Virus record (IMG/VR): IMGVR_UViG_3300042888_001941
Span: 64,001 to 128,000 of that record
Reading direction: 5' to 3' (one strand)
Origin: a virus
DNA length: 64,000 nucleotides
In this document: piece after piece, positions 1 through 64,000 of the stretch
How positions within the stretch are numbered: the stretch's first letter is position 1
How the letters are laid out: each line of letters starts with the position of its first letter
Translations under genes and position numbers: made by a program
The notes under the pieces: model-generated
Told to the model about the DNA's origin: nothing
Database searches by the model: none
What the model saw: only the letters and a program-made list of their open reading frames with translations

Positions 1-34
1 CATGCTTAAAGAAAGTAAAGTACAAAAATAGTAG

Positions 35-838
35 TTATCCTGTAGCTTGAGTCTTTAAGTATCGGACAATAACTACCCCTGAGCCACCGTCGTACCCAGG
101 ATATTGAGCGCTGCCGCCGCCAACGTATCCGCTGTTAGCTCCGCCTCCTGTCCCTGAAGCTCCATTTGAGTTCCCACCACGTGAACCACCAACTCCAATA
201 GTCCCTAAGCCGTAAATGTTAGAACCAGTTGTTCCGCCGTACGTTCCTGCGGCGACTCCAATTCCACCACCTGAACCCGAACCAGGCAGACCAAACGGGT
301 TACCAGCATCTCCAGCGTCTCCGTTACCTCCCTGAGAACCAGTTCCATATAAGGAAGAAGTATTTGCTCCACCACCACCACATCCTCCATTCCCAGGATA
401 CTGACCAGAACCTTGACCAGCGTATCCTTGCCCAGCTCCACCACCAATTGCTGTTAACCCAAAACCAGTAGAGTTGTTTCCATTAGAGCCAGTAGACGAC
501 GAACCTGCACCAGTCCCAGCTCCGCCTGCACCGATAACTATTGAGTAGCTGCCTGTTAAAGTAGTGTTTGTAAGCGCTTGTTTGCCACCAGCACCACCTG
601 CTCCGCCAATCTTTGGAACAGCGCCAGTCTTAGTGCTGCTGTTAAATCCACCAGCGCCGCCTCCACCGCCTGCTATCACGGTAACGTCAGCTACAATAGT
701 GCCAGTCACTACTAATGCGTCGCTTGAAGTAAACTTTCTATAGTAGTAAGTTGCATCTGAAGAGGAGGTTCCGCCACTAACTGTTGCTAACCTACGAGAC
801 TCTCCTCCATGAGAAGCTCTTGCGCCTAGGATTGTCAT
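35..838 (-). CDS. Glycine-rich (polyglycine-II-type) virion/receptor-binding protein
   Basis: 267-aa ORF with YYYRKFT...VIAGGGGG...GGSGVVIVRY, the same framework as the other Gly-rich paralogues; TAGAAT box 6 nt upstream of the ATG. Confidence 0.7.
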   Translation of the reverse strand: MTILGARASHGGESRRLATVSGGTSSSDATYYYRKFTSSDALVVTGTIVADVTVIAGGGGGAGGFNSSTKTGAVPKIGGAGGAGGKQALTNTTLTGSYSIVIGAGGAGTGAGSSSTGSNGNNSTGFGLTAIGGGAGQGYAGQGSGQYPGNGGCGGGGANTSSLYGTGSQGGNGDAGDAGNPFGLPGSGSGGGIGVAAGTYGGTTGSNIYGLGTIGVGGSRGGNSNGASGTGGGANSGYVGGGSAQYPGYDGGSGVVIVRYLKTQATG

Positions 839-844
839 GCGGGT

Positions 845-850
845 ATTCTA
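845..850 (-). promoter_or_regulatory. -10 box (TAGAAT), probable leaderless promoter of 35..838
   Basis: TAGAAT-N6-ATG on the minus strand with no Shine-Dalgarno. Confidence 0.5.
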
Positions 851-895
851 TCTTACCTACGGATAAATGATAGTAATTTAAGTTTCAACTACTTT

Positions 896-933
896 ACTTC
901 TTAGTAAGGCACCAAGAAGTCTTACTAAGAAGT
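896..933. repeat. Perfect 13-bp inverted repeat between divergent genes
   Basis: ACTTCTTAGTAAG (896-908), 12-nt spacer, CTTACTAAGAAGT (921-933). Confidence 0.8.
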
Positions 934-981
934 CCCCAGCCTGTGATAAAGTATAGGCTATAGAGGAAGAATGGGATAAAT

Positions 982-1340
982 ATGTCCGCTGGTATCCATA
1001 ACATTATTGTTGAGCAAGGCGCTACGTTCAATCAGACCTACACATGGAAGATTAACTCTAATGCAGTTAACCTTTCTAGCTACACTGCCCGCCTTCAAGT
1101 TCGCGGTAACGGCTCAGGCAAGACCTGGATTCAAGACCAGGTTATCTCTCTTACCTCTGACGTTAATGGCGGAATTGTGCTTGGCGGCGCTGCAGGAACT
1201 ATCGCTGTCTCTATTTCTGCCACGGCAACAACTGCTATTCTTCCAGGCAAGTACTTTTATGATCTTGAGCTCGAGTCAAACGACGCAACAGTAACTCGTC
1301 TTCTTAAGGGAACATTCACCGTGTCTGCAGAGGTGACTCG

Positions 1341-1344
<4 letters not shown>
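982..1344 (+). CDS. Small beta-sandwich fibre-anchoring/adaptor protein (LtfC/p132-like)
   Basis: IEQGATF...[12 protein letters not shown]...YFYDLEL...RLLKGTFTV pattern; overlaps the start of the collagen fibre gene. Confidence 0.6.
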
Positions 1345-4718
<3,374 letters not shown>

Positions 4719-4720
4719 TA

Positions 4721-4936
4721 ATGTCAGACGTGAATGAGTTTAACGCTGAAACTGGCCAGGCAGTCCTGCGCCCATACACTGAAGAAGAACTTGCTCAAGC
4801 GGAGCATGACGCTAACATTGTGGCGACACCAGAAACCGTCTCAATAGAAGAAGATGCGCTAAAGATTTCAGCCTTGGTCAAGCTTCAAACCCTTGGTTTA
4901 ACAGAAGAAGAAGCTCGCGCAATTGCTGGTCTATAA
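4721..4936 (+). CDS. Small fibre-associated protein (probable fibre assembly chaperone)
   Basis: ATG at 4721 just after the fibre stop; MSDVNEFNAETG...KLQTLGLTEEEARAI. The track start at 4697 overlaps the upstream gene. Confidence 0.55.
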   Translation: MSDVNEFNAETGQAVLRPYTEEELAQAEHDANIVATPETVSIEEDALKISALVKLQTLGLTEEEARAIAGL

Positions 4937-4979
4937 GCCTTTCTAGAACACCTAATAACCTAGTTACAAGCCTCCAAAG

Positions 4980-5105
4980 CATACACCCTTCAACTTAAGG
5001 GTGTATGGCAGTTTCTTTCTCATGTTTCTTTGTAAAAATTGTACATTAGAACGGACAAAGTATTATGTCTGTCAAAAATGTACATAGGCTATTTGATACA
5101 TTTTT
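4980..5105. promoter_or_regulatory. Candidate res-like recombination site (or terminator plus operator) upstream of the serine recombinase
   Basis: 28-bp palindrome CATACACCCTT-N6-AAGGGTGTATG (4980-5007); second inverted repeat AAAAATGTA/TACATTTTT (5074-5082, 5097-5105). Confidence 0.45.
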
Positions 5106-5129
5106 AGCTAAATAGAGTATGATATCTCA

Positions 5130-5789
5130 ATGGAACTTGACGATAAAGTAGCGCTGCTTTACGCCCGTGTATCAACGTCTATGCAGGTTCAAGACGGAAT
5201 CTCGTTAGATGTTCAAGAGCGCGCGTTACGCAGCGCGGCAGAGCTTGCAGGATACAAAAATGTACAACTAGTACGTGAGGAAGGCCGCTCTGGCAAGTCA
5301 ATTAAAGGCCGTCCTGCCCTGCGTGGCGCCCTTACGGATCTTGAGTTAGGTAAAGCCCATGCTCTTTTTGTTACCCGCTTAGATCGCCTGTCTCGCTCGA
5401 CTCAAGACTTCTTGTCTATAGTAGATCAAGCCCACAAGTACAACTGGCGTCTTGTGCTGCTTGACCTCAACCTCGACACTTCATCCTACCAAGGAAGATT
5501 TGTTGTCACGATTATGTCCGCGCTTGCAGAGATGGAAAGATCTATCATCTCTGAGCGTCAAAAAGATGTTCACTCTCATAGACGATCTATAGGCAAAGTC
5601 TGGGGCAAAGATTTAGGGCCCAAGAAAAGAATACCTGATGATGTCTTAAATCGAATTTTTGCTGAGAAGGCGGCAGGTAAGTCAATGAACGGCATAGCTA
5701 GAAACTTAAATGCTGAAGGGATACCTGCTGCTTATGGCGGAAAATGGACAGCTTCATCTATTAAGTACGTGCTAGACAGAAACACTTAA
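5130..5789 (+). CDS. Small serine recombinase (resolvase/invertase family)
   Basis: YARVST catalytic Ser motif, SG..RP, LDRLSR, LAEMER; short C-terminal IARNLNAEG...W DNA-binding segment; TATGAT-N6-ATG. Confidence 0.92.
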   Translation: MELDDKVALLYARVSTSMQVQDGISLDVQERALRSAAELAGYKNVQLVREEGRSGKSIKGRPALRGALTDLELGKAHALFVTRLDRLSRSTQDFLSIVDQAHKYNWRLVLLDLNLDTSSYQGRFVVTIMSALAEMERSIISERQKDVHSHRRSIGKVWGKDLGPKKRIPDDVLNRIFAEKAAGKSMNGIARNLNAEGIPAAYGGKWTASSIKYVLDRNT

Positions 5790-5831
5790 TCCTTACTGGT
5801 GTAGAATAAGCCTATACTCTTTAGGAGAATA

Positions 5832-6701
5832 ATGAACATTCTTGGTACTGTAGCAAGTGCGTACACAGTTCTTAGTCCTACATCAATAGAGCTTCTTCTT
5901 GTTGGCGGCGGCGCTGGCGGTGGCGCTTCTGAAAACTCTGGTGGTGGAGGTGCTGGCGGCTATAGATACTTTGCGTCAACAGCAGTTACTCCTGGGACTT
6001 CTTACTCTGTTACAGTTGGCGGAGGAGGCGCTGGTGGTACGGTTAACGTAAACCGTGGAGGTAGCGGTGGAGGAACTACAGGCTTTGGCTTCACCGCAGC
6101 AGGCGGTGGCGGTGGTGGGTCTGGCACAGGTGCATCCCAGAAGACAGGTGCATCTGGTGGCTCTGGCGGTGGTGGTGGTTCATCATCCTCAGAAGGCTCA
6201 GGAAATACCCCGTCAACTTCCCCATCACAAGGTAACAATGGTGGACCAGGCTCAGGTTCTGGTGGAGGCGGAGGTGGAGGCGCTAGCCAAGCAGGAGTAG
6301 AAGGCAATTTTAGTAATACTGGCAGAGGCGGAAACGGAACTGCAAATTCAATCACAGGCTCATCGGTAACCTACGCAGGCGGAGGTGGTGGCGGTGCAGG
6401 AAGTAGTTCAACAAGACCCGCAGGTGGTTCTGGCGGAGGTGGAGCTGGAGGCAACAATCAATCTGGTTCACAAGGCGGAATTTCTGGAACTAATAACCTT
6501 GGTGGCGGTGGCGGTGGCGTAGGAAGCATCACGCCACCAAACTATGGTGGCGATGGTGGTTCAGGCGTAGTCATTGTCGCGTACCCAGACACGTTTGCAC
6601 CTTTAACTTCTATTAGTGTTGGGTTAAGCTATGACCAACCATCTCGCTCTGGCTACAGAGTCTATCGCTTTACAGCAGGAACAGGAACAATAACAATATG
6701 A
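5832..6701 (+). CDS. Glycine-rich virion/receptor-binding protein
   Basis: LLVGGGAGGG...YAGGGGG...GGSGVVIVAY plus C-terminal GYRVYRFTAGTG; AGGAG RBS. Confidence 0.7.
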   Translation: MNILGTVASAYTVLSPTSIELLLVGGGAGGGASENSGGGGAGGYRYFASTAVTPGTSYSVTVGGGGAGGTVNVNRGGSGGGTTGFGFTAAGGGGGGSGTGASQKTGASGGSGGGGGSSSSEGSGNTPSTSPSQGNNGGPGSGSGGGGGGGASQAGVEGNFSNTGRGGNGTANSITGSSVTYAGGGGGGAGSSSTRPAGGSGGGGAGGNNQSGSQGGISGTNNLGGGGGGVGSITPPNYGGDGGSGVVIVAYPDTFAPLTSISVGLSYDQPSRSGYRVYRFTAGTGTITI

Positions 6702-7552
6702 CAATGCTAGGCGCTAAAGCTTCACATGGTGGCAGTTTCCGCAGAAAGCCTGCTACATTAGAACTTCTTCTAGTTGCTGGCGGAGGCTCAGGTGGCTCTA
6801 GTTTCTACGCAGGTGGAGGTGGCGCAGGAGGCTATGTTAGTGATCTTAATTTTACTACGCCATTAACTCCTTTTACAATTACAGTTGGCGCTGGCGGTGC
6901 AGCCCCCGTTAGTTCCGCTCTTGGTAATCCTGGAAACAATTCTGTGTTTGCGTCTATTACTGCAACTGGCGGTGGGTGTGGTCGCAAAGATGATTCTGCT
7001 ACACAGGAAACCTCGGGCGGCTCAGGCGGCGGTGGCGCTGGGTCTGGCGGCGGTGCTGGTAATTCAAGCCCTGGAAATGGAAGTCAAGGAAATCGTGGCG
7101 GTTTTGGCCACGGGCAAAGTTCTCAACTTGGCGGTGGTGGCGGAGGCGGTGGAGCAGGCGCAGTAGGTGGTAATGGCAGTTCGGGAACAGGTGGTGCAGG
7201 CGGAGCAGGCAGCGCTAATTCAATTACTGGCTCATCTGTAACTTATGCAGGTGGCGGCGGTGGCGCAGTAGTTCAAACTAGCGGAGCAGGCGCAGGTGGC
7301 TCAGGTGGCGGTGGAGTAGGTGGAAGAAATGGTTCTGGACCAGGCGCTGGTACAGTCAATCTTGGCGGTGGCGGTGGCGGAGCGTACTCATCAAGTAGCG
7401 CAGGTGGCGGCTCTGGCGTAGTGATTATCGCTTACCCAAACACTTTCCCAGCGCCAACATCAATTGGCGCAGGACTAAGCTATACAGAACCATCTCGCTC
7501 TGGTTATCGCGTGTATCGTTTTACAGCAGGAACAGGAACGGTAACTATCTAG
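6698..7552 (+). CDS. Glycine-rich virion/receptor-binding protein
   Basis: Paralogue of 5832..6701 with a near-identical C-terminus; N-terminus resembles 35..838; ATGA overlap. Confidence 0.7.
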   Translation: MTMLGAKASHGGSFRRKPATLELLLVAGGGSGGSSFYAGGGGAGGYVSDLNFTTPLTPFTITVGAGGAAPVSSALGNPGNNSVFASITATGGGCGRKDDSATQETSGGSGGGGAGSGGGAGNSSPGNGSQGNRGGFGHGQSSQLGGGGGGGGAGAVGGNGSSGTGGAGGAGSANSITGSSVTYAGGGGGAVVQTSGAGAGGSGGGGVGGRNGSGPGAGTVNLGGGGGGAYSSSSAGGGSGVVIIAYPNTFPAPTSIGAGLSYTEPSRSGYRVYRFTAGTGTVTI

Positions 7553-7567
7553 TTATTGAACTACAAT

Positions 7568-7660
7568 AAAAATTAGGAAGAGCCGGAAGCGTAGGGACTG
7601 TGTTTCTACGCTATCCGGCTCTTATAAGTTCTGATACCTCTCCCGATACCAAAAACTTAG
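7568..7660 (-). ncRNA. Candidate two-hairpin small RNA (alternatively a bidirectional terminator region)
   Basis: Minus-strand TATAGT at 7666-7671; hairpin 7625-7659 that needs G-U pairs on the minus strand; 17-bp hairpin 7578-7623; then CCUAAUUUUU. Confidence 0.4.
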
Positions 7661-7694
7661 TTTGTACTATATACCTATATTGTACTTTTTGTTT

Positions 7695-8474
7695 CTATTT
7701 GACAGGAAGTCCTGTGATTGATTTCCAGGTCTTAGCGTCTACAATGCCAGTGACAGGGAGCTTCTTAGCCTTCTGATGGGCGATTACAGCCTTCTTTGTG
7801 ACTGGACCGAATTGACCATCGGCTGGTTTAATCTCAAGAGCAGCTTGAACTGTCTTAACGTGAATGCCTGACTCGCCTGGATCAATTGTCTCACCAGGGT
7901 AGACCTTGCCAGTTGTGTCCTTTTCCTTAACAGGCTTAGGCGCAACTGGAGCAGCTGCAGATCCAGCATAGTCTGGACGACCCCAACCAACAACGCCCAT
8001 AAGAAGTTTCTTCGCGTTGTTCTTGCGGAACCCGCGCTCCTTCTTGCAAGTTTCTCCGCCGTTACGTTGATCTCCGCTAGGAGCTCCCGCGGTGTTACCT
8101 TCAATGCAAACTGCAATACCAGTCTTAGCATCTGCCTTAACAACGATACCTACGTGAGAAATGCGATCTACGCCGTCTCCTGGGAAGTCAAAGTACACAA
8201 TGTCTCCTGCTTCAGGAACATTTACTCCGTCATTTTCGTACCAGCGCTTTTGCTTCTTGAAAGCGTCTGCGCCTGCTACTGTTGAGACAGTATTAGGTAC
8301 CTTAACTCCAGCTTGGTTTGCGCACCACATTACGAAGCTTCCACACCAAGGCAAGAAGTTTGCCTTTGTGAATGCTCCGTACTTGGTTTCATTATCTTTA
8401 GGACCTTCAATAGTTCCTACCTCAGCGAGCGCAACTTCAATAAGTCGTGCGGCTGTTCCTTGTGCTGCTGCCAT
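7695..8474 (-). CDS. Endolysin (CHAP amidase plus peptidoglycan-binding domain)
   Basis: PWCGSFV (Cys), SHVGIV (His), IEGNT; C-terminal DGQFGPVTKKAVIAHQ...TGIVD PG-binding motif. Confidence 0.88.
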   Translation of the reverse strand: MAAAQGTAARLIEVALAEVGTIEGPKDNETKYGAFTKANFLPWCGSFVMWCANQAGVKVPNTVSTVAGADAFKKQKRWYENDGVNVPEAGDIVYFDFPGDGVDRISHVGIVVKADAKTGIAVCIEGNTAGAPSGDQRNGGETCKKERGFRKNNAKKLLMGVVGWGRPDYAGSAAAPVAPKPVKEKDTTGKVYPGETIDPGESGIHVKTVQAALEIKPADGQFGPVTKKAVIAHQKAKKLPVTGIVDAKTWKSITGLPVK

Positions 8475-8491
8475 TTTTTGTTCTCCTCTAG

Positions 8492-9154
8492 TTACTTCAT
8501 TACGATTACTGATAATTTTACCTTAGGGCACTTGGCGTTGATGTCCTTAAGTACCTTCAGTTCTTTTTCGTCAACGGTCAACGACCAGCGGACCTTTACC
8601 TGCACCCACTGCTTAACATATTCGCAGTGATAGCTTGCAAGTGGCGGTAGCCATTCACCTGGGTCCTGGTCTGACTTCGAACGGTTCGAGCCTGCGGTGA
8701 CAGCGATGAGCGAGATTGTGTCTCCCATATCGTTTGCGTATACCTCACGCTTTGCCGCGTCCCACTTGTTTGCCCCTGAGTCCCATGCCTCGGCAAGAGG
8801 CACGAAATGATCTACGTCAAGAGCAGAAAAATTAGTAACGTTTACTCCGTCATAAGGAGAAAACCACTTACCTGTGTCTTTTACAATCTTGCATCCTGCG
8901 TCAACCTTTGGCTTTTCTAGCGCCTCTTGAAGAATAACGTCATTGCGTGTGTTGCAACCGTTCTTGTCGAGATCTGACCAGTGCTTGAAGTTACTACGTG
9001 AGTAGTTAGCGCGTACGTCTGGCGCTACCTTAAGGACCTTAATTGCTGCATCTACTGATGCAAATTTTTTAGGCGCGTCTGCTGCTTGAGCATATGTCAT
9101 TGTAGACATAAGTGCTAAAGCAGTCAGCGCGATTGCTGACTTGCTAATTTTCAT
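8492..9154 (-). CDS. Secreted HNH endonuclease (DUF1524-like) with Sec signal peptide
   Basis: Start at 9154, MKISKSAIALTALALMSTMTYAQA; GCNTR..L, DVDHFVPLAEAW, NRSKSDQDP.EWLP, CEYV..W motifs. Confidence 0.8.
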   Translation of the reverse strand: MKISKSAIALTALALMSTMTYAQAADAPKKFASVDAAIKVLKVAPDVRANYSRSNFKHWSDLDKNGCNTRNDVILQEALEKPKVDAGCKIVKDTGKWFSPYDGVNVTNFSALDVDHFVPLAEAWDSGANKWDAAKREVYANDMGDTISLIAVTAGSNRSKSDQDPGEWLPPLASYHCEYVKQWVQVKVRWSLTVDEKELKVLKDINAKCPKVKLSVIVMK

Positions 9155-9161
9155 TGTTTTC

Positions 9162-11795
9162 CTATCGCGCGAATCGAGAAGCAACGTTCCAGTCAACTTC
9201 TCCTGACTGAACCGCACGCGGGATCAAAGAGCGACCATGTATATCAGCTCTTGAACCAAGACCGACGGTCTCAAAACCGCGCTCAGCAATTTTACGCTGG
9301 AATGCAATTTGCGTCATCGGACGTTCGCCACGCTCTTCTGACCAAGCGCGATAAATAGAGTACAGATGCTTGACGGGAATTGTTCCGCCTTCCATCTCTT
9401 TTGTCTCCTCATTGATGAAAATACCAAAGCGGTCTTCGTTCTTACGATACATATCCGCGGCTTCCGCAACTGCAGAGCACCAACCCAGCCCATCGCGAGC
9501 GCTAGATCCAAGCAGTTTAATTGCGCCCTCAACTGCCCAAGATAGAACAGCAGGGAGTCCACCTTCAGGGTCAAAGATATATGACTTTAACTCTGGGTCT
9601 GGACTTTCAGGAACCTTGTTAAGTGGGATTGGTCGAATACGACGCCACATTGCATCATCATTGATGATTGGACGGTGGTTTGTAGTAACCCAAAGCTTAG
9701 CTCGTGACTGGAATGTAAATGGTTTTTCACCAGGTGAACGTGCAGAGATTTCAGAAGAGCCTGTAAGCTTCTTAACTGAGTTTTCCTTCATGCGCTCGTT
9801 GTCTGGTAATTCGTCAACCCACACCATACGGCGTCCGCGTAACTCCGCCCAGTGATAAAGATCTGAGCCGTGCGCTTGCCCGTCGCCCTGAGCAAGGATA
9901 GAAGAGTCAAGAGGCCACGCGTATTGCTGAGTACCCATGCACTTAACAAGAGCTTCAACGAGAGTATTCTTACCAGACCCAGGAGGTCCATATACTAAGA
10001 ACATTACGTCATACGTGCGTAAACCTGTAAGTGAGTAACCAGCTGCTTTTTGGATCCACTCTTGTAGTTCTTTATCTCCGCCAGTTGCAAAGTCTAGGAA
10101 TTGCTCCCACTTAACATTGCGAATTCCTGGAGTGTAAGCAACAGGTGCGCGGCGAGTAATGTGCAAATCAGGACGGCCTTTAAGAAGCTCTCCAGTGCGC
10201 AAGTCAATGACACCATTGAGAACACCCATAAGAGTCTCATCTGAATCCCATGTGTCAACTGCGACAAGTACTCGTGGATCTGATGTTGCAGATTCAATTG
10301 ATCCTGCGATGCGGCTGTTAGATTTTGCCTGAAGAGCCCAACGCATAACATCTGCTTGCTTATCAGCATCCTCGTAGTTAACTACCTCTGACGCAATAAT
10401 CGGAGCAAGGCGCTTTGAAAGTTCTTGCATTTCAAGATTTTCTACATCTGGCTTCCAGTATCCGCCATCCCAGTGAAACCAACCAAGACCTGGCGTGTAA
10501 CGAACCGCAGGACCAAACGAGTCAATAAGACGACGGCCATTACCAGTATCTGTAAGTGTACGCTTACCCGGTTCTCCACCGTCCGCCTCAGATAAAGCAT
10601 CAGCATCTTTTGGAACGTTAATATTCGTAGCGCTCATTGCAGACGATGCAGAGTCACCGTCGTTGATTGACTGCTCTACCGCACCGCCAATAGTTCCAGG
10701 TAAACGATATGAATCGCTACTGTGGTCATAATCTTTTGATGACTGAGCTTCATCCTTCTTACGAATAGATTTAGCAATAGTATTTTCGTTTGTCTCCTGT
10801 TGAGACTTTTGTGCCCATTCATTAAGTCCTGGCCACATGCGCTCTGTTTTTGGGTTGTCAATAACAAATTGAATAGCGCGGCGGACGTGCATTAAGAGTC
10901 CGCCTTGACCTTCAAGCTCTAGAGGAGGGCGCACCTTCTCGGCGTTAAAGCGAATCATCATTGTTTCAACAGCTAGGCGGCCAGCCTCAGTGTTGATAGG
11001 AAACTTGTTTGCTAACGCGCATGTCATTGAGTAGATATCAACAGCGCGGGATCCTTCTTCAATTCCTTCTTCGAGTAAGCGCTCTACGTCAATGCGCTCT
11101 CCACCAAAGTCTAGATCTTCAAGAAACGTCCAATCGCCTTCGCCTAATCCTGTAGCAGATTTGCGGCCCTTCTTGCGTAGAGCCTGTAGAAGCTCTTCTG
11201 GCGCTTGTGCAATTTCAACTTCCCAAGGAGCTTTTCCTGGTGCCCACTCGTAACAAACTCCAGAGAAGTGACGTGACGGAGTGATAAGAACATATCCGTT
11301 GTGCTTAATATCAACGCCCGGAAGATTTGCCTTTTTAAGATTTCCAACAAGCGCTTCGTTTTCATCGCACTTATAAAACAAGTGACGGCCACGTAGAACT
11401 TTTCCACCAGCAACTGTGTATTCACCAGTGATTGCTTCTACGGTTGGAGGTAAGAATCCTTCAACTAATGCTTCAAACTTCTCAAAAGAATCAGGACCAC
11501 CTGAGCGTGGGTCAATATCAATTACAAAGAATCCACTGGCTTTGCACATTACGCCAATGTTCATTTGTGCGTCTTTATTCCACCACTGATTTATTGTCTC
11601 TGCATCTGTAGTAGCGTACTTGTTCCACTCTGGCAGCGATGGATGCTTGCCAACATCTTTTGGCTCGACGTGCGCACCACCGCATGTGCACCGCCCACCA
11701 ACGATTCCATAACACGGAAGTATTGACCAGCCATTGCTTGCATACCAGCTTGCCGCAGGACCTAGTCGGCCTTCTGCTGATTCCCACACACTCAT
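9162..11795 (-). CDS. Bifunctional primase-polymerase (Prim-Pol) fused to D5/P4-type SF3 helicase
   Basis: N-terminal GKHP, NIG, IDIDPR, GRHLFY; D5_N-like TDTGNGRRL; Walker A GPPGSGKN, WVDE, TNHRP. Confidence 0.9.
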   Translation of the reverse strand: MSVWESAEGRLGPAASWYASNGWSILPCYGIVGGRCTCGGAHVEPKDVGKHPSLPEWNKYATTDAETINQWWNKDAQMNIGVMCKASGFFVIDIDPRSGGPDSFEKFEALVEGFLPPTVEAITGEYTVAGGKVLRGRHLFYKCDENEALVGNLKKANLPGVDIKHNGYVLITPSRHFSGVCYEWAPGKAPWEVEIAQAPEELLQALRKKGRKSATGLGEGDWTFLEDLDFGGERIDVERLLEEGIEEGSRAVDIYSMTCALANKFPINTEAGRLAVETMMIRFNAEKVRPPLELEGQGGLLMHVRRAIQFVIDNPKTERMWPGLNEWAQKSQQETNENTIAKSIRKKDEAQSSKDYDHSSDSYRLPGTIGGAVEQSINDGDSASSAMSATNINVPKDADALSEADGGEPGKRTLTDTGNGRRLIDSFGPAVRYTPGLGWFHWDGGYWKPDVENLEMQELSKRLAPIIASEVVNYEDADKQADVMRWALQAKSNSRIAGSIESATSDPRVLVAVDTWDSDETLMGVLNGVIDLRTGELLKGRPDLHITRRAPVAYTPGIRNVKWEQFLDFATGGDKELQEWIQKAAGYSLTGLRTYDVMFLVYGPPGSGKNTLVEALVKCMGTQQYAWPLDSSILAQGDGQAHGSDLYHWAELRGRRMVWVDELPDNERMKENSVKKLTGSSEISARSPGEKPFTFQSRAKLWVTTNHRPIINDDAMWRRIRPIPLNKVPESPDPELKSYIFDPEGGLPAVLSWAVEGAIKLLGSSARDGLGWCSAVAEAADMYRKNEDRFGIFINEETKEMEGGTIPVKHLYSIYRAWSEERGERPMTQIAFQRKIAERGFETVGLGSRADIHGRSLIPRAVQSGEVDWNVASRFAR

Positions 11796-12024
11796 TGGAC
11801 GTCACCTTCTCGCATCTTTACGTCGTTAGCTCCAATCAAAACATTTATAAATACTACAACTTTTAGAGAAGTAACATCATATCATTCTTTTAGGAATCTT
11901 GGTATACGGCGACTATAAAGGGTACGTGCCATAGATGTAAACAACCAAACCATAGTCGTTTATTAGCCACTAAATATACAATTAGCCCACGCTAGCTCTA
12001 CCCTTCTTGAAAGGCAATTAACCA

Positions 12025-12408
12025 ATGCAAGGTGTTTTTATGCAGCTAGGAATGATTGCCGCGGGTATCGCAAGCATAACGGCGGTCTTTGGTTTTGCTT
12101 ATGCAATGTATAAAATTGCAAAGCGTATCGAAGCTGCCATCGGCGTCGACGAAGAAGGAAGAACCATCTCTGAGCGTATGGGGAAGGTTGAGTACCAGCT
12201 CTGGGAAAACGGCGGATCTTCAATGAAGGACCAGATGAACGAAACCGCAGAGCTAGCAAAGAAGACAGCTGTCGAAGTTGGGTTCATAAAGCAGGTAATG
12301 CTTCACCTCGTAGAGCTCCCAGACTTATCCTACGTGAAGGAAAGCGCTCAAGAAGAAAAAGCAGTAGCAAAGCGCGGCAGTAAAAAAGCAAAAAATCCAG
12401 CGCAGTAG
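12025..12408 (+). CDS. Membrane protein, possible holin or lysis accessory
   Basis: One N-terminal hydrophobic helix, NGGSSMKD motif, basic tail. Confidence 0.45.
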   Translation: MQGVFMQLGMIAAGIASITAVFGFAYAMYKIAKRIEAAIGVDEEGRTISERMGKVEYQLWENGGSSMKDQMNETAELAKKTAVEVGFIKQVMLHLVELPDLSYVKESAQEEKAVAKRGSKKAKNPAQ

Positions 12409-12575
12409 AAGCAGTTTTAATCTTGTGCCTAAGTGTTAATGGCGCAGTAAAGTAGCGCTAACCTTGCCAACAAGGTTGTAATAAAAGATTCTAAAACTCA
12501 TGCCTAAAGTGTGTACTACTCTGGAAATTCAGGTTATAGTTTTCCTTGTTAACAACTAGTTGCGGGGAGACGGAA

Positions 12576-12860
12576 TTGTCACTAGTCAAAAGACTGGATG
12601 AGGCTGCGAGTAAAAGCCGCCCAGGTTTAGCATGTAGGTTAGGCTCAATCCTTCGTGGCAGTGATATGTCTGACGAAGAAAAGACATATCTACAAAAGGT
12701 TTTAGAGACTCCAGCTGATGACCCAGCACGCATTCCAACAACTGCTATTACTCAAGCTCTTCATCAAGAAGGCTATCAAATCGGAGTTGCCGCAGTAAAT
12801 CGTCACCGCAGGCGCGAATGTCGCTGCTACGGAATGAGTCCAAAGTATCTGGAGGACTAG
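12576..12860 (+). CDS. Hypothetical protein, possible Zn-binding/HTH, paired with the metallophosphoesterase
   Basis: TTG at 12576 follows a GGGGAG RBS (track start 12546); C...HRRRECRC. Confidence 0.55.
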   Translation: MSLVKRLDEAASKSRPGLACRLGSILRGSDMSDEEKTYLQKVLETPADDPARIPTTAITQALHQEGYQIGVAAVNRHRRRECRCYGMSPKYLED

Positions 12861-12864
12861 CCGC

Positions 12865-14082
12865 GTGGCATTCTCCGAAAATCTTGATAAACTGCTTTCA
12901 GCTCCAACATCTTCCTTTGCTCGTCGAATACGTCCCACGTACCCTACAGGATGGGAACCAGGCGTCCTTAGAGACAAAGACGGTGAGATTACCGTCACAA
13001 CTAATTTAGTCCCTAAGATTGACGATGAAGACTCCTGGAAGGCGGCTGTAGAGAGCTTAGGCGTATCAGTCCCAGAAGGTTGGGTTATTCGTTTATACGA
13101 AGCTCGATACGACCCAGCCGCATGGCACCGCGATGAAGAAGGCGGTGAGGCGGTAACTCGCCCAGCGTGGCGCTACAGATTCAAGGTCGAGCCAGCATCA
13201 GCATCTGCGATTAACTTTGACGATTTATTAGATTTAGTATCAAAGCATAAAGCGCACAAAACTTCAAACGAAAATATTGGAACAAAGCAGTGGATCCTAG
13301 CAACAGGTGACTGGCAGCTTGGAAAGATAGATGGCGACGGAGTAGAGGGCACCGTAAAGCGTATCCTAGAGTCTACCGACCGCTCAATTGAACGCATTAA
13401 AGAATTAAAACGTCTAAAGAAGTGGCCAGGAAGCGCAGTACTTATACTTACAGGCGACTGCGTTGAAGGTTTCGTATCTCAAGGTGGCGGAAATACATGG
13501 CGCACCAATCTTACGATGACAGAGCAAGTTCGCCTATATCGCCGTCTAGTCTTTGAGATAGTTACACGCCTTGCGGCTGAAACTGACAACTTAATGGTAG
13601 TTGCAGTTCCAGGTAACCACGGCGAGACTGTTCGCCTTATGGGTAAAATGGCAACTCGCATGGACGACTCATGGGACATCGACGCGGTTATTGCCGTGGC
13701 GGAAACTCTTGAGCAAAATAAGGCAGCCTATGGCCACGTCCGCTTTGTCACACCCGCAAAGGATGAAGGGACAATAGTTCTTGACCTAGGTGGAACTATC
13801 ACCGCGATTGCTCATGGACATCAAGTCAAGGGCGGAAATGTTCCCAAGTGGGTAGCAGAGCACGCTAAGAATATGGCACCTGTTGGAGACGCTCACCTCA
13901 TAGTGACTGGTCACCATCATCATTTGCACATTCAAGCTATGGGACCTCGCACCTGGATTCAAGTTCCAGCAATGGAATCAGAGTCAACGTGGTGGCGTGA
14001 AAAGACTGGAGAGGTATCTCCTCCAGGAATGGTCAGCGTTCTCGTAGGTGATAAGATATGGTCAGAGCTAGCGGTATTGTAG
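12865..14082 (+). CDS. Calcineurin-like metallophosphoesterase (Mre11/SbcD-like nuclease)
   Basis: GDWQLG, GDCVEG, GNHG, AHGH and GHHH motifs. Confidence 0.85.
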   Translation: MAFSENLDKLLSAPTSSFARRIRPTYPTGWEPGVLRDKDGEITVTTNLVPKIDDEDSWKAAVESLGVSVPEGWVIRLYEARYDPAAWHRDEEGGEAVTRPAWRYRFKVEPASASAINFDDLLDLVSKHKAHKTSNENIGTKQWILATGDWQLGKIDGDGVEGTVKRILESTDRSIERIKELKRLKKWPGSAVLILTGDCVEGFVSQGGGNTWRTNLTMTEQVRLYRRLVFEIVTRLAAETDNLMVVAVPGNHGETVRLMGKMATRMDDSWDIDAVIAVAETLEQNKAAYGHVRFVTPAKDEGTIVLDLGGTITAIAHGHQVKGGNVPKWVAEHAKNMAPVGDAHLIVTGHHHHLHIQAMGPRTWIQVPAMESESTWWREKTGEVSPPGMVSVLVGDKIWSELAVL

Positions 14083-14192
14083 GAAAACGCGCTCTATTTC
14101 ATTAACGTACATTCAACAAAGGCATAAAATGTAACTAGTATTCGCCTGCTTGCTTGCTACCGCTTTATAGAAGTAGACGCGTAGCGTAGTAA

Positions 14193-17384
<3,192 letters not shown>

Positions 17385-17474
17385 TTTAAGCGCAGTTTAT
17401 ACCTCTATCACCTTCTTCTGGTTAATATAGAATAGCGCTTGGGAATCTCTCCCACTCGAGTGAAATGAGACTAC

Positions 17475-19643
<2,169 letters not shown>

Positions 19644-19659
19644 ACCCCTTCTTAACGGG

Positions 19660-19698
19660 AAACGCCCGCCTTCTTCGGAAGAGCGGGCGTTTTCTTTT
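19660..19698 (+). terminator. Rho-independent terminator
   Basis: AAACGCCCGC-CTTC-TTCG-GAAG-A-GCGGGCGTTT followed by a T-rich tract; UUCG loop. Confidence 0.85.
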
Positions 19699-19760
19699 AA
19701 GATAAAAAGCTGGATTTATAGTATAGTATCCCCTAGTGTCGCGCTAGATGAGAGAGACCC

Positions 19761-21206
<1,446 letters not shown>

Positions 21207-21242
21207 AATAAAATACATAACAAAGGAAAGGCGTAGTAACTA

Positions 21243-21560
21243 ATGGCTACAACTTCAAAGGTTCTTTTTCGTGGAGCGGCGACAACTAACACCGCGACTA
21301 CGTTGTACACTGTCCCTACGACAAGCACAACAACGGTCGTCACTAGCATCATTGTGACAAACACCGCAGCGTCCGGCGCAACATACACACTTGCGATTGA
21401 CGGCGTTGCTATTGCAACAACCGTTTCTATCGCCGCAAATGATACTGTCATCATGGATCTTAAGCAGGTCATTCCTGCAAACGCAACACCAAAGATTGTC
21501 ACCGGTGGAGCATCTGCAACAACAGTCAACTTCCACATTTCAGGAGTTGAAATAGTCTAA
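21243..21560 (+). CDS. Small beta-rich adaptor protein (TLYTVP family)
   Basis: TTLYTVP...N...ISGVEI; paralogue of 25929..26258. Confidence 0.6.
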   Translation: MATTSKVLFRGAATTNTATTLYTVPTTSTTTVVTSIIVTNTAASGATYTLAIDGVAIATTVSIAANDTVIMDLKQVIPANATPKIVTGGASATTVNFHISGVEIV

Positions 21561-22435
21561 TGTCCATTCAACGTCTCTCGAACTCGGGACAGAGTGGATT
21601 TCGCTATAAGTCTCTTATAGCTGGGATCACGCCTGTTGCGTCGGTGCCTACGGTTGGCACTGCCACCGCACTCACCTTCAGCACCGCGTCTGTTACGTTC
21701 ACAGCGCCTGGTGCCTACGCTGGAGCGACGTACACCGCAACATCAAGCCCAGGCGGCCTCACTGGGACAAGCGCGTCTTCACCTATTACCGTTTCAGGAC
21801 TTTCAGAAAACACCGCGTATACCTTTACTGTCACCGCGACGAACGCTACTGGAACTTCAGGAGCAAGCGCTGCATCAAACTCAATTACTACACCTTCTGC
21901 ATTTACACCTGAGAGTGGATACGACTCGTTGGCTACTGTAACGTTGTCTTCGTCAGCGTCATCAGTTACTTTTTCTGGTATTCCTAGTGGGTATAAACAT
22001 CTTCAAATTCGTGGAATTATCAAAGACGTTACAACTGGGGCAGCGGATTACGATGCGCTAAGAATTCAATACAATGGCGATACAGCCACAAACTATTCTT
22101 GGCATTATCTTAAAGGCGAAGGCGTAGGTTCTGGCGGAGTTGGACAAGCATCTAGTTCATCTTACTTATGGAGCGGCACAGTAATACGTTCTGGAACTGG
22201 TCAGACTTCTGCATTTTCTACTTCAGTAATTGATATTTTGGATTATGCAAATACATCAAAATACAAAACTCAACGTTGGCTAAATGGTACAGAATTCAAT
22301 GCTCTTTACCCTTGGGTAGGGCTTGGATCTGGATTGTGGCAATCAACCTCCGCAATTACTTCTATTAAAATGTATATGGATACAGGTGTTAATTTTGCTG
22401 AGTATTCACAATTTGCACTTTACGGGGTGAAATAA
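21560..22435 (+). CDS. Cassette 1, chain A (conserved ~160-aa domain plus FN3 insert)
   Basis: MSIQRLS...; FN3-like VSGL..NTAYTFTVTATNATG; SVTFSGIP..YKHLQIR...AITSI...ALYGVK. Confidence 0.7.
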   Translation: MSIQRLSNSGQSGFRYKSLIAGITPVASVPTVGTATALTFSTASVTFTAPGAYAGATYTATSSPGGLTGTSASSPITVSGLSENTAYTFTVTATNATGTSGASAASNSITTPSAFTPESGYDSLATVTLSSSASSVTFSGIPSGYKHLQIRGIIKDVTTGAADYDALRIQYNGDTATNYSWHYLKGEGVGSGGVGQASSSSYLWSGTVIRSGTGQTSAFSTSVIDILDYANTSKYKTQRWLNGTEFNALYPWVGLGSGLWQSTSAITSIKMYMDTGVNFAEYSQFALYGVK

Positions 22436-22436
22436 T

Positions 22437-23789
22437 ATGCCAACAAATACACATGTCGCACTTGATAAAGTAACAGTAGGAAGCGCTACTAACACAATTA
22501 CTTTTACTTCAATTCCACAGGGATATACAGACCTTGTAATGGTTGGTAGTGTTATACCTAGTGGAAGTGGATTGTCTCCACAAAGCCGAATAAATTCTGA
22601 TAGTGGAAATAACTATTCAAGAACGGTTTTGGCTGGCAATGGTTCATCTGCTAGCAGCTCACGTGGAAGCAATAATTCTAGTTTTTATTGGTATGAAAAT
22701 AACAGTCCTGCAACTGGTTCACCAACTCCATACATTATTCAATTTATGAATTATTCAAACACTTCAACATATAAAACAATTTTAGGTAGATATGGTGGAG
22801 CAGGAGTTGAAACAGTAACAAATGTAAACTTATATCGTTCTACTTCTGCAATCACTTCTTTTACTTTTTTTACAAGCGCATCAACTTTTGACGTCGGCTC
22901 CACCTTCTCGTTGTATGGCATCAAAGCACAGGTAACCCCTGGTACTGCTAAAGCAACTGGCGGAACTATTACCTACGACAACTTTGGTAGAGTCATACAT
23001 ACATTTACTTCAACAGGAACATTTACGCCTAGTGAAGCATTAACTAATGTTGAATATCTTGTTATTGCAGGTGGAGGCGGTGGTGGTTACTCAGGCGCAG
23101 GAGGTGGAGGCGCTGGTGGATACCTAACTTCAGCAAGTGGTGAAATATCAGGTGGTGGACAACCTACTCAAAGTCCTTTGTCGTTATCTGCGGCTGCATA
23201 TACAGTACAAGTAGGTGCTGGCGGTGCAGGTGCAAATGGTTCAAATTCAGCCGCTCGCGGTAGTGCTGGAGTCAATTCATTTATATCAGGTACAGGCATT
23301 ACTACAATTACAGCCACAGGTGGCGGTGGTGGCGGCTCTCGCAATGGTGATGAACTTAGCGGCGGTGCAGGAGGTTCAAGCGGTGGTGGTACGCGAAGTG
23401 GAGGTGCGGCAGGAACTCCTACTTCATCACCAATCCAAGGTTATTCAGGTCAAGGCGGTTTAAGCACTCCACCAGGCGGCGGCGGTGGCGGCGCGGGCGA
23501 ACTTGGTGGTACAGATGGTCAAGGCGATGGCGGTGATGGACTTACATCATCTATTAGCGGTTCAGCCGTAGTCAGAGGTGGTGGCGGCGGTGGTGGTGGT
23601 GGCGATGGTAGCCGCGTAACTGCTGGAGGAACTGGCGGTGGAGGTGCCGGTGGTTACAGCACAACTTCCGCTTCGGTTGCTGGAACTGCTAATACAGGTG
23701 GAGGCGGCGGTGGTGGCTCCAATGAAACTATTTACGTAAATGGCGCATCTGGCGGTTCAGGTATTGTCATCATTAGGTATCAAGGTTAA
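22437..23789 (+). CDS. Cassette 1, chain B (conserved domain plus Gly-rich domain)
   Basis: ITFTSIPQGYTDL...KTILGR...FSLYGIK, then ATGG...H.F.STG and Gly-rich repeats ending GSGIVIIRY. Confidence 0.7.
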   Translation: MPTNTHVALDKVTVGSATNTITFTSIPQGYTDLVMVGSVIPSGSGLSPQSRINSDSGNNYSRTVLAGNGSSASSSRGSNNSSFYWYENNSPATGSPTPYIIQFMNYSNTSTYKTILGRYGGAGVETVTNVNLYRSTSAITSFTFFTSASTFDVGSTFSLYGIKAQVTPGTAKATGGTITYDNFGRVIHTFTSTGTFTPSEALTNVEYLVIAGGGGGGYSGAGGGGAGGYLTSASGEISGGGQPTQSPLSLSAAAYTVQVGAGGAGANGSNSAARGSAGVNSFISGTGITTITATGGGGGGSRNGDELSGGAGGSSGGGTRSGGAAGTPTSSPIQGYSGQGGLSTPPGGGGGGAGELGGTDGQGDGGDGLTSSISGSAVVRGGGGGGGGGDGSRVTAGGTGGGGAGGYSTTSASVAGTANTGGGGGGGSNETIYVNGASGGSGIVIIRYQG

Positions 23790-23798
23790 GGAGATCTA

Positions 23799-25124
23799 AT
23801 GCCATCCAATTACGTACTTCTTCAACGCATTGAGTTAAACGCCTCTGCAGCAAGCGTTACATTTTCTAGCATCCCACAAACTGGCTATACCGATTTGAAG
23901 GTGGTTTGGTCAGGAAGATTGAGCGATGCTTCTACTGCAACTTACTGTAAACTTACATTCAACGGAAGCGCAGCAAACTTTACTGCAAAAAGATTAGCGG
24001 GAAGTGGTAGTGCTACGACAAGCGGTGATTTACCTCAATGGTCAGGTACTGCTCCTGGTACAAATGCTACTTCTAATACATTTTCTAATGTAGAATTTTA
24101 TATTCCAAACTATACAAGTTCCAATTATAAATCTTATAGTCTTGACACTGTTACAGAAAATAATGCAACAGAGGCATACGCTGAATTAGGCGCTGGTTTA
24201 TGGTCTGATACTGCTGCTATCACATCTATTACATTGACAGGAAATGCTGGTTCTTTTCTACAATACAGCACCTTCTCGCTATACGGCCTAGCAGACGTAA
24301 ATACCACGCCTGCTATCGCGCCTAAGGCTAGCGGTGGAAGCATTACCACAGACGGTACCTATTGGATTCATACGTTTAATTCAACAGGAACATTTACTCC
24401 TGCAGTGGCTCTTACTTGTGACTATCTTGTAGTTGCAGGTGGCGGTGGTGGTGGTGGTTCTGCTGCTGGTGGCGGTGGTGCTGGAGGATTGCGCTCAACA
24501 GTTACCGCAACAGGCGGCGGTGGATCTTTAGAATCTGCTTTGACTTTAACCGCTAGCACTAATTACACAGTTACAGTTGGTGCTGGTGGTGCTGTAGCTG
24601 CTGCGGTTAGCACAAAAGGAACATCTGGTGCTAATTCTATATTTTCAACTATAACCGCAACTGGCGGCGGCGGTGGCGGTGCTTTTACTGCGGTGGATGG
24701 TCTTACAGGTGGTTCTGGCGGCGGCGGTGGATTTGCTACTGGTGTTGGTGGTACTGGAACAACCAATCAAGGTTTTGCTGGACAGGCTTTTGTCAGCGGC
24801 GATAGTTCAAGTAACTTTATAGCTGGTGCAGGTGGCGGTGCTGGTGCTACTGGTTCTGGTGGTACAGGTGGTAATGGAGTTGCAACTTCAATAACAGGTT
24901 CTTCAGTAACCTACGCCGGCGGTGGCGGCGGTGGAGTGGGCTTCGATGTAACTGCTAAATTAGGCGGTTCAGGCGGTGGTGGCACAGGTTCTAGGAGAAA
25001 CACATCTGCTGGAACATCTGGAACAGCAAACACAGGCGGCGGTGGCGGCGCGGCAGACCTCGCTAGTGTTGGCGGTGGCAACGGCGGTTCAGGCATAGTA
25101 ATTATCAGATACACGATTGCATAA
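23799..25124 (+). CDS. Cassette 1, chain C (conserved domain plus Gly-rich domain)
   Basis: SVTFSSIPQ..YTDL...ATSNTFSN..YIPNY...ENN...FSLYG, then a Gly-rich domain. Confidence 0.7.
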   Translation: MPSNYVLLQRIELNASAASVTFSSIPQTGYTDLKVVWSGRLSDASTATYCKLTFNGSAANFTAKRLAGSGSATTSGDLPQWSGTAPGTNATSNTFSNVEFYIPNYTSSNYKSYSLDTVTENNATEAYAELGAGLWSDTAAITSITLTGNAGSFLQYSTFSLYGLADVNTTPAIAPKASGGSITTDGTYWIHTFNSTGTFTPAVALTCDYLVVAGGGGGGGSAAGGGGAGGLRSTVTATGGGGSLESALTLTASTNYTVTVGAGGAVAAAVSTKGTSGANSIFSTITATGGGGGGAFTAVDGLTGGSGGGGGFATGVGGTGTTNQGFAGQAFVSGDSSSNFIAGAGGGAGATGSGGTGGNGVATSITGSSVTYAGGGGGGVGFDVTAKLGGSGGGGTGSRRNTSAGTSGTANTGGGGGAADLASVGGGNGGSGIVIIRYTIA

Positions 25125-25136
25125 AGGAGCACAACA

Positions 25137-25505
25137 ATGGCACACTACGCTTTCCTAGACGATAACAATATCGTCACCGAGGTTATCGTTGGCAAGAACG
25201 AAGGCGAAGACGGTATTGACTGGGAGCAGCACTACGGTGACTTCCGCGGTCAGGTGTGTAAGCGCACCTCCTACAACACACAGGGCGGAGTCCACAACAA
25301 TGGCGGAACTCCATACCGTAAAAATTACGCGGGAATAGGGTACTCTTATGATGCATCTCGGGACGCCTTTGTTCCACCCAAGCCCTTTGCGAGCTGGTCT
25401 CTAAATGAAACCTCGTGTATCTGGGAGCCGCCTGTGGCGTACCCAACAGATGACAAGGCGTACTCATGGAATGAGTCAACAACTTCTTGGGAAGAAATAG
25501 CGTAG
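25137..25505 (+). CDS. Small fibre-associated protein (MAHYAFLD...RKNYAGIG family), possible assembly chaperone
   Basis: Strong AAGGAG RBS; Trp/Pro-rich C-terminus; directly follows Gly-rich genes. Confidence 0.6.
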   Translation: MAHYAFLDDNNIVTEVIVGKNEGEDGIDWEQHYGDFRGQVCKRTSYNTQGGVHNNGGTPYRKNYAGIGYSYDASRDAFVPPKPFASWSLNETSCIWEPPVAYPTDDKAYSWNESTTSWEEIA

Positions 25506-25527
25506 AAATCTCAATCATTATGGCGGG

Positions 25528-25541
25528 AAACGCGCTATAAT
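25528..25541 (+). promoter_or_regulatory. Promoter, extended -10 AAACGCGC-TATAAT
   Basis: Perfect TATAAT 24 nt before the ATG at 25566; upstream octamer shared with other promoters. Confidence 0.6.
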
Positions 25542-25556
25542 ATGCACATCACATAA

Positions 25557-25925
<369 letters not shown>

Positions 25926-25928
25926 CGC

Positions 25929-26258
25929 ATGCCAACAGTTTATAAAACCCTCGGGCAGTCAAATCCTTCTGCTACAACAAATGCCTCACTGTACACGGTG
26001 CCTGCAACAACATCAACTGTTGTCTCAACAGTGACAGTATGCAACCAGGCGTCTACTGCAGGAACCTTCCGTATCGCGATTCGTCCTGCAGGCGCATCTA
26101 TTGCTGCTCAGCATTACATCGCGTACGACACTCCAATTGCGGCGAATGACACCATTGCATTGACTTTAGGCATTACCCTTGCGACGACAGACGTAGTTAC
26201 GGTTTACGCCTCCAGCGCAACAATGTCATTTTCAGCATTCGGTTCTGAAATTTCGTAA
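25929..26258 (+). CDS. Small beta-rich adaptor protein (LYTVP family)
   Basis: SLYTVP...CNQ...FGSEI; paralogue of 21243..21560. Confidence 0.6.
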   Translation: MPTVYKTLGQSNPSATTNASLYTVPATTSTVVSTVTVCNQASTAGTFRIAIRPAGASIAAQHYIAYDTPIAANDTIALTLGITLATTDVVTVYASSATMSFSAFGSEIS

Positions 26259-26270
26259 GGAGACTAACTC

Positions 26271-26885
26271 ATGGCAGTTAGTCGTCTCTCTCAACAGAGT
26301 ATTCAACAGTCTTTTCCTAAAGGGAACACCTTATGGGACGGCACTACTGCTACGTCTGCGTTTGATAGTTTAGGGACTGTCTATGTTTCTTCTTCTGGCA
26401 GTGTAGGCATCGCGTCATTCACAAACGTGCCTCAGACGTACACTCACCTTCAACTGCGTCTTTGCGTTGTTGAATCAACTGCAGATTCATATTTTTTAGC
26501 TACGTACAACAGTGACACTGCTCAAGCAAACTATCCTCGTCATCGCCTTTGGGGTAATGGCGCTTCTGTCGGATCTAACTCGGCAGTCAACGTTGATGCT
26601 TCTACTAGAAGCGCTATGCTTGGATCACCATTGTACAGTACTACGCACCCTGGGGTAGTTATTGCCGACATACTAGACTACGCCAATACAAGCAAGAACA
26701 AGACTACCATGTCATTTTTTGGACAGGACGCTAATGGAAGCGGTATAGTCGAGCTTCATTCAAGCGTCTGGCTTAACACCGCCGCAATAACAAGAGTCGA
26801 TGTTCGTTGTAACCTGGCTGGCGGCGGCTCTGGTTCATCTACATTTAACGCTGGCTCGACAATTTCTCTGTACGGAGTTAAATAA
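26271..26885 (+). CDS. Cassette 2, chain A
   Basis: MAVSRLS...FDSL...YTHLQLR...DILDYANTSKNKT...SLYGVK. Confidence 0.7.
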   Translation: MAVSRLSQQSIQQSFPKGNTLWDGTTATSAFDSLGTVYVSSSGSVGIASFTNVPQTYTHLQLRLCVVESTADSYFLATYNSDTAQANYPRHRLWGNGASVGSNSAVNVDASTRSAMLGSPLYSTTHPGVVIADILDYANTSKNKTTMSFFGQDANGSGIVELHSSVWLNTAAITRVDVRCNLAGGGSGSSTFNAGSTISLYGVK

Positions 26886-26887
26886 AA

Positions 26888-28255
26888 GTGGCTACCTACA
26901 AACCTCTGCAGTCAATCACTTTAACGTCAAACGCGTCAAGCGTTACTTTTTCTGGCATTTCGCAAGACTATACTGATTTAGTACTAGTTTCACAGACCCA
27001 GCAAGTAACATCAGGTGAAGATTTGGCAATTAGATTCAATAATGATTCTACTTCTATATACTCAAGAACGTACATCTGCGGCGATGGGTCAACCGCGCAC
27101 AGTGGAAGAAGCACAAGTCAGACTTATATAATTCTTGACCACCATGGGACACCGCCAACCTCAACAAGTTTTGGTAGTTCAATAGTTAATATACCGAACT
27201 ATTCAAACACTACTTTAAATAAAACGGTGCTCAACAGAAATGGTTCTATTGATTCATCACCAGCAGTGGCTACTGTTTCAAACGTAGGGCTATGGCGCTC
27301 AACGTCAGCAATTACTTCAATTACAGTTCTTTGCACGAATTCAAGTAATCTAAAAGCAGGCTCTACCTTTGACTTGTATGGAATTAAGTCAGGTACTCCA
27401 AAAGCTATTGGCGGAGATATCACTACTACTGATGGAACATATTGGTACCACGCATTTAAAAGCACCGGAGCATTTACAGTTCAACAAGGAGCTTCTTTAT
27501 CTGTTGACTACCTAGTTATCGCTGGTGGCGGTGGTGGCGGCAGCGTTGGAACACAAGGTGGCGGTGGTGGAGCTGGAGGATTGCGCTCAACAGTAACTGC
27601 AACTGGCGGAGGCGGATCATTAGAATCTGCTATCACTCTTGCTGGAGGAAGTGTTACAACTGTAGTTGTTGGCGCTGGCGGAGAAGTTGATAGCCAAGGA
27701 AGCAACTCATCATTTTCTACTATTACATCAACAGGTGGCGGTAGAGGCGGACATTACTCTTCAACAACTGGTGGAGATGGCGGTTCAGGTGGTGGCGCAG
27801 GAGCTGGCGCTGGTGGAACATACGTAGGCGGAGCAGCTTCTCCAAGTGGACAAGGTTACGCAGGCGGTGGTTCACCTGGCTCTAGTGGAAATCATCGTGG
27901 AGGTGGCGGCGGCGGAGCAGGCGCTGTTGGCGCAACAGCATCTACTAACGCTGGTGCAGGTGGCGCAGGCGTAGCTATTTCAGCTTTCGCGTCTGCAACT
28001 GGAACTGGTGTAAGTAACTTCTACGCTGGTGGCGGAGGAGGAGGCTCTCAATCAAACACTGCAACTGCTGGAGCTGGTGGCTCAGGTGGCGGCGGCTCAG
28101 GAGCTAAAGATGACCCAGGTGGAAACGTAACTGCGCATGCGACAGCAGGAACTGCAAATACTGGTGGAGGCGGTGGTGGCAGAGCTGGAAGTGGCACTGT
28201 AAGCACAGTTGGAAGAGGCGGTTCAGGTATTGTAATTGTGAGGTATGCAGTATGA
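26888..28255 (+). CDS. Cassette 2, chain B (with Gly-rich domain)
   Basis: MATYKPL...YTDL...NYSNTT.NKTVL.R...LYGIK plus a Gly-rich domain. Confidence 0.7.
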   Translation: MATYKPLQSITLTSNASSVTFSGISQDYTDLVLVSQTQQVTSGEDLAIRFNNDSTSIYSRTYICGDGSTAHSGRSTSQTYIILDHHGTPPTSTSFGSSIVNIPNYSNTTLNKTVLNRNGSIDSSPAVATVSNVGLWRSTSAITSITVLCTNSSNLKAGSTFDLYGIKSGTPKAIGGDITTTDGTYWYHAFKSTGAFTVQQGASLSVDYLVIAGGGGGGSVGTQGGGGGAGGLRSTVTATGGGGSLESAITLAGGSVTTVVVGAGGEVDSQGSNSSFSTITSTGGGRGGHYSSTTGGDGGSGGGAGAGAGGTYVGGAASPSGQGYAGGGSPGSSGNHRGGGGGGAGAVGATASTNAGAGGAGVAISAFASATGTGVSNFYAGGGGGGSQSNTATAGAGGSGGGGSGAKDDPGGNVTAHATAGTANTGGGGGGRAGSGTVSTVGRGGSGIVIVRYAV

Positions 28256-29634
28256 GTCTAGAAACTATGACAAAGATCTCTACTATAACTGTAGGTGCAG
28301 GAGGCTCTGCTTCTATTTCTTTTTCTAATATTCCTCAAGGTTACACCGATCTTGTACTAAAACTTTCAACAAGAACAGATGCGTCTGGCTGGACAACTAC
28401 AGGCTTGGTTTTGACTTTTAACGGGAGCAGCGCATCTACGTACAGCAGACGCACTCTTTACAACACATCAGCTGGCTCTGCTGGCAGCGATAGCACCTCA
28501 TCTACTACTTCATTTACTGGAGGAATTGTTTCTTGTGGTGCAAGCGCAACTTCTAATACCTTTGGCACGGCAAATATCTACATACCTAATTATTCTGATT
28601 TTAATAGTAAAAATATATCTGTAGAATCTGTAAGTGAAAATAACGGAACAGACACTGCTCAAACGTACACTTTCGGCTTGTTTGCAAATCCTGCTCCTAT
28701 TACGTCATTAACTCTTATAGACGCAAATGGCGGATCTTTTGTTCAACACTCTATAGCAACTCTTTACGGGGTTAAAGACACTATAAAAACCGCAGGCAAC
28801 TCAATCAAAGCAACTGGTGGAAACATATTCTACGATGGCACCTACGTCTACCATGCTTTCATGTCGACTGGTTCTTTTGCCCCCACTCAACGACTAACCG
28901 CAGACATTCTTCAAATAGCTGGTGGAGGTGGCGGTGGCGGTAACAATGGTGGCGGTGGTGGCGGTGCAGGCGGTCTTCTGTACTATGCAGCGCAAACACT
29001 CGCTCCAAACACATCTTACACTTGCACGGTAGGCGGTGGCGGAAGCGCTGGAGCTACTAATGCTCGAGGCGGACAAGGTAGCTCGTCTCAGTTCTATAAC
29101 CTTACGTCTTCTAATGGCGGAGGCGGTGGTGGTTCAGAAGGTGGAACTACTGCGGGTGGCTCTGGCGGCTCAGGCGGCGGCGCTGCTTCGTCTGGTGGCT
29201 CTACTGCTTCTGGTGGATCTGCAACTCCTTCAGGCCAAGGTAACGCTGGTGGTAACTCTGCAACAGATGGCTCAGGTCGCGCAGGTGGCGGTGGCGGTGG
29301 AGCAGGTGCTGCAGGACAATCAGGTTACCAGTCAGGCGGACCAAACTACTCCGGTGGTGACGGAGGAGACGGCTCATCTGCTTACTCATCTTGGGGAGCA
29401 GCTACTGGTTTAGGCGCATTGTCTGGTGGAACTTATTGGTTTGCTGGTGGAGGAGCTGGCCAGTCTGCATTCTATGTTAGCGGTCGTGCTGGCCGTGGTG
29501 GTGGCGGAGGAAGACTAGAAAATGGTCAACCAAATACTGGCGGCGGCGGTGGCGGAGACAACTATCGCGGCGGTGGAACTTTCACCTCTTCAACTGGAGG
29601 CTCAGGAATTATCATTGTGAGATACAAAGGCTAA
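28252..29634 (+). CDS. Cassette 2, chain C (with Gly-rich domain)
   Basis: FSNIPQGYTDL...ATSNTFG...YIPNY...ENN...LYGVK plus a Gly-rich domain; ATGA overlap. Confidence 0.7.
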   Translation: MSLETMTKISTITVGAGGSASISFSNIPQGYTDLVLKLSTRTDASGWTTTGLVLTFNGSSASTYSRRTLYNTSAGSAGSDSTSSTTSFTGGIVSCGASATSNTFGTANIYIPNYSDFNSKNISVESVSENNGTDTAQTYTFGLFANPAPITSLTLIDANGGSFVQHSIATLYGVKDTIKTAGNSIKATGGNIFYDGTYVYHAFMSTGSFAPTQRLTADILQIAGGGGGGGNNGGGGGGAGGLLYYAAQTLAPNTSYTCTVGGGGSAGATNARGGQGSSSQFYNLTSSNGGGGGGSEGGTTAGGSGGSGGGAASSGGSTASGGSATPSGQGNAGGNSATDGSGRAGGGGGGAGAAGQSGYQSGGPNYSGGDGGDGSSAYSSWGAATGLGALSGGTYWFAGGGAGQSAFYVSGRAGRGGGGGRLENGQPNTGGGGGGDNYRGGGTFTSSTGGSGIIIVRYKG

Positions 29635-29655
29635 CGCAAAACTAACACCGCAGGA

Positions 29656-29669
29656 AAACGCAGTATAAT
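29656..29669 (+). promoter_or_regulatory. Promoter, extended -10 AAACGCAG-TATAAT
   Basis: Perfect TATAAT before cassette 3; AAAGGA RBS downstream. Confidence 0.6.
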
Positions 29670-29694
29670 TTTTAACTGAGCAAAGGATACAGAG

Positions 29695-30255
29695 ATGGCG
29701 ATTAGAAGGTTTAGCACTGCAAGCATCAGTGCAGGCACTAATAAGTCGACTAAACTCTGGGATCAAGAGACCTTTCAAAGTGGAATGTTTGCGCTTGCTA
29801 CTGTGAGTTTAAGCACGTCTGCTTCTAGCATTTCTTTTACTGGCATTCCAACAGATTACACACACTTACAAGTACGTGGACTTCATAAGCACTCTGGGAG
29901 CGGCGCGTGGGCAACCATTGAACTTAATTCAGACACGACTGCCTCGAACTATACTTACCACAGATTATCTGGTGATGGTTCTACTGCATTTGCAGAAGCG
30001 AACGCTAGTTTGAATCGTTGTTTCACCTCTTACCCACACTGGGGTTCTGCCATAATTGATGTATTGGATTACGCCAACACAAGTAAGAACACTACAATTC
30101 GCACGCTTGGCAGCTGGGATGGTAATGGGTCAGGTGAAGTCAATTATGTTTCTAACCTATGGAAGAACACAGCAGCGGTTACAACTTTGACCATTAACCT
30201 ATCCTCTTTTGTGCAGTACAGCCACTTTGCACTTTATGGAATTAAGGCGGCCTAA
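29695..30255 (+). CDS. Cassette 3, chain A
   Basis: MAIRRFS...YTHLQVR...DVLDYANTSKN...ALYGIK. Confidence 0.7.
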   Translation: MAIRRFSTASISAGTNKSTKLWDQETFQSGMFALATVSLSTSASSISFTGIPTDYTHLQVRGLHKHSGSGAWATIELNSDTTASNYTYHRLSGDGSTAFAEANASLNRCFTSYPHWGSAIIDVLDYANTSKNTTIRTLGSWDGNGSGEVNYVSNLWKNTAAVTTLTINLSSFVQYSHFALYGIKAA

Positions 30256-31638
30256 ATGCCAATAACAACTACGCCAAACGGCGGTCCTCAAGGGGAGTTT
30301 AGCACTTACACTCCTATTTACGCGCAGACTTTATCTAGTGCTGCTGCCACAGTAACACTCTCAAATATTCCTACTACATACACAGATCTTAGAATCGTTG
30401 TTTCACCGGCAAGCAGCGACAATCTGTACGGAATGGATATGGTATTTAATGCAGACACCGCTTCTAATTACTCAATGACGGAGTTAAGAGGAAACGGAAC
30501 TTCTGCCCTTTCGAGCAGATTGTCCAATCAAACAAAAGCGTGGATTTATTACAACATCAACCCAGGAACTACTCTAGGCGATAACACAGTTCTTATTGAC
30601 GTGGTTAACTACGCCAACACCACAACCTTTAAGACTGCATTTTCTAGGTTTAATTCAATGGGTGGGTCATATCAAGGAACAGGCGGAATCGTAAACTTAT
30701 GGCGCAAGACCCCTGAAGCTATTACAAGCATTAAACTATCTATGACTGGCGCTAATTTTAAGATTGGCTCAACATTTACACTTTACGGAATCAAAGCAGC
30801 CGCCCCTGCTCCTAAGGCAACTGGTGGAGATGGAGTCTACACAGACGGTACTTATTGGTATCATGTATTTAACAGCTCTGGAATTCTTGATGTGCGACAA
30901 GATCTTACTTGCGATTACCTTGTAGTTGCAGGTGGCGCAGGCGCGGGCTACTTGTCTGGTGGTGGCGGAGCTGGGGGTTACAGGCACTTCACCTCTCAGT
31001 CTCTAACAGCAAAACAGTATCCAGTAGTAATAGGAGCGGGTGGCGCTAAAGCAAGCGTTACACGTACTTCAGGAGCAAACGGCAGTAATACGTCTTTTAA
31101 TTCTGTATCTTCAACTGGTGGTGGACACGGTTCTTTTGAAGACGGTAACGCTAATGCTGGCCTTGCAGCTAGTGCGGGTGGTTCTGGTGGTGGAGCACCA
31201 GTAGCAGAGCCGAGCAACGCGTACGGCGCAGGTAACGCGGGAGGTTACACTCCAGTTGAAGGTTACCGTGGTGGCGGTGGAACAGGAGACCGTAATTACA
31301 ACAATGGAGCTGGCGGCGGTGGTGGTTCTTCTGCAGTTGGTGGAAATGGTACAACGTCTTCCGGCGGTGCAGGTGGCGCTGGAACTTTAAATTCAATCTC
31401 GGGAACTGCAGTCTACTATGCAACAGGTGGCGGTGGAGCTTTTAACTTTAATGGGTCTCATGGAAGTGGCCTAGCAAACCTTCAAAGCGGCTCTGGAGGC
31501 AGCAGTAGCAGTGGAACTACTGCAGGAACTGGTAATCCAAACACTGGAAATGGCGCTGGCGGCAGATATAATGGCGGAACTGCTAGTGATTCTGCATCTG
31601 GTGGCTCAGGAGTTGTAATTGTGAGGTACGCGGTCTAA
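30256..31638 (+). CDS. Cassette 3, chain B (with Gly-rich domain)
   Basis: STYTPI...YTDL...NYANTTTFKT..SR...LYGIK plus a Gly-rich domain. Confidence 0.7.
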   Translation: MPITTTPNGGPQGEFSTYTPIYAQTLSSAAATVTLSNIPTTYTDLRIVVSPASSDNLYGMDMVFNADTASNYSMTELRGNGTSALSSRLSNQTKAWIYYNINPGTTLGDNTVLIDVVNYANTTTFKTAFSRFNSMGGSYQGTGGIVNLWRKTPEAITSIKLSMTGANFKIGSTFTLYGIKAAAPAPKATGGDGVYTDGTYWYHVFNSSGILDVRQDLTCDYLVVAGGAGAGYLSGGGGAGGYRHFTSQSLTAKQYPVVIGAGGAKASVTRTSGANGSNTSFNSVSSTGGGHGSFEDGNANAGLAASAGGSGGGAPVAEPSNAYGAGNAGGYTPVEGYRGGGGTGDRNYNNGAGGGGGSSAVGGNGTTSSGGAGGAGTLNSISGTAVYYATGGGGAFNFNGSHGSGLANLQSGSGGSSSSGTTAGTGNPNTGNGAGGRYNGGTASDSASGGSGVVIVRYAV

Positions 31639-32960
31639 TGGCTAATACACTTATTCCTATTCAGACTTATACACTTAGTTCAACTACTAACTCAGTGACA
31701 TTTTCCAATATCCCGCAAAATTATACTGACTTAAAGTTAGTTGTTAGTGGGCGTACTTCGCGTGCGGATAACGGCGACTATGCTCTATTGAGTCTTAATG
31801 GCGCTGAAGGCAACTCTGCAAGAGGTATCTGGGGTTATGGAACAACGATACTTTCAGACGACACAACTAACAATGCGTTAATTGTTCCTGGTAATACTGC
31901 AACGGCATCCACATTCAGCAATTTAGAAGTTCACTGCCCAAACTACACAAGTACTACAAGTAAGTCTGTGTCTATAGACGCTTCAGCAGAAGATAATGCG
32001 TCTGCCTCAAATGGAAATAAACTAAGCGCTATTTTATGGTCCAGTGGTTCTGCTTCAACTTCTGCTGTTACAACAATTACTTTAGCAGCGCGTTTTGGTA
32101 ACTTTTTATCAGGTTCTACTTTCACTCTTTACGGAATCTCAAACGGCGTAAAAGCAGTCGGTGGAACACTTACCGTTGCAGGCGGATACGCATACCATAC
32201 CTTTACTTCAACAGGTTCTTTCTTGCCTAATCAAAGAATCAAAGGCGCAGAAGTTCTAGTAGTTGCTGGTGGTGGTGGCGGCTGCGGGTACGGAGCAGGC
32301 GGCGCGGGAGGACTTTCTTACAAGTCTTCATCTACTTTTGACGTTGGTTTTTACACAGCAATAATTGGTTCTGGCGGAGCAAGCGGAATTTCTGCTGGCG
32401 GAGCGGTCGGTGGTTCTGGCACCAATTCAGTATTTGCAGGAATCACTTCTAATGGTGGCGGTGGCGGTCGTACTAATAACACTGGTCTTTCTGGCGGCTC
32501 TGGCGCTGGCGGATCCTACTCAAATCAAGCAGGTGGAGCAGCAACACAAGGAAACACTGGCGGAGCAATCGGATACGGAAATGCTGGCGGCACCGGGTAC
32601 TCAAACAACACTACTATCTTTAACGCGGGTGGCGGCGGCGGAGCGGGAGCTGCAGGTATTGCCGGGACAGTCACGCCGAATGATGGCGGAGACGGTTTGC
32701 AGACGTGGGCGTTGTGGGCAACTGTCACAGGCACAGGTGAAAGTGGCTACTACGCTGGTGGCGGAGGCGGTTGTAGCCGACAGACAAACAATATGGGTCG
32801 TGGAGGACGCGGCGGTGGTGGCGCTGGTGGAAACAGAAACACTTCTGCTGTTGCTGGCGCTGCTGTAGCTAATACAGGCGGCGGTGGTGGAGCTGGCGAT
32901 GATGACGCAGGTGGTGCAGGAGCTTCAGGTATCATAATTGTTCGTTATCCTTTAAGTTAG
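31638..32960 (+). CDS. Cassette 3, chain C (with Gly-rich domain)
   Basis: FSNIPQNYTDL...ATASTFSN...PNY...EDN...LYGI plus a Gly-rich domain. Confidence 0.7.
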   Translation: MANTLIPIQTYTLSSTTNSVTFSNIPQNYTDLKLVVSGRTSRADNGDYALLSLNGAEGNSARGIWGYGTTILSDDTTNNALIVPGNTATASTFSNLEVHCPNYTSTTSKSVSIDASAEDNASASNGNKLSAILWSSGSASTSAVTTITLAARFGNFLSGSTFTLYGISNGVKAVGGTLTVAGGYAYHTFTSTGSFLPNQRIKGAEVLVVAGGGGGCGYGAGGAGGLSYKSSSTFDVGFYTAIIGSGGASGISAGGAVGGSGTNSVFAGITSNGGGGGRTNNTGLSGGSGAGGSYSNQAGGAATQGNTGGAIGYGNAGGTGYSNNTTIFNAGGGGGAGAAGIAGTVTPNDGGDGLQTWALWATVTGTGESGYYAGGGGGCSRQTNNMGRGGRGGGGAGGNRNTSAVAGAAVANTGGGGGAGDDDAGGAGASGIIIVRYPLS

Positions 32961-33007
32961 CGCGTGTAAATACAACATTCTTTAGTAAAATAGTGTAAGG
33001 TAGTACC

Positions 33008-34048
33008 ATGAAAGTAGCTGCCTACGCCATCGCGTTGAATGAAGAAAAGCATGCTGCCCGCTGGGCTGAAACCACAAAGGGCGCAGACTTCCGCCTTGTG
33101 TGTGATACTGGATCCACTGATAGAACCGTTGAGATCCTTCGTGAGCATGGCGTAATCGTTCATGAAATATCTGTAAAGCCTTGGCGCTTTGACGTTGCTC
33201 GTAACACCGCACAGAGTTTACTTCCTAATGACGTAGACGTATGCTTGTCACTTGACATGGACGAGCTTGTAGATGAAAACTTTTTTGATGAGGTTCGCAA
33301 GCAGTGGATTCCAGATGCTAACAAAGGCTGGTGCGATTTTGACACAGGTCACGTTTGGTTAGGTTGTCGTTTACACGCGCGTCATGGTATGTATTGGAAG
33401 TATCCAATTCACGAGGTATTCGTTCCGTCGCTTGATACACCGATTAGAAGCATAACAATTACTGGAACTAAGATGTATCACAAGCCGGATGACACAAAAT
33501 CACGCGGACAGTACCTACCTATGCTTGTTGCCGCGTCAAAAGAATTTGGAGAAGATCACCGCATCTGGGTCTATCTTACTCGCGAATACATGTTCTATAA
33601 GATGTGGGACCTAGTTCTATCAAGTGCTGAAAAAGTTCATGCGTTTAGTAAGGACTGGTATGTTGAGAGAGCTGCGGTGTGTCGTTGGGCAAGCGAGGCT
33701 TGCCGTATCCTTGGTCAACCTGAGACTGCAATGGTGTGGGCAGATCGCGCAATTGAGATTGATCCTTGCGGTGAAAATTACTTTGAGAAGGTTCGTTGCT
33801 ACTATGAGCGCGGCGACTGGTCAGGCATTTGGGAAACATCCAAGATAGTTGCTCGCTGCGAAAAAACAAGTCACTATCTTTCAAGTAAAGATCTGTGGGA
33901 ATGGCGACTCTACGATATGCAGGCTCTTGCAGCGCACAATCTGGGAGATAAGCCTAAGGCAATTAAGTACGGAGAACTTGCAATAGAAGGTAATCCAGTA
34001 GATCTACGATTAAGAAACAACCTAGTATTCTACAAACAAGGGATCTAA
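33008..34048 (+). CDS. GT2 glycosyltransferase with TPR-like C-terminus (protein O-glycosyltransferase type)
   Basis: I..NEE, DTGSTDRT, F..ARN, LDMDE (DxD), IHE; helical TPR-like repeats. Confidence 0.85.
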   Translation: MKVAAYAIALNEEKHAARWAETTKGADFRLVCDTGSTDRTVEILREHGVIVHEISVKPWRFDVARNTAQSLLPNDVDVCLSLDMDELVDENFFDEVRKQWIPDANKGWCDFDTGHVWLGCRLHARHGMYWKYPIHEVFVPSLDTPIRSITITGTKMYHKPDDTKSRGQYLPMLVAASKEFGEDHRIWVYLTREYMFYKMWDLVLSSAEKVHAFSKDWYVERAAVCRWASEACRILGQPETAMVWADRAIEIDPCGENYFEKVRCYYERGDWSGIWETSKIVARCEKTSHYLSSKDLWEWRLYDMQALAAHNLGDKPKAIKYGELAIEGNPVDLRLRNNLVFYKQGI

Positions 34049-34911
34049 TGGAGCAGCCAATTGTATTCGTTGCTCTACTTGCAAAACAAAAAGCGCAGGT
34101 ATTAAACTTCTTCCTAGAAACACTTGACGCGTGGGATTACCCTAAGGACAGAATTCATATCTACATCCGCACGAATAACAATACGGATAACACCGAGGAT
34201 ATTCTTGCTGACTGGATTGGTCGCAACGTACAGTCATACCGCAGCGTTGCGTTCGAGACACAGGACGTAGCAGAGCGAGTGCAGGATCTTGAGGTTCATC
34301 AGTGGACAGGTGAAAGATTTAGAGTTCTTGCAAAGATTCGTCAAGAAAGCTTACGCCAATGCTTACTCACAGACGCGGACTATTACTTCGTAGTAGATCT
34401 AGATAACTTCTTATACCCAGACACTCTTAAGGAAATGGTTAAACTTCAACTTCCAATTGTAGCTCCGCTTCTTAGATACGCTATTGCTGGAGGAGATCAT
34501 GCGGATATTCCGACTGAGGCAGCAAAGATAGAAGGACACCAAGGACAGTTCTATGCAAACTATCATCACCTTGTAGATGACTACGGCTCGATTGTAGCAA
34601 ACGACACATACTATAAAATTCTTGACCAAGCAATTAAAGGTCTTATTGAGTGTGACTGCGTGCATTGCACGTACTTAATTAAGCGCGAGTACATTGAACG
34701 CCTTAACTACACCGAGGAATCTGATCGTTGGGAGTACATGGTATTCTCAGAGTCTGCACGCAAGCAGGGTATTCCTCAGTACCTAGATAATCGACGCATC
34801 TGGGGAGTACTTACACTTACAGAGAACGAGAAGGCGTGTCGCTGGTGGATGGATCGCCTTAAGGATCCAGCAACTCAAACTGACCTATATCTTAACCGAG
34901 CGCTAGACTAG
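34048..34911 (+). CDS. GT-A glycosyltransferase resembling the N-terminal domain of procollagen galactosyltransferase (COLGALT/PLOD-like)
   Basis: VFVALLAK...YPKDRI...NTDNTEDIL..W...RQ.SL...ADY..VDLDN..PDTL...IVAPLL...VHCTYLI matches the motif order of COLGALT1 as recalled. Confidence 0.7.
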   Translation: MEQPIVFVALLAKQKAQVLNFFLETLDAWDYPKDRIHIYIRTNNNTDNTEDILADWIGRNVQSYRSVAFETQDVAERVQDLEVHQWTGERFRVLAKIRQESLRQCLLTDADYYFVVDLDNFLYPDTLKEMVKLQLPIVAPLLRYAIAGGDHADIPTEAAKIEGHQGQFYANYHHLVDDYGSIVANDTYYKILDQAIKGLIECDCVHCTYLIKREYIERLNYTEESDRWEYMVFSESARKQGIPQYLDNRRIWGVLTLTENEKACRWWMDRLKDPATQTDLYLNRALD

Positions 34912-35418
34912 CTTTTCTTTTTTCTTCTTAGTCTTTTTCTTTTTGGTTGAAGCCTTCAGTAGCTTCTCTTCCCGTTGTGAATGATACGCATCTACAGCAT
35001 TTGCGCTTGTTCGTGAGCGCCAGGTAAAGTCGCAAGCCTCGCATTGAACAAGACGCATGGTTGCCCAGCGTCCGCCATTAGGTGTGTTAACAACAAGTGT
35101 TTTAAGACGATTTGGTCGTGCGTTGCAATAAGGGCATTGCGGGAAACGTTGGCGACGTGATTCTTGTCCGTTCCAGGATACTGAAAGAGTACGACGAATC
35201 TCTCCTTCATCCTTTCCACCCCAGATACCCCAGATTTGTTTGTGCTCAAGCGCCCACTTTAAGCAGTCTTTACGAACAGGACATACGAAGCACAAGTTCT
35301 TTGCTTGATACTTTTCTGCAGGCTCTGTTGAAAAGAAGAAATCTTTTACCTTGTCGTTCTCTGGCAGCGAGCATGTAGACTCTTTTTGCCAGTTAAGCTC
35401 TCCTGGATTTAAGCTCAT
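34903..35418 (-). CDS. whiB: WhiB-family Fe-S transcription factor with extra Zn-ribbon and Lys-rich tail
   Basis: C...C-x2-C-x5-C (CFVCPVRKDC), GIWGG turn; then CPYC...CEAC and KKKKTKKKK. Confidence 0.9.
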   Translation of the reverse strand: MSLNPGELNWQKESTCSLPENDKVKDFFFSTEPAEKYQAKNLCFVCPVRKDCLKWALEHKQIWGIWGGKDEGEIRRTLSVSWNGQESRRQRFPQCPYCNARPNRLKTLVVNTPNGGRWATMRLVQCEACDFTWRSRTSANAVDAYHSQREEKLLKASTKKKKTKKKKEKLV

Positions 35419-35774
35419 TGAAGCACCTCAACCCAGGTGATCTCTGACATATTGTCAACAGCGTCTCCGTACTGAGTTTCACCGTCTTCATCACAAACGG
35501 TAAGATCAATATCGCCGTCTACTTCACCAGCATATCCATAAGATACATGAGCAGATTCAATAGCTTGAAAACCGTTGCCTAGTGTAACGGATATACCATC
35601 ACGTTGAAGTGCAGACGCGAGCGCGCGGCGGATAAGCTCGTTCTCTACGTCAACTCTCTCGTCGGTAAAAAAGACAAGTGAGTTATCGTGGATAGACTCA
35701 TATCCAGAGCCTGTCCATTCCTTCCAAAGCAGCTCGCCTTTACGCGAATCCTTCACAGTGAACCCTTCCGTCAT
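35415..35774 (-). CDS. Hypothetical acidic protein
   Basis: 119-aa ORF coupled to whiB (ATGA); TATTAT-N5-ATG. Confidence 0.6.
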   Translation of the reverse strand: MTEGFTVKDSRKGELLWKEWTGSGYESIHDNSLVFFTDERVDVENELIRRALASALQRDGISVTLGNGFQAIESAHVSYGYAGEVDGDIDLTVCDEDGETQYGDAVDNMSEITWVEVLQ

Positions 35775-35888
35775 AAAGGATAATACACTGAATGGACGGA
35801 AAAGGTACGGTAAAACACCGACTATTTTTTAGTCAATAATTACCTTGGAGGTCGTATGAAAGTGTCTCTAAGAGTCACTGAGCGGCCA

Positions 35889-36416
35889 CTACATATTGTT
35901 GTAGGTGCCTAACACAAGCTCGCCAGAATGATCTGGCCATAGGTACTGGTAATACGCAGGGCGAAAGCCTTTATCCTCTGGCCAGCCAAACTGTGAGTAC
36001 CACTCGTAATCTTTGCGCAGTAGAGCAACGCGGTGAGTAGATGCGATCTGTTCGTACTTGTCCGTGTCCTTCAGCCAGTCTGGGAAGGTAAGCTCGTTGC
36101 TGATACGGTCAAGCTCAAGCGCGCGAGTAAGCGTGCCCTGGATCTTAGGAATCATAGTTGAGTTGTAACCGCGACGCAGCCACTCGTCACACATTGTAGT
36201 CGCATATAAGGCAAGACCTTTTTCATGGCCTTCCCACATCTTTGCTGCCGGATGATTGCGCCAGCCTTTAGGGTCACGATGTTCACCGCGAGGATCTAGT
36301 GACGTAAGTACAAGCATGAGTTGCCATGCCTCAAGTACCTGCTTGTTAAGGCGCTTGTTGTCGAGCTCCTGAGCAATATGCTCAAAGGAGTCAGTGTGAG
36401 GTAAGAATGTTTGCAT
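35889..36416 (-). CDS. Pyrimidine-dimer DNA glycosylase/endonuclease V-like protein (MSMEG_6728 type)
   Basis: MQTFLP...LDNKRLNKQ..E..Q...GWRNHPA..MW.G...EW..RGY...HR..LLRKD. Confidence 0.8.
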   Translation of the reverse strand: MQTFLPHTDSFEHIAQELDNKRLNKQVLEAWQLMLVLTSLDPRGEHRDPKGWRNHPAAKMWEGHEKGLALYATTMCDEWLRRGYNSTMIPKIQGTLTRALELDRISNELTFPDWLKDTDKYEQIASTHRVALLRKDYEWYSQFGWPEDKGFRPAYYQYLWPDHSGELVLGTYNNM

Positions 36417-36456
36417 GTATGCGTCCGTTCGTCATTATGGAAATTATATCACATGT

Positions 36457-36738
36457 TTAGCGCTCGTCGGGGTTTGATTCCTCGATTGACATATCCTCGT
36501 CTTCATTATCCCGCTCATATGGCTCTATAGGCACGTATATGCCTACTACGGTAACTTTCCCGCAGGAAATACATTCACATACCGCGCCAGGGACTAGGTT
36601 AAGAGGAACGGTCACGCTTACCAACCGCGTGATGATATTTCCATTTTCATCAACGCTATCTGGTTCCCACGTGCTATTCTCACGAATCCAGCACAACTCG
36701 CACTGAGGTGCTAGGTCTTCGTCGTAGTCTCGTATCAT
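36457..36738 (-). CDS. Hypothetical Zn-finger protein
   Basis: CELC...CISC; acidic tail; coupled to the methyltransferase-like gene. Confidence 0.55.
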   Translation of the reverse strand: MIRDYDEDLAPQCELCWIRENSTWEPDSVDENGNIITRLVSVTVPLNLVPGAVCECISCGKVTVVGIYVPIEPYERDNEDEDMSIEESNPDER

Positions 36739-37997
36739 TACGCGCGTGCTTCCATAGGCTTAGAGTACCACTTCTTCTTTGCGGCGTGTCGAGAAAAGTC
36801 CTTATCACCGTTGATTAAGTACTCACGGTCACCAATCTTTTCAGCATTGCCTTCTTGTGGATTTCCTTCTAGTGAATCCTTAATTGCCTTCGCAATAAAG
36901 TTTCCAGCCTGCACCGCGACTGCCTTGCCCCAGACTGCAGGAAGTGCTGAGTAATCCTTAACGCTTTCAATATCCCAGTCATCGGGAAGTCCCTGCATGC
37001 GTGCAGCCTCGCGGTGAGTAATCAAGCGAGGTTCAGTTGGGTGAACAACGTGATCTAGTGCAGAGCCAGTAAGTACGTTGCACCAGTGATCTTCTTTCCA
37101 GCGATATGGTTGTGAAAACCCAAGCTTAAATTCTTTACGAATAACACGCGGAGAAATATCCATCCACTTTTGCGGGAACTCACCATTGTTCTTTTCAACG
37201 GCCTTCTTTAGCGCACCGCCAGTGTCGCCATTGCCTTCCCAGGCGTCATTTCCAATAATGCTAAAGATCTCTTCAATGCGTTGAGCATGAATATTAGTCT
37301 TGCCGATGTGACCGTTAACCATTCCATTTTTTGAGCGCAGGTGCTTATTCCACTTAGTTGCTGGAGCTGCGTACGGTTGGCTATTCCATGTCAAAGGAAG
37401 TTTAGCAAGATCTCCAATAACGTCCATAATGCGTGGAAGCTCTGTCGGCTCAATATGCGTAACATCAAACTTAATGCCACTGCGAACAGCAATCCAGAAG
37501 TAACGAGGACGATACGAGAATCCACCAACTTGTAAGTTATTGTGTTTCACGTGGTACAGGTCGTACTTCTTGCCAGACAATTCTTCTAGCATATTGCGGT
37601 ACTTAACCATTACCTCACGCCCTTGCGTGTAAGCCTGCTGCACACTCTCGTAAACAACAAACTTAGGCGCAACCTTTGCAGCGTATCTAACAAATGCGCG
37701 TGTATGCTCGTGCGCCTTAGCGTCAGGACCGCGATTAGCTTCACCAGACCACACTGACCAACCGGAGCAGGGAGGGCAACCCATAACAATGTCAGCCTTC
37801 ATTACTGGCCATTCACTCGGGTCATCTGAGAACTGAGATACCCAGTTATTTCCTAGGTGATGACGGTTAGCCTCTGCAACTGGGTTACCAAAATCAAGTG
37901 TTCCAGTGCGCAGTTTCATTTCCATACCTTGTTGAATAAAACCAAGGCTCATGAAACCAGCAAGGCCGTTGCAGTCAATAAATTGTGGGTTAGACAT
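36738..37997 (-). CDS. DNA cytosine-C5 methyltransferase-fold enzyme with atypical cofactor motifs
   Basis: GCPPCSGWS (IV), YESV (VI), YRPRYF (VIII), RLITHREAARMQGLPDDW (IX); motif I reads DCNGLAGF and motif X reads WGKAV. Confidence 0.85.
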   Translation of the reverse strand: MSNPQFIDCNGLAGFMSLGFIQQGMEMKLRTGTLDFGNPVAEANRHHLGNNWVSQFSDDPSEWPVMKADIVMGCPPCSGWSVWSGEANRGPDAKAHEHTRAFVRYAAKVAPKFVVYESVQQAYTQGREVMVKYRNMLEELSGKKYDLYHVKHNNLQVGGFSYRPRYFWIAVRSGIKFDVTHIEPTELPRIMDVIGDLAKLPLTWNSQPYAAPATKWNKHLRSKNGMVNGHIGKTNIHAQRIEEIFSIIGNDAWEGNGDTGGALKKAVEKNNGEFPQKWMDISPRVIRKEFKLGFSQPYRWKEDHWCNVLTGSALDHVVHPTEPRLITHREAARMQGLPDDWDIESVKDYSALPAVWGKAVAVQAGNFIAKAIKDSLEGNPQEGNAEKIGDREYLINGDKDFSRHAAKKKWYSKPMEARA

Positions 37998-38057
37998 GGG
38001 AATCCCTCCGTAATGTGTACGGAAGGACTGTATACCGCATTCGCAGTAAATGTCCTG

Positions 38058-38351
38058 CTATTCCGCGGTGTTTTCTAGCAAACCTACCTCGTAGCCACAA
38101 CCTGCGTATCCAGCAATATCAACCCAAGTGTCAGGCTGATACCCAGATTTTGACGCGTATCGCGCAACCTTCAACCCAACCATCATCATTGCAACATCTT
38201 CACGAGTGATAGGCACGCTGAGAATTATAGACCAGACCTTTGCTATACGTTCAAAGTTTTCTTCTGGTCCGCCGTACTGCGCATCTCTGTCACCAGTAAT
38301 AATAGATGCCGCGGTGCGTAAAGCCTCTACTCTAGGAAGATTTTCGCTCAT
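38058..38351 (-). CDS. DUF6378-like all-alpha protein, possibly related to nucleotide hydrolases
   Basis: GDR...YG.PEENF.RIA..W...DVA.MM..LK.AR...D.WVD.AGYA. Confidence 0.7.
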   Translation of the reverse strand: MSENLPRVEALRTAASIITGDRDAQYGGPEENFERIAKVWSIILSVPITREDVAMMMVGLKVARYASKSGYQPDTWVDIAGYAGCGYEVGLLENTAE

Positions 38352-38542
38352 TCTTGACCTACCTTTGTGCGAACAGTTACCCTAGCGTTTAGCAAAGCGT
38401 CAAGCTCAGTGATGTTCATTTCTGCTGATATAGGAAGAGTTGCCTCAGTGTCGTTTGCAAGTTTCTTCCACTTAAACTCCGCTTGCTCACGCAGTTCTTG
38501 AAAGTCATTCCCGCTAACTGTAAACTCAACCGTAGCTCTCAT
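38348..38542 (-). CDS. Hypothetical protein
   Basis: 64-aa ORF translationally coupled on both sides. Confidence 0.55.
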   Translation of the reverse strand: MRATVEFTVSGNDFQELREQAEFKWKKLANDTEATLPISAEMNITELDALLNARVTVRTKVGQE

Positions 38543-38961
38543 TAGCGTATTCTTTTCTGCAGAAGATGCGGCGTGTAGTGCGCGCCATCAAGAACTGGCG
38601 TCTTATCGTCCATAGACTTAAAGATAATGTCGCCATAACGAACTCCAACAACTTTTCCGCGGCGTCCGTTATGCATAGCACCAGTAGATCCGTCATACGC
38701 GTCAGCCTTAACGCGGACCTCATCGCCTACCAGTATAGACCCTGGTTGCGCATCAACCCATAACTCGTCAGGCTTCTCAGGCACGATAGAGTGACCAAGA
38801 GCTAGCCTGCTGAACAGATCTATTACATCTTTAGTCTGATTGTCGGAAAGCTTCATGCCTCCCCATTCTTCAAGTAGTTTAAGGATAGCGTTACCTACGC
38901 CAACCTTAACCTTTGCTTCTTCCATTTGGGCTCTAACCCACTCAATGTTTACCTCAGGCAT
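38542..38961 (-). CDS. Hypothetical protein with KOW/SH3-like C-terminus
   Basis: VGDEVRV...NGRRGKVVGV; GGAGGG RBS. Confidence 0.6.
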   Translation of the reverse strand: MPEVNIEWVRAQMEEAKVKVGVGNAILKLLEEWGGMKLSDNQTKDVIDLFSRLALGHSIVPEKPDELWVDAQPGSILVGDEVRVKADAYDGSTGAMHNGRRGKVVGVRYGDIIFKSMDDKTPVLDGAHYTPHLLQKRIR

Positions 38962-38962
38962 G

Positions 38963-39448
38963 TTAGTTGTCCCCTCCTATTTCGTCTGGTAAGCACTTTA
39001 CACATATACCAAGATTTCTGCTGCGCCCAACGTCATCAATTGCGCGCTTGCATAGTTCACATTTTACGCCTTCATCTTTAACTTTGTACCCATTAAGCTG
39101 GCGTTCCTTATTGCGTTCCATTTTTTCAATATAGAACTTATCCAGCATTTCGTCTGTTCCACCCGCCGCAACGATGATATTTGCAACAAAGTGAAGAACA
39201 TCCACAGCTTCCTTAACAATTTCCTCGCGGTCCGCGTAAGGAGCATCGTGCTGCCAAGGCTTCCATGAGATAGCCTGGCGCATCTCTGCAAGTTCATCGT
39301 CAATGGCTAGCATGTTCCAGCGCATGTACTCAATCAACTTGCGAATATTCTGTGGCTTATCGCCTGTCATCTCTTCGTAGTTAATGAAGTATACGTTTTC
39401 CTGTAGATCACGTGTGCGACGCAACCAGTTATTAAACAACATTCCCAT
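38963..39448 (-). CDS. All-alpha dCTP/dUTP pyrophosphatase (T4 gp56-like)
   Basis: DELAE...WKPW...KEAVDVLHF..N...FY..K..RN..RQ.NGY follows the gp56/dimeric dUTPase pattern. Confidence 0.78.
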   Translation of the reverse strand: MGMLFNNWLRRTRDLQENVYFINYEEMTGDKPQNIRKLIEYMRWNMLAIDDELAEMRQAISWKPWQHDAPYADREEIVKEAVDVLHFVANIIVAAGGTDEMLDKFYIEKMERNKERQLNGYKVKDEGVKCELCKRAIDDVGRSRNLGICVKCLPDEIGGDN

Positions 39449-39450
39449 CG

Positions 39451-40470
39451 TTATACCTTTCCACTGTATAGCTTTAATGATTCAGTCAATGTAATTGCTG
39501 CATCTCGTTTGGTTGGGATTGCGTTTAAGTACGCGCTCCTTTGATCTTTTGCTAGTTGCATTCTTTCTTCTTGCGACATATGCTCAATTGCAGATGCAAG
39601 CTGCATCCATGAACTTCCAATGAAGCCACTTTCACGCCAGTCAGTAGCAACTGGAGTTAGAGCATTGAGACACTGAACTATGCGGTATGTCCACCATGTT
39701 CCGTTCTGGTGAGGGCTAATCAAAGCTCCTGTGCCACGAGCAATTTGATCTGCTACCTTATCGTCTGCCCAACCTTTATTCCACTTCATAGGAACTGTAG
39801 GATTGGCAAGCATGGCAATGGTTGATTTAGTCCATGGAGAAGAAAAGTTTTCTACTACCCATTTATCAGTTCGTTCAGAGTCAGAAGGTTCTGGCTCTGT
39901 GATTAAGTACCTATCAAGGTTAATTCCTTTAAGACTATTTCGCGCTGGTTCATGCAGTTGCTCTTGAATGTTTTCCTGCGCGGTCCACGGTAGCGTTGGG
40001 TACAACGTAGTAGCCCACTCGTTCGTAAGAAGCGCGTCTACAGTCTCTAGGAGACTCTTTAAGACATCAGGAGCGTTAGCTTGCGTATAACCTTTGCGAT
40101 ATGAGTAAAAAGGCTTCACAAGGTTGTCTGGGTTCTTTTTAATGGCGCGTAGACTAGACACGATGCGCGTAGGCTCTGGCGCGTCAATATAGAAAGATAG
40201 ACGACTGTCACCGCGAAGTAAACCTATAACCTTAAGAGCTCCATAGGTTCTATTTGCACTAAGACTAGTGATAGGGCTTAATCCAACAAGAATTTTGTTA
40301 AAACTCTTTAGGTCATCAAGCGTCCAGGACATTTCAGGATCTGATTGAGTGACCTCGTGCCCTTGTTGAGTAAGCACGTGTACTAGCAAACTTGCAAACG
40401 ATAACGTGCGTTTGTTTGCGTCTGCTGATACGTGTGGAGCAGACATGCCAGTTATAAGAATTTTGCTCAT
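39451..40470 (-). CDS. GT-B glycosyltransferase, DNA beta-glucosyltransferase-like (paralogue 2)
   Basis: KILITG...L...GHEV...DLKSFNKILVGLSP..SL...FYID; C-terminal ALISP....WW..R; paralogous to 40467..41678. Confidence 0.6.
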   Translation of the reverse strand: MSKILITGMSAPHVSADANKRTLSFASLLVHVLTQQGHEVTQSDPEMSWTLDDLKSFNKILVGLSPITSLSANRTYGALKVIGLLRGDSRLSFYIDAPEPTRIVSSLRAIKKNPDNLVKPFYSYRKGYTQANAPDVLKSLLETVDALLTNEWATTLYPTLPWTAQENIQEQLHEPARNSLKGINLDRYLITEPEPSDSERTDKWVVENFSSPWTKSTIAMLANPTVPMKWNKGWADDKVADQIARGTGALISPHQNGTWWTYRIVQCLNALTPVATDWRESGFIGSSWMQLASAIEHMSQEERMQLAKDQRSAYLNAIPTKRDAAITLTESLKLYSGKV

Positions 40471-41678
40471 GCACGAGTCCCATCTGCGTTTAACGCAATA
40501 CCTTTGTCCTCACGAACGGCACGCTCAATGATGCGATTACAGTGCTCAACAAACGCTGAGTACTCAGGGATGTAAGGCTTAAGTGCTTCCTGTTGCGCAA
40601 TTGCCGCCGCAGCTAATTCAGCATCACTCATCTTCTCAACATCAGCAATTGTAAGCTTATAGGCGTCACCTAATGGATCACCTTCGCCCTTATCAGTAAC
40701 AAGAATAGACCCCACGTGCGCTGCGTATAGGAAACGACTACGCCACCAGCCAGAACCAGCGTGTGGGTAAGGTGGTGAAAGAATACCCCAGTGATTATTG
40801 TAGAACTCAAGTACGTCCTGCTCTGTGTCAAAGCGTTGGCCGCCAAGCTTCTTAATAAGTTTACGACTGCCTACAATTTCAACGGGCCACTCTAATGATT
40901 TACGTTCTAGCCAATTATCGTGCGGCATGAGAGCGCCAAGTACCCATGCACGCTTTTTATCAGCCGCAGGTTTTGCAATCACGGGCTGTAACGTAGGAAT
41001 GATAGTTGCTGTTGGGTCAAGAGCTTCAATAGGACCTAATTCATCAGGCATACGCTTGCGAACAATTGACCTATCACCAAATCCATACATAGGGCATACT
41101 GGAACCATGCCAGCTTCCCATCGCTTATCTACAAGATCAGTTGCTGCTTGAACAAGACGCTTTTCCCATGGTTTAATGTTTTCATCGTTGTCCATCATGT
41201 AATAACGTTCGATGTAGCACTTTTTCGCCGCCGCAGGGTTAACCTCACGGATTCTTTCAAGTGCAGCTTCAATGTCTGCGCGACTAAAGTAAGTTGCGCC
41301 TTCTTCACCGCGATGTTCAGTTCCTACAAGCAGATGCTTATACAACATCGCAGGTTTACGAATTAGCGCACGTGCTCCGTTGAATACAGTATTAAACTGC
41401 CAATCATCAAAGAAACCAACACAAGGAATGCCAGATGACAAAGCGTAGAGTGCACCCATCGCACCTTGGCGACCATTTAATGAGTTAAGGGGTGCAAGAT
41501 TGATCCACAGTACGTCATAAGATGACAGGTCTTCGCCAGGTGTAATCTTGCGCCAGTCAACATCGTGACCAGACTCACGCAATGCCCGAGCAATAGACGC
41601 AGGTACGTCAATCTTTTGAATAGTTCTTTTTTCTGTGTTTATCTGCAAAGCAGTAAACCCACTCATTAGAACTTTCAT
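40467..41678 (-). CDS. GT-B glycosyltransferase, DNA beta-glucosyltransferase-like (paralogue 1)
   Basis: DLSSYDVLWINLAPLNSLNG and GFFDDWQF resemble T4 BGT DVNDYDRLIVVNSSINFFGG and YLFTDIRL (recalled); ILSPPY...GWWRSR. Confidence 0.62.
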   Translation of the reverse strand: MKVLMSGFTALQINTEKRTIQKIDVPASIARALRESGHDVDWRKITPGEDLSSYDVLWINLAPLNSLNGRQGAMGALYALSSGIPCVGFFDDWQFNTVFNGARALIRKPAMLYKHLLVGTEHRGEEGATYFSRADIEAALERIREVNPAAAKKCYIERYYMMDNDENIKPWEKRLVQAATDLVDKRWEAGMVPVCPMYGFGDRSIVRKRMPDELGPIEALDPTATIIPTLQPVIAKPAADKKRAWVLGALMPHDNWLERKSLEWPVEIVGSRKLIKKLGGQRFDTEQDVLEFYNNHWGILSPPYPHAGSGWWRSRFLYAAHVGSILVTDKGEGDPLGDAYKLTIADVEKMSDAELAAAAIAQQEALKPYIPEYSAFVEHCNRIIERAVREDKGIALNADGTRA

Positions 41679-41709
41679 ACTACCTCCTTGTGGTTAAGTA
41701 CATTTGGAA

Positions 41710-41740
41710 CACCGTCTGAACTTTACCAGGACAGACGGCG
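41710..41740 (-). terminator. Hairpin after the SSB gene, possible terminator or processing site
   Basis: CGCCGTCTG-N13-CAGACGGTG; weak U-tract. Confidence 0.4.
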
Positions 41741-41757
41741 AACCAGACGCACTTAAA

Positions 41758-42324
41758 TTAGAACGGTGCTGCCGGTGGAGCCGCTGCTACAGCAGGTGCT
41801 GCTTCAGGGGCTGGTGCGGGTACTGCCTCAGCAACAGGTGCAGGTGCTGGAGCTGGTGCAGGTGCTGGTGCAGGTGCTGGTGCAGCAGCTGCAACTGGTG
41901 CACCTGGTGCAGGTATTGCAGATGTGTAGTAGTTCTTGATTTCGTTCTTCTTCTGACCCTGCCAGGTGCGAGAAGTAACAGCCGCACGGAATGCACGACC
42001 ACGAATCGCTTGCTCAATCTGAGCGTTTGATGGGTTAGTTGCGAAGAACTCGCGACCAAGACCAAGTGCCATCATCTTACGGAAGAACATTCCGAGAGCT
42101 GCGTTGTTGTCTGGTGTAACTACGAGGTTGTCCCAGATAAGTCGCTTTGCGTGCGCGCCATTTTGAACCTGTGCCTTAATAGCGAACATTGTTTTGCCAG
42201 ACTGTGAAGTCTTAGCAGTTGCTTCCACGATGACTAAATCATAGTCACCGTCTGGAAGTGGATCGTAGCCAGTTGATACTTCACCAGCTTCTTTGACGAG
42301 ATCTCCCCAATTGAGTGTACTCAT
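41758..42324 (-). CDS. DUF669-type single-stranded DNA-binding protein
   Basis: YDPLPDGDY...S.SGK.M...G....R.IWDN...KNEIK; Pro/Ala tail ending PF. Confidence 0.75.
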   Translation of the reverse strand: MSTLNWGDLVKEAGEVSTGYDPLPDGDYDLVIVEATAKTSQSGKTMFAIKAQVQNGAHAKRLIWDNLVVTPDNNAALGMFFRKMMALGLGREFFATNPSNAQIEQAIRGRAFRAAVTSRTWQGQKKNEIKNYYTSAIPAPGAPVAAAAPAPAPAPAPAPAPAPVAEAVPAPAPEAAPAVAAAPPAAPF

Positions 42325-42330
42325 AGCGGG

Positions 42331-43101
42331 TTAGTTTCCTTTCGTAGTTGGAGTTGCTTGTGCTTTTGGTCCGAAAATCATGTCGAGCATGCGTTCGATT
42401 CCAAGGTCTTGCTGTTCAACGATCTTTCCAAGTCGACCTTGTACTCGCTCGCCTGCTTCGTACTCGTCTGTACGTTCTACATACATACGTCTTGCCTTGA
42501 ACGGTGGTTGCAGTGGATCTGGATTTGGATGTGTCTCCACTGTAATTGCGCCAAGAATGTCGTAGAAGTATGGTGCTTGAATTGCAAGCTGACCCTGTAG
42601 GTACGGACGTGAACGACCGTCTGCTCCAGGACGAGCCATAGCAGTTAGCACAACAGCTTCTAGAGGTTGTGTAGGGTGCATTGTAAGGTCACGTAGGTCA
42701 CGCAATAGCGCACCCATATGACGAAGCAATTCGCCCCATTGTTGCATCTTCATTTGTTCAGTACCTGCAATTGAATCCATGCACTTCACTTGAAGTTCAG
42801 AGATAGAGTCAATGATGAGTGACTTGAACTGATGCTTTCCAGTTTGTAACCACTGGAATGTTTTAAGAACAACATCGTAGTCGCGAACGTTCACGACAAC
42901 TGTGTCCCAGGTGCCATCGGCAACTGGAGGTTCTTCTCGAATTGGATCCCAATACTTTACGGTGATAGGTAGGAAACGATGCCCACCTTCAACGTCAAGC
43001 ATGAGACGTGGATATGGTGCTGTCACCGCAAAGGTTGATTTTCCAACCTTTGACTCGCCATACACCATGATAGTGACCGAACGTTGTACTTCAGACATCA
43101 C
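42331..43101 (-). CDS. Sak4-like AAA ATPase (ssDNA annealing/recombination)
   Basis: YGESKVGKST, LD.EGG, IIDSISE. Confidence 0.8.
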   Translation of the reverse strand: MMSEVQRSVTIMVYGESKVGKSTFAVTAPYPRLMLDVEGGHRFLPITVKYWDPIREEPPVADGTWDTVVVNVRDYDVVLKTFQWLQTGKHQFKSLIIDSISELQVKCMDSIAGTEQMKMQQWGELLRHMGALLRDLRDLTMHPTQPLEAVVLTAMARPGADGRSRPYLQGQLAIQAPYFYDILGAITVETHPNPDPLQPPFKARRMYVERTDEYEAGERVQGRLGKIVEQQDLGIERMLDMIFGPKAQATPTTKGN

Positions 43102-43140
43102 TGCTTCCTTTCATCTTTTTGTTTGTTTGCTTTTGTAACA

Positions 43141-44073
43141 TTATGCATTTCCTTTTTTCTCTTCCGTAGACTTGTAATAGTCGTACGGATCAGCGGACTG
43201 GAAGGCGTCTTCAATTGCAGCCTCAGCGGCAGACCCATCATCAAACATAGGACAGATGCTGAAGAATGAGCATTTCCACTTGCAATCACGCGTTGCGTGT
43301 GGGTAGGCAATAAATCTATGATCTCCGCCTTCGTCAAGGTACTTGCGAGTATTCATCATGTCGGTAAGTACTCCGTGAATACGCTGCCAGAATGAGCGCA
43401 AGGCAAACACGTTGTGACGTACTTCCATCTGCTCATAGAAGGGAGGACGCGCATTTGCAGAGCGCTTTACCTTCTTGAGCATAGTAAAGATTCCACCCTC
43501 AGAGCGTTCACCTTCTTTGTTCTGCGCTGTCTCGAGCATCATATAGGTAAGAATCTGTTCGTTCATGTGCGCCATAGACGCAAAGTCAGTAAACGAACCA
43601 CCGACTGTCTTGAAGTCGCGGAACATACGCACACCGTCAGCCTTACGACGAACACGCATATCAATCTTGCCTTGCAGAATAACACTGTCGTCCATAAGAG
43701 GCATTTCAATAATTTCTTCAGTAGAAATCATTTCTAATTCAGCATCAATGCCGTTCTCTTCAACCCACTGTATGTACCCATCAAGCATGATGCGCCCAAG
43801 TTCAGCCTCGGACTCAAGGTCATAGGTATCACGGTAGCTTTCAATAAGCTTTTGCTTATCAATTTCAACAAGTTGTGAGTGCGCCTCAAGCAAAGGTATG
43901 TTCTTTGAGTAGTACATATCTAGAGCTTCGTGAACGCGTGAACCAAGCGCAAGTGCGCCTGTCATCTGTTGCGTCTTAGGTTGTAAGCGACGGTAATAAC
44001 TCAACCACCATCTCCTACGACAATCTTTGAAGGTTTGGATCTCTGAGTTAGAGATTCGTATAGGTTGGGTCAT
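43141..44073 (-). CDS. PD-(D/E)XK (RecB/Cas4-like) exonuclease
   Basis: SNSEI..FKDC.RRW, G..VH.AL, GKID, DFKT, CKWKC.F..IC. Confidence 0.85.
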   Translation of the reverse strand: MTQPIRISNSEIQTFKDCRRRWWLSYYRRLQPKTQQMTGALALGSRVHEALDMYYSKNIPLLEAHSQLVEIDKQKLIESYRDTYDLESEAELGRIMLDGYIQWVEENGIDAELEMISTEEIIEMPLMDDSVILQGKIDMRVRRKADGVRMFRDFKTVGGSFTDFASMAHMNEQILTYMMLETAQNKEGERSEGGIFTMLKKVKRSANARPPFYEQMEVRHNVFALRSFWQRIHGVLTDMMNTRKYLDEGGDHRFIAYPHATRDCKWKCSFFSICPMFDDGSAAEAAIEDAFQSADPYDYYKSTEEKKGNA

Positions 44074-45875
44074 AGTTTTCCTGCCTTATCGTCCTTGAGT
44101 AGTGATAGAAGCTTTTCTTTATCGCGAACAATTTGTTCAAAGTTATCAGCCTTAGTTTCGAGAACCTGAATAACACGTTCCTCAATAGTTCCATCAGTTA
44201 CATAGTCTGTAACGATAATTGAGTCGTGAATTTCAGATCCAATTCTATGAACACGGTCAAGTGCTTGGCGATGATCAACTAGTGACCAAGGACGCTGCAG
44301 CATGATAAGACGACGAGCTGCAGTCAGTGTAATGCCAACACCGCCAGCCTGTGCTGTAAATAGAATCCATTTAATCTTGCCAGATTGAAAGTCGTCAACC
44401 GCTTGTTGGCGCTCATCTTCATCCTGCATTCCAGTGATGAGACCGTGCTCAATCTTTTCCTTAGTAAGCTCAGCGCTTAGCAAGTAAATTAGTTGACGTG
44501 ATACTGCGCAAACGGCAACGGAGTCATCACCAAAGTCTCCAGCCTTCATGTCGTCAATAACTGCATCTACCTTTGCAGATGGCGCAATAAGTGATGTTGT
44601 GATTTCGCCCGTCTCTTCATCTACAGCCATTTCAGCGTATGAACTAGCGAACTGCAGTAGTCGAATAGTCTGAGTTAGCGGACTTGGAGCTGTTATAGCG
44701 TCGCCGTCTTCTAACTCGGCAATCATAAGATCGCGCATCTGGTTGTAAGCCTTTTGCTGTTTAGTGCTCATCTCAACATCGCGACGTTCAAACATCATTT
44801 CTGGGAGCCAAGGAAGTACCTTTGCCTTTAGCATACGACGCATTCTTGGGTTAAGTCCTTGATAGAACTCTTGTTCCATATGAGGCTTGATGCCTAGAAC
44901 CATCATGCCGCCAAAGGCATTCAGCATAGTGTTAACCATGCGTTCAATCCAACGTGTCTTGCTTGGCCACTCTTCAGGGCTAATCCAGTGAAGGATTGCC
45001 CATAGGTCAAGCACATTGTTTGCAATAGGTGTACCAGTTAGCGCGTAACGAATATCAGCATTTCCAGTTGCAGCCCATAGCGCACGTGTCTGCTTAGATT
45101 TTGGCTCCTTAGAGCGGTGAATTTCATCTGCAATTACTGCCCTAAAGTCGATCTTGTTAAGTTCTCGTATGTGAACCTCGCAACGATTCTCTGTAACCTT
45201 CTCATCGTGGCCGCCGCAGTCCTTGCAACGAGCAAGCGCAACTGACCCATAGGACGCTAATCGTGAGTGAGTGCGCAGTGATTCCCAGTTGATAACATAG
45301 ATATCTGCATCTTCCTCGAACTGTTTACGGCGTTGAGCAGTAGATCCTTTGATAACCACCACCTTGCGACCTGGCCACCATCTGTCAAACTCACGCTTCC
45401 AGTTTTTCTTTAATGTATTAGGGCACACAATAAGCGCTGGGAAGATTTCTTCACCGCCATCTTGTAACCATTTAAGCGCACGAATTGCTTGAGCTGTTTT
45501 ACCTAAACCAGGTTCATCTGCAAGTAAAGCTCTACGGGCTGTTGCTAGAAACTTGACGCCCGCGCGTTGATGAGGGAACAGGTCCTCGTTGCCCTCTTCC
45601 AGGGCCTCGAGTTCACGAAGTTCGTTCGCTGGGGTAATACGTGTCGCCAATTCATTGGCCGCCCAGGACCCTAATCTAGGTCCTATAGTAAGGTCAGTTT
45701 TGAAGGTAGAACGTAGCGCTAGGCATGTTGCCCAACTTGTAGGCACGGACCACAACTGCGCACCTGGGTCCCATTTAGCTCCAGGTATAGATTTGCAAAG
45801 TTCCTTAAAGCGCCACTCTGCATTTATAACTATGCGCTTGTTTGATTCGTCAAGCTCTACGGCTACTGCCACCAA
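44070..45875 (-). CDS. SNF2-family helicase
   Basis: LADEPGLGKT, DEIH, LTGTP, QALDRVHRIG; true start may be the GTG at 45872. Confidence 0.9.
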   Translation of the reverse strand: MVAVAVELDESNKRIVINAEWRFKELCKSIPGAKWDPGAQLWSVPTSWATCLALRSTFKTDLTIGPRLGSWAANELATRITPANELRELEALEEGNEDLFPHQRAGVKFLATARRALLADEPGLGKTAQAIRALKWLQDGGEEIFPALIVCPNTLKKNWKREFDRWWPGRKVVVIKGSTAQRRKQFEEDADIYVINWESLRTHSRLASYGSVALARCKDCGGHDEKVTENRCEVHIRELNKIDFRAVIADEIHRSKEPKSKQTRALWAATGNADIRYALTGTPIANNVLDLWAILHWISPEEWPSKTRWIERMVNTMLNAFGGMMVLGIKPHMEQEFYQGLNPRMRRMLKAKVLPWLPEMMFERRDVEMSTKQQKAYNQMRDLMIAELEDGDAITAPSPLTQTIRLLQFASSYAEMAVDEETGEITTSLIAPSAKVDAVIDDMKAGDFGDDSVAVCAVSRQLIYLLSAELTKEKIEHGLITGMQDEDERQQAVDDFQSGKIKWILFTAQAGGVGITLTAARRLIMLQRPWSLVDHRQALDRVHRIGSEIHDSIIVTDYVTDGTIEERVIQVLETKADNFEQIVRDKEKLLSLLKDDKAGKL

Positions 45876-45954
45876 TCAATCCTTTCGTCGTTATGTATAC
45901 ATACTAACACGCTTTTACAAAAAAGAAACTACATTTTGACCTAGTAAGTGGTTT

Positions 45955-46407
45955 TTATTGAAGTAGGCGTAATGGCTTCCAACCTACCTTTACACAGCGG
46001 AGTAGCCCATGGCGTATCGCATCAAGTGCGTGGCCTTCGCCACCACGGTGCCAATACTCTAGTTTCTTTAGTTTTGGATTATCAAACATTGCCTTAGCGT
46101 CTGCAGGAGATTGAAAGTAGATGTCATCTGCCTTTCTCCCTGCGTCCATAAGACACTGCTTGAGAATACCAATCTGCTCCAGTGAGTAAGGCGCCTGTGA
46201 GTTTTTTACCGTCTGCATGTTGATGGTAAATCTTTCACAGACAACCTCAGCCTCAGGATAAAGACTTAGTGTTTCACGAATAGGTTTGGCGTACTCGTCT
46301 TGCTGGTATTCTCCAGACCAAAGCATCACTGGCTCTTGCCCTTGCTCAAGCGAGAACAAAGCCATTCCTGTCGCCTTACCTGGGTCTACTGATAGTACGT
46401 ATTTCAT
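45955..46407 (-). CDS. RuvC-like Holliday-junction resolvase
   Basis: SVDPGKATG, VVCE, HALDAIRH. Confidence 0.7.
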   Translation of the reverse strand: MKYVLSVDPGKATGMALFSLEQGQEPVMLWSGEYQQDEYAKPIRETLSLYPEAEVVCERFTINMQTVKNSQAPYSLEQIGILKQCLMDAGRKADDIYFQSPADAKAMFDNPKLKKLEYWHRGGEGHALDAIRHGLLRCVKVGWKPLRLLQ

Positions 46408-48230
46408 CGGTATTTTTCGCCCCAGTTCTCCATAGGTCCGTCGATTCCAGATGTAAGTGGGACTTCCCAGCCTTCTCTAGTAGTCATGCATTCTTGCACA
46501 ACCTTCATAATCTCTTGCGCGTCCTTACGCGGAGCATTCAACACAATTTCGTCGTGTACAGGAACGATAAGAAGTTCGGTTAAATCTGCCTGGTCGAGTT
46601 TAATCAAATTAGACTTAAAGACTTCAGCCGCGCCTCCTTGAATTAAGTAATTCACAAGCGTGTAAGCTCTATCTTCATCGCAAGGAAGCCTACGGCCTGT
46701 CCATGTGTAGACGTATCCTTGTCCTTCTTGCCTAAAACGTCTAACGCCTGCGTCTTCAATTTGCTTTTGGAAGAACGCCATTCCAGGGAATCTCATATCA
46801 AACGCATCTGATACCGTGCGCATCTGAGGCTCAGCAACGCCTGCAGTTAACGCTTGCTTTGCAACGCCTGCGCCATAGAGTCGTCCGTAGACAGTTCCTT
46901 TAATAAGATTACGGCGCTTATCTGAGCGCTGCATCGTTGGGTCATTGTAGATCTCGCGTCCAATCTCGGTAAACGGATCTGAGCCTGTAGCATCTGCGCG
47001 ATTAAACAACGTGATGAGATTCTGGTCACCAGACAGAGATGCGAACATACGGAACTCAACCTGGTCAAGGTCCGAGGTAATAATGACGTGGTCTTCATCC
47101 TTAGGTATAAACGCTGTGCGAACAGTGTCATCACCCTTAGGCAGTGTCTGCAGCGCTGGGTTTTGTATAGACATACGTGACGTACGAGCGCCAAGAGTCT
47201 TGACAGATGGGTGAACAAACCCATTCACATTGTCGTTAATAAAGTTAGCAAAGTAGGTATTGGCAAGTTTATCTGCCTTACGCTGCTTAAGAACAACCTC
47301 GGCTAGAGCCTTTACCTCATCATTTCCTGTAATTGAAAGTAACTTAAGTTGATCCTTAGATGCAGACTTCTGTCCTGAAGGTGTAAATTCAAAGATCTCT
47401 CCGCCAAGAGATTCAAACAACCGCACCAATTGAATGTTACTTGAGATTGATACGCCGTTATACTTTTCCTTTGCCCAGCCTTTAACAGACTCAGCATAGG
47501 CGGTTAGCTCATCAAACTTACGCTTAGAGTAATCTAGGTCAATACGAGCGCCATTGATTTCCATACGAGTAACAATGCGGCGTGCTGCCATTTCCAATTC
47601 ATACGCCTTGTTGTACGGTCCTCCTGGGCCACACTTTTCCCAGAACATTTCCCACAGACGCATTGTAAGAACGCAGTCGAGTGCGCCGTACGCCCAGTAC
47701 GGTTGGAAGTTAGTAGGAACAGTTCCCCACGTCCAGCCATTTTCAATAAGTGAAATATCAAGTGATTCCTGCAATGCAACTGCACGACCATCAACGTGTA
47801 ATGCAGCAAGACGTTTTAGCGCCCCAGACCCAAGCGGATCAATGATGTGCGCCATAATCATAGTGTCATGCGCACGGTGCCAAGGCAGTTTCCAATCTGA
47901 CTGAATATCAAACCAGCGAGCTTCAAACGCAATGTTGTGGCAGACTATAGGTCCATCAAAGCGCTCCATTGCCTCATAGAACACGCCTTTCCACTGGTCC
48001 CATGGAATCGACCAACCTTGCTCTGCATCGCCCACCTGGACCAAACGTAGGCGTCCATGCCATGGTGATAGCGCATGGTCACGTGGGTTACCAGGCAACT
48101 CACCAGTTTCAGTGTCGATTGCGATAGCGTTATGTGGACGGCGTTGGCCAATCCACTCAAGAAACGCTTGAGCTTTTTCAACGCTGTCAACAAGGTGAAG
48201 TTGAACGTCCTGCATGCCTTTAGTTGTCAT
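46404..48230 (-). CDS. polA: Family A DNA polymerase (3'-5' exonuclease plus polymerase)
   Basis: IDTET, HN..FE, YGALD; motif A DLDQVEFR, motif B RRNLIKGTVYGRLYG, motif C VHDE. Confidence 0.93.
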   Translation of the reverse strand: MTTKGMQDVQLHLVDSVEKAQAFLEWIGQRRPHNAIAIDTETGELPGNPRDHALSPWHGRLRLVQVGDAEQGWSIPWDQWKGVFYEAMERFDGPIVCHNIAFEARWFDIQSDWKLPWHRAHDTMIMAHIIDPLGSGALKRLAALHVDGRAVALQESLDISLIENGWTWGTVPTNFQPYWAYGALDCVLTMRLWEMFWEKCGPGGPYNKAYELEMAARRIVTRMEINGARIDLDYSKRKFDELTAYAESVKGWAKEKYNGVSISSNIQLVRLFESLGGEIFEFTPSGQKSASKDQLKLLSITGNDEVKALAEVVLKQRKADKLANTYFANFINDNVNGFVHPSVKTLGARTSRMSIQNPALQTLPKGDDTVRTAFIPKDEDHVIITSDLDQVEFRMFASLSGDQNLITLFNRADATGSDPFTEIGREIYNDPTMQRSDKRRNLIKGTVYGRLYGAGVAKQALTAGVAEPQMRTVSDAFDMRFPGMAFFQKQIEDAGVRRFRQEGQGYVYTWTGRRLPCDEDRAYTLVNYLIQGGAAEVFKSNLIKLDQADLTELLIVPVHDEIVLNAPRKDAQEIMKVVQECMTTREGWEVPLTSGIDGPMENWGEKYR

Positions 48231-48699
48231 TCAAGTCCTTAAATATCGTTACATCAATTTCACATTTGGCGAAATACTCAACTGTGGCCTCTGGGTTTCT
48301 ATGAGCTGCAATCGTGCTAACACGCATAACAACTTTAGATACTCCAGAGTTAGAAATCAGCTTTGCGCATTGAATGCACGCTGCGTCGGTAATATACACT
48401 GTCCCGCCCTCAACTCGTGAGCGATCTACGTAGAGAAGCGCATTTGCCTCTGCATGAATAGATGGGCAAGAATCGTAAACGTTATCCAGAGGAGTTTCAC
48501 CGCGAGCACGAGCGCACCAGTTCATGCACTCGCCTTCCGCAGGAAACGTAGCAGCAGGACCGTTGTATCCCGTTGAGCTAATACGTTGATCCTTTGAGAC
48601 TACAACCGCACCTATTTGAGCGCGGCTACAACGAGATCTAAGAGCTACTGTATCTGCGACAGTCATCCACACCTCGTCCCATGATGGACGATTACTCAT
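48220..48699 (-). CDS. dCMP deaminase
   Basis: RS.C.R..IGA, GYNG, HAE.NA, C-x2-C (ACIQC). Confidence 0.88.
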   Translation of the reverse strand: MSNRPSWDEVWMTVADTVALRSRCSRAQIGAVVVSKDQRISSTGYNGPAATFPAEGECMNWCARARGETPLDNVYDSCPSIHAEANALLYVDRSRVEGGTVYITDAACIQCAKLISNSGVSKVVMRVSTIAAHRNPEATVEYFAKCEIDVTIFKDLNDN

Positions 48700-48874
48700 T
48701 CATACCTCGAAACAGCGAGTGCTTCATTGCCTCGGAGACAAGAAACATAGCTTCCCTACGAGAAAATCCAGCAGTCTTTAACTCTTCATACATAACGTGA
48801 AGAGTAATGGAAGCCTCACGTAAAGGAGAAAGATAGAGTTCTTCTGCCTTTTCATGTTCTTCCTTACTTGCCAT
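48692..48874 (-). CDS. Hypothetical protein
   Basis: ATG at 48874 after GAGGAG; LH.MYEEL..AGFSR.EA. Confidence 0.6.
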   Translation of the reverse strand: MASKEEHEKAEELYLSPLREASITLHVMYEELKTAGFSRREAMFLVSEAMKHSLFRGMNE

Positions 48875-49736
48875 TTTCTTTCTCCTCGTTCTTTTCAATA
48901 GCACGAATCATTGCGTTTGCGTACCACTGCTCAAACGGATGTAGATTAAAGAGTAGAGTCTTTTCCTGCTTGTGAATAGCAGCTGTAAGAGCTCCTTCAG
49001 CACGTCGTTGTACCTGTTCCCAGCTAAGTCCAGTAATAGGTGGAATGTCCTCATACGGCTCAGTTGTATGCTTTAGGTTTTCAGCCGCGTCGTAATGCTG
49101 TTCATAGATATGAAGAGATCCAACGTGATGAGCGTACGTGCCTGCTTGAATTCCTAGAACAGATGCCATAGCAATCTGAACACGCGTAAACTGGAAGAAG
49201 TCGTATGCAGCTCCTAGCCATACATCGTTTGAGCGCATGTAAACACTCATGTTAAGTTTATTGTCACGGATACGGAACTGATGCAAGATTGTACACGGGT
49301 AATCGCGCTTACTTGGCAAAAGATCAAGTACTGGATCCCAGATGGTAACAACCGCTTGTCGTGTATCTGGGTCTGCTTTTAATCGCTCAATAACAGGACC
49401 GTACTGGTCAATAGTACGTGAACCGTACGCACCATGGAATAGTCCATTGTCCTCTGCGTAGTTCTTAAACATTGGACCTACTGCCATAACAAGCTTAGGC
49501 GTTGTTGCGCCTGCAAGTAGCTGACATGCTTCAACCGCACCAATACCAGGAACAGTTCCGCGGTTAACACCTAGTGGTAGTGTGTCATGCACATTCTCAA
49601 TGCGAATTATTGCGTCCTCAATCTCACGGGTCTTCATACCGCGAGGAGCAGCCTCTTTACCGTGCTTAAGAACGTGCTGAACAAGGTCAACATAGCCGTT
49701 AACTCCGTCAGGAATGTTAATTATTGCAGTATCCAT
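48864..49736 (-). CDS. Thymidylate-synthase homologue, predicted dCMP-specific (hydroxymethylase/methylase/hydroxylase)
   Basis: PRG..TRE, DTRQAV, DYPCT, MRSNDVWLGAAYD (Asp at the position of ThyA Asn177), GSLHIY. Confidence 0.8.
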   Translation of the reverse strand: MDTAIINIPDGVNGYVDLVQHVLKHGKEAAPRGMKTREIEDAIIRIENVHDTLPLGVNRGTVPGIGAVEACQLLAGATTPKLVMAVGPMFKNYAEDNGLFHGAYGSRTIDQYGPVIERLKADPDTRQAVVTIWDPVLDLLPSKRDYPCTILHQFRIRDNKLNMSVYMRSNDVWLGAAYDFFQFTRVQIAMASVLGIQAGTYAHHVGSLHIYEQHYDAAENLKHTTEPYEDIPPITGLSWEQVQRRAEGALTAAIHKQEKTLLFNLHPFEQWYANAMIRAIEKNEEKENGK

Positions 49737-50743
49737 GGATCATCCTCTTTCAGTTTGTTATCGGCGCTTTGTTGTATTGCTTGTCCATACTCTAGACTGT
49801 TCTTGTAATTAAATCGTCGTACGTGTTGCGGGTGCGGCAGTACATCATACTCGCTTGCAGGAATTCCAGCCGCCATGATTCCTTTTTCGGCGTTTCGTCC
49901 TAAGGCAACAACACGTGGTGACCCAAGGTCTTCCCAGAGATCATACAGATCATCAATGTCAATATCTGCTACGTTAACAATTCCACACTTGGGCCATAGC
50001 TCTGTAGGAAGAGCGCTGAGTAGAAAATCACCGGAGTTATTATCAACAGGCATGAATGGAAGCTTAGTTTCCTCGCCGTACTCCTCAAGGATATTGCGCT
50101 TATCTCCAACAAGCAAAACCTTAGGTGTAGGGCTTCCAATATACGTAGGATACTTTGTAAGAATAGGTTGAACTAGCCCAGACATTGCCTCAGCAACGTC
50201 AACAATATGTTTGGCAAGCTCTGGAACACTATCAAGGCTGTCGGCTGGAGGAGTAAGACGCTCGGTTAAACTTACTGACACGGCTGACGCAATAGAGTAG
50301 TTCTCAAGGATTTCCTTAAGGTCACTTACCTTTACGAACTCGTCACCGCGAGATTCTAGACGACGCTGAATAACATCAAGAGGTTGATACAACCAAAAGG
50401 AGGCAACTCCACGAGACATGAGAAAGAGTTCAACCCAACGCCAACCAGCTTTACCTAGTAGACCAAAGCCGTCGGTGTTTGTGAGAGGACGGTACTTAGG
50501 AGCGTACGTTATTTCGCCCCAGTGCCAGCGGTCTGACAGACCATTGCAATCTTGTGAAAAGTTAATGTGCTCTACACTATTAACGTAATCCTTAAGGACC
50601 CAACGGCGTGTCTCTTCAAGCGGACGACCTTTGTGAAACTGCATGAAGTGCTTATCGGGGTGACGCCGTTTGATTTCATTGGCAACTGCCTCAATAAGCG
50701 AGGTTTTACCAGATGCGTCGGTTCCTTCTATAACTATAAACAT
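49721..50743 (-). CDS. dNMP kinase fused to a uracil-DNA-glycosylase-superfamily domain
   Basis: IEGTDASGKTS, DRWH..E..Y, RL..RGD; C-terminal VLLVGD...LPF...SG.FL...RVVALGRNA...LPHP. Confidence 0.75.
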   Translation of the reverse strand: MFIVIEGTDASGKTSLIEAVANEIKRRHPDKHFMQFHKGRPLEETRRWVLKDYVNSVEHINFSQDCNGLSDRWHWGEITYAPKYRPLTNTDGFGLLGKAGWRWVELFLMSRGVASFWLYQPLDVIQRRLESRGDEFVKVSDLKEILENYSIASAVSVSLTERLTPPADSLDSVPELAKHIVDVAEAMSGLVQPILTKYPTYIGSPTPKVLLVGDKRNILEEYGEETKLPFMPVDNNSGDFLLSALPTELWPKCGIVNVADIDIDDLYDLWEDLGSPRVVALGRNAEKGIMAAGIPASEYDVLPHPQHVRRFNYKNSLEYGQAIQQSADNKLKEDDPWILQ

Positions 50744-50791
50744 TTGCGTCCTTTGTCATGTGTCGTGAAATTATATTACGTAAAGTGCGAT

Positions 50792-51262
50792 TTAGGGTAT
50801 AAGCTCTACCTTATAAATAGACTCAATTCCTTTATCAAGTTCTGCCGCATCTTGTAGAAGACGCTCGGCAACCTTAGTTAGATAGCGTGCGCCACCTTGG
50901 TCGTACTTGTACAGAGCCTCAAGCACTGCATTTGGATCTTCACTTACTTGCGCCCAGTAACGATACTTCTCAGGGAAAACCATCACCGCACTTTTTGAAG
51001 CATTGCATTCTTCACAAGGAACAGCGTCATCTGTAAGCTCAGTTGCATTTACCTCGCTAAGACCATAGCGCTTTACGAGAGGGCAGGCAGCTCCGTGGAA
51101 GATAACTGATACACCTACGCGAGAAAGAATGTATGAACCATTCTCTGTCTTGTAAAGTTCAAACTCAATCCAGCGTGTTGATCCACGACGCCATGATGAA
51201 GATTCACTTAGGAGACGCCCGTTGAACTGCAGAGTCCTGGCGCTATCCTTAACTTCAAACAC
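50792..51262 (-). CDS. Hypothetical protein
   Basis: 156-aa ORF; RW.EFELYKT..G.YI; H...C...CEEC; GGGAG RBS. Confidence 0.65.
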   Translation of the reverse strand: MFEVKDSARTLQFNGRLLSESSSWRRGSTRWIEFELYKTENGSYILSRVGVSVIFHGAACPLVKRYGLSEVNATELTDDAVPCEECNASKSAVMVFPEKYRYWAQVSEDPNAVLEALYKYDQGGARYLTKVAERLLQDAAELDKGIESIYKVELIP

Positions 51263-51438
51263 TATTTTGTCTCTCCCTGTCGAACGTCCTGGTTGACTAT
51301 ATCGTTTACTTCCATGAGCTGAGTTAGATCCGCGCGGAGAGACGCGATGGTAGCCTCGTACTGCATAACAAGCTCACCAATGCGCTGTTGAAGGGCAATG
51401 ATGACAAGTTCGTTCTTCGTCTTTGGGGCTTCAAACAT
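51262..51438 (-). CDS. Small coiled-coil hypothetical protein (absent from the ORF track)
   Basis: Hand-translated 58 aa, MFEAPKTKNELVIIALQQRIGELVMQYEATIASLRADLTQLMEV...; its TAG overlaps the next GTG. Confidence 0.65.
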   Translation of the reverse strand: MFEAPKTKNELVIIALQQRIGELVMQYEATIASLRADLTQLMEVNDIVNQDVRQGETK

Positions 51439-51440
51439 GG

Positions 51441-51665
51441 CTATTCCGTTAGGGCAGCGCGTTGAGCCTCTAGGGCAGCAATCTGAGCTTCAGCCGTGGC
51501 AATAGTGTCATTGGCTCTTTCAATGTTATACGCACTTGGAGACGCGGATGCATTTTCTTCAATAATAGTCAGCTCAGCGTTGTACTTATTGAACATCGCA
51601 TTCTTGATGTGGGACTCAATAACGCCGATCTTTTCTTCGTTGCTTAAGCCAATCTCAGTCATCAT
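51441..51665 (-). CDS. Small coiled-coil hypothetical protein
   Basis: AAGGAG RBS; AEAQIAALEAQRAAL heptads. Confidence 0.65.
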   Translation of the reverse strand: MMTEIGLSNEEKIGVIESHIKNAMFNKYNAELTIIEENASASPSAYNIERANDTIATAEAQIAALEAQRAALTE

Positions 51666-51733
51666 TTCTCCTTGCGTCTATTTAACGTCCTTGTAACGCT
51701 AAATTGTATCTTACATCTTGACTATTTGTATGT

Positions 51734-51747
51734 ATTCTAACACGTTT
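51734..51747 (-). promoter_or_regulatory. Promoter, extended -10 AAACGTGT-TAGAAT
   Basis: Intergenic; matches the motif at 25528, 29656 and 45901. Confidence 0.5.
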
Positions 51748-51803
51748 CTTTTTGCCAATAAAGTGTCTTTGGCTCCTGTGTGCCGCAGGCTTTATCCCTG
51801 TAA

Positions 51804-52394
51804 TTATGCTACTGTATTAAATGCACTATTCCAGTTTTCTTCTGTCATCTCGTTTCTAATCACTGACAGGTACGACGGGCCTTTAGTAAAGTACCAGTGC
51901 TCAGGCTCGGCAAAATGAAAAAATATCATTGCAACGTGATTTTCTTTAGGATTGGGAAAGTCTTCTCTCCAGTGCATTTGGTCGTTTCCATAGTAGGCAA
52001 GAGCCTGATTTGGATGAAGAGTATACGCTTTATTTTCTACCCATAGGTCCCACGGGTTCTTTTGATAGACGCACATGTCGATAGTGTAGGTACACGCGTT
52101 ATCGTCCTTGTGCTTGTACAGACTTGCGCTTTCCCCCTCGTAGTGAGAAAAAAGAGTGTAAGTAGGCATGAGGTTTTCACTACCAAAAGTGGATCTAGCT
52201 AAAGGAATAAGCTTTGTAGTGTACTCCTTTAGTTCTTCCATCGTGTTGTCTGCAACAACATATCTAGAAAATCCTTGCTGATACTCAAAAGATTTATAGT
52301 CTGAGAACAGTGACTTTAGACTGTTAAAGTCGTCTTGATTAAAGACGTCATTTAAGACAGCAGGTTCTTTTACAAAAGTCACTATTCCCACCAA
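51804..52394 (-). CDS. 2OG-Fe(II) oxygenase
   Basis: L.KHKD (HxD)...HWRE...IFFHF. Confidence 0.75.
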   Translation of the reverse strand: MVGIVTFVKEPAVLNDVFNQDDFNSLKSLFSDYKSFEYQQGFSRYVVADNTMEELKEYTTKLIPLARSTFGSENLMPTYTLFSHYEGESASLYKHKDDNACTYTIDMCVYQKNPWDLWVENKAYTLHPNQALAYYGNDQMHWREDFPNPKENHVAMIFFHFAEPEHWYFTKGPSYLSVIRNEMTEENWNSAFNTVA

Positions 52395-52981
52395 CCAACA
52401 ATTGCGTACCTTGTCCCGCTAACAACTGGATGAACTGTATGAGTATACACGTAGTTAGAAGGGAACATAATCATTTGATCCGCAACTGGTTTTATCTTTA
52501 GATTAAAGTTAACAAATTCTATTTCGCCACCTTCGTAATCTTCATTTAGATAGTAGCTCATGGATAAAGTTCTAGGGTACTGTTTCGAGTCATCATAGTG
52601 CTTTACGAAGTGATTATCTTTTCCATACTTTAAAAGTTGCCAACCTTCGTTTATCGTCCAGTGATGCGCCGAGTACAGAGACCTGTAGTCATCTACAGTT
52701 GGCAGTAGTTTTTCATCTATTTTTGCAGAAAGTTCTGTAAACACGCTCGGATTATTTTTGAACTCTGGGTGCTTATCGTACGATGGCAATGATATTGCAA
52801 AGCAGTCTCTGGCGCTTTTATTCACCATGCTGTCACCGTCAGCGCCGTCCGACTGTGAGGCTTGATACCAGCTAAGTTTCTTTTCAGCTACAAGATTTTC
52901 AATGTACGCAATTAGCCCTAAGGAGTCTCCCGTCACATTCGTATAAGAAATTATTCCTGGAGCTAGTTCTTCTCTACTCAT
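52382..52981 (-). CDS. 2OG-Fe(II) oxygenase, prolyl-4-hydroxylase-like
   Basis: LLKY...HYD...YLNEDYEGGE..F...FPSN...H.V.PV.SG.RY. Confidence 0.85.
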   Translation of the reverse strand: MSREELAPGIISYTNVTGDSLGLIAYIENLVAEKKLSWYQASQSDGADGDSMVNKSARDCFAISLPSYDKHPEFKNNPSVFTELSAKIDEKLLPTVDDYRSLYSAHHWTINEGWQLLKYGKDNHFVKHYDDSKQYPRTLSMSYYLNEDYEGGEIEFVNFNLKIKPVADQMIMFPSNYVYTHTVHPVVSGTRYAIVGWWE

Positions 52982-52984
52982 AAC

Positions 52985-53215
52985 CTACCACTTACCTAAA
53001 GGGCACTTAGAGACTTCAATTTTTGTTTTTGCCGTCATGAAGCAACCGCACTGCTTGCATTGGTTAGTAATACTTATAATTTCTGGGCACGCCACGCATA
53101 TGCTCATTCTTTCTTCTTGCAACTCTTTACTAGCGTATCTTGTTTGCGGGTTTAGAAAATCTAATGGTGTTGATCCGTTTTTTTCTTTGTACTGCTGCCA
53201 TCTACTTTTTTCCAT
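52985..53215 (-). CDS. Small Cys-rich metal-binding protein
   Basis: R..IC..C......QC..CGCFM..KT.....CPLGKW. Confidence 0.7.
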   Translation of the reverse strand: MEKSRWQQYKEKNGSTPLDFLNPQTRYASKELQEERMSICVACPEIISITNQCKQCGCFMTAKTKIEVSKCPLGKW

Positions 53216-53617
53216 TTAGTCCCACCCTAATGTAGGTGATAGCTGAGACATGTCTCTTCCATCAGTCAATATAAACTTTTCTCCGTCAAACTTTGATTGC
53301 AAGGCAAATGCGTATTTTCCGTATGGGTATTTATCCATGTCTACTACCTGAGGATTACTCAGTAGAACAGAGCCAAAATACTCAGAGGTGCGCAGCTCTT
53401 CTAGAATCTCTCCGTCTTTCATAAAGCGTACAGTTATGCCATCGTGCTCTGGGTACTGGTCAGAAATGTCAATAACTTCATCAGCTTCTAAAAATATCTT
53501 TGAGTGTTCAACTGTGAGGCCAGCATCATAGAGCACATCGCCGTCAATCACCCAACAAAGGGCGACGCCTTTTACGCCTTTGTACACAAATTCTATTTGT
53601 TCGTCCGTTAGCATCAT
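53216..53617 (-). CDS. Hypothetical protein
   Basis: 133-aa ORF with AGGGAG RBS, in the operon downstream of the tail genes. Confidence 0.6.
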   Translation of the reverse strand: MMLTDEQIEFVYKGVKGVALCWVIDGDVLYDAGLTVEHSKIFLEADEVIDISDQYPEHDGITVRFMKDGEILEELRTSEYFGSVLLSNPQVVDMDKYPYGKYAFALQSKFDGEKFILTDGRDMSQLSPTLGWD

Positions 53618-53669
53618 TTCTCCCTACGTATTACTTTACTACTATAACACATATTGAAGATTTATTTCA

Positions 53670-55301
53670 TTAGCATGTAGCAGGTGAGCATGCTGTTCCA
53701 GCTCCGCCAGACCAGCAATCAAATGATCCACCAAAGCCGCTTGGGCAACAGAAGCCGCCAGTAACCTGTGACCTACTGCATGTAAATAAGGTAGGCGTTG
53801 GCGTTGGTGTAGGTGTAGGCGTTGGCGTTGGTGTAGGTGTAGGTGTAGGTGTAGGTGTAGGTGTAGGTGTAGGTGTAGGTGTAGGTGTAGGTGTAGGTGT
53901 AGGTGTAGACGGCGCACTAACTGTTACGTAGCTAGATCTCGCAGTTGTAGAGCCTTTGCTGTTCGTTGCAGTAATTGCAATACGTAACAGGCTTCCATAG
54001 GTACCTACATAGAATGAAGGAGGTGAATAGGTAGCTCCAGAAGCGCCACCAATAGCTCCACCCACTGCCTCCCATTGGTACGCGTAGGTTCCGTCTGGAT
54101 CCCACGTGCCCACAGCAGCTGCGTACGTTGTTGTTCCAGCAGTGCCTGATGTAGGAGTAACTGATGGAGCAACAGTATTGACTGGTGCTGTAAGAACCTT
54201 AGAAAGAACTACGTTTGACTCTGCCTCAGCTGATGTTCCTCCGGAGTTTGATGCTGTCGCAAACGCCTTAAAGTAGTAGGCAGGAGGAGCCGCGTCACCA
54301 TCTGTAATCGTGTACGTAAGTGACGTTGAAGTAGTACTTGCTTTTAAGATGGTGCCGATAGCTCCTGGCACAGGAGGATTTGAGGTAGCTGCGTAAAGAC
54401 GCAAACTGTATGACGTTGGTGAGTCACTCCACCCTGAAGTCGATGCTGTCAAAGTAGTACCAGCATACTGTGTCCCAGAAGGAGACAAGGTTACAGTTCC
54501 ACCAGAAGGCGCACTTACTGGAGCATTAACTGTTACATAGCTAGATCTAGCGTCCGTGGACCCCGACCCGTTTGTTGCAGTAACCTTACACCGCAGCTGA
54601 GTTCCATAGTTGGTTACATAGTCAGAAGGAGGAGAATACGTGCTTGACGTAGCTCCAGATATACTTCCAGAGATTGCCTCCCACTGGTACGCGTAAACAC
54701 CGTCTGCGTCATCTGGGTCCCATGAACCATTTGTTGTAGAGTACGTTGTAGTTCCTGCAGTTCCGCTTGAAGGCGTTACTGACGGCGCGGTTGTGTTGAT
54801 AGGCGCTGGCTTATTAACACTTACAGACGTACTTGTTGACGTTGTAGTTGTTGAAAACGTAGAGTTTGTTGCGGTCACAACGAAGCGATAATAAGACGTA
54901 AACGCTGGCATATCTGCGAGCGTAAGCGCGTAAGTAACGGTGTTTGATCCGCCAATAGAAGGGTTAGCTATTGAAGTTGCTGACCCTATATTTGACCACG
55001 AAGAGTTGTCAGCTGACTTCTGAAATACGTAGGTAAGAGAAGTTGAGTTAGTCCAACGGTAGTTTGTTCCAGTAAGAGTTGAAGGGTATGTCGCGTTGTT
55101 GCGAGAAATTTCTACTCTTTGAGCAATTGAAGGCGAGATTGTGCCAGGAAAGAACTTTTTCCAGACTTGTACGCCTCCAGAAGATACCGAGACATATCCA
55201 CTGTTAATCTTTTTCCAGACTTGAACTCCGCCTGATGAAACAGAGACATAGGCGCTAGTTATCTTCTTCCAAACATCGCCAGACGAGACGTAGATATCCA
55301 T
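53670..55301 (-). CDS. Minor tail/receptor-binding protein: Ig-like repeats, (Thr-Pro)19 linker, 6-Cys C-terminal domain
   Basis: P.NT.APSVT...YAYQW...GAT..TY...LR..VTATN repeats; TPTP tract; six Cys in the last ~36 residues. Confidence 0.72.
   Translation of the reverse strand: MDIYVSSGDVWKKITSAYVSVSSGGVQVWKKINSGYVSVSSGGVQVWKKFFPGTISPSIAQRVEISRNNATYPSTLTGTNYRWTNSTSLTYVFQKSADNSSWSNIGSATSIANPSIGGSNTVTYALTLADMPAFTSYYRFVVTATNSTFSTTTTSTSTSVSVNKPAPINTTAPSVTPSSGTAGTTTYSTTNGSWDPDDADGVYAYQWEAISGSISGATSSTYSPPSDYVTNYGTQLRCKVTATNGSGSTDARSSYVTVNAPVSAPSGGTVTLSPSGTQYAGTTLTASTSGWSDSPTSYSLRLYAATSNPPVPGAIGTILKASTTSTSLTYTITDGDAAPPAYYFKAFATASNSGGTSAEAESNVVLSKVLTAPVNTVAPSVTPTSGTAGTTTYAAAVGTWDPDGTYAYQWEAVGGAIGGASGATYSPPSFYVGTYGSLLRIAITATNSKGSTTARSSYVTVSAPSTPTPTPTPTPTPTPTPTPTPTPTPTPTPTPTPTPTPTPTLFTCSRSQVTGGFCCPSGFGGSFDCWSGGAGTACSPATC
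53830..53907. repeat. Perfect hexanucleotide microsatellite (GGTGTA)13
   Basis: 13 uninterrupted copies within the Thr-Pro tract 53790-53906. Confidence 0.9.
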
Positions 55302-55314
55302 TTATATCTGTACT

Positions 55315-56574
55315 TTACGCTTCTCTTACAAGTAATACCGTGCCATTAGTTGTTCCCGAGCTTGCGCCTGAAGTGGGTTCAGTCTGTGTAATTCTTATGT
55401 TACGAGCAGCTTCTTGGCTTTCACCAGCGGCTCCATCAATGATAACGCCATTAGCGTTAATTCTTACTCCGTGAGTGCCTTGATTGAGCGCAATAGTAGT
55501 ACTACTCATTGAAAAAGTAAGCGCTGTAGACGTTCCTCCTTGTAGAAAAATGCCATTTGGAGTGACACTTGACTCATTTCCGTAAATCTGCATATTTGCT
55601 CCAGCGCCGATTGAAGAACCAGGAGCGTAAAAAAATATGGTGTGTGAACTGACAGAAATTACTCCTGGAGCAGTGCCACTTCCGTAAAAAAGCATATTAT
55701 TAGCTGAAGTAGAATTTAGCTCAATGCGCGGAGTAGTTGATTCATTCGCTGTTCGTATAATTCCACCAGTGATAGTTGCACCGCTAATAGTACTTCCGCT
55801 TTGAATACTGCCCTTAAACACAGCAGCCCCTGTAGATGCGCTAATAGAAAATGTTGCACCAGTACTAGAATTAGTACTTGTCGCATCAAAACCAGCAATT
55901 CCTGCAGAGTTCATAACAATACGTGCGCCAGTTGTTGCTGACGCCCCTGAGTAGACAGTTATACCGTTAGTGTTTACAGCAGTTATTTGATTACTAGCAT
56001 TTACAATCGTGTCCGCGCTTGGCTGAAGCGACGCTATTGCCGCATTGTACGCAGACTGCGCCGCAGCTGAAGCAGCCGCAGAGTCCTGGGTTAAAGACCA
56101 AGCTGTGCCATCCCAAGTATAAAGTTTATCATTATCATTAGTGTCAATCCACATATCACCTACTTCGTAGGTTCCACCTGTCGGTTGAGCGTCTTGATAA
56201 TACGTAGAATTTTTTTCGTCTGCTGTTGCTTGAGCTACAGGATCCGTGATGAAGACGTAATCTTCAAGGTTTTCGCTGTATACTTTCTGTCCGCCTGTAT
56301 CAGGGTCAACAACGGTTGTTCCTTCTTTTAAGATATCTGGGTCAGTGCCAGAAACTACAGTCGTGCCAAAGGACACTTCAGTAGGCGTCACACCATCAAC
56401 AACAATATTCTTTGCTACAACAGTGCGGTACTTAATTTTTTCAGCGGTAACAACGTTTCTTTTTAGTCGCTTAGCGCCTGGGCGCTTTTCGACAACGCGA
56501 ATCCGACGCTCTACGTCTGATACAACCTTACCAATCGTCTTACGACGTCTGCGTCTGCTAGCCAATCTTGTCAA
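55315..56574 (-). CDS. Minor tail protein
   Basis: Position after the Dit/Tal-like genes; GDMWIDT..D..YTWDG module; beta-rich C-terminus. Confidence 0.7.
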   Translation of the reverse strand: MTRLASRRRRRKTIGKVVSDVERRIRVVEKRPGAKRLKRNVVTAEKIKYRTVVAKNIVVDGVTPTEVSFGTTVVSGTDPDILKEGTTVVDPDTGGQKVYSENLEDYVFITDPVAQATADEKNSTYYQDAQPTGGTYEVGDMWIDTNDNDKLYTWDGTAWSLTQDSAAASAAAQSAYNAAIASLQPSADTIVNASNQITAVNTNGITVYSGASATTGARIVMNSAGIAGFDATSTNSSTGATFSISASTGAAVFKGSIQSGSTISGATITGGIIRTANESTTPRIELNSTSANNMLFYGSGTAPGVISVSSHTIFFYAPGSSIGAGANMQIYGNESSVTPNGIFLQGGTSTALTFSMSSTTIALNQGTHGVRINANGVIIDGAAGESQEAARNIRITQTEPTSGASSGTTNGTVLLVREA

Positions 56575-58762
56575 CCTCCGGCTCTGTTACAAGAAGGAGC
56601 TGTACCGTTTCAGGAAAGCTTGGAACATCTGGAACTGACACCTTATATCCATCAATTTTTCTTACAAGAACTGTATCGCGTGGCTCGAGGTCGCTGCCAA
56701 GACGCATTCTTACAAACTCGTCTTCAACTACGATAGAGCACCAGTCTCCAGGTGCGTACTCACCAATCTTAGGAGATAAAGAGCCATTTACGCTAACTGA
56801 AATATCAGAGATAGGCGTGCGCATCTCTGCAAGATATCTTTGCGCGTGGTCGTATAGCGCTTCTTCATCACTTTCATCGTTACGTGATTCTTCTTGGTCA
56901 ATAAGAGGCCAGCCATCAGCCAAAAGATCCGTCGCGCTAGCGACAGCGTACGGTTGACTTGCGTCTTCTCCAAGATCTGAGTCATTTCCAACAACAAAGA
57001 AGCGTGTTGCAGAGTCTTCTGCGTTCTCTTCCATCGTCATGCTAATAATACTGCCTGGGTACTCGAACACAAGCTTGTCTGCACCAAAACGACTAATAGG
57101 CGATACTTCTCCTTCTGTAGGAGGGTCTGGAAAGTCAATAGCCATTAGCACAAACTCACGAGCGAACACGGGAATGTTTCCAACGTACTCTAGGTGGCAG
57201 TCAATACGATACTCAAAACCTTTAACAGTGTCTGAGTACTCGTCAAGTGCTTCTCCAACATTCTTAAGCTCAAAGCCACGGTAAGAAGTATTAGGAACGT
57301 TTTCTCCGCTATACTCATCGGTAGAATAATAAATGTCAATATCAGAGTTACCAGGGAACGGGCCATACGTCCCAACGGATACAGTAGGAGTTACAGTTGC
57401 TGTAGCTCCAGTGACTGCAGTCTGTGGCATGTCAGTATCAGCAAGATCAAAGGTAAATGTGGTTGATGTAGGGGTCTCAACAATTACATGAGATGTGTCA
57501 AACACGGTAACTGGCACCTGTACAACAAGAGATCCTGTAGGCGAGACTGCAGTTGAAGGGACATTAGATGCTTGTTTAGCGTACGTCAACGTAGTAGTAG
57601 AAGGAACGTTGTCGATGTAGTAAACACCGTTGAATGTAGAATCAACTCCGGATATGGTAATGGTGTCGCCTATGTTTGCCCCATGAGCAGTAGACGTAGT
57701 TATTGTTGCAATATTAGCAGTTAATTGCTTATTACTGATTGCCACAGCCGACCCGTCTACGCCAGAGATGACAACAGTGTCTCCAATGCTAAAACCGTGC
57801 GCAGCTGACGTTGTAATTTTTCCAATAAAGTCAGTAATACTTTTAAAGGTAACTGTCTTTGTTGACGCACTAAGCGCTGTAGAGGAGACGTTGCTAGCGG
57901 TAATGTTTGTAGTAAACGTGGTAGCAGTAGGCGTAGCTACAACGTCATGAACTCCATTGAATGTAGAGTCAACGTTAAACATGGTCACAGTCTGCGTAGG
58001 TATTAGACCGTGAGGAGATGCAGTAGTTAGTGTAGCAATGTTGCTCGTAAGAGCTTTATTTGTAATAGCGATATCAGTTCTTAGCGCAGGCTCTATCTCT
58101 GTGTTAGGAAAGGTGATGCCGCTAAAGTCGCTAAGTATCTCGTCAATGAGCTGGCGTACGTAGTCGTATGTATCTACACGAACGTAGACAGTTACATCGA
58201 TGTACTCGCCATTAGGAATTCCAGACGAGGCAATTGTGAACTGATCTGTCCCGTTAGCAGTGGACACAGTGTAGTAGTCATTATGCTCGTACATGTCTGT
58301 TGTAGAAAAAACAAGGCGCACAGGAGATCCTACAGGAAAGTCATACTCTAAGTTCTGTAATGTTACAGTTGCGGTTCCGCTTGATACGACAACGTCAGCT
58401 CCAAAGTCGTGAGTCCAAGTCTTCCATATGTTGCGGTGGTGAAGATAGCTTGTAAACTCTGAGCCGTTTACACTCAATGTTCTTTCAAGAACATCGTATG
58501 AGCGACTCCATATGATGCCACCCCAGATGCACACTTGGTCACGCACAATGTAGAGACCAGTCTTACCTGGCATTGTGCTATTATAAAGATCCATATGAGC
58601 AGTCTCCGGGATAACTGGGATAGTCCCACTAAATGAGCCAGCAGCCTTAATAGATCTCTCAAAGCTAACGCTGCGGAATGGAATTTCAGCAAGCACTGTA
58701 TTGCTGAGCAGGTCAGTAGTAAAGTACCTGTACTCTGCGGACGTGCCGTCTGTCGCTGCCAT
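56558..58762 (-). CDS. Minor tail/baseplate hub protein (actinophage Tal-like) with inserted beta-domain repeats
   Basis: YRY...DLL...LAE.P...WGG..W.R...FEYPG.I...GDW; several TT..AHG...GD...ISGV domains. Confidence 0.75.
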   Translation of the reverse strand: MAATDGTSAEYRYFTTDLLSNTVLAEIPFRSVSFERSIKAAGSFSGTIPVIPETAHMDLYNSTMPGKTGLYIVRDQVCIWGGIIWSRSYDVLERTLSVNGSEFTSYLHHRNIWKTWTHDFGADVVVSSGTATVTLQNLEYDFPVGSPVRLVFSTTDMYEHNDYYTVSTANGTDQFTIASSGIPNGEYIDVTVYVRVDTYDYVRQLIDEILSDFSGITFPNTEIEPALRTDIAITNKALTSNIATLTTASPHGLIPTQTVTMFNVDSTFNGVHDVVATPTATTFTTNITASNVSSTALSASTKTVTFKSITDFIGKITTSAAHGFSIGDTVVISGVDGSAVAISNKQLTANIATITTSTAHGANIGDTITISGVDSTFNGVYYIDNVPSTTTLTYAKQASNVPSTAVSPTGSLVVQVPVTVFDTSHVIVETPTSTTFTFDLADTDMPQTAVTGATATVTPTVSVGTYGPFPGNSDIDIYYSTDEYSGENVPNTSYRGFELKNVGEALDEYSDTVKGFEYRIDCHLEYVGNIPVFAREFVLMAIDFPDPPTEGEVSPISRFGADKLVFEYPGSIISMTMEENAEDSATRFFVVGNDSDLGEDASQPYAVASATDLLADGWPLIDQEESRNDESDEEALYDHAQRYLAEMRTPISDISVSVNGSLSPKIGEYAPGDWCSIVVEDEFVRMRLGSDLEPRDTVLVRKIDGYKVSVPDVPSFPETVQLLLVTEPEVDKIG

Positions 58763-58803
58763 TATTTATCCTTCGTCGTAAAAGTCGTTGAAACTATTGT
58801 ATT

Positions 58804-60441
58804 CTATCCGAGCCAAGCTGAGCGGTAAAAAACTTCAAGAACTGCTGTCGAATTTGCGTTGCCATCATCATAGAAGCTAAACACATTGTCGCCTGGCGCA
58901 AGAAGAATCCACTCTGAAAGTACGTCAATTAACCCGCGCTTTCCAATCGCATCTCCGTTAAGTGCAACCTCGTGCTCTCGTGTGTCAACTTCAAGAATGT
59001 CAGGGCCAAACGTAACTGTGCCAGAAGCTCCAGTTGATGAAACGTTATTTGCTGTCTTAGCGTACGTTAGGGTTGTTGTAGTTGGAACTGTAAGAATTGT
59101 GAACGTGCCATTGAACGTAGAGTCCACACCTGAAACAACGATTTGATCTCCAGCAAGAAGCCCGTGCGCAGAAGATGTAGTCAACGTCGCAATATTGCTT
59201 GCAAGAGCTTTGTTAGAAACCGTAGGCGTAAGAACTCCGCGAAGGGATCCAATAATAGTGACTAACTCATCGGTGGTTCTATTGAATATAGAAGCGGGTC
59301 CAGTCAGTGGGCCAGTAACTTGAAGAACTACTGACGCATACGCTGTGCCAGTGTTTGTCACCGTGCCAGCCCCGCTTGCAGCAGGAGACACGCTTTCTCC
59401 AGGAATAGTCACTGAACGATAGCCTAACTCATGCGCCTCGTACCATTCGTACTTTAGAGGGTCTGGAGCCTTTAGTCCAATAGAGAACTCTGTGCGCCCA
59501 CGTGCATTTACGGTCCTAATCTCCGGGCGCCCTGAGAGACGAACGTAGGACGCCTTGGTAGGGTTTTCATTGGTGCGTAGCCAATCGCCAACGTATACTA
59601 AATCTGTGTTCTTAATGAGCTTGTCACGAGCTGCGGCAACCTGCGAGGCACTAGGGGTGATAAACACTCCGTTAAGTGTAATTACGCGTGCGTTATAACG
59701 TCCACGTACATCGTACGAGCCATCACCGTATCCGCGAGGAATATCACGAACCTCTGGCTCGGGGTGCGTCCACCAACCTTCAATATCTGTGCAAACCCAG
59801 ACAACACCGTCTTCATCAATTGTGTTAAGAACAAGGCTACCAAGAGAGATGTCAGCGTTAAGCTGCATACCTGTAATCTTAGGAAACGGAACTGGGCTAA
59901 GACCCTTATTAACTGCTGTTGTTTCATACGCCTGCGTTACATCGTCAAAGTATTCTTCAACGTAAGAATTAGCCTCGAAAAGAATGGCGTCAAGCAAAAA
60001 CTTCTTAGATACTGTCCCTGCTGTAGGCTGAACTACTGAGATAAGTGCAGCCACAGCGTTAGCAGGAGACGTAAACACACCGCCAAGGCGAGTCCAGTCT
60101 ATTCCGTTAACAATTTCAATGGAGGTAGTGTTTGAAGTAGATATAAGTGATCCGCCGCTGACAGCGGTGTACCAGGCAACATTGATTCTAAGTGTGCCAG
60201 TCTCTGAGTCTGCTGGAACTTTCACGTACGCAGATACTGCGTACGAGGTTGAAGCTGACACCGCGATTCGTGATGCAGTAACCGCACCTGAGTCTGACGC
60301 TGCAGCCTTTGTTACCTCAAGGCAGGAGGAGCCAAAGAAAGCGTCATAGGTAACACGCGCAATAGTACTTGAGCCAGTTAGTGACCAGCCTGTTGTATTT
60401 GTCTTAAAGGATGGATTAACAATTAGGTTAGTTCTAGCCAT
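58804..60441 (-). CDS. Distal tail protein (Dit) with N-terminal CBM4/9-like domain
   Basis: Start MARTNLIVNPSF at 60441; GW..P...R..G.G...R.ITL.G...APDP.KY...L.PG.N; directly after the tape measure gene. Confidence 0.75.
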   Translation of the reverse strand: MARTNLIVNPSFKTNTTGWSLTGSSTIARVTYDAFFGSSCLEVTKAAASDSGAVTASRIAVSASTSYAVSAYVKVPADSETGTLRINVAWYTAVSGGSLISTSNTTSIEIVNGIDWTRLGGVFTSPANAVAALISVVQPTAGTVSKKFLLDAILFEANSYVEEYFDDVTQAYETTAVNKGLSPVPFPKITGMQLNADISLGSLVLNTIDEDGVVWVCTDIEGWWTHPEPEVRDIPRGYGDGSYDVRGRYNARVITLNGVFITPSASQVAAARDKLIKNTDLVYVGDWLRTNENPTKASYVRLSGRPEIRTVNARGRTEFSIGLKAPDPLKYEWYEAHELGYRSVTIPGESVSPAASGAGTVTNTGTAYASVVLQVTGPLTGPASIFNRTTDELVTIIGSLRGVLTPTVSNKALASNIATLTTSSAHGLLAGDQIVVSGVDSTFNGTFTILTVPTTTTLTYAKTANNVSSTGASGTVTFGPDILEVDTREHEVALNGDAIGKRGLIDVLSEWILLAPGDNVFSFYDDGNANSTAVLEVFYRSAWLG

Positions 60442-60442
60442 G

Positions 60443-63370
60443 CTATGCACCTCCACGGCGTAGTTGGAATGCGATCTGGCGTGAAACCATATTAGCAAGC
60501 TCTGATTCGTTCATACCTTGCGATGGGTATACGTTAATTGTCATTCCTCCTCCGCCACCAGAAAGCATCTGAATCATTGCCTTATCACGCTTTGATAATC
60601 CGTCTGGGTCAAGAGGCTCTACACGCTCTGCACGACCAGCTTCTCCGATACGTGCAAGAGTTCCACCAACAGAAGGAGAAATAATTCCGCCTTCTGCAAG
60701 CGCTGGGAATCCTAATGTAAAACTTGGAAGAGTCTTACCAAGTATAGTTGCTCCACCAATTTTTAGTTTTTTAGGCGCTACGTTTAGATTCCACCACTGC
60801 TTGGCGTTGTTCCATGCATTTTTTAGTCCGTCAATTAGCCCGTTCCAGACGTTGCCTAGTATCGCTTTCATGCTCGCGACAAAGTTTCTAGCTGATGTTT
60901 TAATATTTTCCCAGTTTTGCGCAATAGAAATAACTGCTCTTCCAATAGGGCCGGTAAGCGCTCCTATTACTGCAACCCAGTTTGCTTTTACCCAACCAAT
61001 AAAACCTGTAATAATTTCTTTTACCTTTGCAAATGCTGCATCTACCGCTGTTCTAAACGCTTCGCTATTCTTATAAAGAAGAGCAAATCCCGCTATAAGG
61101 AGTCCAATTGCAAGAAGAATAGCTCCAACAGGGTTAGCGGCCAAGGCAAGACCGAACACTCGTAAAGCAGCAGCTCCGCCTTTTACTGCCGTAACAAACG
61201 CTCCACCAAGAGCCTTTGCAAGAGCAAGTAGCCCTCCGCCTACCGCTTTAAAGGCGGCAGCGCTCATGGCGTAAAGTTTTGCAGTGAATCCACCAGTTGT
61301 TAAAGTTGCTAATCTCTGAATACCAGTAAGTTTTCCTATGGTGCTTGCTAAGAAAATAATGTTTCCAGCAACAACCTTAAATCCAAACGCGGCAGCGCCA
61401 AATGCCAAGCCAAGTGCGCTAAATGTTCCAAATATTTTTGCTAAAAAGTCAAAAGCTGCTTTTACTGCTGGAATTGCTAAAAAGGTATTTAATGAGCTCA
61501 GCAAAGCGTTTAGAGTATTAAAGAAAGCAGTTATGCCGCCAGAAGAAGTAGTAAGCTCTGCAAAACGAATAAACGAAACTATAAAGGTTGCAAGAGCTGG
61601 GCCACCAGCATTAAGCTCCTTAAGAAGACCGCCAAATGAAGGAGCTGCTGTTTTAAGTATGTCAAAGAACTTTTTAACATTAGGATCTGCACCAGCCTTA
61701 AGAATCTCTTTTATAAACGCGCCAATGGACCCTAAGACTGCCTTAGAGTTTTCAGCCGTGCCTTTAAAGTAATCAGATAGCGCAGTTTGTCCTTCAATAC
61801 TCCCAGAAAACTTTTCAAACTCTGCTGTGACGTCCTTAAAGTACTCGATGAGGATGTACCCGCCACCGCCAGGTGTAAAGTTTGCCCTGACAATATTGAC
61901 AATTCCACTAATAGCATTTCCAAAAACTTCACCAATTTTTGCTGCTATATCTCCAGCCTTGTTGAAAAACTTTTCTAGCTCTCCATTTGCCTCAGCGGTG
62001 TCAAGGTACTTAGCCCACCCTGCAGTCTTGTCTTCTAAGAACTTATTAAACTTATTTGCAAGAGGTTGAGCTGAAACAAGAGTCGATAAGAATCCATCGT
62101 AAAGGTTAGCTGCTGATCTTGAGTAGCTTTCAATATTGATGCCAGCATTTCTAATAACTTGCTCTAGATCACCTATATTTTCGATATCGGTGATAGCATC
62201 AATGATAGTTCCAAAAGATTTTCCAATGCTATCGCCAAGCTCTTTGAGAACTGGTTTTAGTCCAGGAAAAAGTTTTGTACGAAGGTTTTCTAGGCCAGTC
62301 TCTAACTGAGGGAATAGGTCTCTTCCTAAGGCGTCACGCAATTCTCTAAGGGAAGGCATAAAGGTGCCGACCATATATCTAACAAAACTTTGTGCTTCTT
62401 TAGAGAGCCCAGCTAGTGCGTCTGCATACGCAGTATCGCCAGCGCCACCAGCTTTTGCTTTAACAAGAGCGTCTTCTGCTTCCTTCTGGTCACGAAGAGC
62501 TTCTATCTGACTTTTCTTAGCGTCAAGATACGTGTCTGTCTGCTTATAGACTTCTGTACCAGCTGCTGCTGCAGAGTCTCCAAGACGTTCTTGCTCTTTG
62601 CGAAGATCTGCGTTGCGGTCCTTAGCCTTACGCAAGTTGAGCTCTGCTTCTTGAAATGCAAGATTTGCTTCTCGGCGAGCACGAGAGTTAGGCGGTAGGT
62701 CTGACACACGAGCAAGAGTTTCGCGAGCTTTTTCTAGCTCAATGGCAGCTTTCTTTTCTGCAATAGCCGCGTCTTCTGCATCAAAGCCAAGTTGCTGTAT
62801 TTCTTCCTTGGCGGCCTCAGTAGCTTTTGCAAACTCGTACTGTGCTTCTGTTACTCGCTCTGTTGCTCTAAGCAGCCTAATCTTAGCAGCTTGTTCAGCG
62901 TCTGCATCTTTGGCAGAGCCTTTTTGCGCTTTACTTCCTGCAGATATCGCTGCCCCAACACCTTTTAAGGCTGACATAAGCCCAATGGCAGCGATACCAA
63001 CAGAGGTGAGTGCAGTGGCAAACACGATGCCAGCAGGAGCTGCTGCCAATAAAGCAGAAACAACTGTAGTTAATCCCCCAGCCAATGCGCCAAGACCAGA
63101 TACTAGTTGCGAAATGATAGGTCCAAGCGTAAAGCCAGTTCTTACGAGACTTTGGAATTGCTTCCGTGCCGCAAGAGCTTGCCTGTCGAAGTCACTTAAA
63201 GAGCGCCCCATAGAGCTGCTCATTCCTTTGCCGAACCCTCGAGAAAAAGTTTCTCCTACGGACTTTCCATCTTTGTTAAGATCTATCCCGCTTGCTGCTT
63301 TACGAACGTCATTCTCAAAACCTGCTGTTATAGCTTTAACAACTATATAGGCATCACCGACTATTGCCAT
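60443..63370 (-). CDS. Tape measure protein
   Basis: 975 aa, Ala/Gly-rich and helical with coiled-coil and hydrophobic segments; LA.GG...GEAG..E...PL C-terminus; AGGAGGT RBS. Confidence 0.88.
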   Translation of the reverse strand: MAIVGDAYIVVKAITAGFENDVRKAASGIDLNKDGKSVGETFSRGFGKGMSSSMGRSLSDFDRQALAARKQFQSLVRTGFTLGPIISQLVSGLGALAGGLTTVVSALLAAAPAGIVFATALTSVGIAAIGLMSALKGVGAAISAGSKAQKGSAKDADAEQAAKIRLLRATERVTEAQYEFAKATEAAKEEIQQLGFDAEDAAIAEKKAAIELEKARETLARVSDLPPNSRARREANLAFQEAELNLRKAKDRNADLRKEQERLGDSAAAAGTEVYKQTDTYLDAKKSQIEALRDQKEAEDALVKAKAGGAGDTAYADALAGLSKEAQSFVRYMVGTFMPSLRELRDALGRDLFPQLETGLENLRTKLFPGLKPVLKELGDSIGKSFGTIIDAITDIENIGDLEQVIRNAGINIESYSRSAANLYDGFLSTLVSAQPLANKFNKFLEDKTAGWAKYLDTAEANGELEKFFNKAGDIAAKIGEVFGNAISGIVNIVRANFTPGGGGYILIEYFKDVTAEFEKFSGSIEGQTALSDYFKGTAENSKAVLGSIGAFIKEILKAGADPNVKKFFDILKTAAPSFGGLLKELNAGGPALATFIVSFIRFAELTTSSGGITAFFNTLNALLSSLNTFLAIPAVKAAFDFLAKIFGTFSALGLAFGAAAFGFKVVAGNIIFLASTIGKLTGIQRLATLTTGGFTAKLYAMSAAAFKAVGGGLLALAKALGGAFVTAVKGGAAALRVFGLALAANPVGAILLAIGLLIAGFALLYKNSEAFRTAVDAAFAKVKEIITGFIGWVKANWVAVIGALTGPIGRAVISIAQNWENIKTSARNFVASMKAILGNVWNGLIDGLKNAWNNAKQWWNLNVAPKKLKIGGATILGKTLPSFTLGFPALAEGGIISPSVGGTLARIGEAGRAERVEPLDPDGLSKRDKAMIQMLSGGGGGMTINVYPSQGMNESELANMVSRQIAFQLRRGGA

Positions 63371-63408
63371 TTACTCACCTCCTTTCTTAATAGTTTAGTT
63401 TACTTATT

Positions 63409-63765
63409 TTACCTAGACAAAGGCTCGTCTAAGACTGCACCAAATGGTTTTGACATTGAAGCATCTACTGGCGTTGCGGGAACAAACGCCTTAGTTGGCC
63501 CCTTCAGTGGATTAAATGGGACTATAGCGTCATCATCTATAGGCTCATCAATATAGTAGTCTCCTCGAGCAGCCGTGTTCGTTGCGTTTCCAGAGGTGCC
63601 ATACTTGTATGGGTACCCGTAAAAGTCTTGGTAGATAATCTCACGAGAAGCGCTACGTGCATCAGCTTCTTCTTTAGAACCGTAGCTTACATCTTCTTCC
63701 ATAAAGAAATGAATAACGTCTAACATATCAGATGCTTCCATTTCTTTTAGATTAAGTCCGTTCAC
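63409..63765 (-). CDS. Tail assembly chaperone, C-terminal (gpT-like) frame
   Basis: Precedes the tape measure gene; frame stays open up to the candidate slip site at 63828-63837. Confidence 0.6.
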   Translation of the reverse strand: MNGLNLKEMEASDMLDVIHFFMEEDVSYGSKEEADARSASREIIYQDFYGYPYKYGTSGNATNTAARGDYYIDEPIDDDAIVPFNPLKGPTKAFVPATPVDASMSKPFGAVLDEPLSR

Positions 63766-63809
63766 GAGAGCTTTTCCATTAATGTATGGCCAGAGATCAA
63801 TCCCCCAAG

Positions 63810-64000
63810 TTAGGAGAGTTCTGGCTCCTTTTCCGGGCGTCCTGCGTACACCTCAACAAGCCAACCTGAAATTTCGCCAAGTGTTTCTACTGTTACAATC
63901 TTGTCTTCGCTCTCAAGAAGAGCCGAGAAACGAGTATAGCTCTCTGGCAAAAGAACTTGCTCAAAGAACATGTTGATTGTCTTTGCAGACTCGGCTGGAT
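63810..64000 (-). CDS. Tail assembly chaperone (gpG-like), 5'-truncated by the window edge
   Basis: Hand-translated ...PAESAKTINMFFEQVLLPESYTRFSALL...WLVEVYAGRPEKEPELS*; not in the track. Confidence 0.7.
   Translation of the reverse strand, partial: PAESAKTINMFFEQVLLPESYTRFSALLESEDKIVTVETLGEISGWLVEVYAGRPEKEPELS

Follow-up and report, generated by a model that had tools for sequence, protein, structure and literature searches.

A large clade of phage enzymes joins the catalytic residues of C5-cytosine methyltransferases to a rebuilt cofactor pocket, in which a lysine takes the place of the motif X asparagine, and these Lys-type enzymes co-occur near-obligately with a gene of the 5-hydroxymethyl-dCMP (5hm-dCMP) synthase type. 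The member analysed here is encoded by a lake-water phage, on a 64-kb stretch of its DNA that is called the window (Table 1). The best explanation of these sequence patterns is that Lys-type enzymes belong to the 5-hydroxymethylcytosine (hmC) DNA pathway of phages. Their role there may, tentatively, be a covalent, non-methyl tailoring of hmC in DNA.

Table 1. Features of the window around the Lys-type gene and in the nucleotide-metabolism region.
Feature	Position	Strand	Basis
93-aa Cys-rich ORF	36457..36738	minus	ATG overlaps the TAA stop of the enzyme gene (TAATG)
Lys-type C5-cytosine-MTase-fold enzyme, 419 aa	36738..37997	minus	ORF with ATG start, PF00145, AF2, Foldseek
Lys358 codon (motif X; canonical Asn / SpCmoX Arg350 position)	36924..36926	minus	K in 140/145
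Catalytic Cys77 codon (PPC, motif IV)	37767..37769	minus	C in 110/111 full-length representatives
R30-T31-G32, end of strand beta-2, expected site of the motif II acid	37902..37910	minus	Alignment and model
Rebuilt motif I, D8-C-N-G-L-A-G-F15	37953..37976	minus	M.HaeIII profile alignment, family census
DUF6378 protein	38058..38351	minus	PF19905, E 4.9e-30
Conserved 139-aa protein	38542..38961	minus	Kept in 60/64 related loci
MazG-like / dimeric-dUTPase-type NTP pyrophosphohydrolase, candidate dCTPase	38963..39448	minus	PF08761, E 4.3e-11; phrog_18650
Putative DNA glycosyltransferase, 339 aa	39451..40470	minus	Weak paralogue of the 40467..41678 gene
Putative DNA glycosyltransferase (BGT-like lead), 403 aa	40467..41678	minus	Atlas neighbour cluster
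dCMP deaminase	48220..48699	minus	PF00383, E 1.6e-18
TS homologue, 5-hydroxymethyl-dCMP synthase signature	48864..49736	minus	MilA match; D145, C148, D171, D179
dNMP-kinase-like protein, 340 aa	49721..50743	minus	phrog_761, E 2.8e-13; TIGR00041, E 4.8e-5, below cut-off

How much of a cytosine methyltransferase is left in this protein? It matches PF00145 (E 1e-23; 84.8 bits against a cut-off of 22) over profile positions 36-323 only, and its motif I region is left unaligned. As modelled by AF2 (pLDDT 95.9, pTM 0.94), the enzyme has the two-domain C5-cytosine-methyltransferase fold, and Foldseek relates the model with probability 1.00 to DNMT1, 3G7U, M.HaeIII and M.HhaI (TM against 3G7U, 0.63 to the query and 0.75 to the target). 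The catalytic cysteine, Cys77, lies in motif IV (P75-P-C77); motif VI reads E117-S-V119, the Arg-x-Arg of motif VIII reads R163-P-R165, and motif IX runs R324-L-I-T-H-R-E...P-D-D-W341. A preliminary description of this DNA had stated that the cytosine-activating residues are kept, and every motif string that it quoted was located in the ORF, including PPC, ESV, RPR and motif IX. The residues predicted to attack cytosine are shown to be retained across the Lys-type family: among 111 full-length representatives, Cys77 is found in 110, Glu117 in 110, Arg163 in 109 and Arg165 in all 111 (98-100%).

The fold and the complete set of cytosine-activating residues would suit an ordinary SAM-dependent 5mC methyltransferase with unusual motifs, directed at residual phage cytosine or at host DNA, and databases do annotate Lys-type enzymes as methyltransferases. 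This reading is unlikely. The score of the window enzyme against the dcm family (TIGR00675) is 40.3 bits, below the NCBIfam cut-off of 100.65, and a genome scan turned up neither a close relative in cells nor a restriction-modification partner or context. The cofactor pocket and the genomic company of the enzyme, described below, also bear on the question.

The pocket differs from that of known methyltransferases at several points. Motif X reads G357-K-A-V360. In phmmer alignments K358 falls on the motif X asparagine of M.HaeIII (GNAV) and 3G7U (GNSV), and in an hhalign alignment, which runs only from motif IV onward, it falls on Arg350 of SpCmoX; the lysine therefore sits where the preliminary description had put it. 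G357 and K358 are invariant in 10/10 sequences, down to 35% identity. In a wider census of 145 mutually dissimilar representatives (at most 50% identical) with a residue in this column, lysine occurs 140 times, arginine twice, and serine, glutamine and methionine once each. Because 140 of the 145 carry lysine and none carries asparagine, the pocket changes, judged from sequence, are not the unconserved decay that had been named as a possible refutation. The complete absence of asparagine also argues against an ordinary methylase, as it points to selection for a basic residue rather than tolerance of one. Lysine at motif X alone, by analogy, does not exclude the use of SAM, because M.MedI-N377K still methylates >99% with SAM (PMC12015181); to this extent the engineered enzyme favours the ordinary methylase.

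Motif I, D8-C-N-G-L-A-G-F15, does not match the F-x-G-x-G SAM loop. A family profile aligned to M.HaeIII sets N10 against the motif I phenylalanine and L12 against the first glycine, and the two residues are replaced family-wide, by Q/H/N/E/Y at position 10 and by F/L/Y at position 12. The change in motif I that had been noticed in the window enzyme is thus a property of the whole family, and it counts against an ordinary methylase. The claim that the acidic residue of motif II is absent had a narrower reach. In the candidate stretch, M27-K-L-R-T-G-T-L34, the glutamate of M.HaeIII aligns with G32, and strand beta-2 ends at residues 31-32 of the AF2 model. The acid is missing from the window enzyme and its subclade, which have R30-T31-G32; the claim fails for most of the wider Lys family, which keeps a glutamate at this position (V-K-R-E-x-P). 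An adenosyl-type cofactor may survive in the wider family, because most of it retains both this glutamate and an A-G-G loop, though the window subclade has R-T-G. The retained glutamate is a point in favour of both the ordinary methylase and the carboxymethyltransferase discussed below.

Two further substitutions lie close to the base. PPC-S is found in 89% and E-S-V in 95% of the 111 full-length representatives. Relative to PCQ and ENV, which we take to be the canonical motifs, both changes put a smaller residue in place of a larger one, which would leave more space at C5. Alignment with SpCmoX, read together with the published description of the SpCmoX structure, would place Lys358 next to C5.

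Which phages carry such an enzyme? The Lys-type records number 39, namely the genome to which the window belongs (own genome), 5 named phages and two sets of 18 and 15 further records, and 35 of them encode a TS homologue (own genome, 5/5, 16/18 and 13/15), a count in which many records are related phages and not independent events. The four without one are fragments, 9-28% complete, while every record that is at least 90% complete has it (own genome, 2/2 and 6/6). The control records have none, neither the 11 Arg-type records, which form one close lineage of 86-97% identity, nor the 2 Asn-type records. L143D, the cysteine, D169 and N177D occur in each of the 46 TS homologues examined, and the pattern L143D, D169 and N177D marks a synthase of 5hm-dCMP, not of 5-hydroxy-dCMP (PMC13326640). 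The homologue in the window has the corresponding signature (D145, C148, D171, D179), and among solved structures MilA, a CMP 5-hydroxymethylase, matches it best (E 5e-23). The association spans differing replication modules, with PolA in the window and in locus L115 and Prim-Pol in L175. These results support the earlier view that the surrounding block replaces cytosine by a 5-substituted cytosine, and they answer a check proposed with it, since homologues with the GK motif do co-occur with Asp-type TS homologues.

What the co-occurrence shows is that the enzyme depends on an hmC background; it does not make hmC the substrate, because action on host DNA containing cytosine, or on residual cytosine, would give the identical pattern. 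The co-occurrence (35 of 39 records against 0/13 controls) weighs against an ordinary methylase, as a protective methylase working by itself would have no need of a 5hm-dCMP synthase. The complete own genome has nothing that matches a TET/JBP 5mC dioxygenase (PF12851) at E <= 1, which sets the Lys-type enzyme apart from the TET-coupled phage C5-MTs (PMC8256090).

The Lys-type gene sits among early replication and nucleotide-metabolism genes, and many of its neighbours are conserved. The MazG-like gene is present in 58/59 related loci and lies directly upstream of the enzyme gene in 7/15 loci of the wider family. The DUF6378 gene is found in 64/69 related loci and in the wider-family loci L175, L176 and L180. 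The 93-aa Cys-rich ORF, present in 31 of the 63 related loci with enough flank, had no match in family searches, nor had the 139-aa protein. The two putative glycosyltransferases are weak paralogues (E 2e-5 and 5e-5). The gene for the 339-aa protein occurs in 53/54 loci, and Glyco_trans_1_2 appears in 12% of one of the protein's atlas neighbour clusters. The 403-aa protein has no PDB or Pfam match; its atlas neighbour cluster is 100% T4-Gluco-transf (score 0.96), which is a lead only. Its homologues are annotated as glycosyltransferases in DSL-LC01, and the Sixama ORF that it matches is annotated as hypothetical and adjoins an annotated glycosyltransferase.

Fusions add to this picture. Seven Lys-type enzymes are fused to FkbM/UbiG-like class I methyltransferase domains, and one is fused to the helical domain of an hm-pyrimidine DNA kinase, which is present alone and lacks a Walker A motif. 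The recurrent partners, that is, the BGT-like transferases encoded by adjoining genes and the fused O-methyltransferase domains, are predicted to act on hydroxyl groups.

Such partners would also be expected if the enzyme were a post-replicative cytosine hydroxymethylase that fills gaps, converting escaped cytosine to hmC with formaldehyde, or with a methylene carrier, perhaps by way of an iminium on Lys358, so that the transferases can then decorate every site. C5-MTases can add formaldehyde to cytosine without SAM, and the enzyme gene adjoins the MazG-like gene whose product would remove dCTP. Such a role is rather improbable: it would duplicate an ever-present pre-replicative pathway, and an autonomous hydroxymethylase would allow genomes with the enzyme and no TS homologue, of which there is none among the records at least 90% complete. 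No binding feature for a one-carbon carrier was identified in the enzyme either.

The same genomic setting could serve an attack on the host. With its own DNA containing hmC, a phage could deploy a cytosine-specific covalent enzyme that hits only host DNA, for example by deamination, trapping or marking, and thereby aids shut-off or DNA breakdown. The near-obligate co-occurrence with cytosine replacement would provide self-immunity, the position among early genes would be fitting, and SAM-free C5-MTases are reported to deaminate cytosine (PMC3804486). An anti-host function is nevertheless very unlikely, as it leaves unexplained both the fusions (to O-methyltransferase and kinase helical domains) and the need for a basic residue at motif X, and the case for it is inferential throughout.

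Does the lysine at motif X indicate the use of carboxy-SAM? The preliminary description had offered two alternatives, a natural carboxymethyltransferase or a SAM-independent hmC-tailoring enzyme. A CmoX-like carboxymethyltransferase, or a user of another anionic SAM analogue, would bind the carboxylate through Lys358 and alkylate unmodified cytosine, with its cofactor supplied by the host or by an unrecognised phage enzyme. Natural carboxymethylation of phage DNA by an Arg-type enzyme has been published (PMC12783734), and it is the carboxylate-binding Arg350 of that enzyme, SpCmoX, with which K358 aligns. Replacement of this CmoX-defining arginine by lysine preserves the charge and is still compatible with a similar function. 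Engineered Asn-to-Lys enzymes use carboxy-SAM, and the statement that the N374K change converts M.MpeI in this way is confirmed by PMC12783734 and PMC12015181. Lysine and arginine also interchange within the family (2 R in 145; an R-type fusion in L115/L127), and some members have class I SAM-fold domains, fused or adjacent.

In spite of these points a natural carboxymethyltransferase is disfavoured on sequence grounds, and we consider it unlikely, because CmoA is absent, the adenosine contacts are changed, CmoA is rare in hosts and no CmoY was found. No CmoA-like synthase had been seen in the window, and none was found there, in the complete 136,434-bp own genome or in any of the 39 Lys-type records. 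The identical search detected CmoA in 9/11 Arg-type CmoX records and recovered that of phage S-B43 at E 2.5e-34. Among 201 sampled genomes of the host class none passes the CmoA cut-off; three have a CmoA-like gene that reaches at least 94 bits, about the score level of the proven phage CmoA. TIGR00740 had no match at E <= 0.01 in the seven fusion proteins. A low-reach sequence search (tblastn, E <= 1e-3) for an amide ligase like SpCmoY found no match in the own genome or in 23 further loci (18 class I contigs and 5 named-phage loci). The contacts of SpCmoX to adenosine (Phe25, Glu47, Phe48, Asp69) are not kept, as the subclade lacks the motif I phenylalanine and the motif II glutamate, whose equivalents are N10 and T31/G32. 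The S-P-P-C motif of CmoX is also missing, with C-P-P-C in the window enzyme and mostly N-P-P-C in the wider family. The basic residue shared with SpCmoX is probably convergent, because the family profile matches SpCmoX (8YF3, E 3.7e-8) no better than M.HaeIII (E 3.6e-16). Finally, an hmC genome would leave little unmodified cytosine to alkylate.

The other alternative, SAM-independent tailoring of hmC, fits the evidence and is preferred; we infer hmC rather than cytosine as the substrate, substitution as the chemistry, and the part given to Lys358. In the proposed sequence of events the TS homologue would make 5hm-dCMP, which the phage would phosphorylate, the MazG-like enzyme would remove dCTP, and the phage PolA would replicate hmC DNA. 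The Lys-type enzyme would then flip (hydroxymethyl)cytosine from the duplex, and Cys77 would attack C6, with the base held, in the manner of a methylase, by Glu117 and Arg163/Arg165. No methyl group would be taken from SAM; the C5 carbanion or enamine would labilise the 5-CH2-OH group, and an exocyclic-methylene intermediate could form, as in thymidylate-synthase chemistry. This intermediate might be captured by a nucleophile bound in what was once the SAM pocket, now rebuilt, or might be resolved by another non-methyl route, with Lys358 beside the exocyclic carbon as an acid or anion-binding group. A chemical precedent is M.MpeI, which becomes covalently linked to 5hmC DNA in a Cys-dependent manner and sets the hydroxymethyl group free as formaldehyde (PMC11347137). 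Against the proposal, the hydroxyl group in question would also be contested by the neighbouring transferases, and no gene that might supply a nucleophile was identified.

It is possible, though still doubtful, that Lys-type enzymes constitute a new DNA-modifying class, in which Cys-C6 catalysis has been turned to SAM-independent substitution on 5-hydroxymethylcytosine via an exocyclic methylene, giving an undescribed cytosine hypermodification in a large group of phages. Clustered at 50% identity, the clade comprises 167 or more clusters (E <= 1e-30), and it is known so far from phages, abundant lake actinophages among them. The question is directly testable, since cultured phages carry the gene: the Gordonia phages Sixama, Forza, GMA2, Phendrix and GodonK, and the Micrococcus phage Kurnik. 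If true, the proposal would mean a new natural cytosine derivative or a new route to one, would have a bearing on how visible these phages are to restriction, type IV and CRISPR defences, and could provide a natural enzyme that derivatises hmC directly, with possible use in sequencing and labelling chemistry.

How does the Lys-type enzyme compare with known systems? Few DNA enzymes are understood as well as the C5-cytosine methyltransferases. The canonical members (M.HaeIII 1DCT, 3G7U, M.HhaI, DNMT1) share with it the fold, motifs IV, VI, VIII and IX and a large target-recognition domain, whereas it has other residues for the motif I Phe and first Gly, has lysine for asparagine in motif X, and has PCS/ESV for PCQ/ENV. 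C5-MTases also couple thiols to 5hmC without a cofactor. Such cofactor-free reactions are slow side reactions in methylases; in the Lys-type enzyme they would be the evolved main activity of a rebuilt pocket. The side reactions of M.MpeI on 5hmC (PMC11347137) share with the proposed chemistry Cys-dependent engagement and loss or exchange of the hydroxymethyl group. The engineered M.MpeI N374K and M.MedI N377K have the same Asn-to-Lys change, in which the lysine salt-bridges the carboxylate of carboxy-SAM, but they are point mutants with motifs I and II intact that still use SAM (28% to >99% methylation; PMC12015181). In the natural family motif I, the motif IV Gln and the motif VI Asn are also changed, and a source of carboxy-SAM is lacking.

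SpCmoX of Synechococcus phage S-B43 (PDB 8YF3; PMC12783734) is likewise a phage protein with the C5-MTase fold, a catalytic PPC cysteine and a basic residue at the position of HhaI Asn304 (R350 for K358), and like the window enzyme it is predicted to install or handle a hypermodification 'handle' rather than a methyl mark. By contrast, SpCmoX binds carboxy-SAM and keeps a canonical motif I (F-A-G-G-G-G) and motif II (N-E-F), for which N-G-L-A-G-F and R-T-G stand in the window enzyme. CmoX is accompanied by CmoA (9/11) and amide ligases and by no TS homologue (0/11); in the Lys family the figures are 0/39 for CmoA and 35/39 for the TS homologue. The published survey (PMC12783734) counts 4,257 CmoA for 5,615 CmoX, and its family definition (SPPC and R350) excludes the Lys family by design. 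Two convergent solutions would thus exist at one pocket position, arginine with CmoA and carboxy-SAM, and lysine with a 5hm-dCMP synthase.

The pathway by which T-even phages make hmC DNA is textbook knowledge. In T4 it consists of the dCMP hydroxymethylase gp42, the kinase gp1, the dCTPase gp56 and the alpha- and beta-glucosyltransferases. The window has likely counterparts in the TS homologue with its L143D, D169 and N177D signature, the dNMP-kinase-like protein, the NTP pyrophosphohydrolase and, as candidate glucosyltransferases, the two putative BGT-like proteins. The T4 pathway lacks an enzyme of the C5-MTase fold, so the Lys-type enzyme would be an extra component, and a large conserved clade of such enzymes, found almost only in phages predicted to make hmC, implies that the hypermodification of phage DNA includes a step still missing from the picture.

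The protein studied here belongs to a conserved, so far phage-only clade of C5-cytosine-methyltransferase fold, in which the cytosine-activating residues are intact and the cofactor loop is rebuilt. The clade has a basic residue where the transferred group is contacted, is linked almost obligatorily to a gene of the 5-hydroxymethyl-dCMP (5hm-dCMP) synthase type, and is not accompanied by CmoA in the records searched. All of the motif strings quoted in the preliminary description are found in the open reading frame (see the table), and the proposed placing of Lys358 at the motif X asparagine is borne out by phmmer alignments to solved structures, which set G-K-A-V on the G-N-A-V of M.HaeIII and on the G-N-S-V of the prophage methylase 3G7U.

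How far does the protein depart from a canonical methylase? The Pfam C5 cytosine DNA methylase model (PF00145) matches with an E-value of 1e-23 from profile position 36 onward only, thus leaving the motif I region unaligned, and the score against the NCBIfam dcm model is 40.3 bits against a cut-off of 100.65. In the alignment of the family profile with M.HaeIII, the motif I Phe corresponds to N10, the first motif I Gly to L12, and the motif II Glu to G32, within R30-T31-G32. A first structure model, made from a 10-sequence alignment, had a mean pLDDT of 61.9 and fell below 50 in the TRD/motif IX-X region; its replacement, made from 94 sequences, reached a mean pLDDT of 95.9 and a pTM of 0.94. 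Foldseek matched this model to DNMT1, MET1, ZMET2, 3G7U, M.HaeIII, and M.HhaI, each with a probability of 1.00. Strand beta-2 comprises residues 26-32 in the model, which places T31/G32 at the site of the ribose-binding acid.

Features of the window and of two related viral records (positions are those of the record named)
Feature	Record	Positions	Strand	Length
Two adjacent GT2-like glycosyltransferases	window	33008-34911	+	
Cys-rich ORF	window	36457-36738	-	93 aa
C5-methyltransferase-fold enzyme (ORF call)	window	36738-37997	-	419 aa
DUF6378 protein	window	38058-38351	-	
Thymidylate synthase (TS) homologue	window	48864-49736	-	
2OG-Fe(II) oxygenase	window	52382-52981	-	199 aa
Annotated UDP-galactopyranose mutase	L001 (phage DSL-LC01)	9938-11035		
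Annotated class I SAM-dependent methyltransferase	L001 (phage DSL-LC01)	13422-13934		170 aa
C5-methyltransferase::class I methyltransferase fusion	L115	9968-11887		

The start codon of the Cys-rich ORF (CxxC...CxCxxC) overlaps the TAA stop of the enzyme (TAATG), which suggests that the two are translationally coupled. Of 63 related loci, 31 contain this ORF, for which a family search gave no match.

The window comes from a complete virus record of 136,434 bp, and its gene content (WhiB, PolA, SNF2 helicase, and tail genes) points to an actinobacterial phage. The closest named protein relative is found in Actinomycetia phage DSL-LC01 (64% identity), and homologues at 35-40% occur in the Gordonia phages Sixama, Forza, GMA2, Phendrix, and GodonK and in Micrococcus phage Kurnik. 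No variation is seen at G357, K358, PPCS, E117, V119, R163, R165, or the residues of motif IX in a 10-sequence alignment to that depth. The 24 public sequencing runs listed as containing the region are all stored as assembled contigs, a form that does not reveal base modification. The phage occurs widely in metagenomes from lake water: apart from the possible source, seven runs from seven studies contain half or more of the words sampled.

Are the substitutions unconserved decay, as the preliminary description allowed? When a profile was run against 1.84 billion cluster representatives, 2,550 proteins scored E <= 1e-3 and 167 of them E <= 1e-30. Among the 150 matches listed for a census of the Lys358 column, 145 have a residue there, and this is Lys in 140, Arg in two, Ser, Gln, and Met in one each, and Asn in none; the change is conserved and does not represent decay. 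Cys77 and Glu117 are each kept in 110 of 111 near-full-length representatives and Arg165 in all of them, with PPC-S in 89%, E-S-V in 95%, and G-K in 96%; the family-wide form of motif I is D-[CV]-[QHN]-G-[FL]-A-G-[GA]. The reported loss of the motif II acid holds for the window's own subclade (R-T-G) but does not extend to most of the wider family, which keeps a Glu (V-K-R-E-x-P). The three matches inspected from a peptide-pattern scan of genome contigs carry G-N-A-V, in a scan whose patterns represent the window's subclade only and have little bearing on distant cellular relatives.

Which substrate might such an enzyme meet? The TS homologue falls below all thymidylate-synthase equivalog cut-offs, and its best solved match is MilA, a CMP 5-hydroxymethylase (E 5e-23). 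According to the accessible portion of PMC13326640, in E. coli ThyA numbering, N177D denotes a dCMP substrate and an acidic residue at L143 a hydroxymethyl product, while D169N marks 5-hydroxy-dCMP synthases. The window protein has Asp at the equivalents of 143, 169, and 177, the pattern of a 5hm-dCMP synthase, and shares the same four signature residues with all 45 extracted homologues. An assignment as 5-hydroxy-dCMP synthase was rejected because D169 is retained in 46 of 46.

The suspected company of G-K homologues and Asp-type TS homologues is confirmed in 35 of 39 Lys-type records (the enzyme's own genome included), a count that takes in many related phages and fits 5-hydroxymethylcytosine (hmC) as substrate and a requirement for an hmC background alike. 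The TS homologue is present in five of five named phages, in 16 of 18 long related contigs (the two without it are 23% and 28% complete), and in 13 of 15 independent wider-family records (misses 9% and 21% complete), including all six that are at least 90% complete. All 15 wider-family loci are Lys-type. Among controls, it is found in none of 11 Arg-type (CmoX-like) and neither of two Asn-type (canonical) records. The link spans different replication modules, with PolA in the window and in locus L115 and Prim-Pol in locus L175.

Where a phage replaces its cytosines ahead of replication, hmC would be the available substrate. A canonical C5-methyltransferase covalently engages 5hmC and can release its hydroxymethyl group, as described in the available part of PMC11347137. 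Covalent tailoring of hmC is accordingly the leading proposal, although a tentative one that falls somewhat short of probable. By covalent catalysis, the Lys-type enzyme would convert the 5-CH2-OH of hmC to an exocyclic-methylene intermediate, and Lys358 might serve as the acid or as an anion-binding group. Further points stand against hmC tailoring: the Lys enzyme M.MedI-N377K still uses SAM (PMC12015181, in the portion available), and the motif II Glu persists in most of the wider family. Both could be accommodated by an ordinary methylase, an unlikely identity for a clade with a rebuilt cofactor loop. Two other readings are a post-replicative hydroxymethylase, which is decidedly improbable, and an enzyme directed against the C-DNA of the host, which we regard as very improbable.

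Of 59 related loci with sufficient flank, 58 encode a MazG-like NTP pyrophosphohydrolase; in the wider family its gene is the one immediately upstream of the enzyme gene in seven of 15 loci and is at <=7 kb in three more. It is adjoined by two weakly paralogous proteins, whose homologues have been annotated by others as glycosyltransferases. An atlas feature search with this pair points tentatively to clusters of T4 beta-glucosyltransferase and of Glyco_trans_1_2, and phmmer against PDB sequences gave nothing meaningful. In the small complete carrier L175, Pfam identified no glycosyltransferase among 10 ORFs in 13.4 of 36 kb.

Several other genes deserve mention. The DUF6378 protein is present in 64 of 69 related loci and in the distant loci L175, L176, and L180; its PHROG label 'phosphofructokinase' looks doubtful. 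The GT2-like pair, the first member of which has TPR repeats, forms the end of the block of Gly-rich fibre genes and is probably unconnected with DNA modification. The oxygenase matches PF13640 (E 1.9e-17) and falls outside the TET/JBP family; TET-coupled 5mC oxidation was rejected, as the enzyme's genome has no TET/JBP. In DSL-LC01, the annotated class I methyltransferase gene sits directly upstream of the Lys-type gene and has no NCBIfam match, and the annotated mutase lies among transferase genes, which hints at galactofuranose modification in this phage.

Variant architectures were found among 20 long family members. Eight have a C-terminal class I methyltransferase domain, FkbM- or UbiG-like (seven are Lys-type and one has Met). 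In another, P0248, the extra domain is the helical one of 5-hmdU DNA kinase (PF18723, E 5e-40); P0248 lacks a Walker A motif and is thus not the kinase itself, and a viral-contig scan found no relatives of it. The remaining fusions are one with an intein and one with a winged-helix domain. In P0215 (752 aa), an intein (Hint, LAGLIDADG, and splicing domains) breaks the family member just before motif IV. A stand-alone homologue of the class I domain fused in the family protein P0213 occurs in loci L113, L116-L125, and L128. In many viral contigs, the stand-alone gene adjoins kinase-like and TS-like (D/D/D signature) genes, which suggests that some hm-pyrimidine pathways include O-methylation. 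The fusion in L115, also present in L127, has Arg (A-R-G-V) in place of the Lys and carries Glu at motif II; it directly follows a TS-like gene and a dCMP deaminase, placing an Arg-type protein in an hmC-type context.

Neither a natural Lys-type clade nor its link with hmC is described in the literature found, which comprised papers on CmoX and engineered enzymes, with supplements and subscription journals outside its scope. The precedent 'Dcm N436K', invoked in the preliminary description, had no match in the literature search. C5-methyltransferase-like partners are not mentioned in the available text of the MetaGPA paper (PMC8670742). In the accessible part of PMC8256090, TET-linked phage C5-methyltransferase clades III-VI are described as divergent at motifs IX and X, and no methylation was seen in E. 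coli for clades III and IV; these clades might be Arg- or Lys-type and may or may not overlap the Lys family. Any earlier sighting of Lys-type sequences may be reflected in that paper's C5-methyltransferase alignments or in the PMC12783734 SSN tables.

Could the cofactor be carboxy-SAM? CmoA, sought with the TIGR00740 profile, is absent from the enzyme's own complete genome (at E <= 1), from all 23 relatives' records (18 of 80 viral loci, on contigs of at least 30 kb, and five named phages), and from all 15 wider-family records. The positive control, Synechococcus phage S-B43, gave a clear match (E 2.5e-34, 115.6 bits), and CmoA was found in nine of 11 Arg-type records (S-B43 and 10 of 80 CmoX loci, on contigs of at least 22 kb), both misses being 18-19% complete. 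Might the host supply it? Among 201 genomes sampled from the class represented by an Actinomyces genome, to which Gordonia and Micrococcus also belong, none exceeded the curated cut-off and three reached at least 94 bits. A CmoA-like role was also rejected for the class I methyltransferase domains, whether fused or adjacent, since none of seven proteins scanned matches TIGR00740. Of the two activities first proposed, carboxymethyl transfer and SAM-independent hmC tailoring, the absence of CmoA from the Lys-type records searched counts against the former.

The nearest characterized system is CmoX of phage S-B43, reported in December 2025 (PMC12783734). As the available portion of that paper describes, CmoX makes 5-carboxymethylcytosine from carboxy-SAM supplied by phage CmoA; Arg350, in place of HhaI Asn304, touches the carboxymethyl group, the adenosine is held by Phe25, Phe48, Glu47, and Asp69, and CmoY is a ligase that adds glycine. 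Its family collection demanded SPPC and R350, and Lys-type proteins were therefore left out. A search for SpCmoY-like sequences in the enzyme's own genome and 23 related loci found none. In an hhalign comparison that begins only at motif IV, K358 falls exactly on R350 of SpCmoX, which would suit carboxy-SAM or another anionic SAM analogue as cofactor; with CmoA missing from the records searched, such a cofactor is nonetheless unlikely. Against the SpCmoX structure 8YF3 the family profile scores E 3.7e-8, no closer a match than M.HaeIII (E 3.6e-16), and SpCmoX, unlike the Lys-type enzyme, has canonical motifs I and II.

What the first reader, a model, noticed from the sequence alone, without database searches (positions are those of the whole stretch)
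38058..50743. Complete T4-style cytosine replacement and glycosylation pathway in a PolA actinophage
Seen on one strand, wrapped around the replication genes: a dNMP kinase (49721); a TS homologue whose MRSNDVWLGAAYD aligns with T4 dCMP hydroxymethylase MRSNDVVFGFRND (Asp) rather than ThyA (Asn), and which has PCT instead of PCH (48864); a dCMP deaminase; PolA; two BGT-like transferases; a WKPW-type gp56-like dCTPase; and a DUF6378-like protein. Known: this Asp/Asn position sets dCMP versus dUMP specificity, and T4 uses gp56, gp42, gp1 and glucosyltransferases to make glucosyl-hmC. Inference: the genome carries a sugar-modified 5-substituted cytosine (hm-, hydroxy- or methyl-derived) for anti-restriction/anti-CRISPR protection. 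Related gene sets may exist in other actinophages, but the combination with the altered C5-MTase and the kinase-UDG fusion suggests an uncharacterised base.
Basis: partly seen in the sequence, partly recalled or inferred. Interest (0 to 1): 0.85.

Follow-up and report, generated by a model that had tools for sequence, protein, structure and literature searches.

The report
Glycosyl-hydroxymethylcytosine DNA pathway in lake actinophage
This lake-water phage of actinobacteria carries its own versions of the phage T4 enzymes that replace cytosine with hydroxymethylcytosine and add sugar to it, so its DNA is probably sugar-coated against host nucleases; the scheme is known, but had not been pointed out in this phage group.

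Summary
All the genes named lie on the minus strand at the stated coordinates.

- **Thymidylate-synthase (TS) homologue (48864-49736).** It is the only one in the 136-kb genome, and there is no ThyX. It has the catalytic Cys, Asp at E. coli N177 (dCMP), Asp at L143 (non-methyl product) and keeps D169. This matches T4 gp42. It does not match RB69's 5-hydroxy-dCMP synthase (D169N) or ThyA.
- **Other pathway genes.** There is a YorR/thymidylate-kinase-like kinase, an intact dCMP deaminase, and a gp56-like pyrophosphatase (E 2e-11 to T4 gp56).
- **Two paralogous transferase-like proteins.** The 403-aa protein folds confidently (pLDDT 95), and T4 beta-glucosyltransferase is its best PDB match.
- **Where that unannotated family occurs.** It also appears in Gordonia phages, T4-like Aeromonas and Erwinia phages, and a spring siphovirus, all with gp42-type TS. 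In a cyanophage it sits beside a TET oxygenase. In 4 of 8 neighbourhoods inspected it sits next to UDP-galactopyranose mutase.

Best reading (about 0.6): hm-dCTP is made before replication and hmC is glycosylated on DNA.

Not shown: the chemistry itself, completeness of replacement, the sugar, and the roles of DUF6378, the UDG-like kinase tail and the conserved Lys-pocket C5-methylase-like gene.

Verdict: a new member of a known kind. Cultured Gordonia relatives make it testable.

The parts
49721..50743 (-). Two-domain protein, 340 aa. The N-terminal half (about 1-190) is a P-loop nucleotide kinase of the YorR/thymidylate-kinase type and is the proposed hm-dCMP kinase. The C-terminal half (about 200-340) is an alpha/beta domain, possibly UDG-like, of unknown role.
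   Evidence: phrog_761 at 2.8e-13. Profile versus PDB sequences: YorR 2axp at 2.1e-8. AF2 pLDDT 93. Foldseek PDB hits are YorR and thymidylate kinases covering the N-domain only. BFVD best hit is Bacillus phage G gp315, 331 aa, E 4e-15. TIGR00041 scores 23.1 bits against a cut-off of 83.25. C-domain: no Pfam family at E<=10. Atlas lead: 26 of 30 named hits are viral clusters in which 18-36% of members carry PF03167. The kinase half alone is shared with Gordonia phages.
48864..49736 (-). Thymidylate-synthase homologue with the dCMP hydroxymethylase (5hm-dCMP synthase) signature. It is the only TS-family gene in the genome.
   Evidence: PF00303 at 5.5e-29. The best PDB sequence hit is MilA CMP 5-hydroxymethylase at 5.2e-23. 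All NCBIfam thymidylate-synthase equivalogs fall below cut-off. Signature residues: Cys148, Asp145 (=L143), Asp171 (=D169), Asp179 (=N177). One PF00303 match and no PF02511 match in the genome.
48692..48904 (-). Small conserved ORF (70 aa) between the TS homologue and the deaminase. Function unknown.
   Evidence: Homologue found in 44 of 131 related IMG/VR loci; many loci are short fragments. Present in the syntenic long loci.
48220..48699 (-). dCMP deaminase with intact HAE and C..C zinc motifs. Proposed to supply dUMP for host thymidylate synthesis.
   Evidence: PF00383 at 1.6e-18. phrog_174 at 1.3e-42. Sequence read.
46404..48230 (-). Family A DNA polymerase with a 3'-5' exonuclease domain. 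It would have to accept hm-dCTP.
   Evidence: PF00476 at 2.3e-52 and PF01612 at 9.5e-5.
41758..46407 (-). Replication and recombination genes lying between the two halves of the pathway: RuvC-like (45955-46407), SNF2 helicase (44070-45875), PD-(D/E)XK nuclease (43141-44073), AAA_24 RecA-like (42331-43101) and DUF669 (41758-42324).
   Evidence: Pfam matches. phrog_1981, and the DSL-LC01 annotation for RuvC. The order is conserved in the 14 longest of the 80 related loci then held.
40467..41678 (-). GT-B glycosyltransferase-like protein, 403 aa ('GT403'). Its best structural match is T4 beta-glucosyltransferase. Proposed hmC-DNA glycosyltransferase.
   Evidence: AF2 pLDDT 95.3. Foldseek: 1qkj E 1.3e-6, TM 0.51/0.57, and six BGT entries among the first 19 ranks. 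The family has 611 clusters at 50% identity. No Pfam glycosyltransferase family in 0 of 78 members.
39451..40470 (-). Diverged paralogue of GT403, 339 aa ('GT339'). Proposed second transferase (second sugar, second linkage or other sequence context).
   Evidence: BLASTP to GT403 gives E 2e-5 (N-terminal segment) and 5e-5 (C-terminal segment). Orthologues are present in DSL-LC01 (3e-71) and Gordonia phage Mareelih gp124 (2.2e-21). It has its own conserved motifs across 81 distinct orthologues but lacks the family's Arg313. Atlas lead: a related cluster in which 12% of members carry PF13524.
38963..39448 (-). gp56-like all-alpha nucleotide pyrophosphatase (dCTPase/dUTPase type) with a C-terminal CxxC...CxxC tail.
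   Evidence: PF08761 at 4.3e-11. T4 gp56: 30% identity over 115 residues, E 2e-11. Dimeric dUTPases in the PDB at about 1e-3. A fused GT403-like plus dUTPase_2 protein exists, P0288.
38542..38961 (-). Conserved 139-aa protein of unknown function inside the module.
   Evidence: No Pfam or PHROG family. Homologue found in 111 of 131 related loci.
38058..38351 (-). DUF6378 protein. Membership of the pathway is not established.
   Evidence: PF19905 at 4.9e-30. Absent from 0 of 5 other pathway-bearing phage genomes.
36738..37997 (-). C5-cytosine-methylase-like protein with altered cofactor-pocket residues (PCQ->PCS, ENV->ESV, GN->GK). It is conserved with the module but lies outside the finding's coordinates.
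   Evidence: PF00145 at 1e-23. Alignments to M.HaeIII and others. All 53 sequences examined carry PPCS and G-K: window, DSL-LC01, Mareelih and 50 from related loci. Mareelih gp120 matches at 2.4e-78. Compared with CmoX.

Best explanation
The module is a pre-replicative cytosine-replacement pathway of the T4 type, followed by glycosylation on DNA.

**Proposed steps (all activities are inferred, none assayed)**
1. The gp56-like pyrophosphatase hydrolyses dCTP (and probably dUTP) to the monophosphate. This depletes dCTP and feeds dCMP into the pathway.
2. The TS homologue adds the methylene of methylene-tetrahydrofolate to C5 of dCMP. Water then attacks, giving 5-hydroxymethyl-dCMP.
3. The YorR/thymidylate-kinase-like kinase makes hm-dCDP, and host nucleoside-diphosphate kinase makes hm-dCTP.
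4. The phage family A polymerase incorporates hm-dCTP in place of dCTP.
5. The two paralogous BGT-like GT-B enzymes transfer sugar from an NDP-sugar to the hydroxymethyl group in duplex DNA. Two enzymes suggest two linkages, two sequence contexts or a disaccharide. UDP-galactofuranose is a candidate donor in relatives that encode the mutase. This phage encodes no mutase, so the sugar here is open.
6. The dCMP deaminase diverts part of the dCMP to dUMP for the host's thymidylate synthase, because the phage has no dTMP-making enzyme of its own.

The expected pay-off is resistance to restriction and CRISPR nucleases.

**Shown:** gene identities, active-site signatures, the fold, synteny and co-occurrence across lineages.
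For: **TS homologue**
- It carries the gp42-type signature and not the ThyA or 5-hydroxy-dCMP synthase signature. Window: RDYPCT...RSND...AAYD. T4 gp42: SDFMCT...RSND...FRND. RB69 gp48: LEYPCT...RSQN...QLD. ThyA: ALAPCH...RSCD...PFN. The rule is taken from PMC13326640, sections 24 and 28.
- The catalytic Cys, Arg168 and Ser169 (E. coli R166, S167), His209 and Glu69 are invariant in both six-sequence alignments. Asp171 and Tyr211 are invariant in A1 only; in A6, RB69 gp48 differs at both positions.
- There is one PF00303 match and no ThyX in the complete genome. NCBIfam thymidylate-synthase equivalogs score far below their cut-offs, for example 88.8 versus 174.55 bits.

**Pyrophosphatase and kinase**
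- The gp56-like protein matches T4 gp56 at E 2e-11.
- The kinase fold is supported. The kinase sits directly upstream of the TS homologue here, in DSL-LC01 and in Gordonia phages.

**GT403**
- T4 BGT is the top PDB fold match, E 1.3e-6.

**GT403 family travels with hmC-making enzymes in separate lineages**
- Of the 8 other phage records checked, 6 have a gp42-type TS: DSL-LC01, Phendrix, Mareelih, Aeromonas phage 25, Erwinia FBB1 and a Manatee Spring siphovirus.
- One has no TS, but a Tet_JBP oxygenase lies next to the transferase (cyanophage C48C1).
- One has only canonical td, and its match is partial (Vibrio 6E35.1a).

**Natural fusions tie the family to nucleotide and DNA-cytosine enzymes**
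- GT403-like plus dUTPase_2 (P0288).
- C5-methylase-like plus GT403-like (P0369, P0388).

**Conservation**
- The whole module is syntenic in the 14 longest of the 80 related IMG/VR loci then held.
- All 44 full-length TS homologues in the 131 loci, plus 2 partial ones, keep PCT and the specificity Asp.

**Prior survey**
- A metavirome survey reports GT-B DNA transferases associated with TS homologues and dCMP deaminase (bioRxiv 10.1101/2023.12.21.572611, section 9).
Against: - No chemistry has been done. Nothing here shows what is in the virion DNA.
- The BGT link exists only at fold level: 12% identity, rmsd 7.9 A, TM 0.51/0.57. hhalign gives probability 15% over 50 columns. BLASTP is not significant. 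None of the 78 family members matches any Pfam glycosyltransferase family. A profile search of PDB sequences finds nothing.
- GT339 lacks the family's invariant Arg313 and two conserved Gly residues.
- The pyrophosphatase is equally similar to plain dimeric dUTPases, so its dCTP activity is assumed.
- The kinase scores below the dTMP-kinase equivalog cut-off. Its best match is YorR, a protein of unknown substrate. I did not compare it with T4 gp1.
- A conserved C5-cytosine-methylase-like enzyme with an intact catalytic Cys would have no target if every C already carried a C5 substituent. That argues for incomplete replacement or for additional chemistry.
- The deaminase competes for dCMP and could instead act on hm-dCMP.
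- No counterparts of T4's cytosine-DNA nucleases or Alc were identified; I did not search for them specifically.
- Vibrio phage 6E35.1a has a partial homologue of GT403 (residues 290-366 only) but only a canonical td.
- The residue rules come from one paper and a limited set of tested enzymes.
Confidence: 0.62

Rival explanations
1. hm-dC is made and incorporated, but the two GT-B proteins do not act on DNA. They might glycosylate cell-wall polymers, virion proteins or small molecules. The DNA would then carry bare 5-hmC.
For: No sequence-level membership in any DNA glucosyltransferase family. Many GT-B enzymes with non-DNA acceptors score almost as well as BGT, for example VinC, SenB, Gtf3 and PglA. 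The survey notes that about 65% of phage GT contigs have no neighbouring base-modification gene.
Against: BGT is the top fold hit. The genes sit inside the replication module, between the DUF669 gene and the gp56-like gene. Fusions to dUTPase_2 and to a C5-DNA-methylase-like domain exist. The family recurs beside gp42-type TS or TET in 7 of 8 other records checked.
Confidence: 0.12
2. This is ordinary nucleotide metabolism. The TS homologue makes dTMP, the hydrolase is a dUTPase, the kinase is a thymidylate kinase and the DNA is canonical. This is how the public relatives are annotated.
For: DSL-LC01 and the Gordonia phages are annotated as thymidylate synthase, thymidylate kinase and deoxyuridine triphosphatase. 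The PHROG families carry those names.
Against: The residue that reads O4/N3-H of uracil (N177) is Asp, and L143 is Asp. Every NCBIfam thymidylate-synthase equivalog is below cut-off. T4-like phages that carry the same transferase family have a separate canonical td besides the gp42-type enzyme.
Confidence: 0.08
3. The C5 group is not hydroxymethyl. The TS homologue would be a dCMP methylase (5mC, as recalled for Xanthomonas phage XP12) or a flavin-dependent 5-hydroxy-dCMP synthase, with the sugar ether-linked as in RB69.
For: N177D only fixes the substrate, not the product. 5-hydroxy-dCMP synthases also have an acidic residue at 143. Glycosyltransferases accompany both pathways.
Against: D169 is kept (RSND), whereas all tested 5-hydroxy-dCMP synthases have D169N according to PMC13326640 section 28. 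RB69 gp48 reads RSQN in my own alignment. Asp at 143 argues against a methyl product, and a methyl group offers no acceptor for the transferases.
Confidence: 0.07
4. The target is thymine. hm-dCMP would be deaminated by the adjacent deaminase to hm-dUMP, hm-dUTP would replace dTTP, and the transferases would glycosylate hmU.
For: The deaminase is the next large gene after the TS homologue. PDB entry 1y6g, titled T4 alpha-glucosyltransferase in complex with DNA containing an HMU base, is among the fold hits at rank 29.
Against: Known hmU phages use an Asn-type dUMP hydroxymethylase, as in SPO1 gp29. No dTTP- or dTMP-removing enzyme was seen in the module. T4 and Bacillus phage G also pair a deaminase with a gp42-type enzyme.
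Confidence: 0.06

Closest known systems
Phage T4 glucosyl-hydroxymethylcytosine pathway (gp56 dCTPase, gp42 dCMP hydroxymethylase, gp1 dNMP kinase, alpha- and beta-glucosyltransferases, Cd deaminase)
   Same: - A gp42-type TS homologue with the same three signature residues.
- A gp56 homologue.
- A dCMP deaminase.
- A GT-B transferase whose best fold match is T4 BGT.
- Two transferases, as in T4.
   Different: - The polymerase is family A rather than family B.
- The kinase is YorR/thymidylate-kinase-like and carries an extra C-terminal domain. It was not compared with T4 gp1.
- The transferases share no detectable sequence family with BGT and are paralogues of each other.
- There is no phage td.
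- A conserved C5-methylase-like gene is present.
- The virus is an actinobacterial siphovirus-like phage: it has a WhiB gene and an SPP1 Dit-like tail protein.
Actinomycetia phage DSL-LC01 (OQ999401) and Gordonia phages of Forzavirus, Godonkavirus and GMA2
   Same: - The same block of kinase, Asp-type TS, deaminase and PolA.
- In DSL-LC01 and Mareelih, GT403-like, GT339-like, gp56-like and Lys-pocket C5 enzyme genes as well.
   Different: - Public annotation calls these genes thymidylate synthase, thymidylate kinase, dUTPase and methyltransferase. The passages I read in the DSL-LC01 paper treat the mutase and methylase as auxiliary metabolic genes and do not mention base replacement.
- DSL-LC01 adds a UDP-galactopyranose mutase between the two transferases.
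- The Gordonia kinases lack the C-terminal domain.
RB69/DLP3 arabinosyl-5-hydroxycytosine pathway (PMC13326640)
   Same: A TS homologue acting on dCMP, a thymidylate-kinase-like kinase in the cluster, a dCTPase and several DNA glycosyltransferases.
   Different: The diagnostic D169N is absent here. No arabinose-nucleotide genes were seen in the module.
Phage MT/TET (5mYOX) plus glycosyltransferase hypermodification clusters (PMC8256090, listing only; bioRxiv 10.1101/2023.12.21.572611, passages and section 9 read)
   Same: BGT-like GT-B enzymes glycosylate 5hmC in DNA. The GT403 family occurs in such a cluster in cyanophage C48C1, in the order TET, GT, mutase.
   Different: This genome has no Tet_JBP match (the control rang nowhere). 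Here hmC is expected to be made at the nucleotide level.
SpCmoX, DNA cytosine C5-carboxymethyltransferase (PMC12783734)
   Same: The C5-methylase-like neighbour has a basic residue (Lys) where M.HhaI has Asn304 and CmoX has Arg350.
   Different: The motif is CPPC rather than the SPPC used to define CmoX. The genome has no CmoA. This gene is not part of the finding's coordinates.

Membership tests
T4-type dCMP hydroxymethylase (5hm-dCMP synthase) | Thymidylate-synthase fold with the catalytic Cys (E. coli C146) | tested here: met
   PF00303 at 5.5e-29. Cys148 is invariant in A1 and A6.
T4-type dCMP hydroxymethylase (5hm-dCMP synthase) | Asp at the position of E. coli N177 (dCMP rather than dUMP) | tested here: met
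   Asp179 aligns with T4 gp42 Asp. ThyA and SPO1 gp29 have Asn.
T4-type dCMP hydroxymethylase (5hm-dCMP synthase) | Acidic residue at the position of E. coli L143 (lets water reach the methylene intermediate) | tested here: met
   Asp145 (RDYPCT) versus T4 SDFMCT and ThyA ALAPCH. The rule comes from PMC13326640, section 24.
T4-type dCMP hydroxymethylase (5hm-dCMP synthase) | Hydroxymethylation of dCMP with methylene-tetrahydrofolate | not testable with these tools
   Needs an enzyme assay or the in vivo assay described in PMC13326640.
5-hydroxy-dCMP synthase (RB69 gp48 type) | Asn at the position of E. coli D169 | tested here: not met
   The window has RSND (Asp171). RB69 gp48 has RSQN. The rule comes from section 28.
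Canonical thymidylate synthase ThyA | Asn177, His147 and a score above the curated equivalog cut-offs | tested here: not met
   Asp and Thr at these positions. NCBIfam equivalogs score 88.8 versus 174.55, 83.7 versus 327 and 79.9 versus 108.35 bits.
T4 beta-glucosyltransferase-like DNA glycosyltransferase | GT-B fold (two Rossmann-like domains) most similar to BGT | tested here: met
   Met for GT403: pLDDT 95.3; 1qkj is rank 1 at E 1.3e-6. GT339 was not folded; it is linked by paralogy only.
T4 beta-glucosyltransferase-like DNA glycosyltransferase | Sequence-level relation to BGT or to any glycosyltransferase family | tested here: not met
   BLASTP E 0.19 and 1.0. hhalign probability 15%. Matches in 0 of 78 members. 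No PDB sequence hit.
T4 beta-glucosyltransferase-like DNA glycosyltransferase | Catalytic Asp after the fourth strand of the N-domain (BGT Asp100) | tested here: inconclusive
   Asp91-Asp92 follow strand 86-90, and Asp92 is nearly invariant in the family. Placing it opposite BGT LFTD100 is my inference; I had no residue-level structural alignment.
T4 beta-glucosyltransferase-like DNA glycosyltransferase | Transfers sugar to 5hmC in duplex DNA | not testable with these tools
   Only context speaks for it.
gp56-type dCTPase/dUTPase (dimeric dUTPase / all-alpha NTP pyrophosphatase) | Family match and similarity to T4 gp56 | tested here: met
   PF08761 at 4.3e-11, above the cut-off. gp56 at E 2e-11.
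gp56-type dCTPase/dUTPase (dimeric dUTPase / all-alpha NTP pyrophosphatase) | Hydrolyses dCTP/dCDP | not testable with these tools
   The WK.W motif is shared by dUTP-only enzymes.
dTMP kinase (equivalog) | Score above the curated cut-off | tested here: not met
   TIGR00041 scores 23.1 bits against 83.25. The fold is of this class.
Uracil-DNA glycosylase superfamily (C-domain of the kinase) | Match to PF03167 or to a solved UDG | tested here: inconclusive
   No Pfam family at E<=10. A profile search of PDB sequences gives kinases only. Foldseek lists are filled by the kinase half. Atlas lead at 0.93 to clusters with 18-36% PF03167. The VIA-align libraries were unavailable.
CmoX DNA C5-carboxymethyltransferase (for the neighbouring C5 enzyme) | SPPC motif, Arg at M.HhaI N304, and CmoA in the genome | tested here: not met
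   CPPC and Lys. No TIGR00740 match in the genome.

The most novel reading that the evidence does not exclude
The DNA of this phage group may carry a base that has not been described.

- It would be 5-hydroxymethylcytosine bearing a galactofuranose or a two-sugar unit, built by the two paralogues of a large, unannotated BGT-like family. In 4 of 8 neighbourhoods inspected, that family sits beside UDP-galactopyranose mutase.
- On top of this, the conserved Lys-pocket C5-methylase-like enzyme would put a second, non-methyl group on cytosines that escape replacement.
- The UDG-like tail of the kinase would police deaminated or unmodified bases.
Probability: 0.18. Interest if true: 0.75.

Novelty: new member of a known kind. 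Interest (0 to 1): 0.5.

Why it matters
- **Reach of the strategy.** If true, T4-style cytosine replacement plus glycosylation operates in actinobacterial siphovirus-like phages with a family A polymerase. This includes an abundant freshwater group: 114 close relatives of the transferase in IMG/VR.
- **Public annotation.** It would correct records that call these genes thymidylate synthase, thymidylate kinase and dUTPase.
- **Practical effects.** Such DNA resists many restriction enzymes and Cas nucleases. It can also bias library preparation and nanopore base-calling, which matters for metagenomic abundance estimates and for engineering actinophages.
- **An unannotated family.** The BGT-like family has 611 clusters at 50% identity and no Pfam model. 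Its repeated link to UDP-galactopyranose mutase gives a concrete lead to new DNA sugars.
- **Testability.** Cultured Gordonia phages with the same module, on a laboratory host, allow a one-day LC-MS test.

Tried and rejected
- **DNA match in the phage collection.** Megablast of the region found nothing.
- **Sequence link from GT403 or GT339 to T4 BGT.** BLASTP was not significant. hhalign gave probability 15%. A Pfam scan of 78 family members found none with a glycosyltransferase family and one with DUF4884 at 0.006. A profile search of PDB sequences gave only flavodoxin at E>1. I therefore rest on the fold alone.
- **UDG identity of the kinase tail.**
  - Pfam at E<=10 found nothing.
  - A search for short stand-alone homologues found one unannotated 126-aa protein.
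  - The Foldseek PDB and BFVD lists were dominated by the kinase half.
  - This is left as a lead.
- **Independent lineages from IMG/VR.** Two scans returned only the window's own clade, with GT403 at 67-100% identity. Those 131 loci show conservation, not independent co-occurrence.
- **Context of the C5-methylase-GT fusions.** P0369 was not found in the viral, genome or metagenome collections. P0388 was found once, on a 4.6-kb contig. An NDP-sugar epimerase/dehydratase lies next to it, and no TS or TET is in view.
- **CmoX reading of the C5 enzyme.** It was considered and not adopted: no CmoA in the genome and CPPC instead of SPPC.
- **TET route in this genome.** No Tet_JBP match. The two 2OG oxygenases at 51804-52981 are of the PF13640 type.
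- **Mutase in this genome.** None.
- **DUF6378 as a pathway member.** Found in 0 of 5 other genomes.
- **Literature searches in the held library.**
  - 'dCMP hydroxymethylase' with 'Gordonia phage': 0 papers.
  - 'hydroxymethylcytosine' with 'actinobacteriophage': 2 papers, judged from the search listing (titles and abstract starts) to be unrelated.
  - GMA2, Gordonia and thymidylate synthase: 1 unrelated paper.
  - GodonK, Phendrix, Forzavirus, Godonkavirus and 'cluster DV': no paper on DNA modification among the 15 listed of 25.
  - UDP-galactopyranose mutase with hydroxymethylcytosine and phage: 2 papers, neither on galactofuranosyl-hmC.
  - Supplements were closed. The contig lists of the 2023 preprint and the tables of PMC13326640 may already include this clade.

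Full report
**What the window is.** The window is bases 64001-128000 of a 136,434-base IMG/VR virus record, rated complete by CheckV. GC content is about 47%. A WhiB gene, an SPP1 Dit-like tail protein and a CHAP endolysin lie around the region. The nearest named relative is Actinomycetia phage DSL-LC01, a metagenome-assembled phage from Dishui Lake (62% identity in the TS homologue). Its authors predicted an Actinomycetia host (passages read).

**The observation.**
- Pfam gives thymidylate synthase (48864-49736, 5.5e-29), dCMP deaminase (1.6e-18), family A polymerase (2.3e-52), dUTPase_2 (38963-39448, 4.3e-11) and DUF6378 (4.9e-30).
- The genes in between are RuvC-like, SNF2 helicase, PD-(D/E)XK nuclease, AAA_24 and DUF669.
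- The quoted motifs are present and align as claimed.

**The TS homologue.** It is the only PF00303 match in the genome, and there is no ThyX.
- I aligned it with real sequences of T4 gp42, RB69 gp48, SPO1 gp29, Bacillus phage G gp319 and E. coli ThyA.
- It keeps the catalytic Cys, the Arg-Ser pair, His and Glu of the family.
- It has Asp at E. coli N177, Asp at L143, and keeps Asp at D169.
- Lee et al. 2026 (PMC13326640, sections 24 and 28 read) give the rules. N177D gives dCMP specificity. An acidic residue at 143 goes with non-methyl products. D169N marks the flavin-dependent 5-hydroxy-dCMP synthases.
- In my alignment RB69 gp48 indeed reads RSQN, while T4 gp42 and the window read RSND.
- The best PDB sequence hit is the CMP hydroxymethylase MilA. 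All NCBIfam thymidylate-synthase equivalogs are far below cut-off.
- The enzyme is therefore best read as a dCMP hydroxymethylase. All 44 full-length homologues in the related loci, plus 2 partial ones, keep PCT and the Asp.

**Pyrophosphatase, kinase and deaminase.**
- The 161-aa protein is 30% identical to T4 gp56 over 115 residues (E 2e-11). It also resembles dimeric dUTPases, so its preference for dCTP is assumed.
- The 340-aa protein folds with pLDDT 93. Its first half matches SPbeta YorR and thymidylate kinases, but it scores below the dTMP-kinase equivalog cut-off.
- The second half of that protein has no Pfam match even at E<=10. An Atlas feature search points to small viral proteins, some carrying PF03167 UDG. 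I could not confirm the fold, because the aligners that could have shown a second domain were not available.
- The closest viral structure is Bacillus phage G gp315. It lies in a module with an alpha-glucosyltransferase, a deaminase and a TS homologue that also has the hydroxymethylase signature.
- The kinase half alone is shared with Gordonia phages.
- The deaminase has intact zinc motifs.

**The two transferase candidates.** The 403-aa and 339-aa proteins are paralogues. Neither has a Pfam family; the 339-aa protein has no PHROG family, and the 403-aa one matches only phrog_14998, of unknown function.
- The 403-aa protein belongs to a large family: 611 clusters at 50% identity with E<=0.001.
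- With 78 family members as the alignment, AlphaFold gives pLDDT 95.3.
- Foldseek ranks T4 beta-glucosyltransferase first (1qkj, E 1.3e-6, TM 0.51/0.57). Five more BGT entries fall in the first 19 ranks, followed by other GT-B enzymes, the phage HY126 glycosyltransferase and T4 alpha-glucosyltransferase.
- At sequence level there is no link.
- An Asp-Asp pair follows the fourth strand where BGT has Asp100. The equivalence is my inference.
- GT339 evolves faster (median 58% versus 86% identity in related loci). It lacks Arg313 of the family but has its own conserved motifs across 81 distinct orthologues.

**Does the transferase family go with hmC?** The IMG/VR loci I fetched all belong to the window's own clade, with the whole module in the same order. 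They add conservation only, so I looked at other lineages.
- *Spread.* tblastn against 50,697 phage records found the family in 56 records: Aeromonas 19, Vibrio 17, Gordonia 13 and a few others.
- *Records with a gp42-type TS.* I checked 8 records for TS homologues. Six have a gp42-type enzyme: DSL-LC01, Phendrix, Mareelih, Aeromonas phage 25 and Erwinia FBB1 (both also have a canonical td), and a 56-kb Manatee Spring siphovirus.
- *Record with a TET oxygenase.* Cyanophage C48C1 has no TS homologue. Its transferase lies between a Tet_JBP oxygenase (3.3e-17) and a UDP-galactopyranose mutase. That is the other known way of making 5hmC.
- *The exception.* Vibrio phage 6E35.1a matches only residues 290-366 and has a canonical td alone.
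- *Fusions.* The family is joined to dUTPase_2 (P0288), to a C5-DNA-methylase-like domain (P0369, P0388) and to a class I methyltransferase (P0271, P0291).
- *Mutase neighbours.* The mutase is the direct neighbour in 4 of 8 neighbourhoods inspected: DSL-LC01, Aeromonas 25, FBB1 and C48C1. It is not a neighbour in Mareelih, the Manatee siphovirus, Vibrio 6E35.1a or this window. This genome has no mutase.

**The actinophage module.** DSL-LC01 and Gordonia phage Mareelih share with the window GT403-like, GT339-like, gp56-like and C5-methylase-like genes (E 1e-44 to 2e-191 and 2e-20 to 2e-78). They also share the block of kinase, TS, deaminase and PolA.
- The C5-methylase-like protein keeps the PPC cysteine. 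It reads PCS for PCQ, E(S/C)V for ENV and G-K for G-N in all 53 sequences examined.
- The Asn replaced by Lys is M.HhaI N304, the residue that is Arg350 and binds the carboxyl of Cx-SAM in CmoX (PMC12783734, section 10).
- The genome has no CmoA, and the motif differs from the SPPC used to define CmoX.
- An enzyme that attacks C5 of cytosine is hard to reconcile with total replacement of C. This is the main unexplained point.

**Comparison with what is known.** The logic and four of the enzyme types are those of T4. A 2023 preprint that mined IMG/VR reports GT-B DNA transferases associated with TS homologues (about 28% of GT-B pathways). It also reports dCMP deaminase as a marker of one of the two pathway types (ThyS or 5mYOX) (section 9 read). 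I could not see its supplements, so this clade may already be in its lists. In the library searches named under Tried and rejected, I found no paper that assigns such a pathway to actinophages or to these Gordonia phages.

**Verdict.** It is sharpened to glycosylated 5-hydroxymethylcytosine made before replication, with confidence about 0.6. It is a new member of a known kind and has three open features: the sugar, the kinase tail and the Lys-pocket C5 enzyme. The scan had noted the same genes before on this genome. Those notes agree with my results but were not used as evidence.

Noticed in passing
L149 (Phage C48C1, OQ984149) 5586-9033: A three-gene cluster in a Kyanoviridae cyanophage: Tet_JBP oxygenase (3.3e-17), a GT403-family transferase, and UDP-galactopyranose mutase (5.6e-52). 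The record has no TS homologue.
   Followed up: partly
L138 (Aeromonas phage 25) 4896-8167; L139 (Erwinia phage FBB1) 4937-7062; L001 (DSL-LC01) 22906-26051: UDP-galactopyranose mutase sits directly beside GT403-family genes in T4-like phages and in DSL-LC01. This suggests UDP-galactofuranose as the sugar donor for hmC-DNA.
   Followed up: partly
proteins P0369, P0388 (L155 827-3295), P0288, P0271, P0291: Natural fusions of the GT403 family with three partners: a C5-DNA-methylase-like domain (PCA, ESV, Arg at the N304 position), dUTPase_2, and a class I methyltransferase. The P0388 gene is followed by an NDP-sugar epimerase/dehydratase.
   Followed up: partly
L154 (Bacillus phage G) 2278-8014: Phage G carries an alpha-glucosyltransferase (gp313), a two-domain kinase (gp315, the best BFVD match of the window's kinase), a deaminase (gp317) and a TS homologue (gp319). 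The TS homologue reads KDVPCT...RSND...PYD, the hydroxymethylase signature.
   Followed up: partly
window 36738-37997 (-): A C5-cytosine-methylase-like gene with Lys at the M.HhaI N304 position. The Lys is conserved in all 53 relatives examined, including Gordonia phage Mareelih. The gene resembles CmoX at that one residue, but the genome has no CmoA.
   Followed up: partly
window 38963-39448 (-), residues about 130-153: The gp56-like protein ends in a CxxC...CxxC tail that is absent from the region aligned to T4 gp56. It may be a zinc ribbon.
   Followed up: no
window 51804-52981 (-): Two adjacent genes: 52382-52981 is a 2OG-Fe(II) oxygenase of the PF13640 type (1.9e-17), while 51804-52394 has no family match. 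Neither is of the Tet_JBP type. They lie just upstream of the pathway.
   Followed up: no
window 35889-36416 (-) and 34903-35418 (-): A pyrimidine-dimer DNA glycosylase (PF03013, 3e-20) and a WhiB regulator (2.7e-16) follow the module. The same order is seen in DSL-LC01.
   Followed up: no
window 9162-11795 (-): A primase-polymerase fused to a D5-type helicase (Prim-Pol 2.2e-31, D5_N 9.5e-25). It lies far from the PolA block.
   Followed up: no
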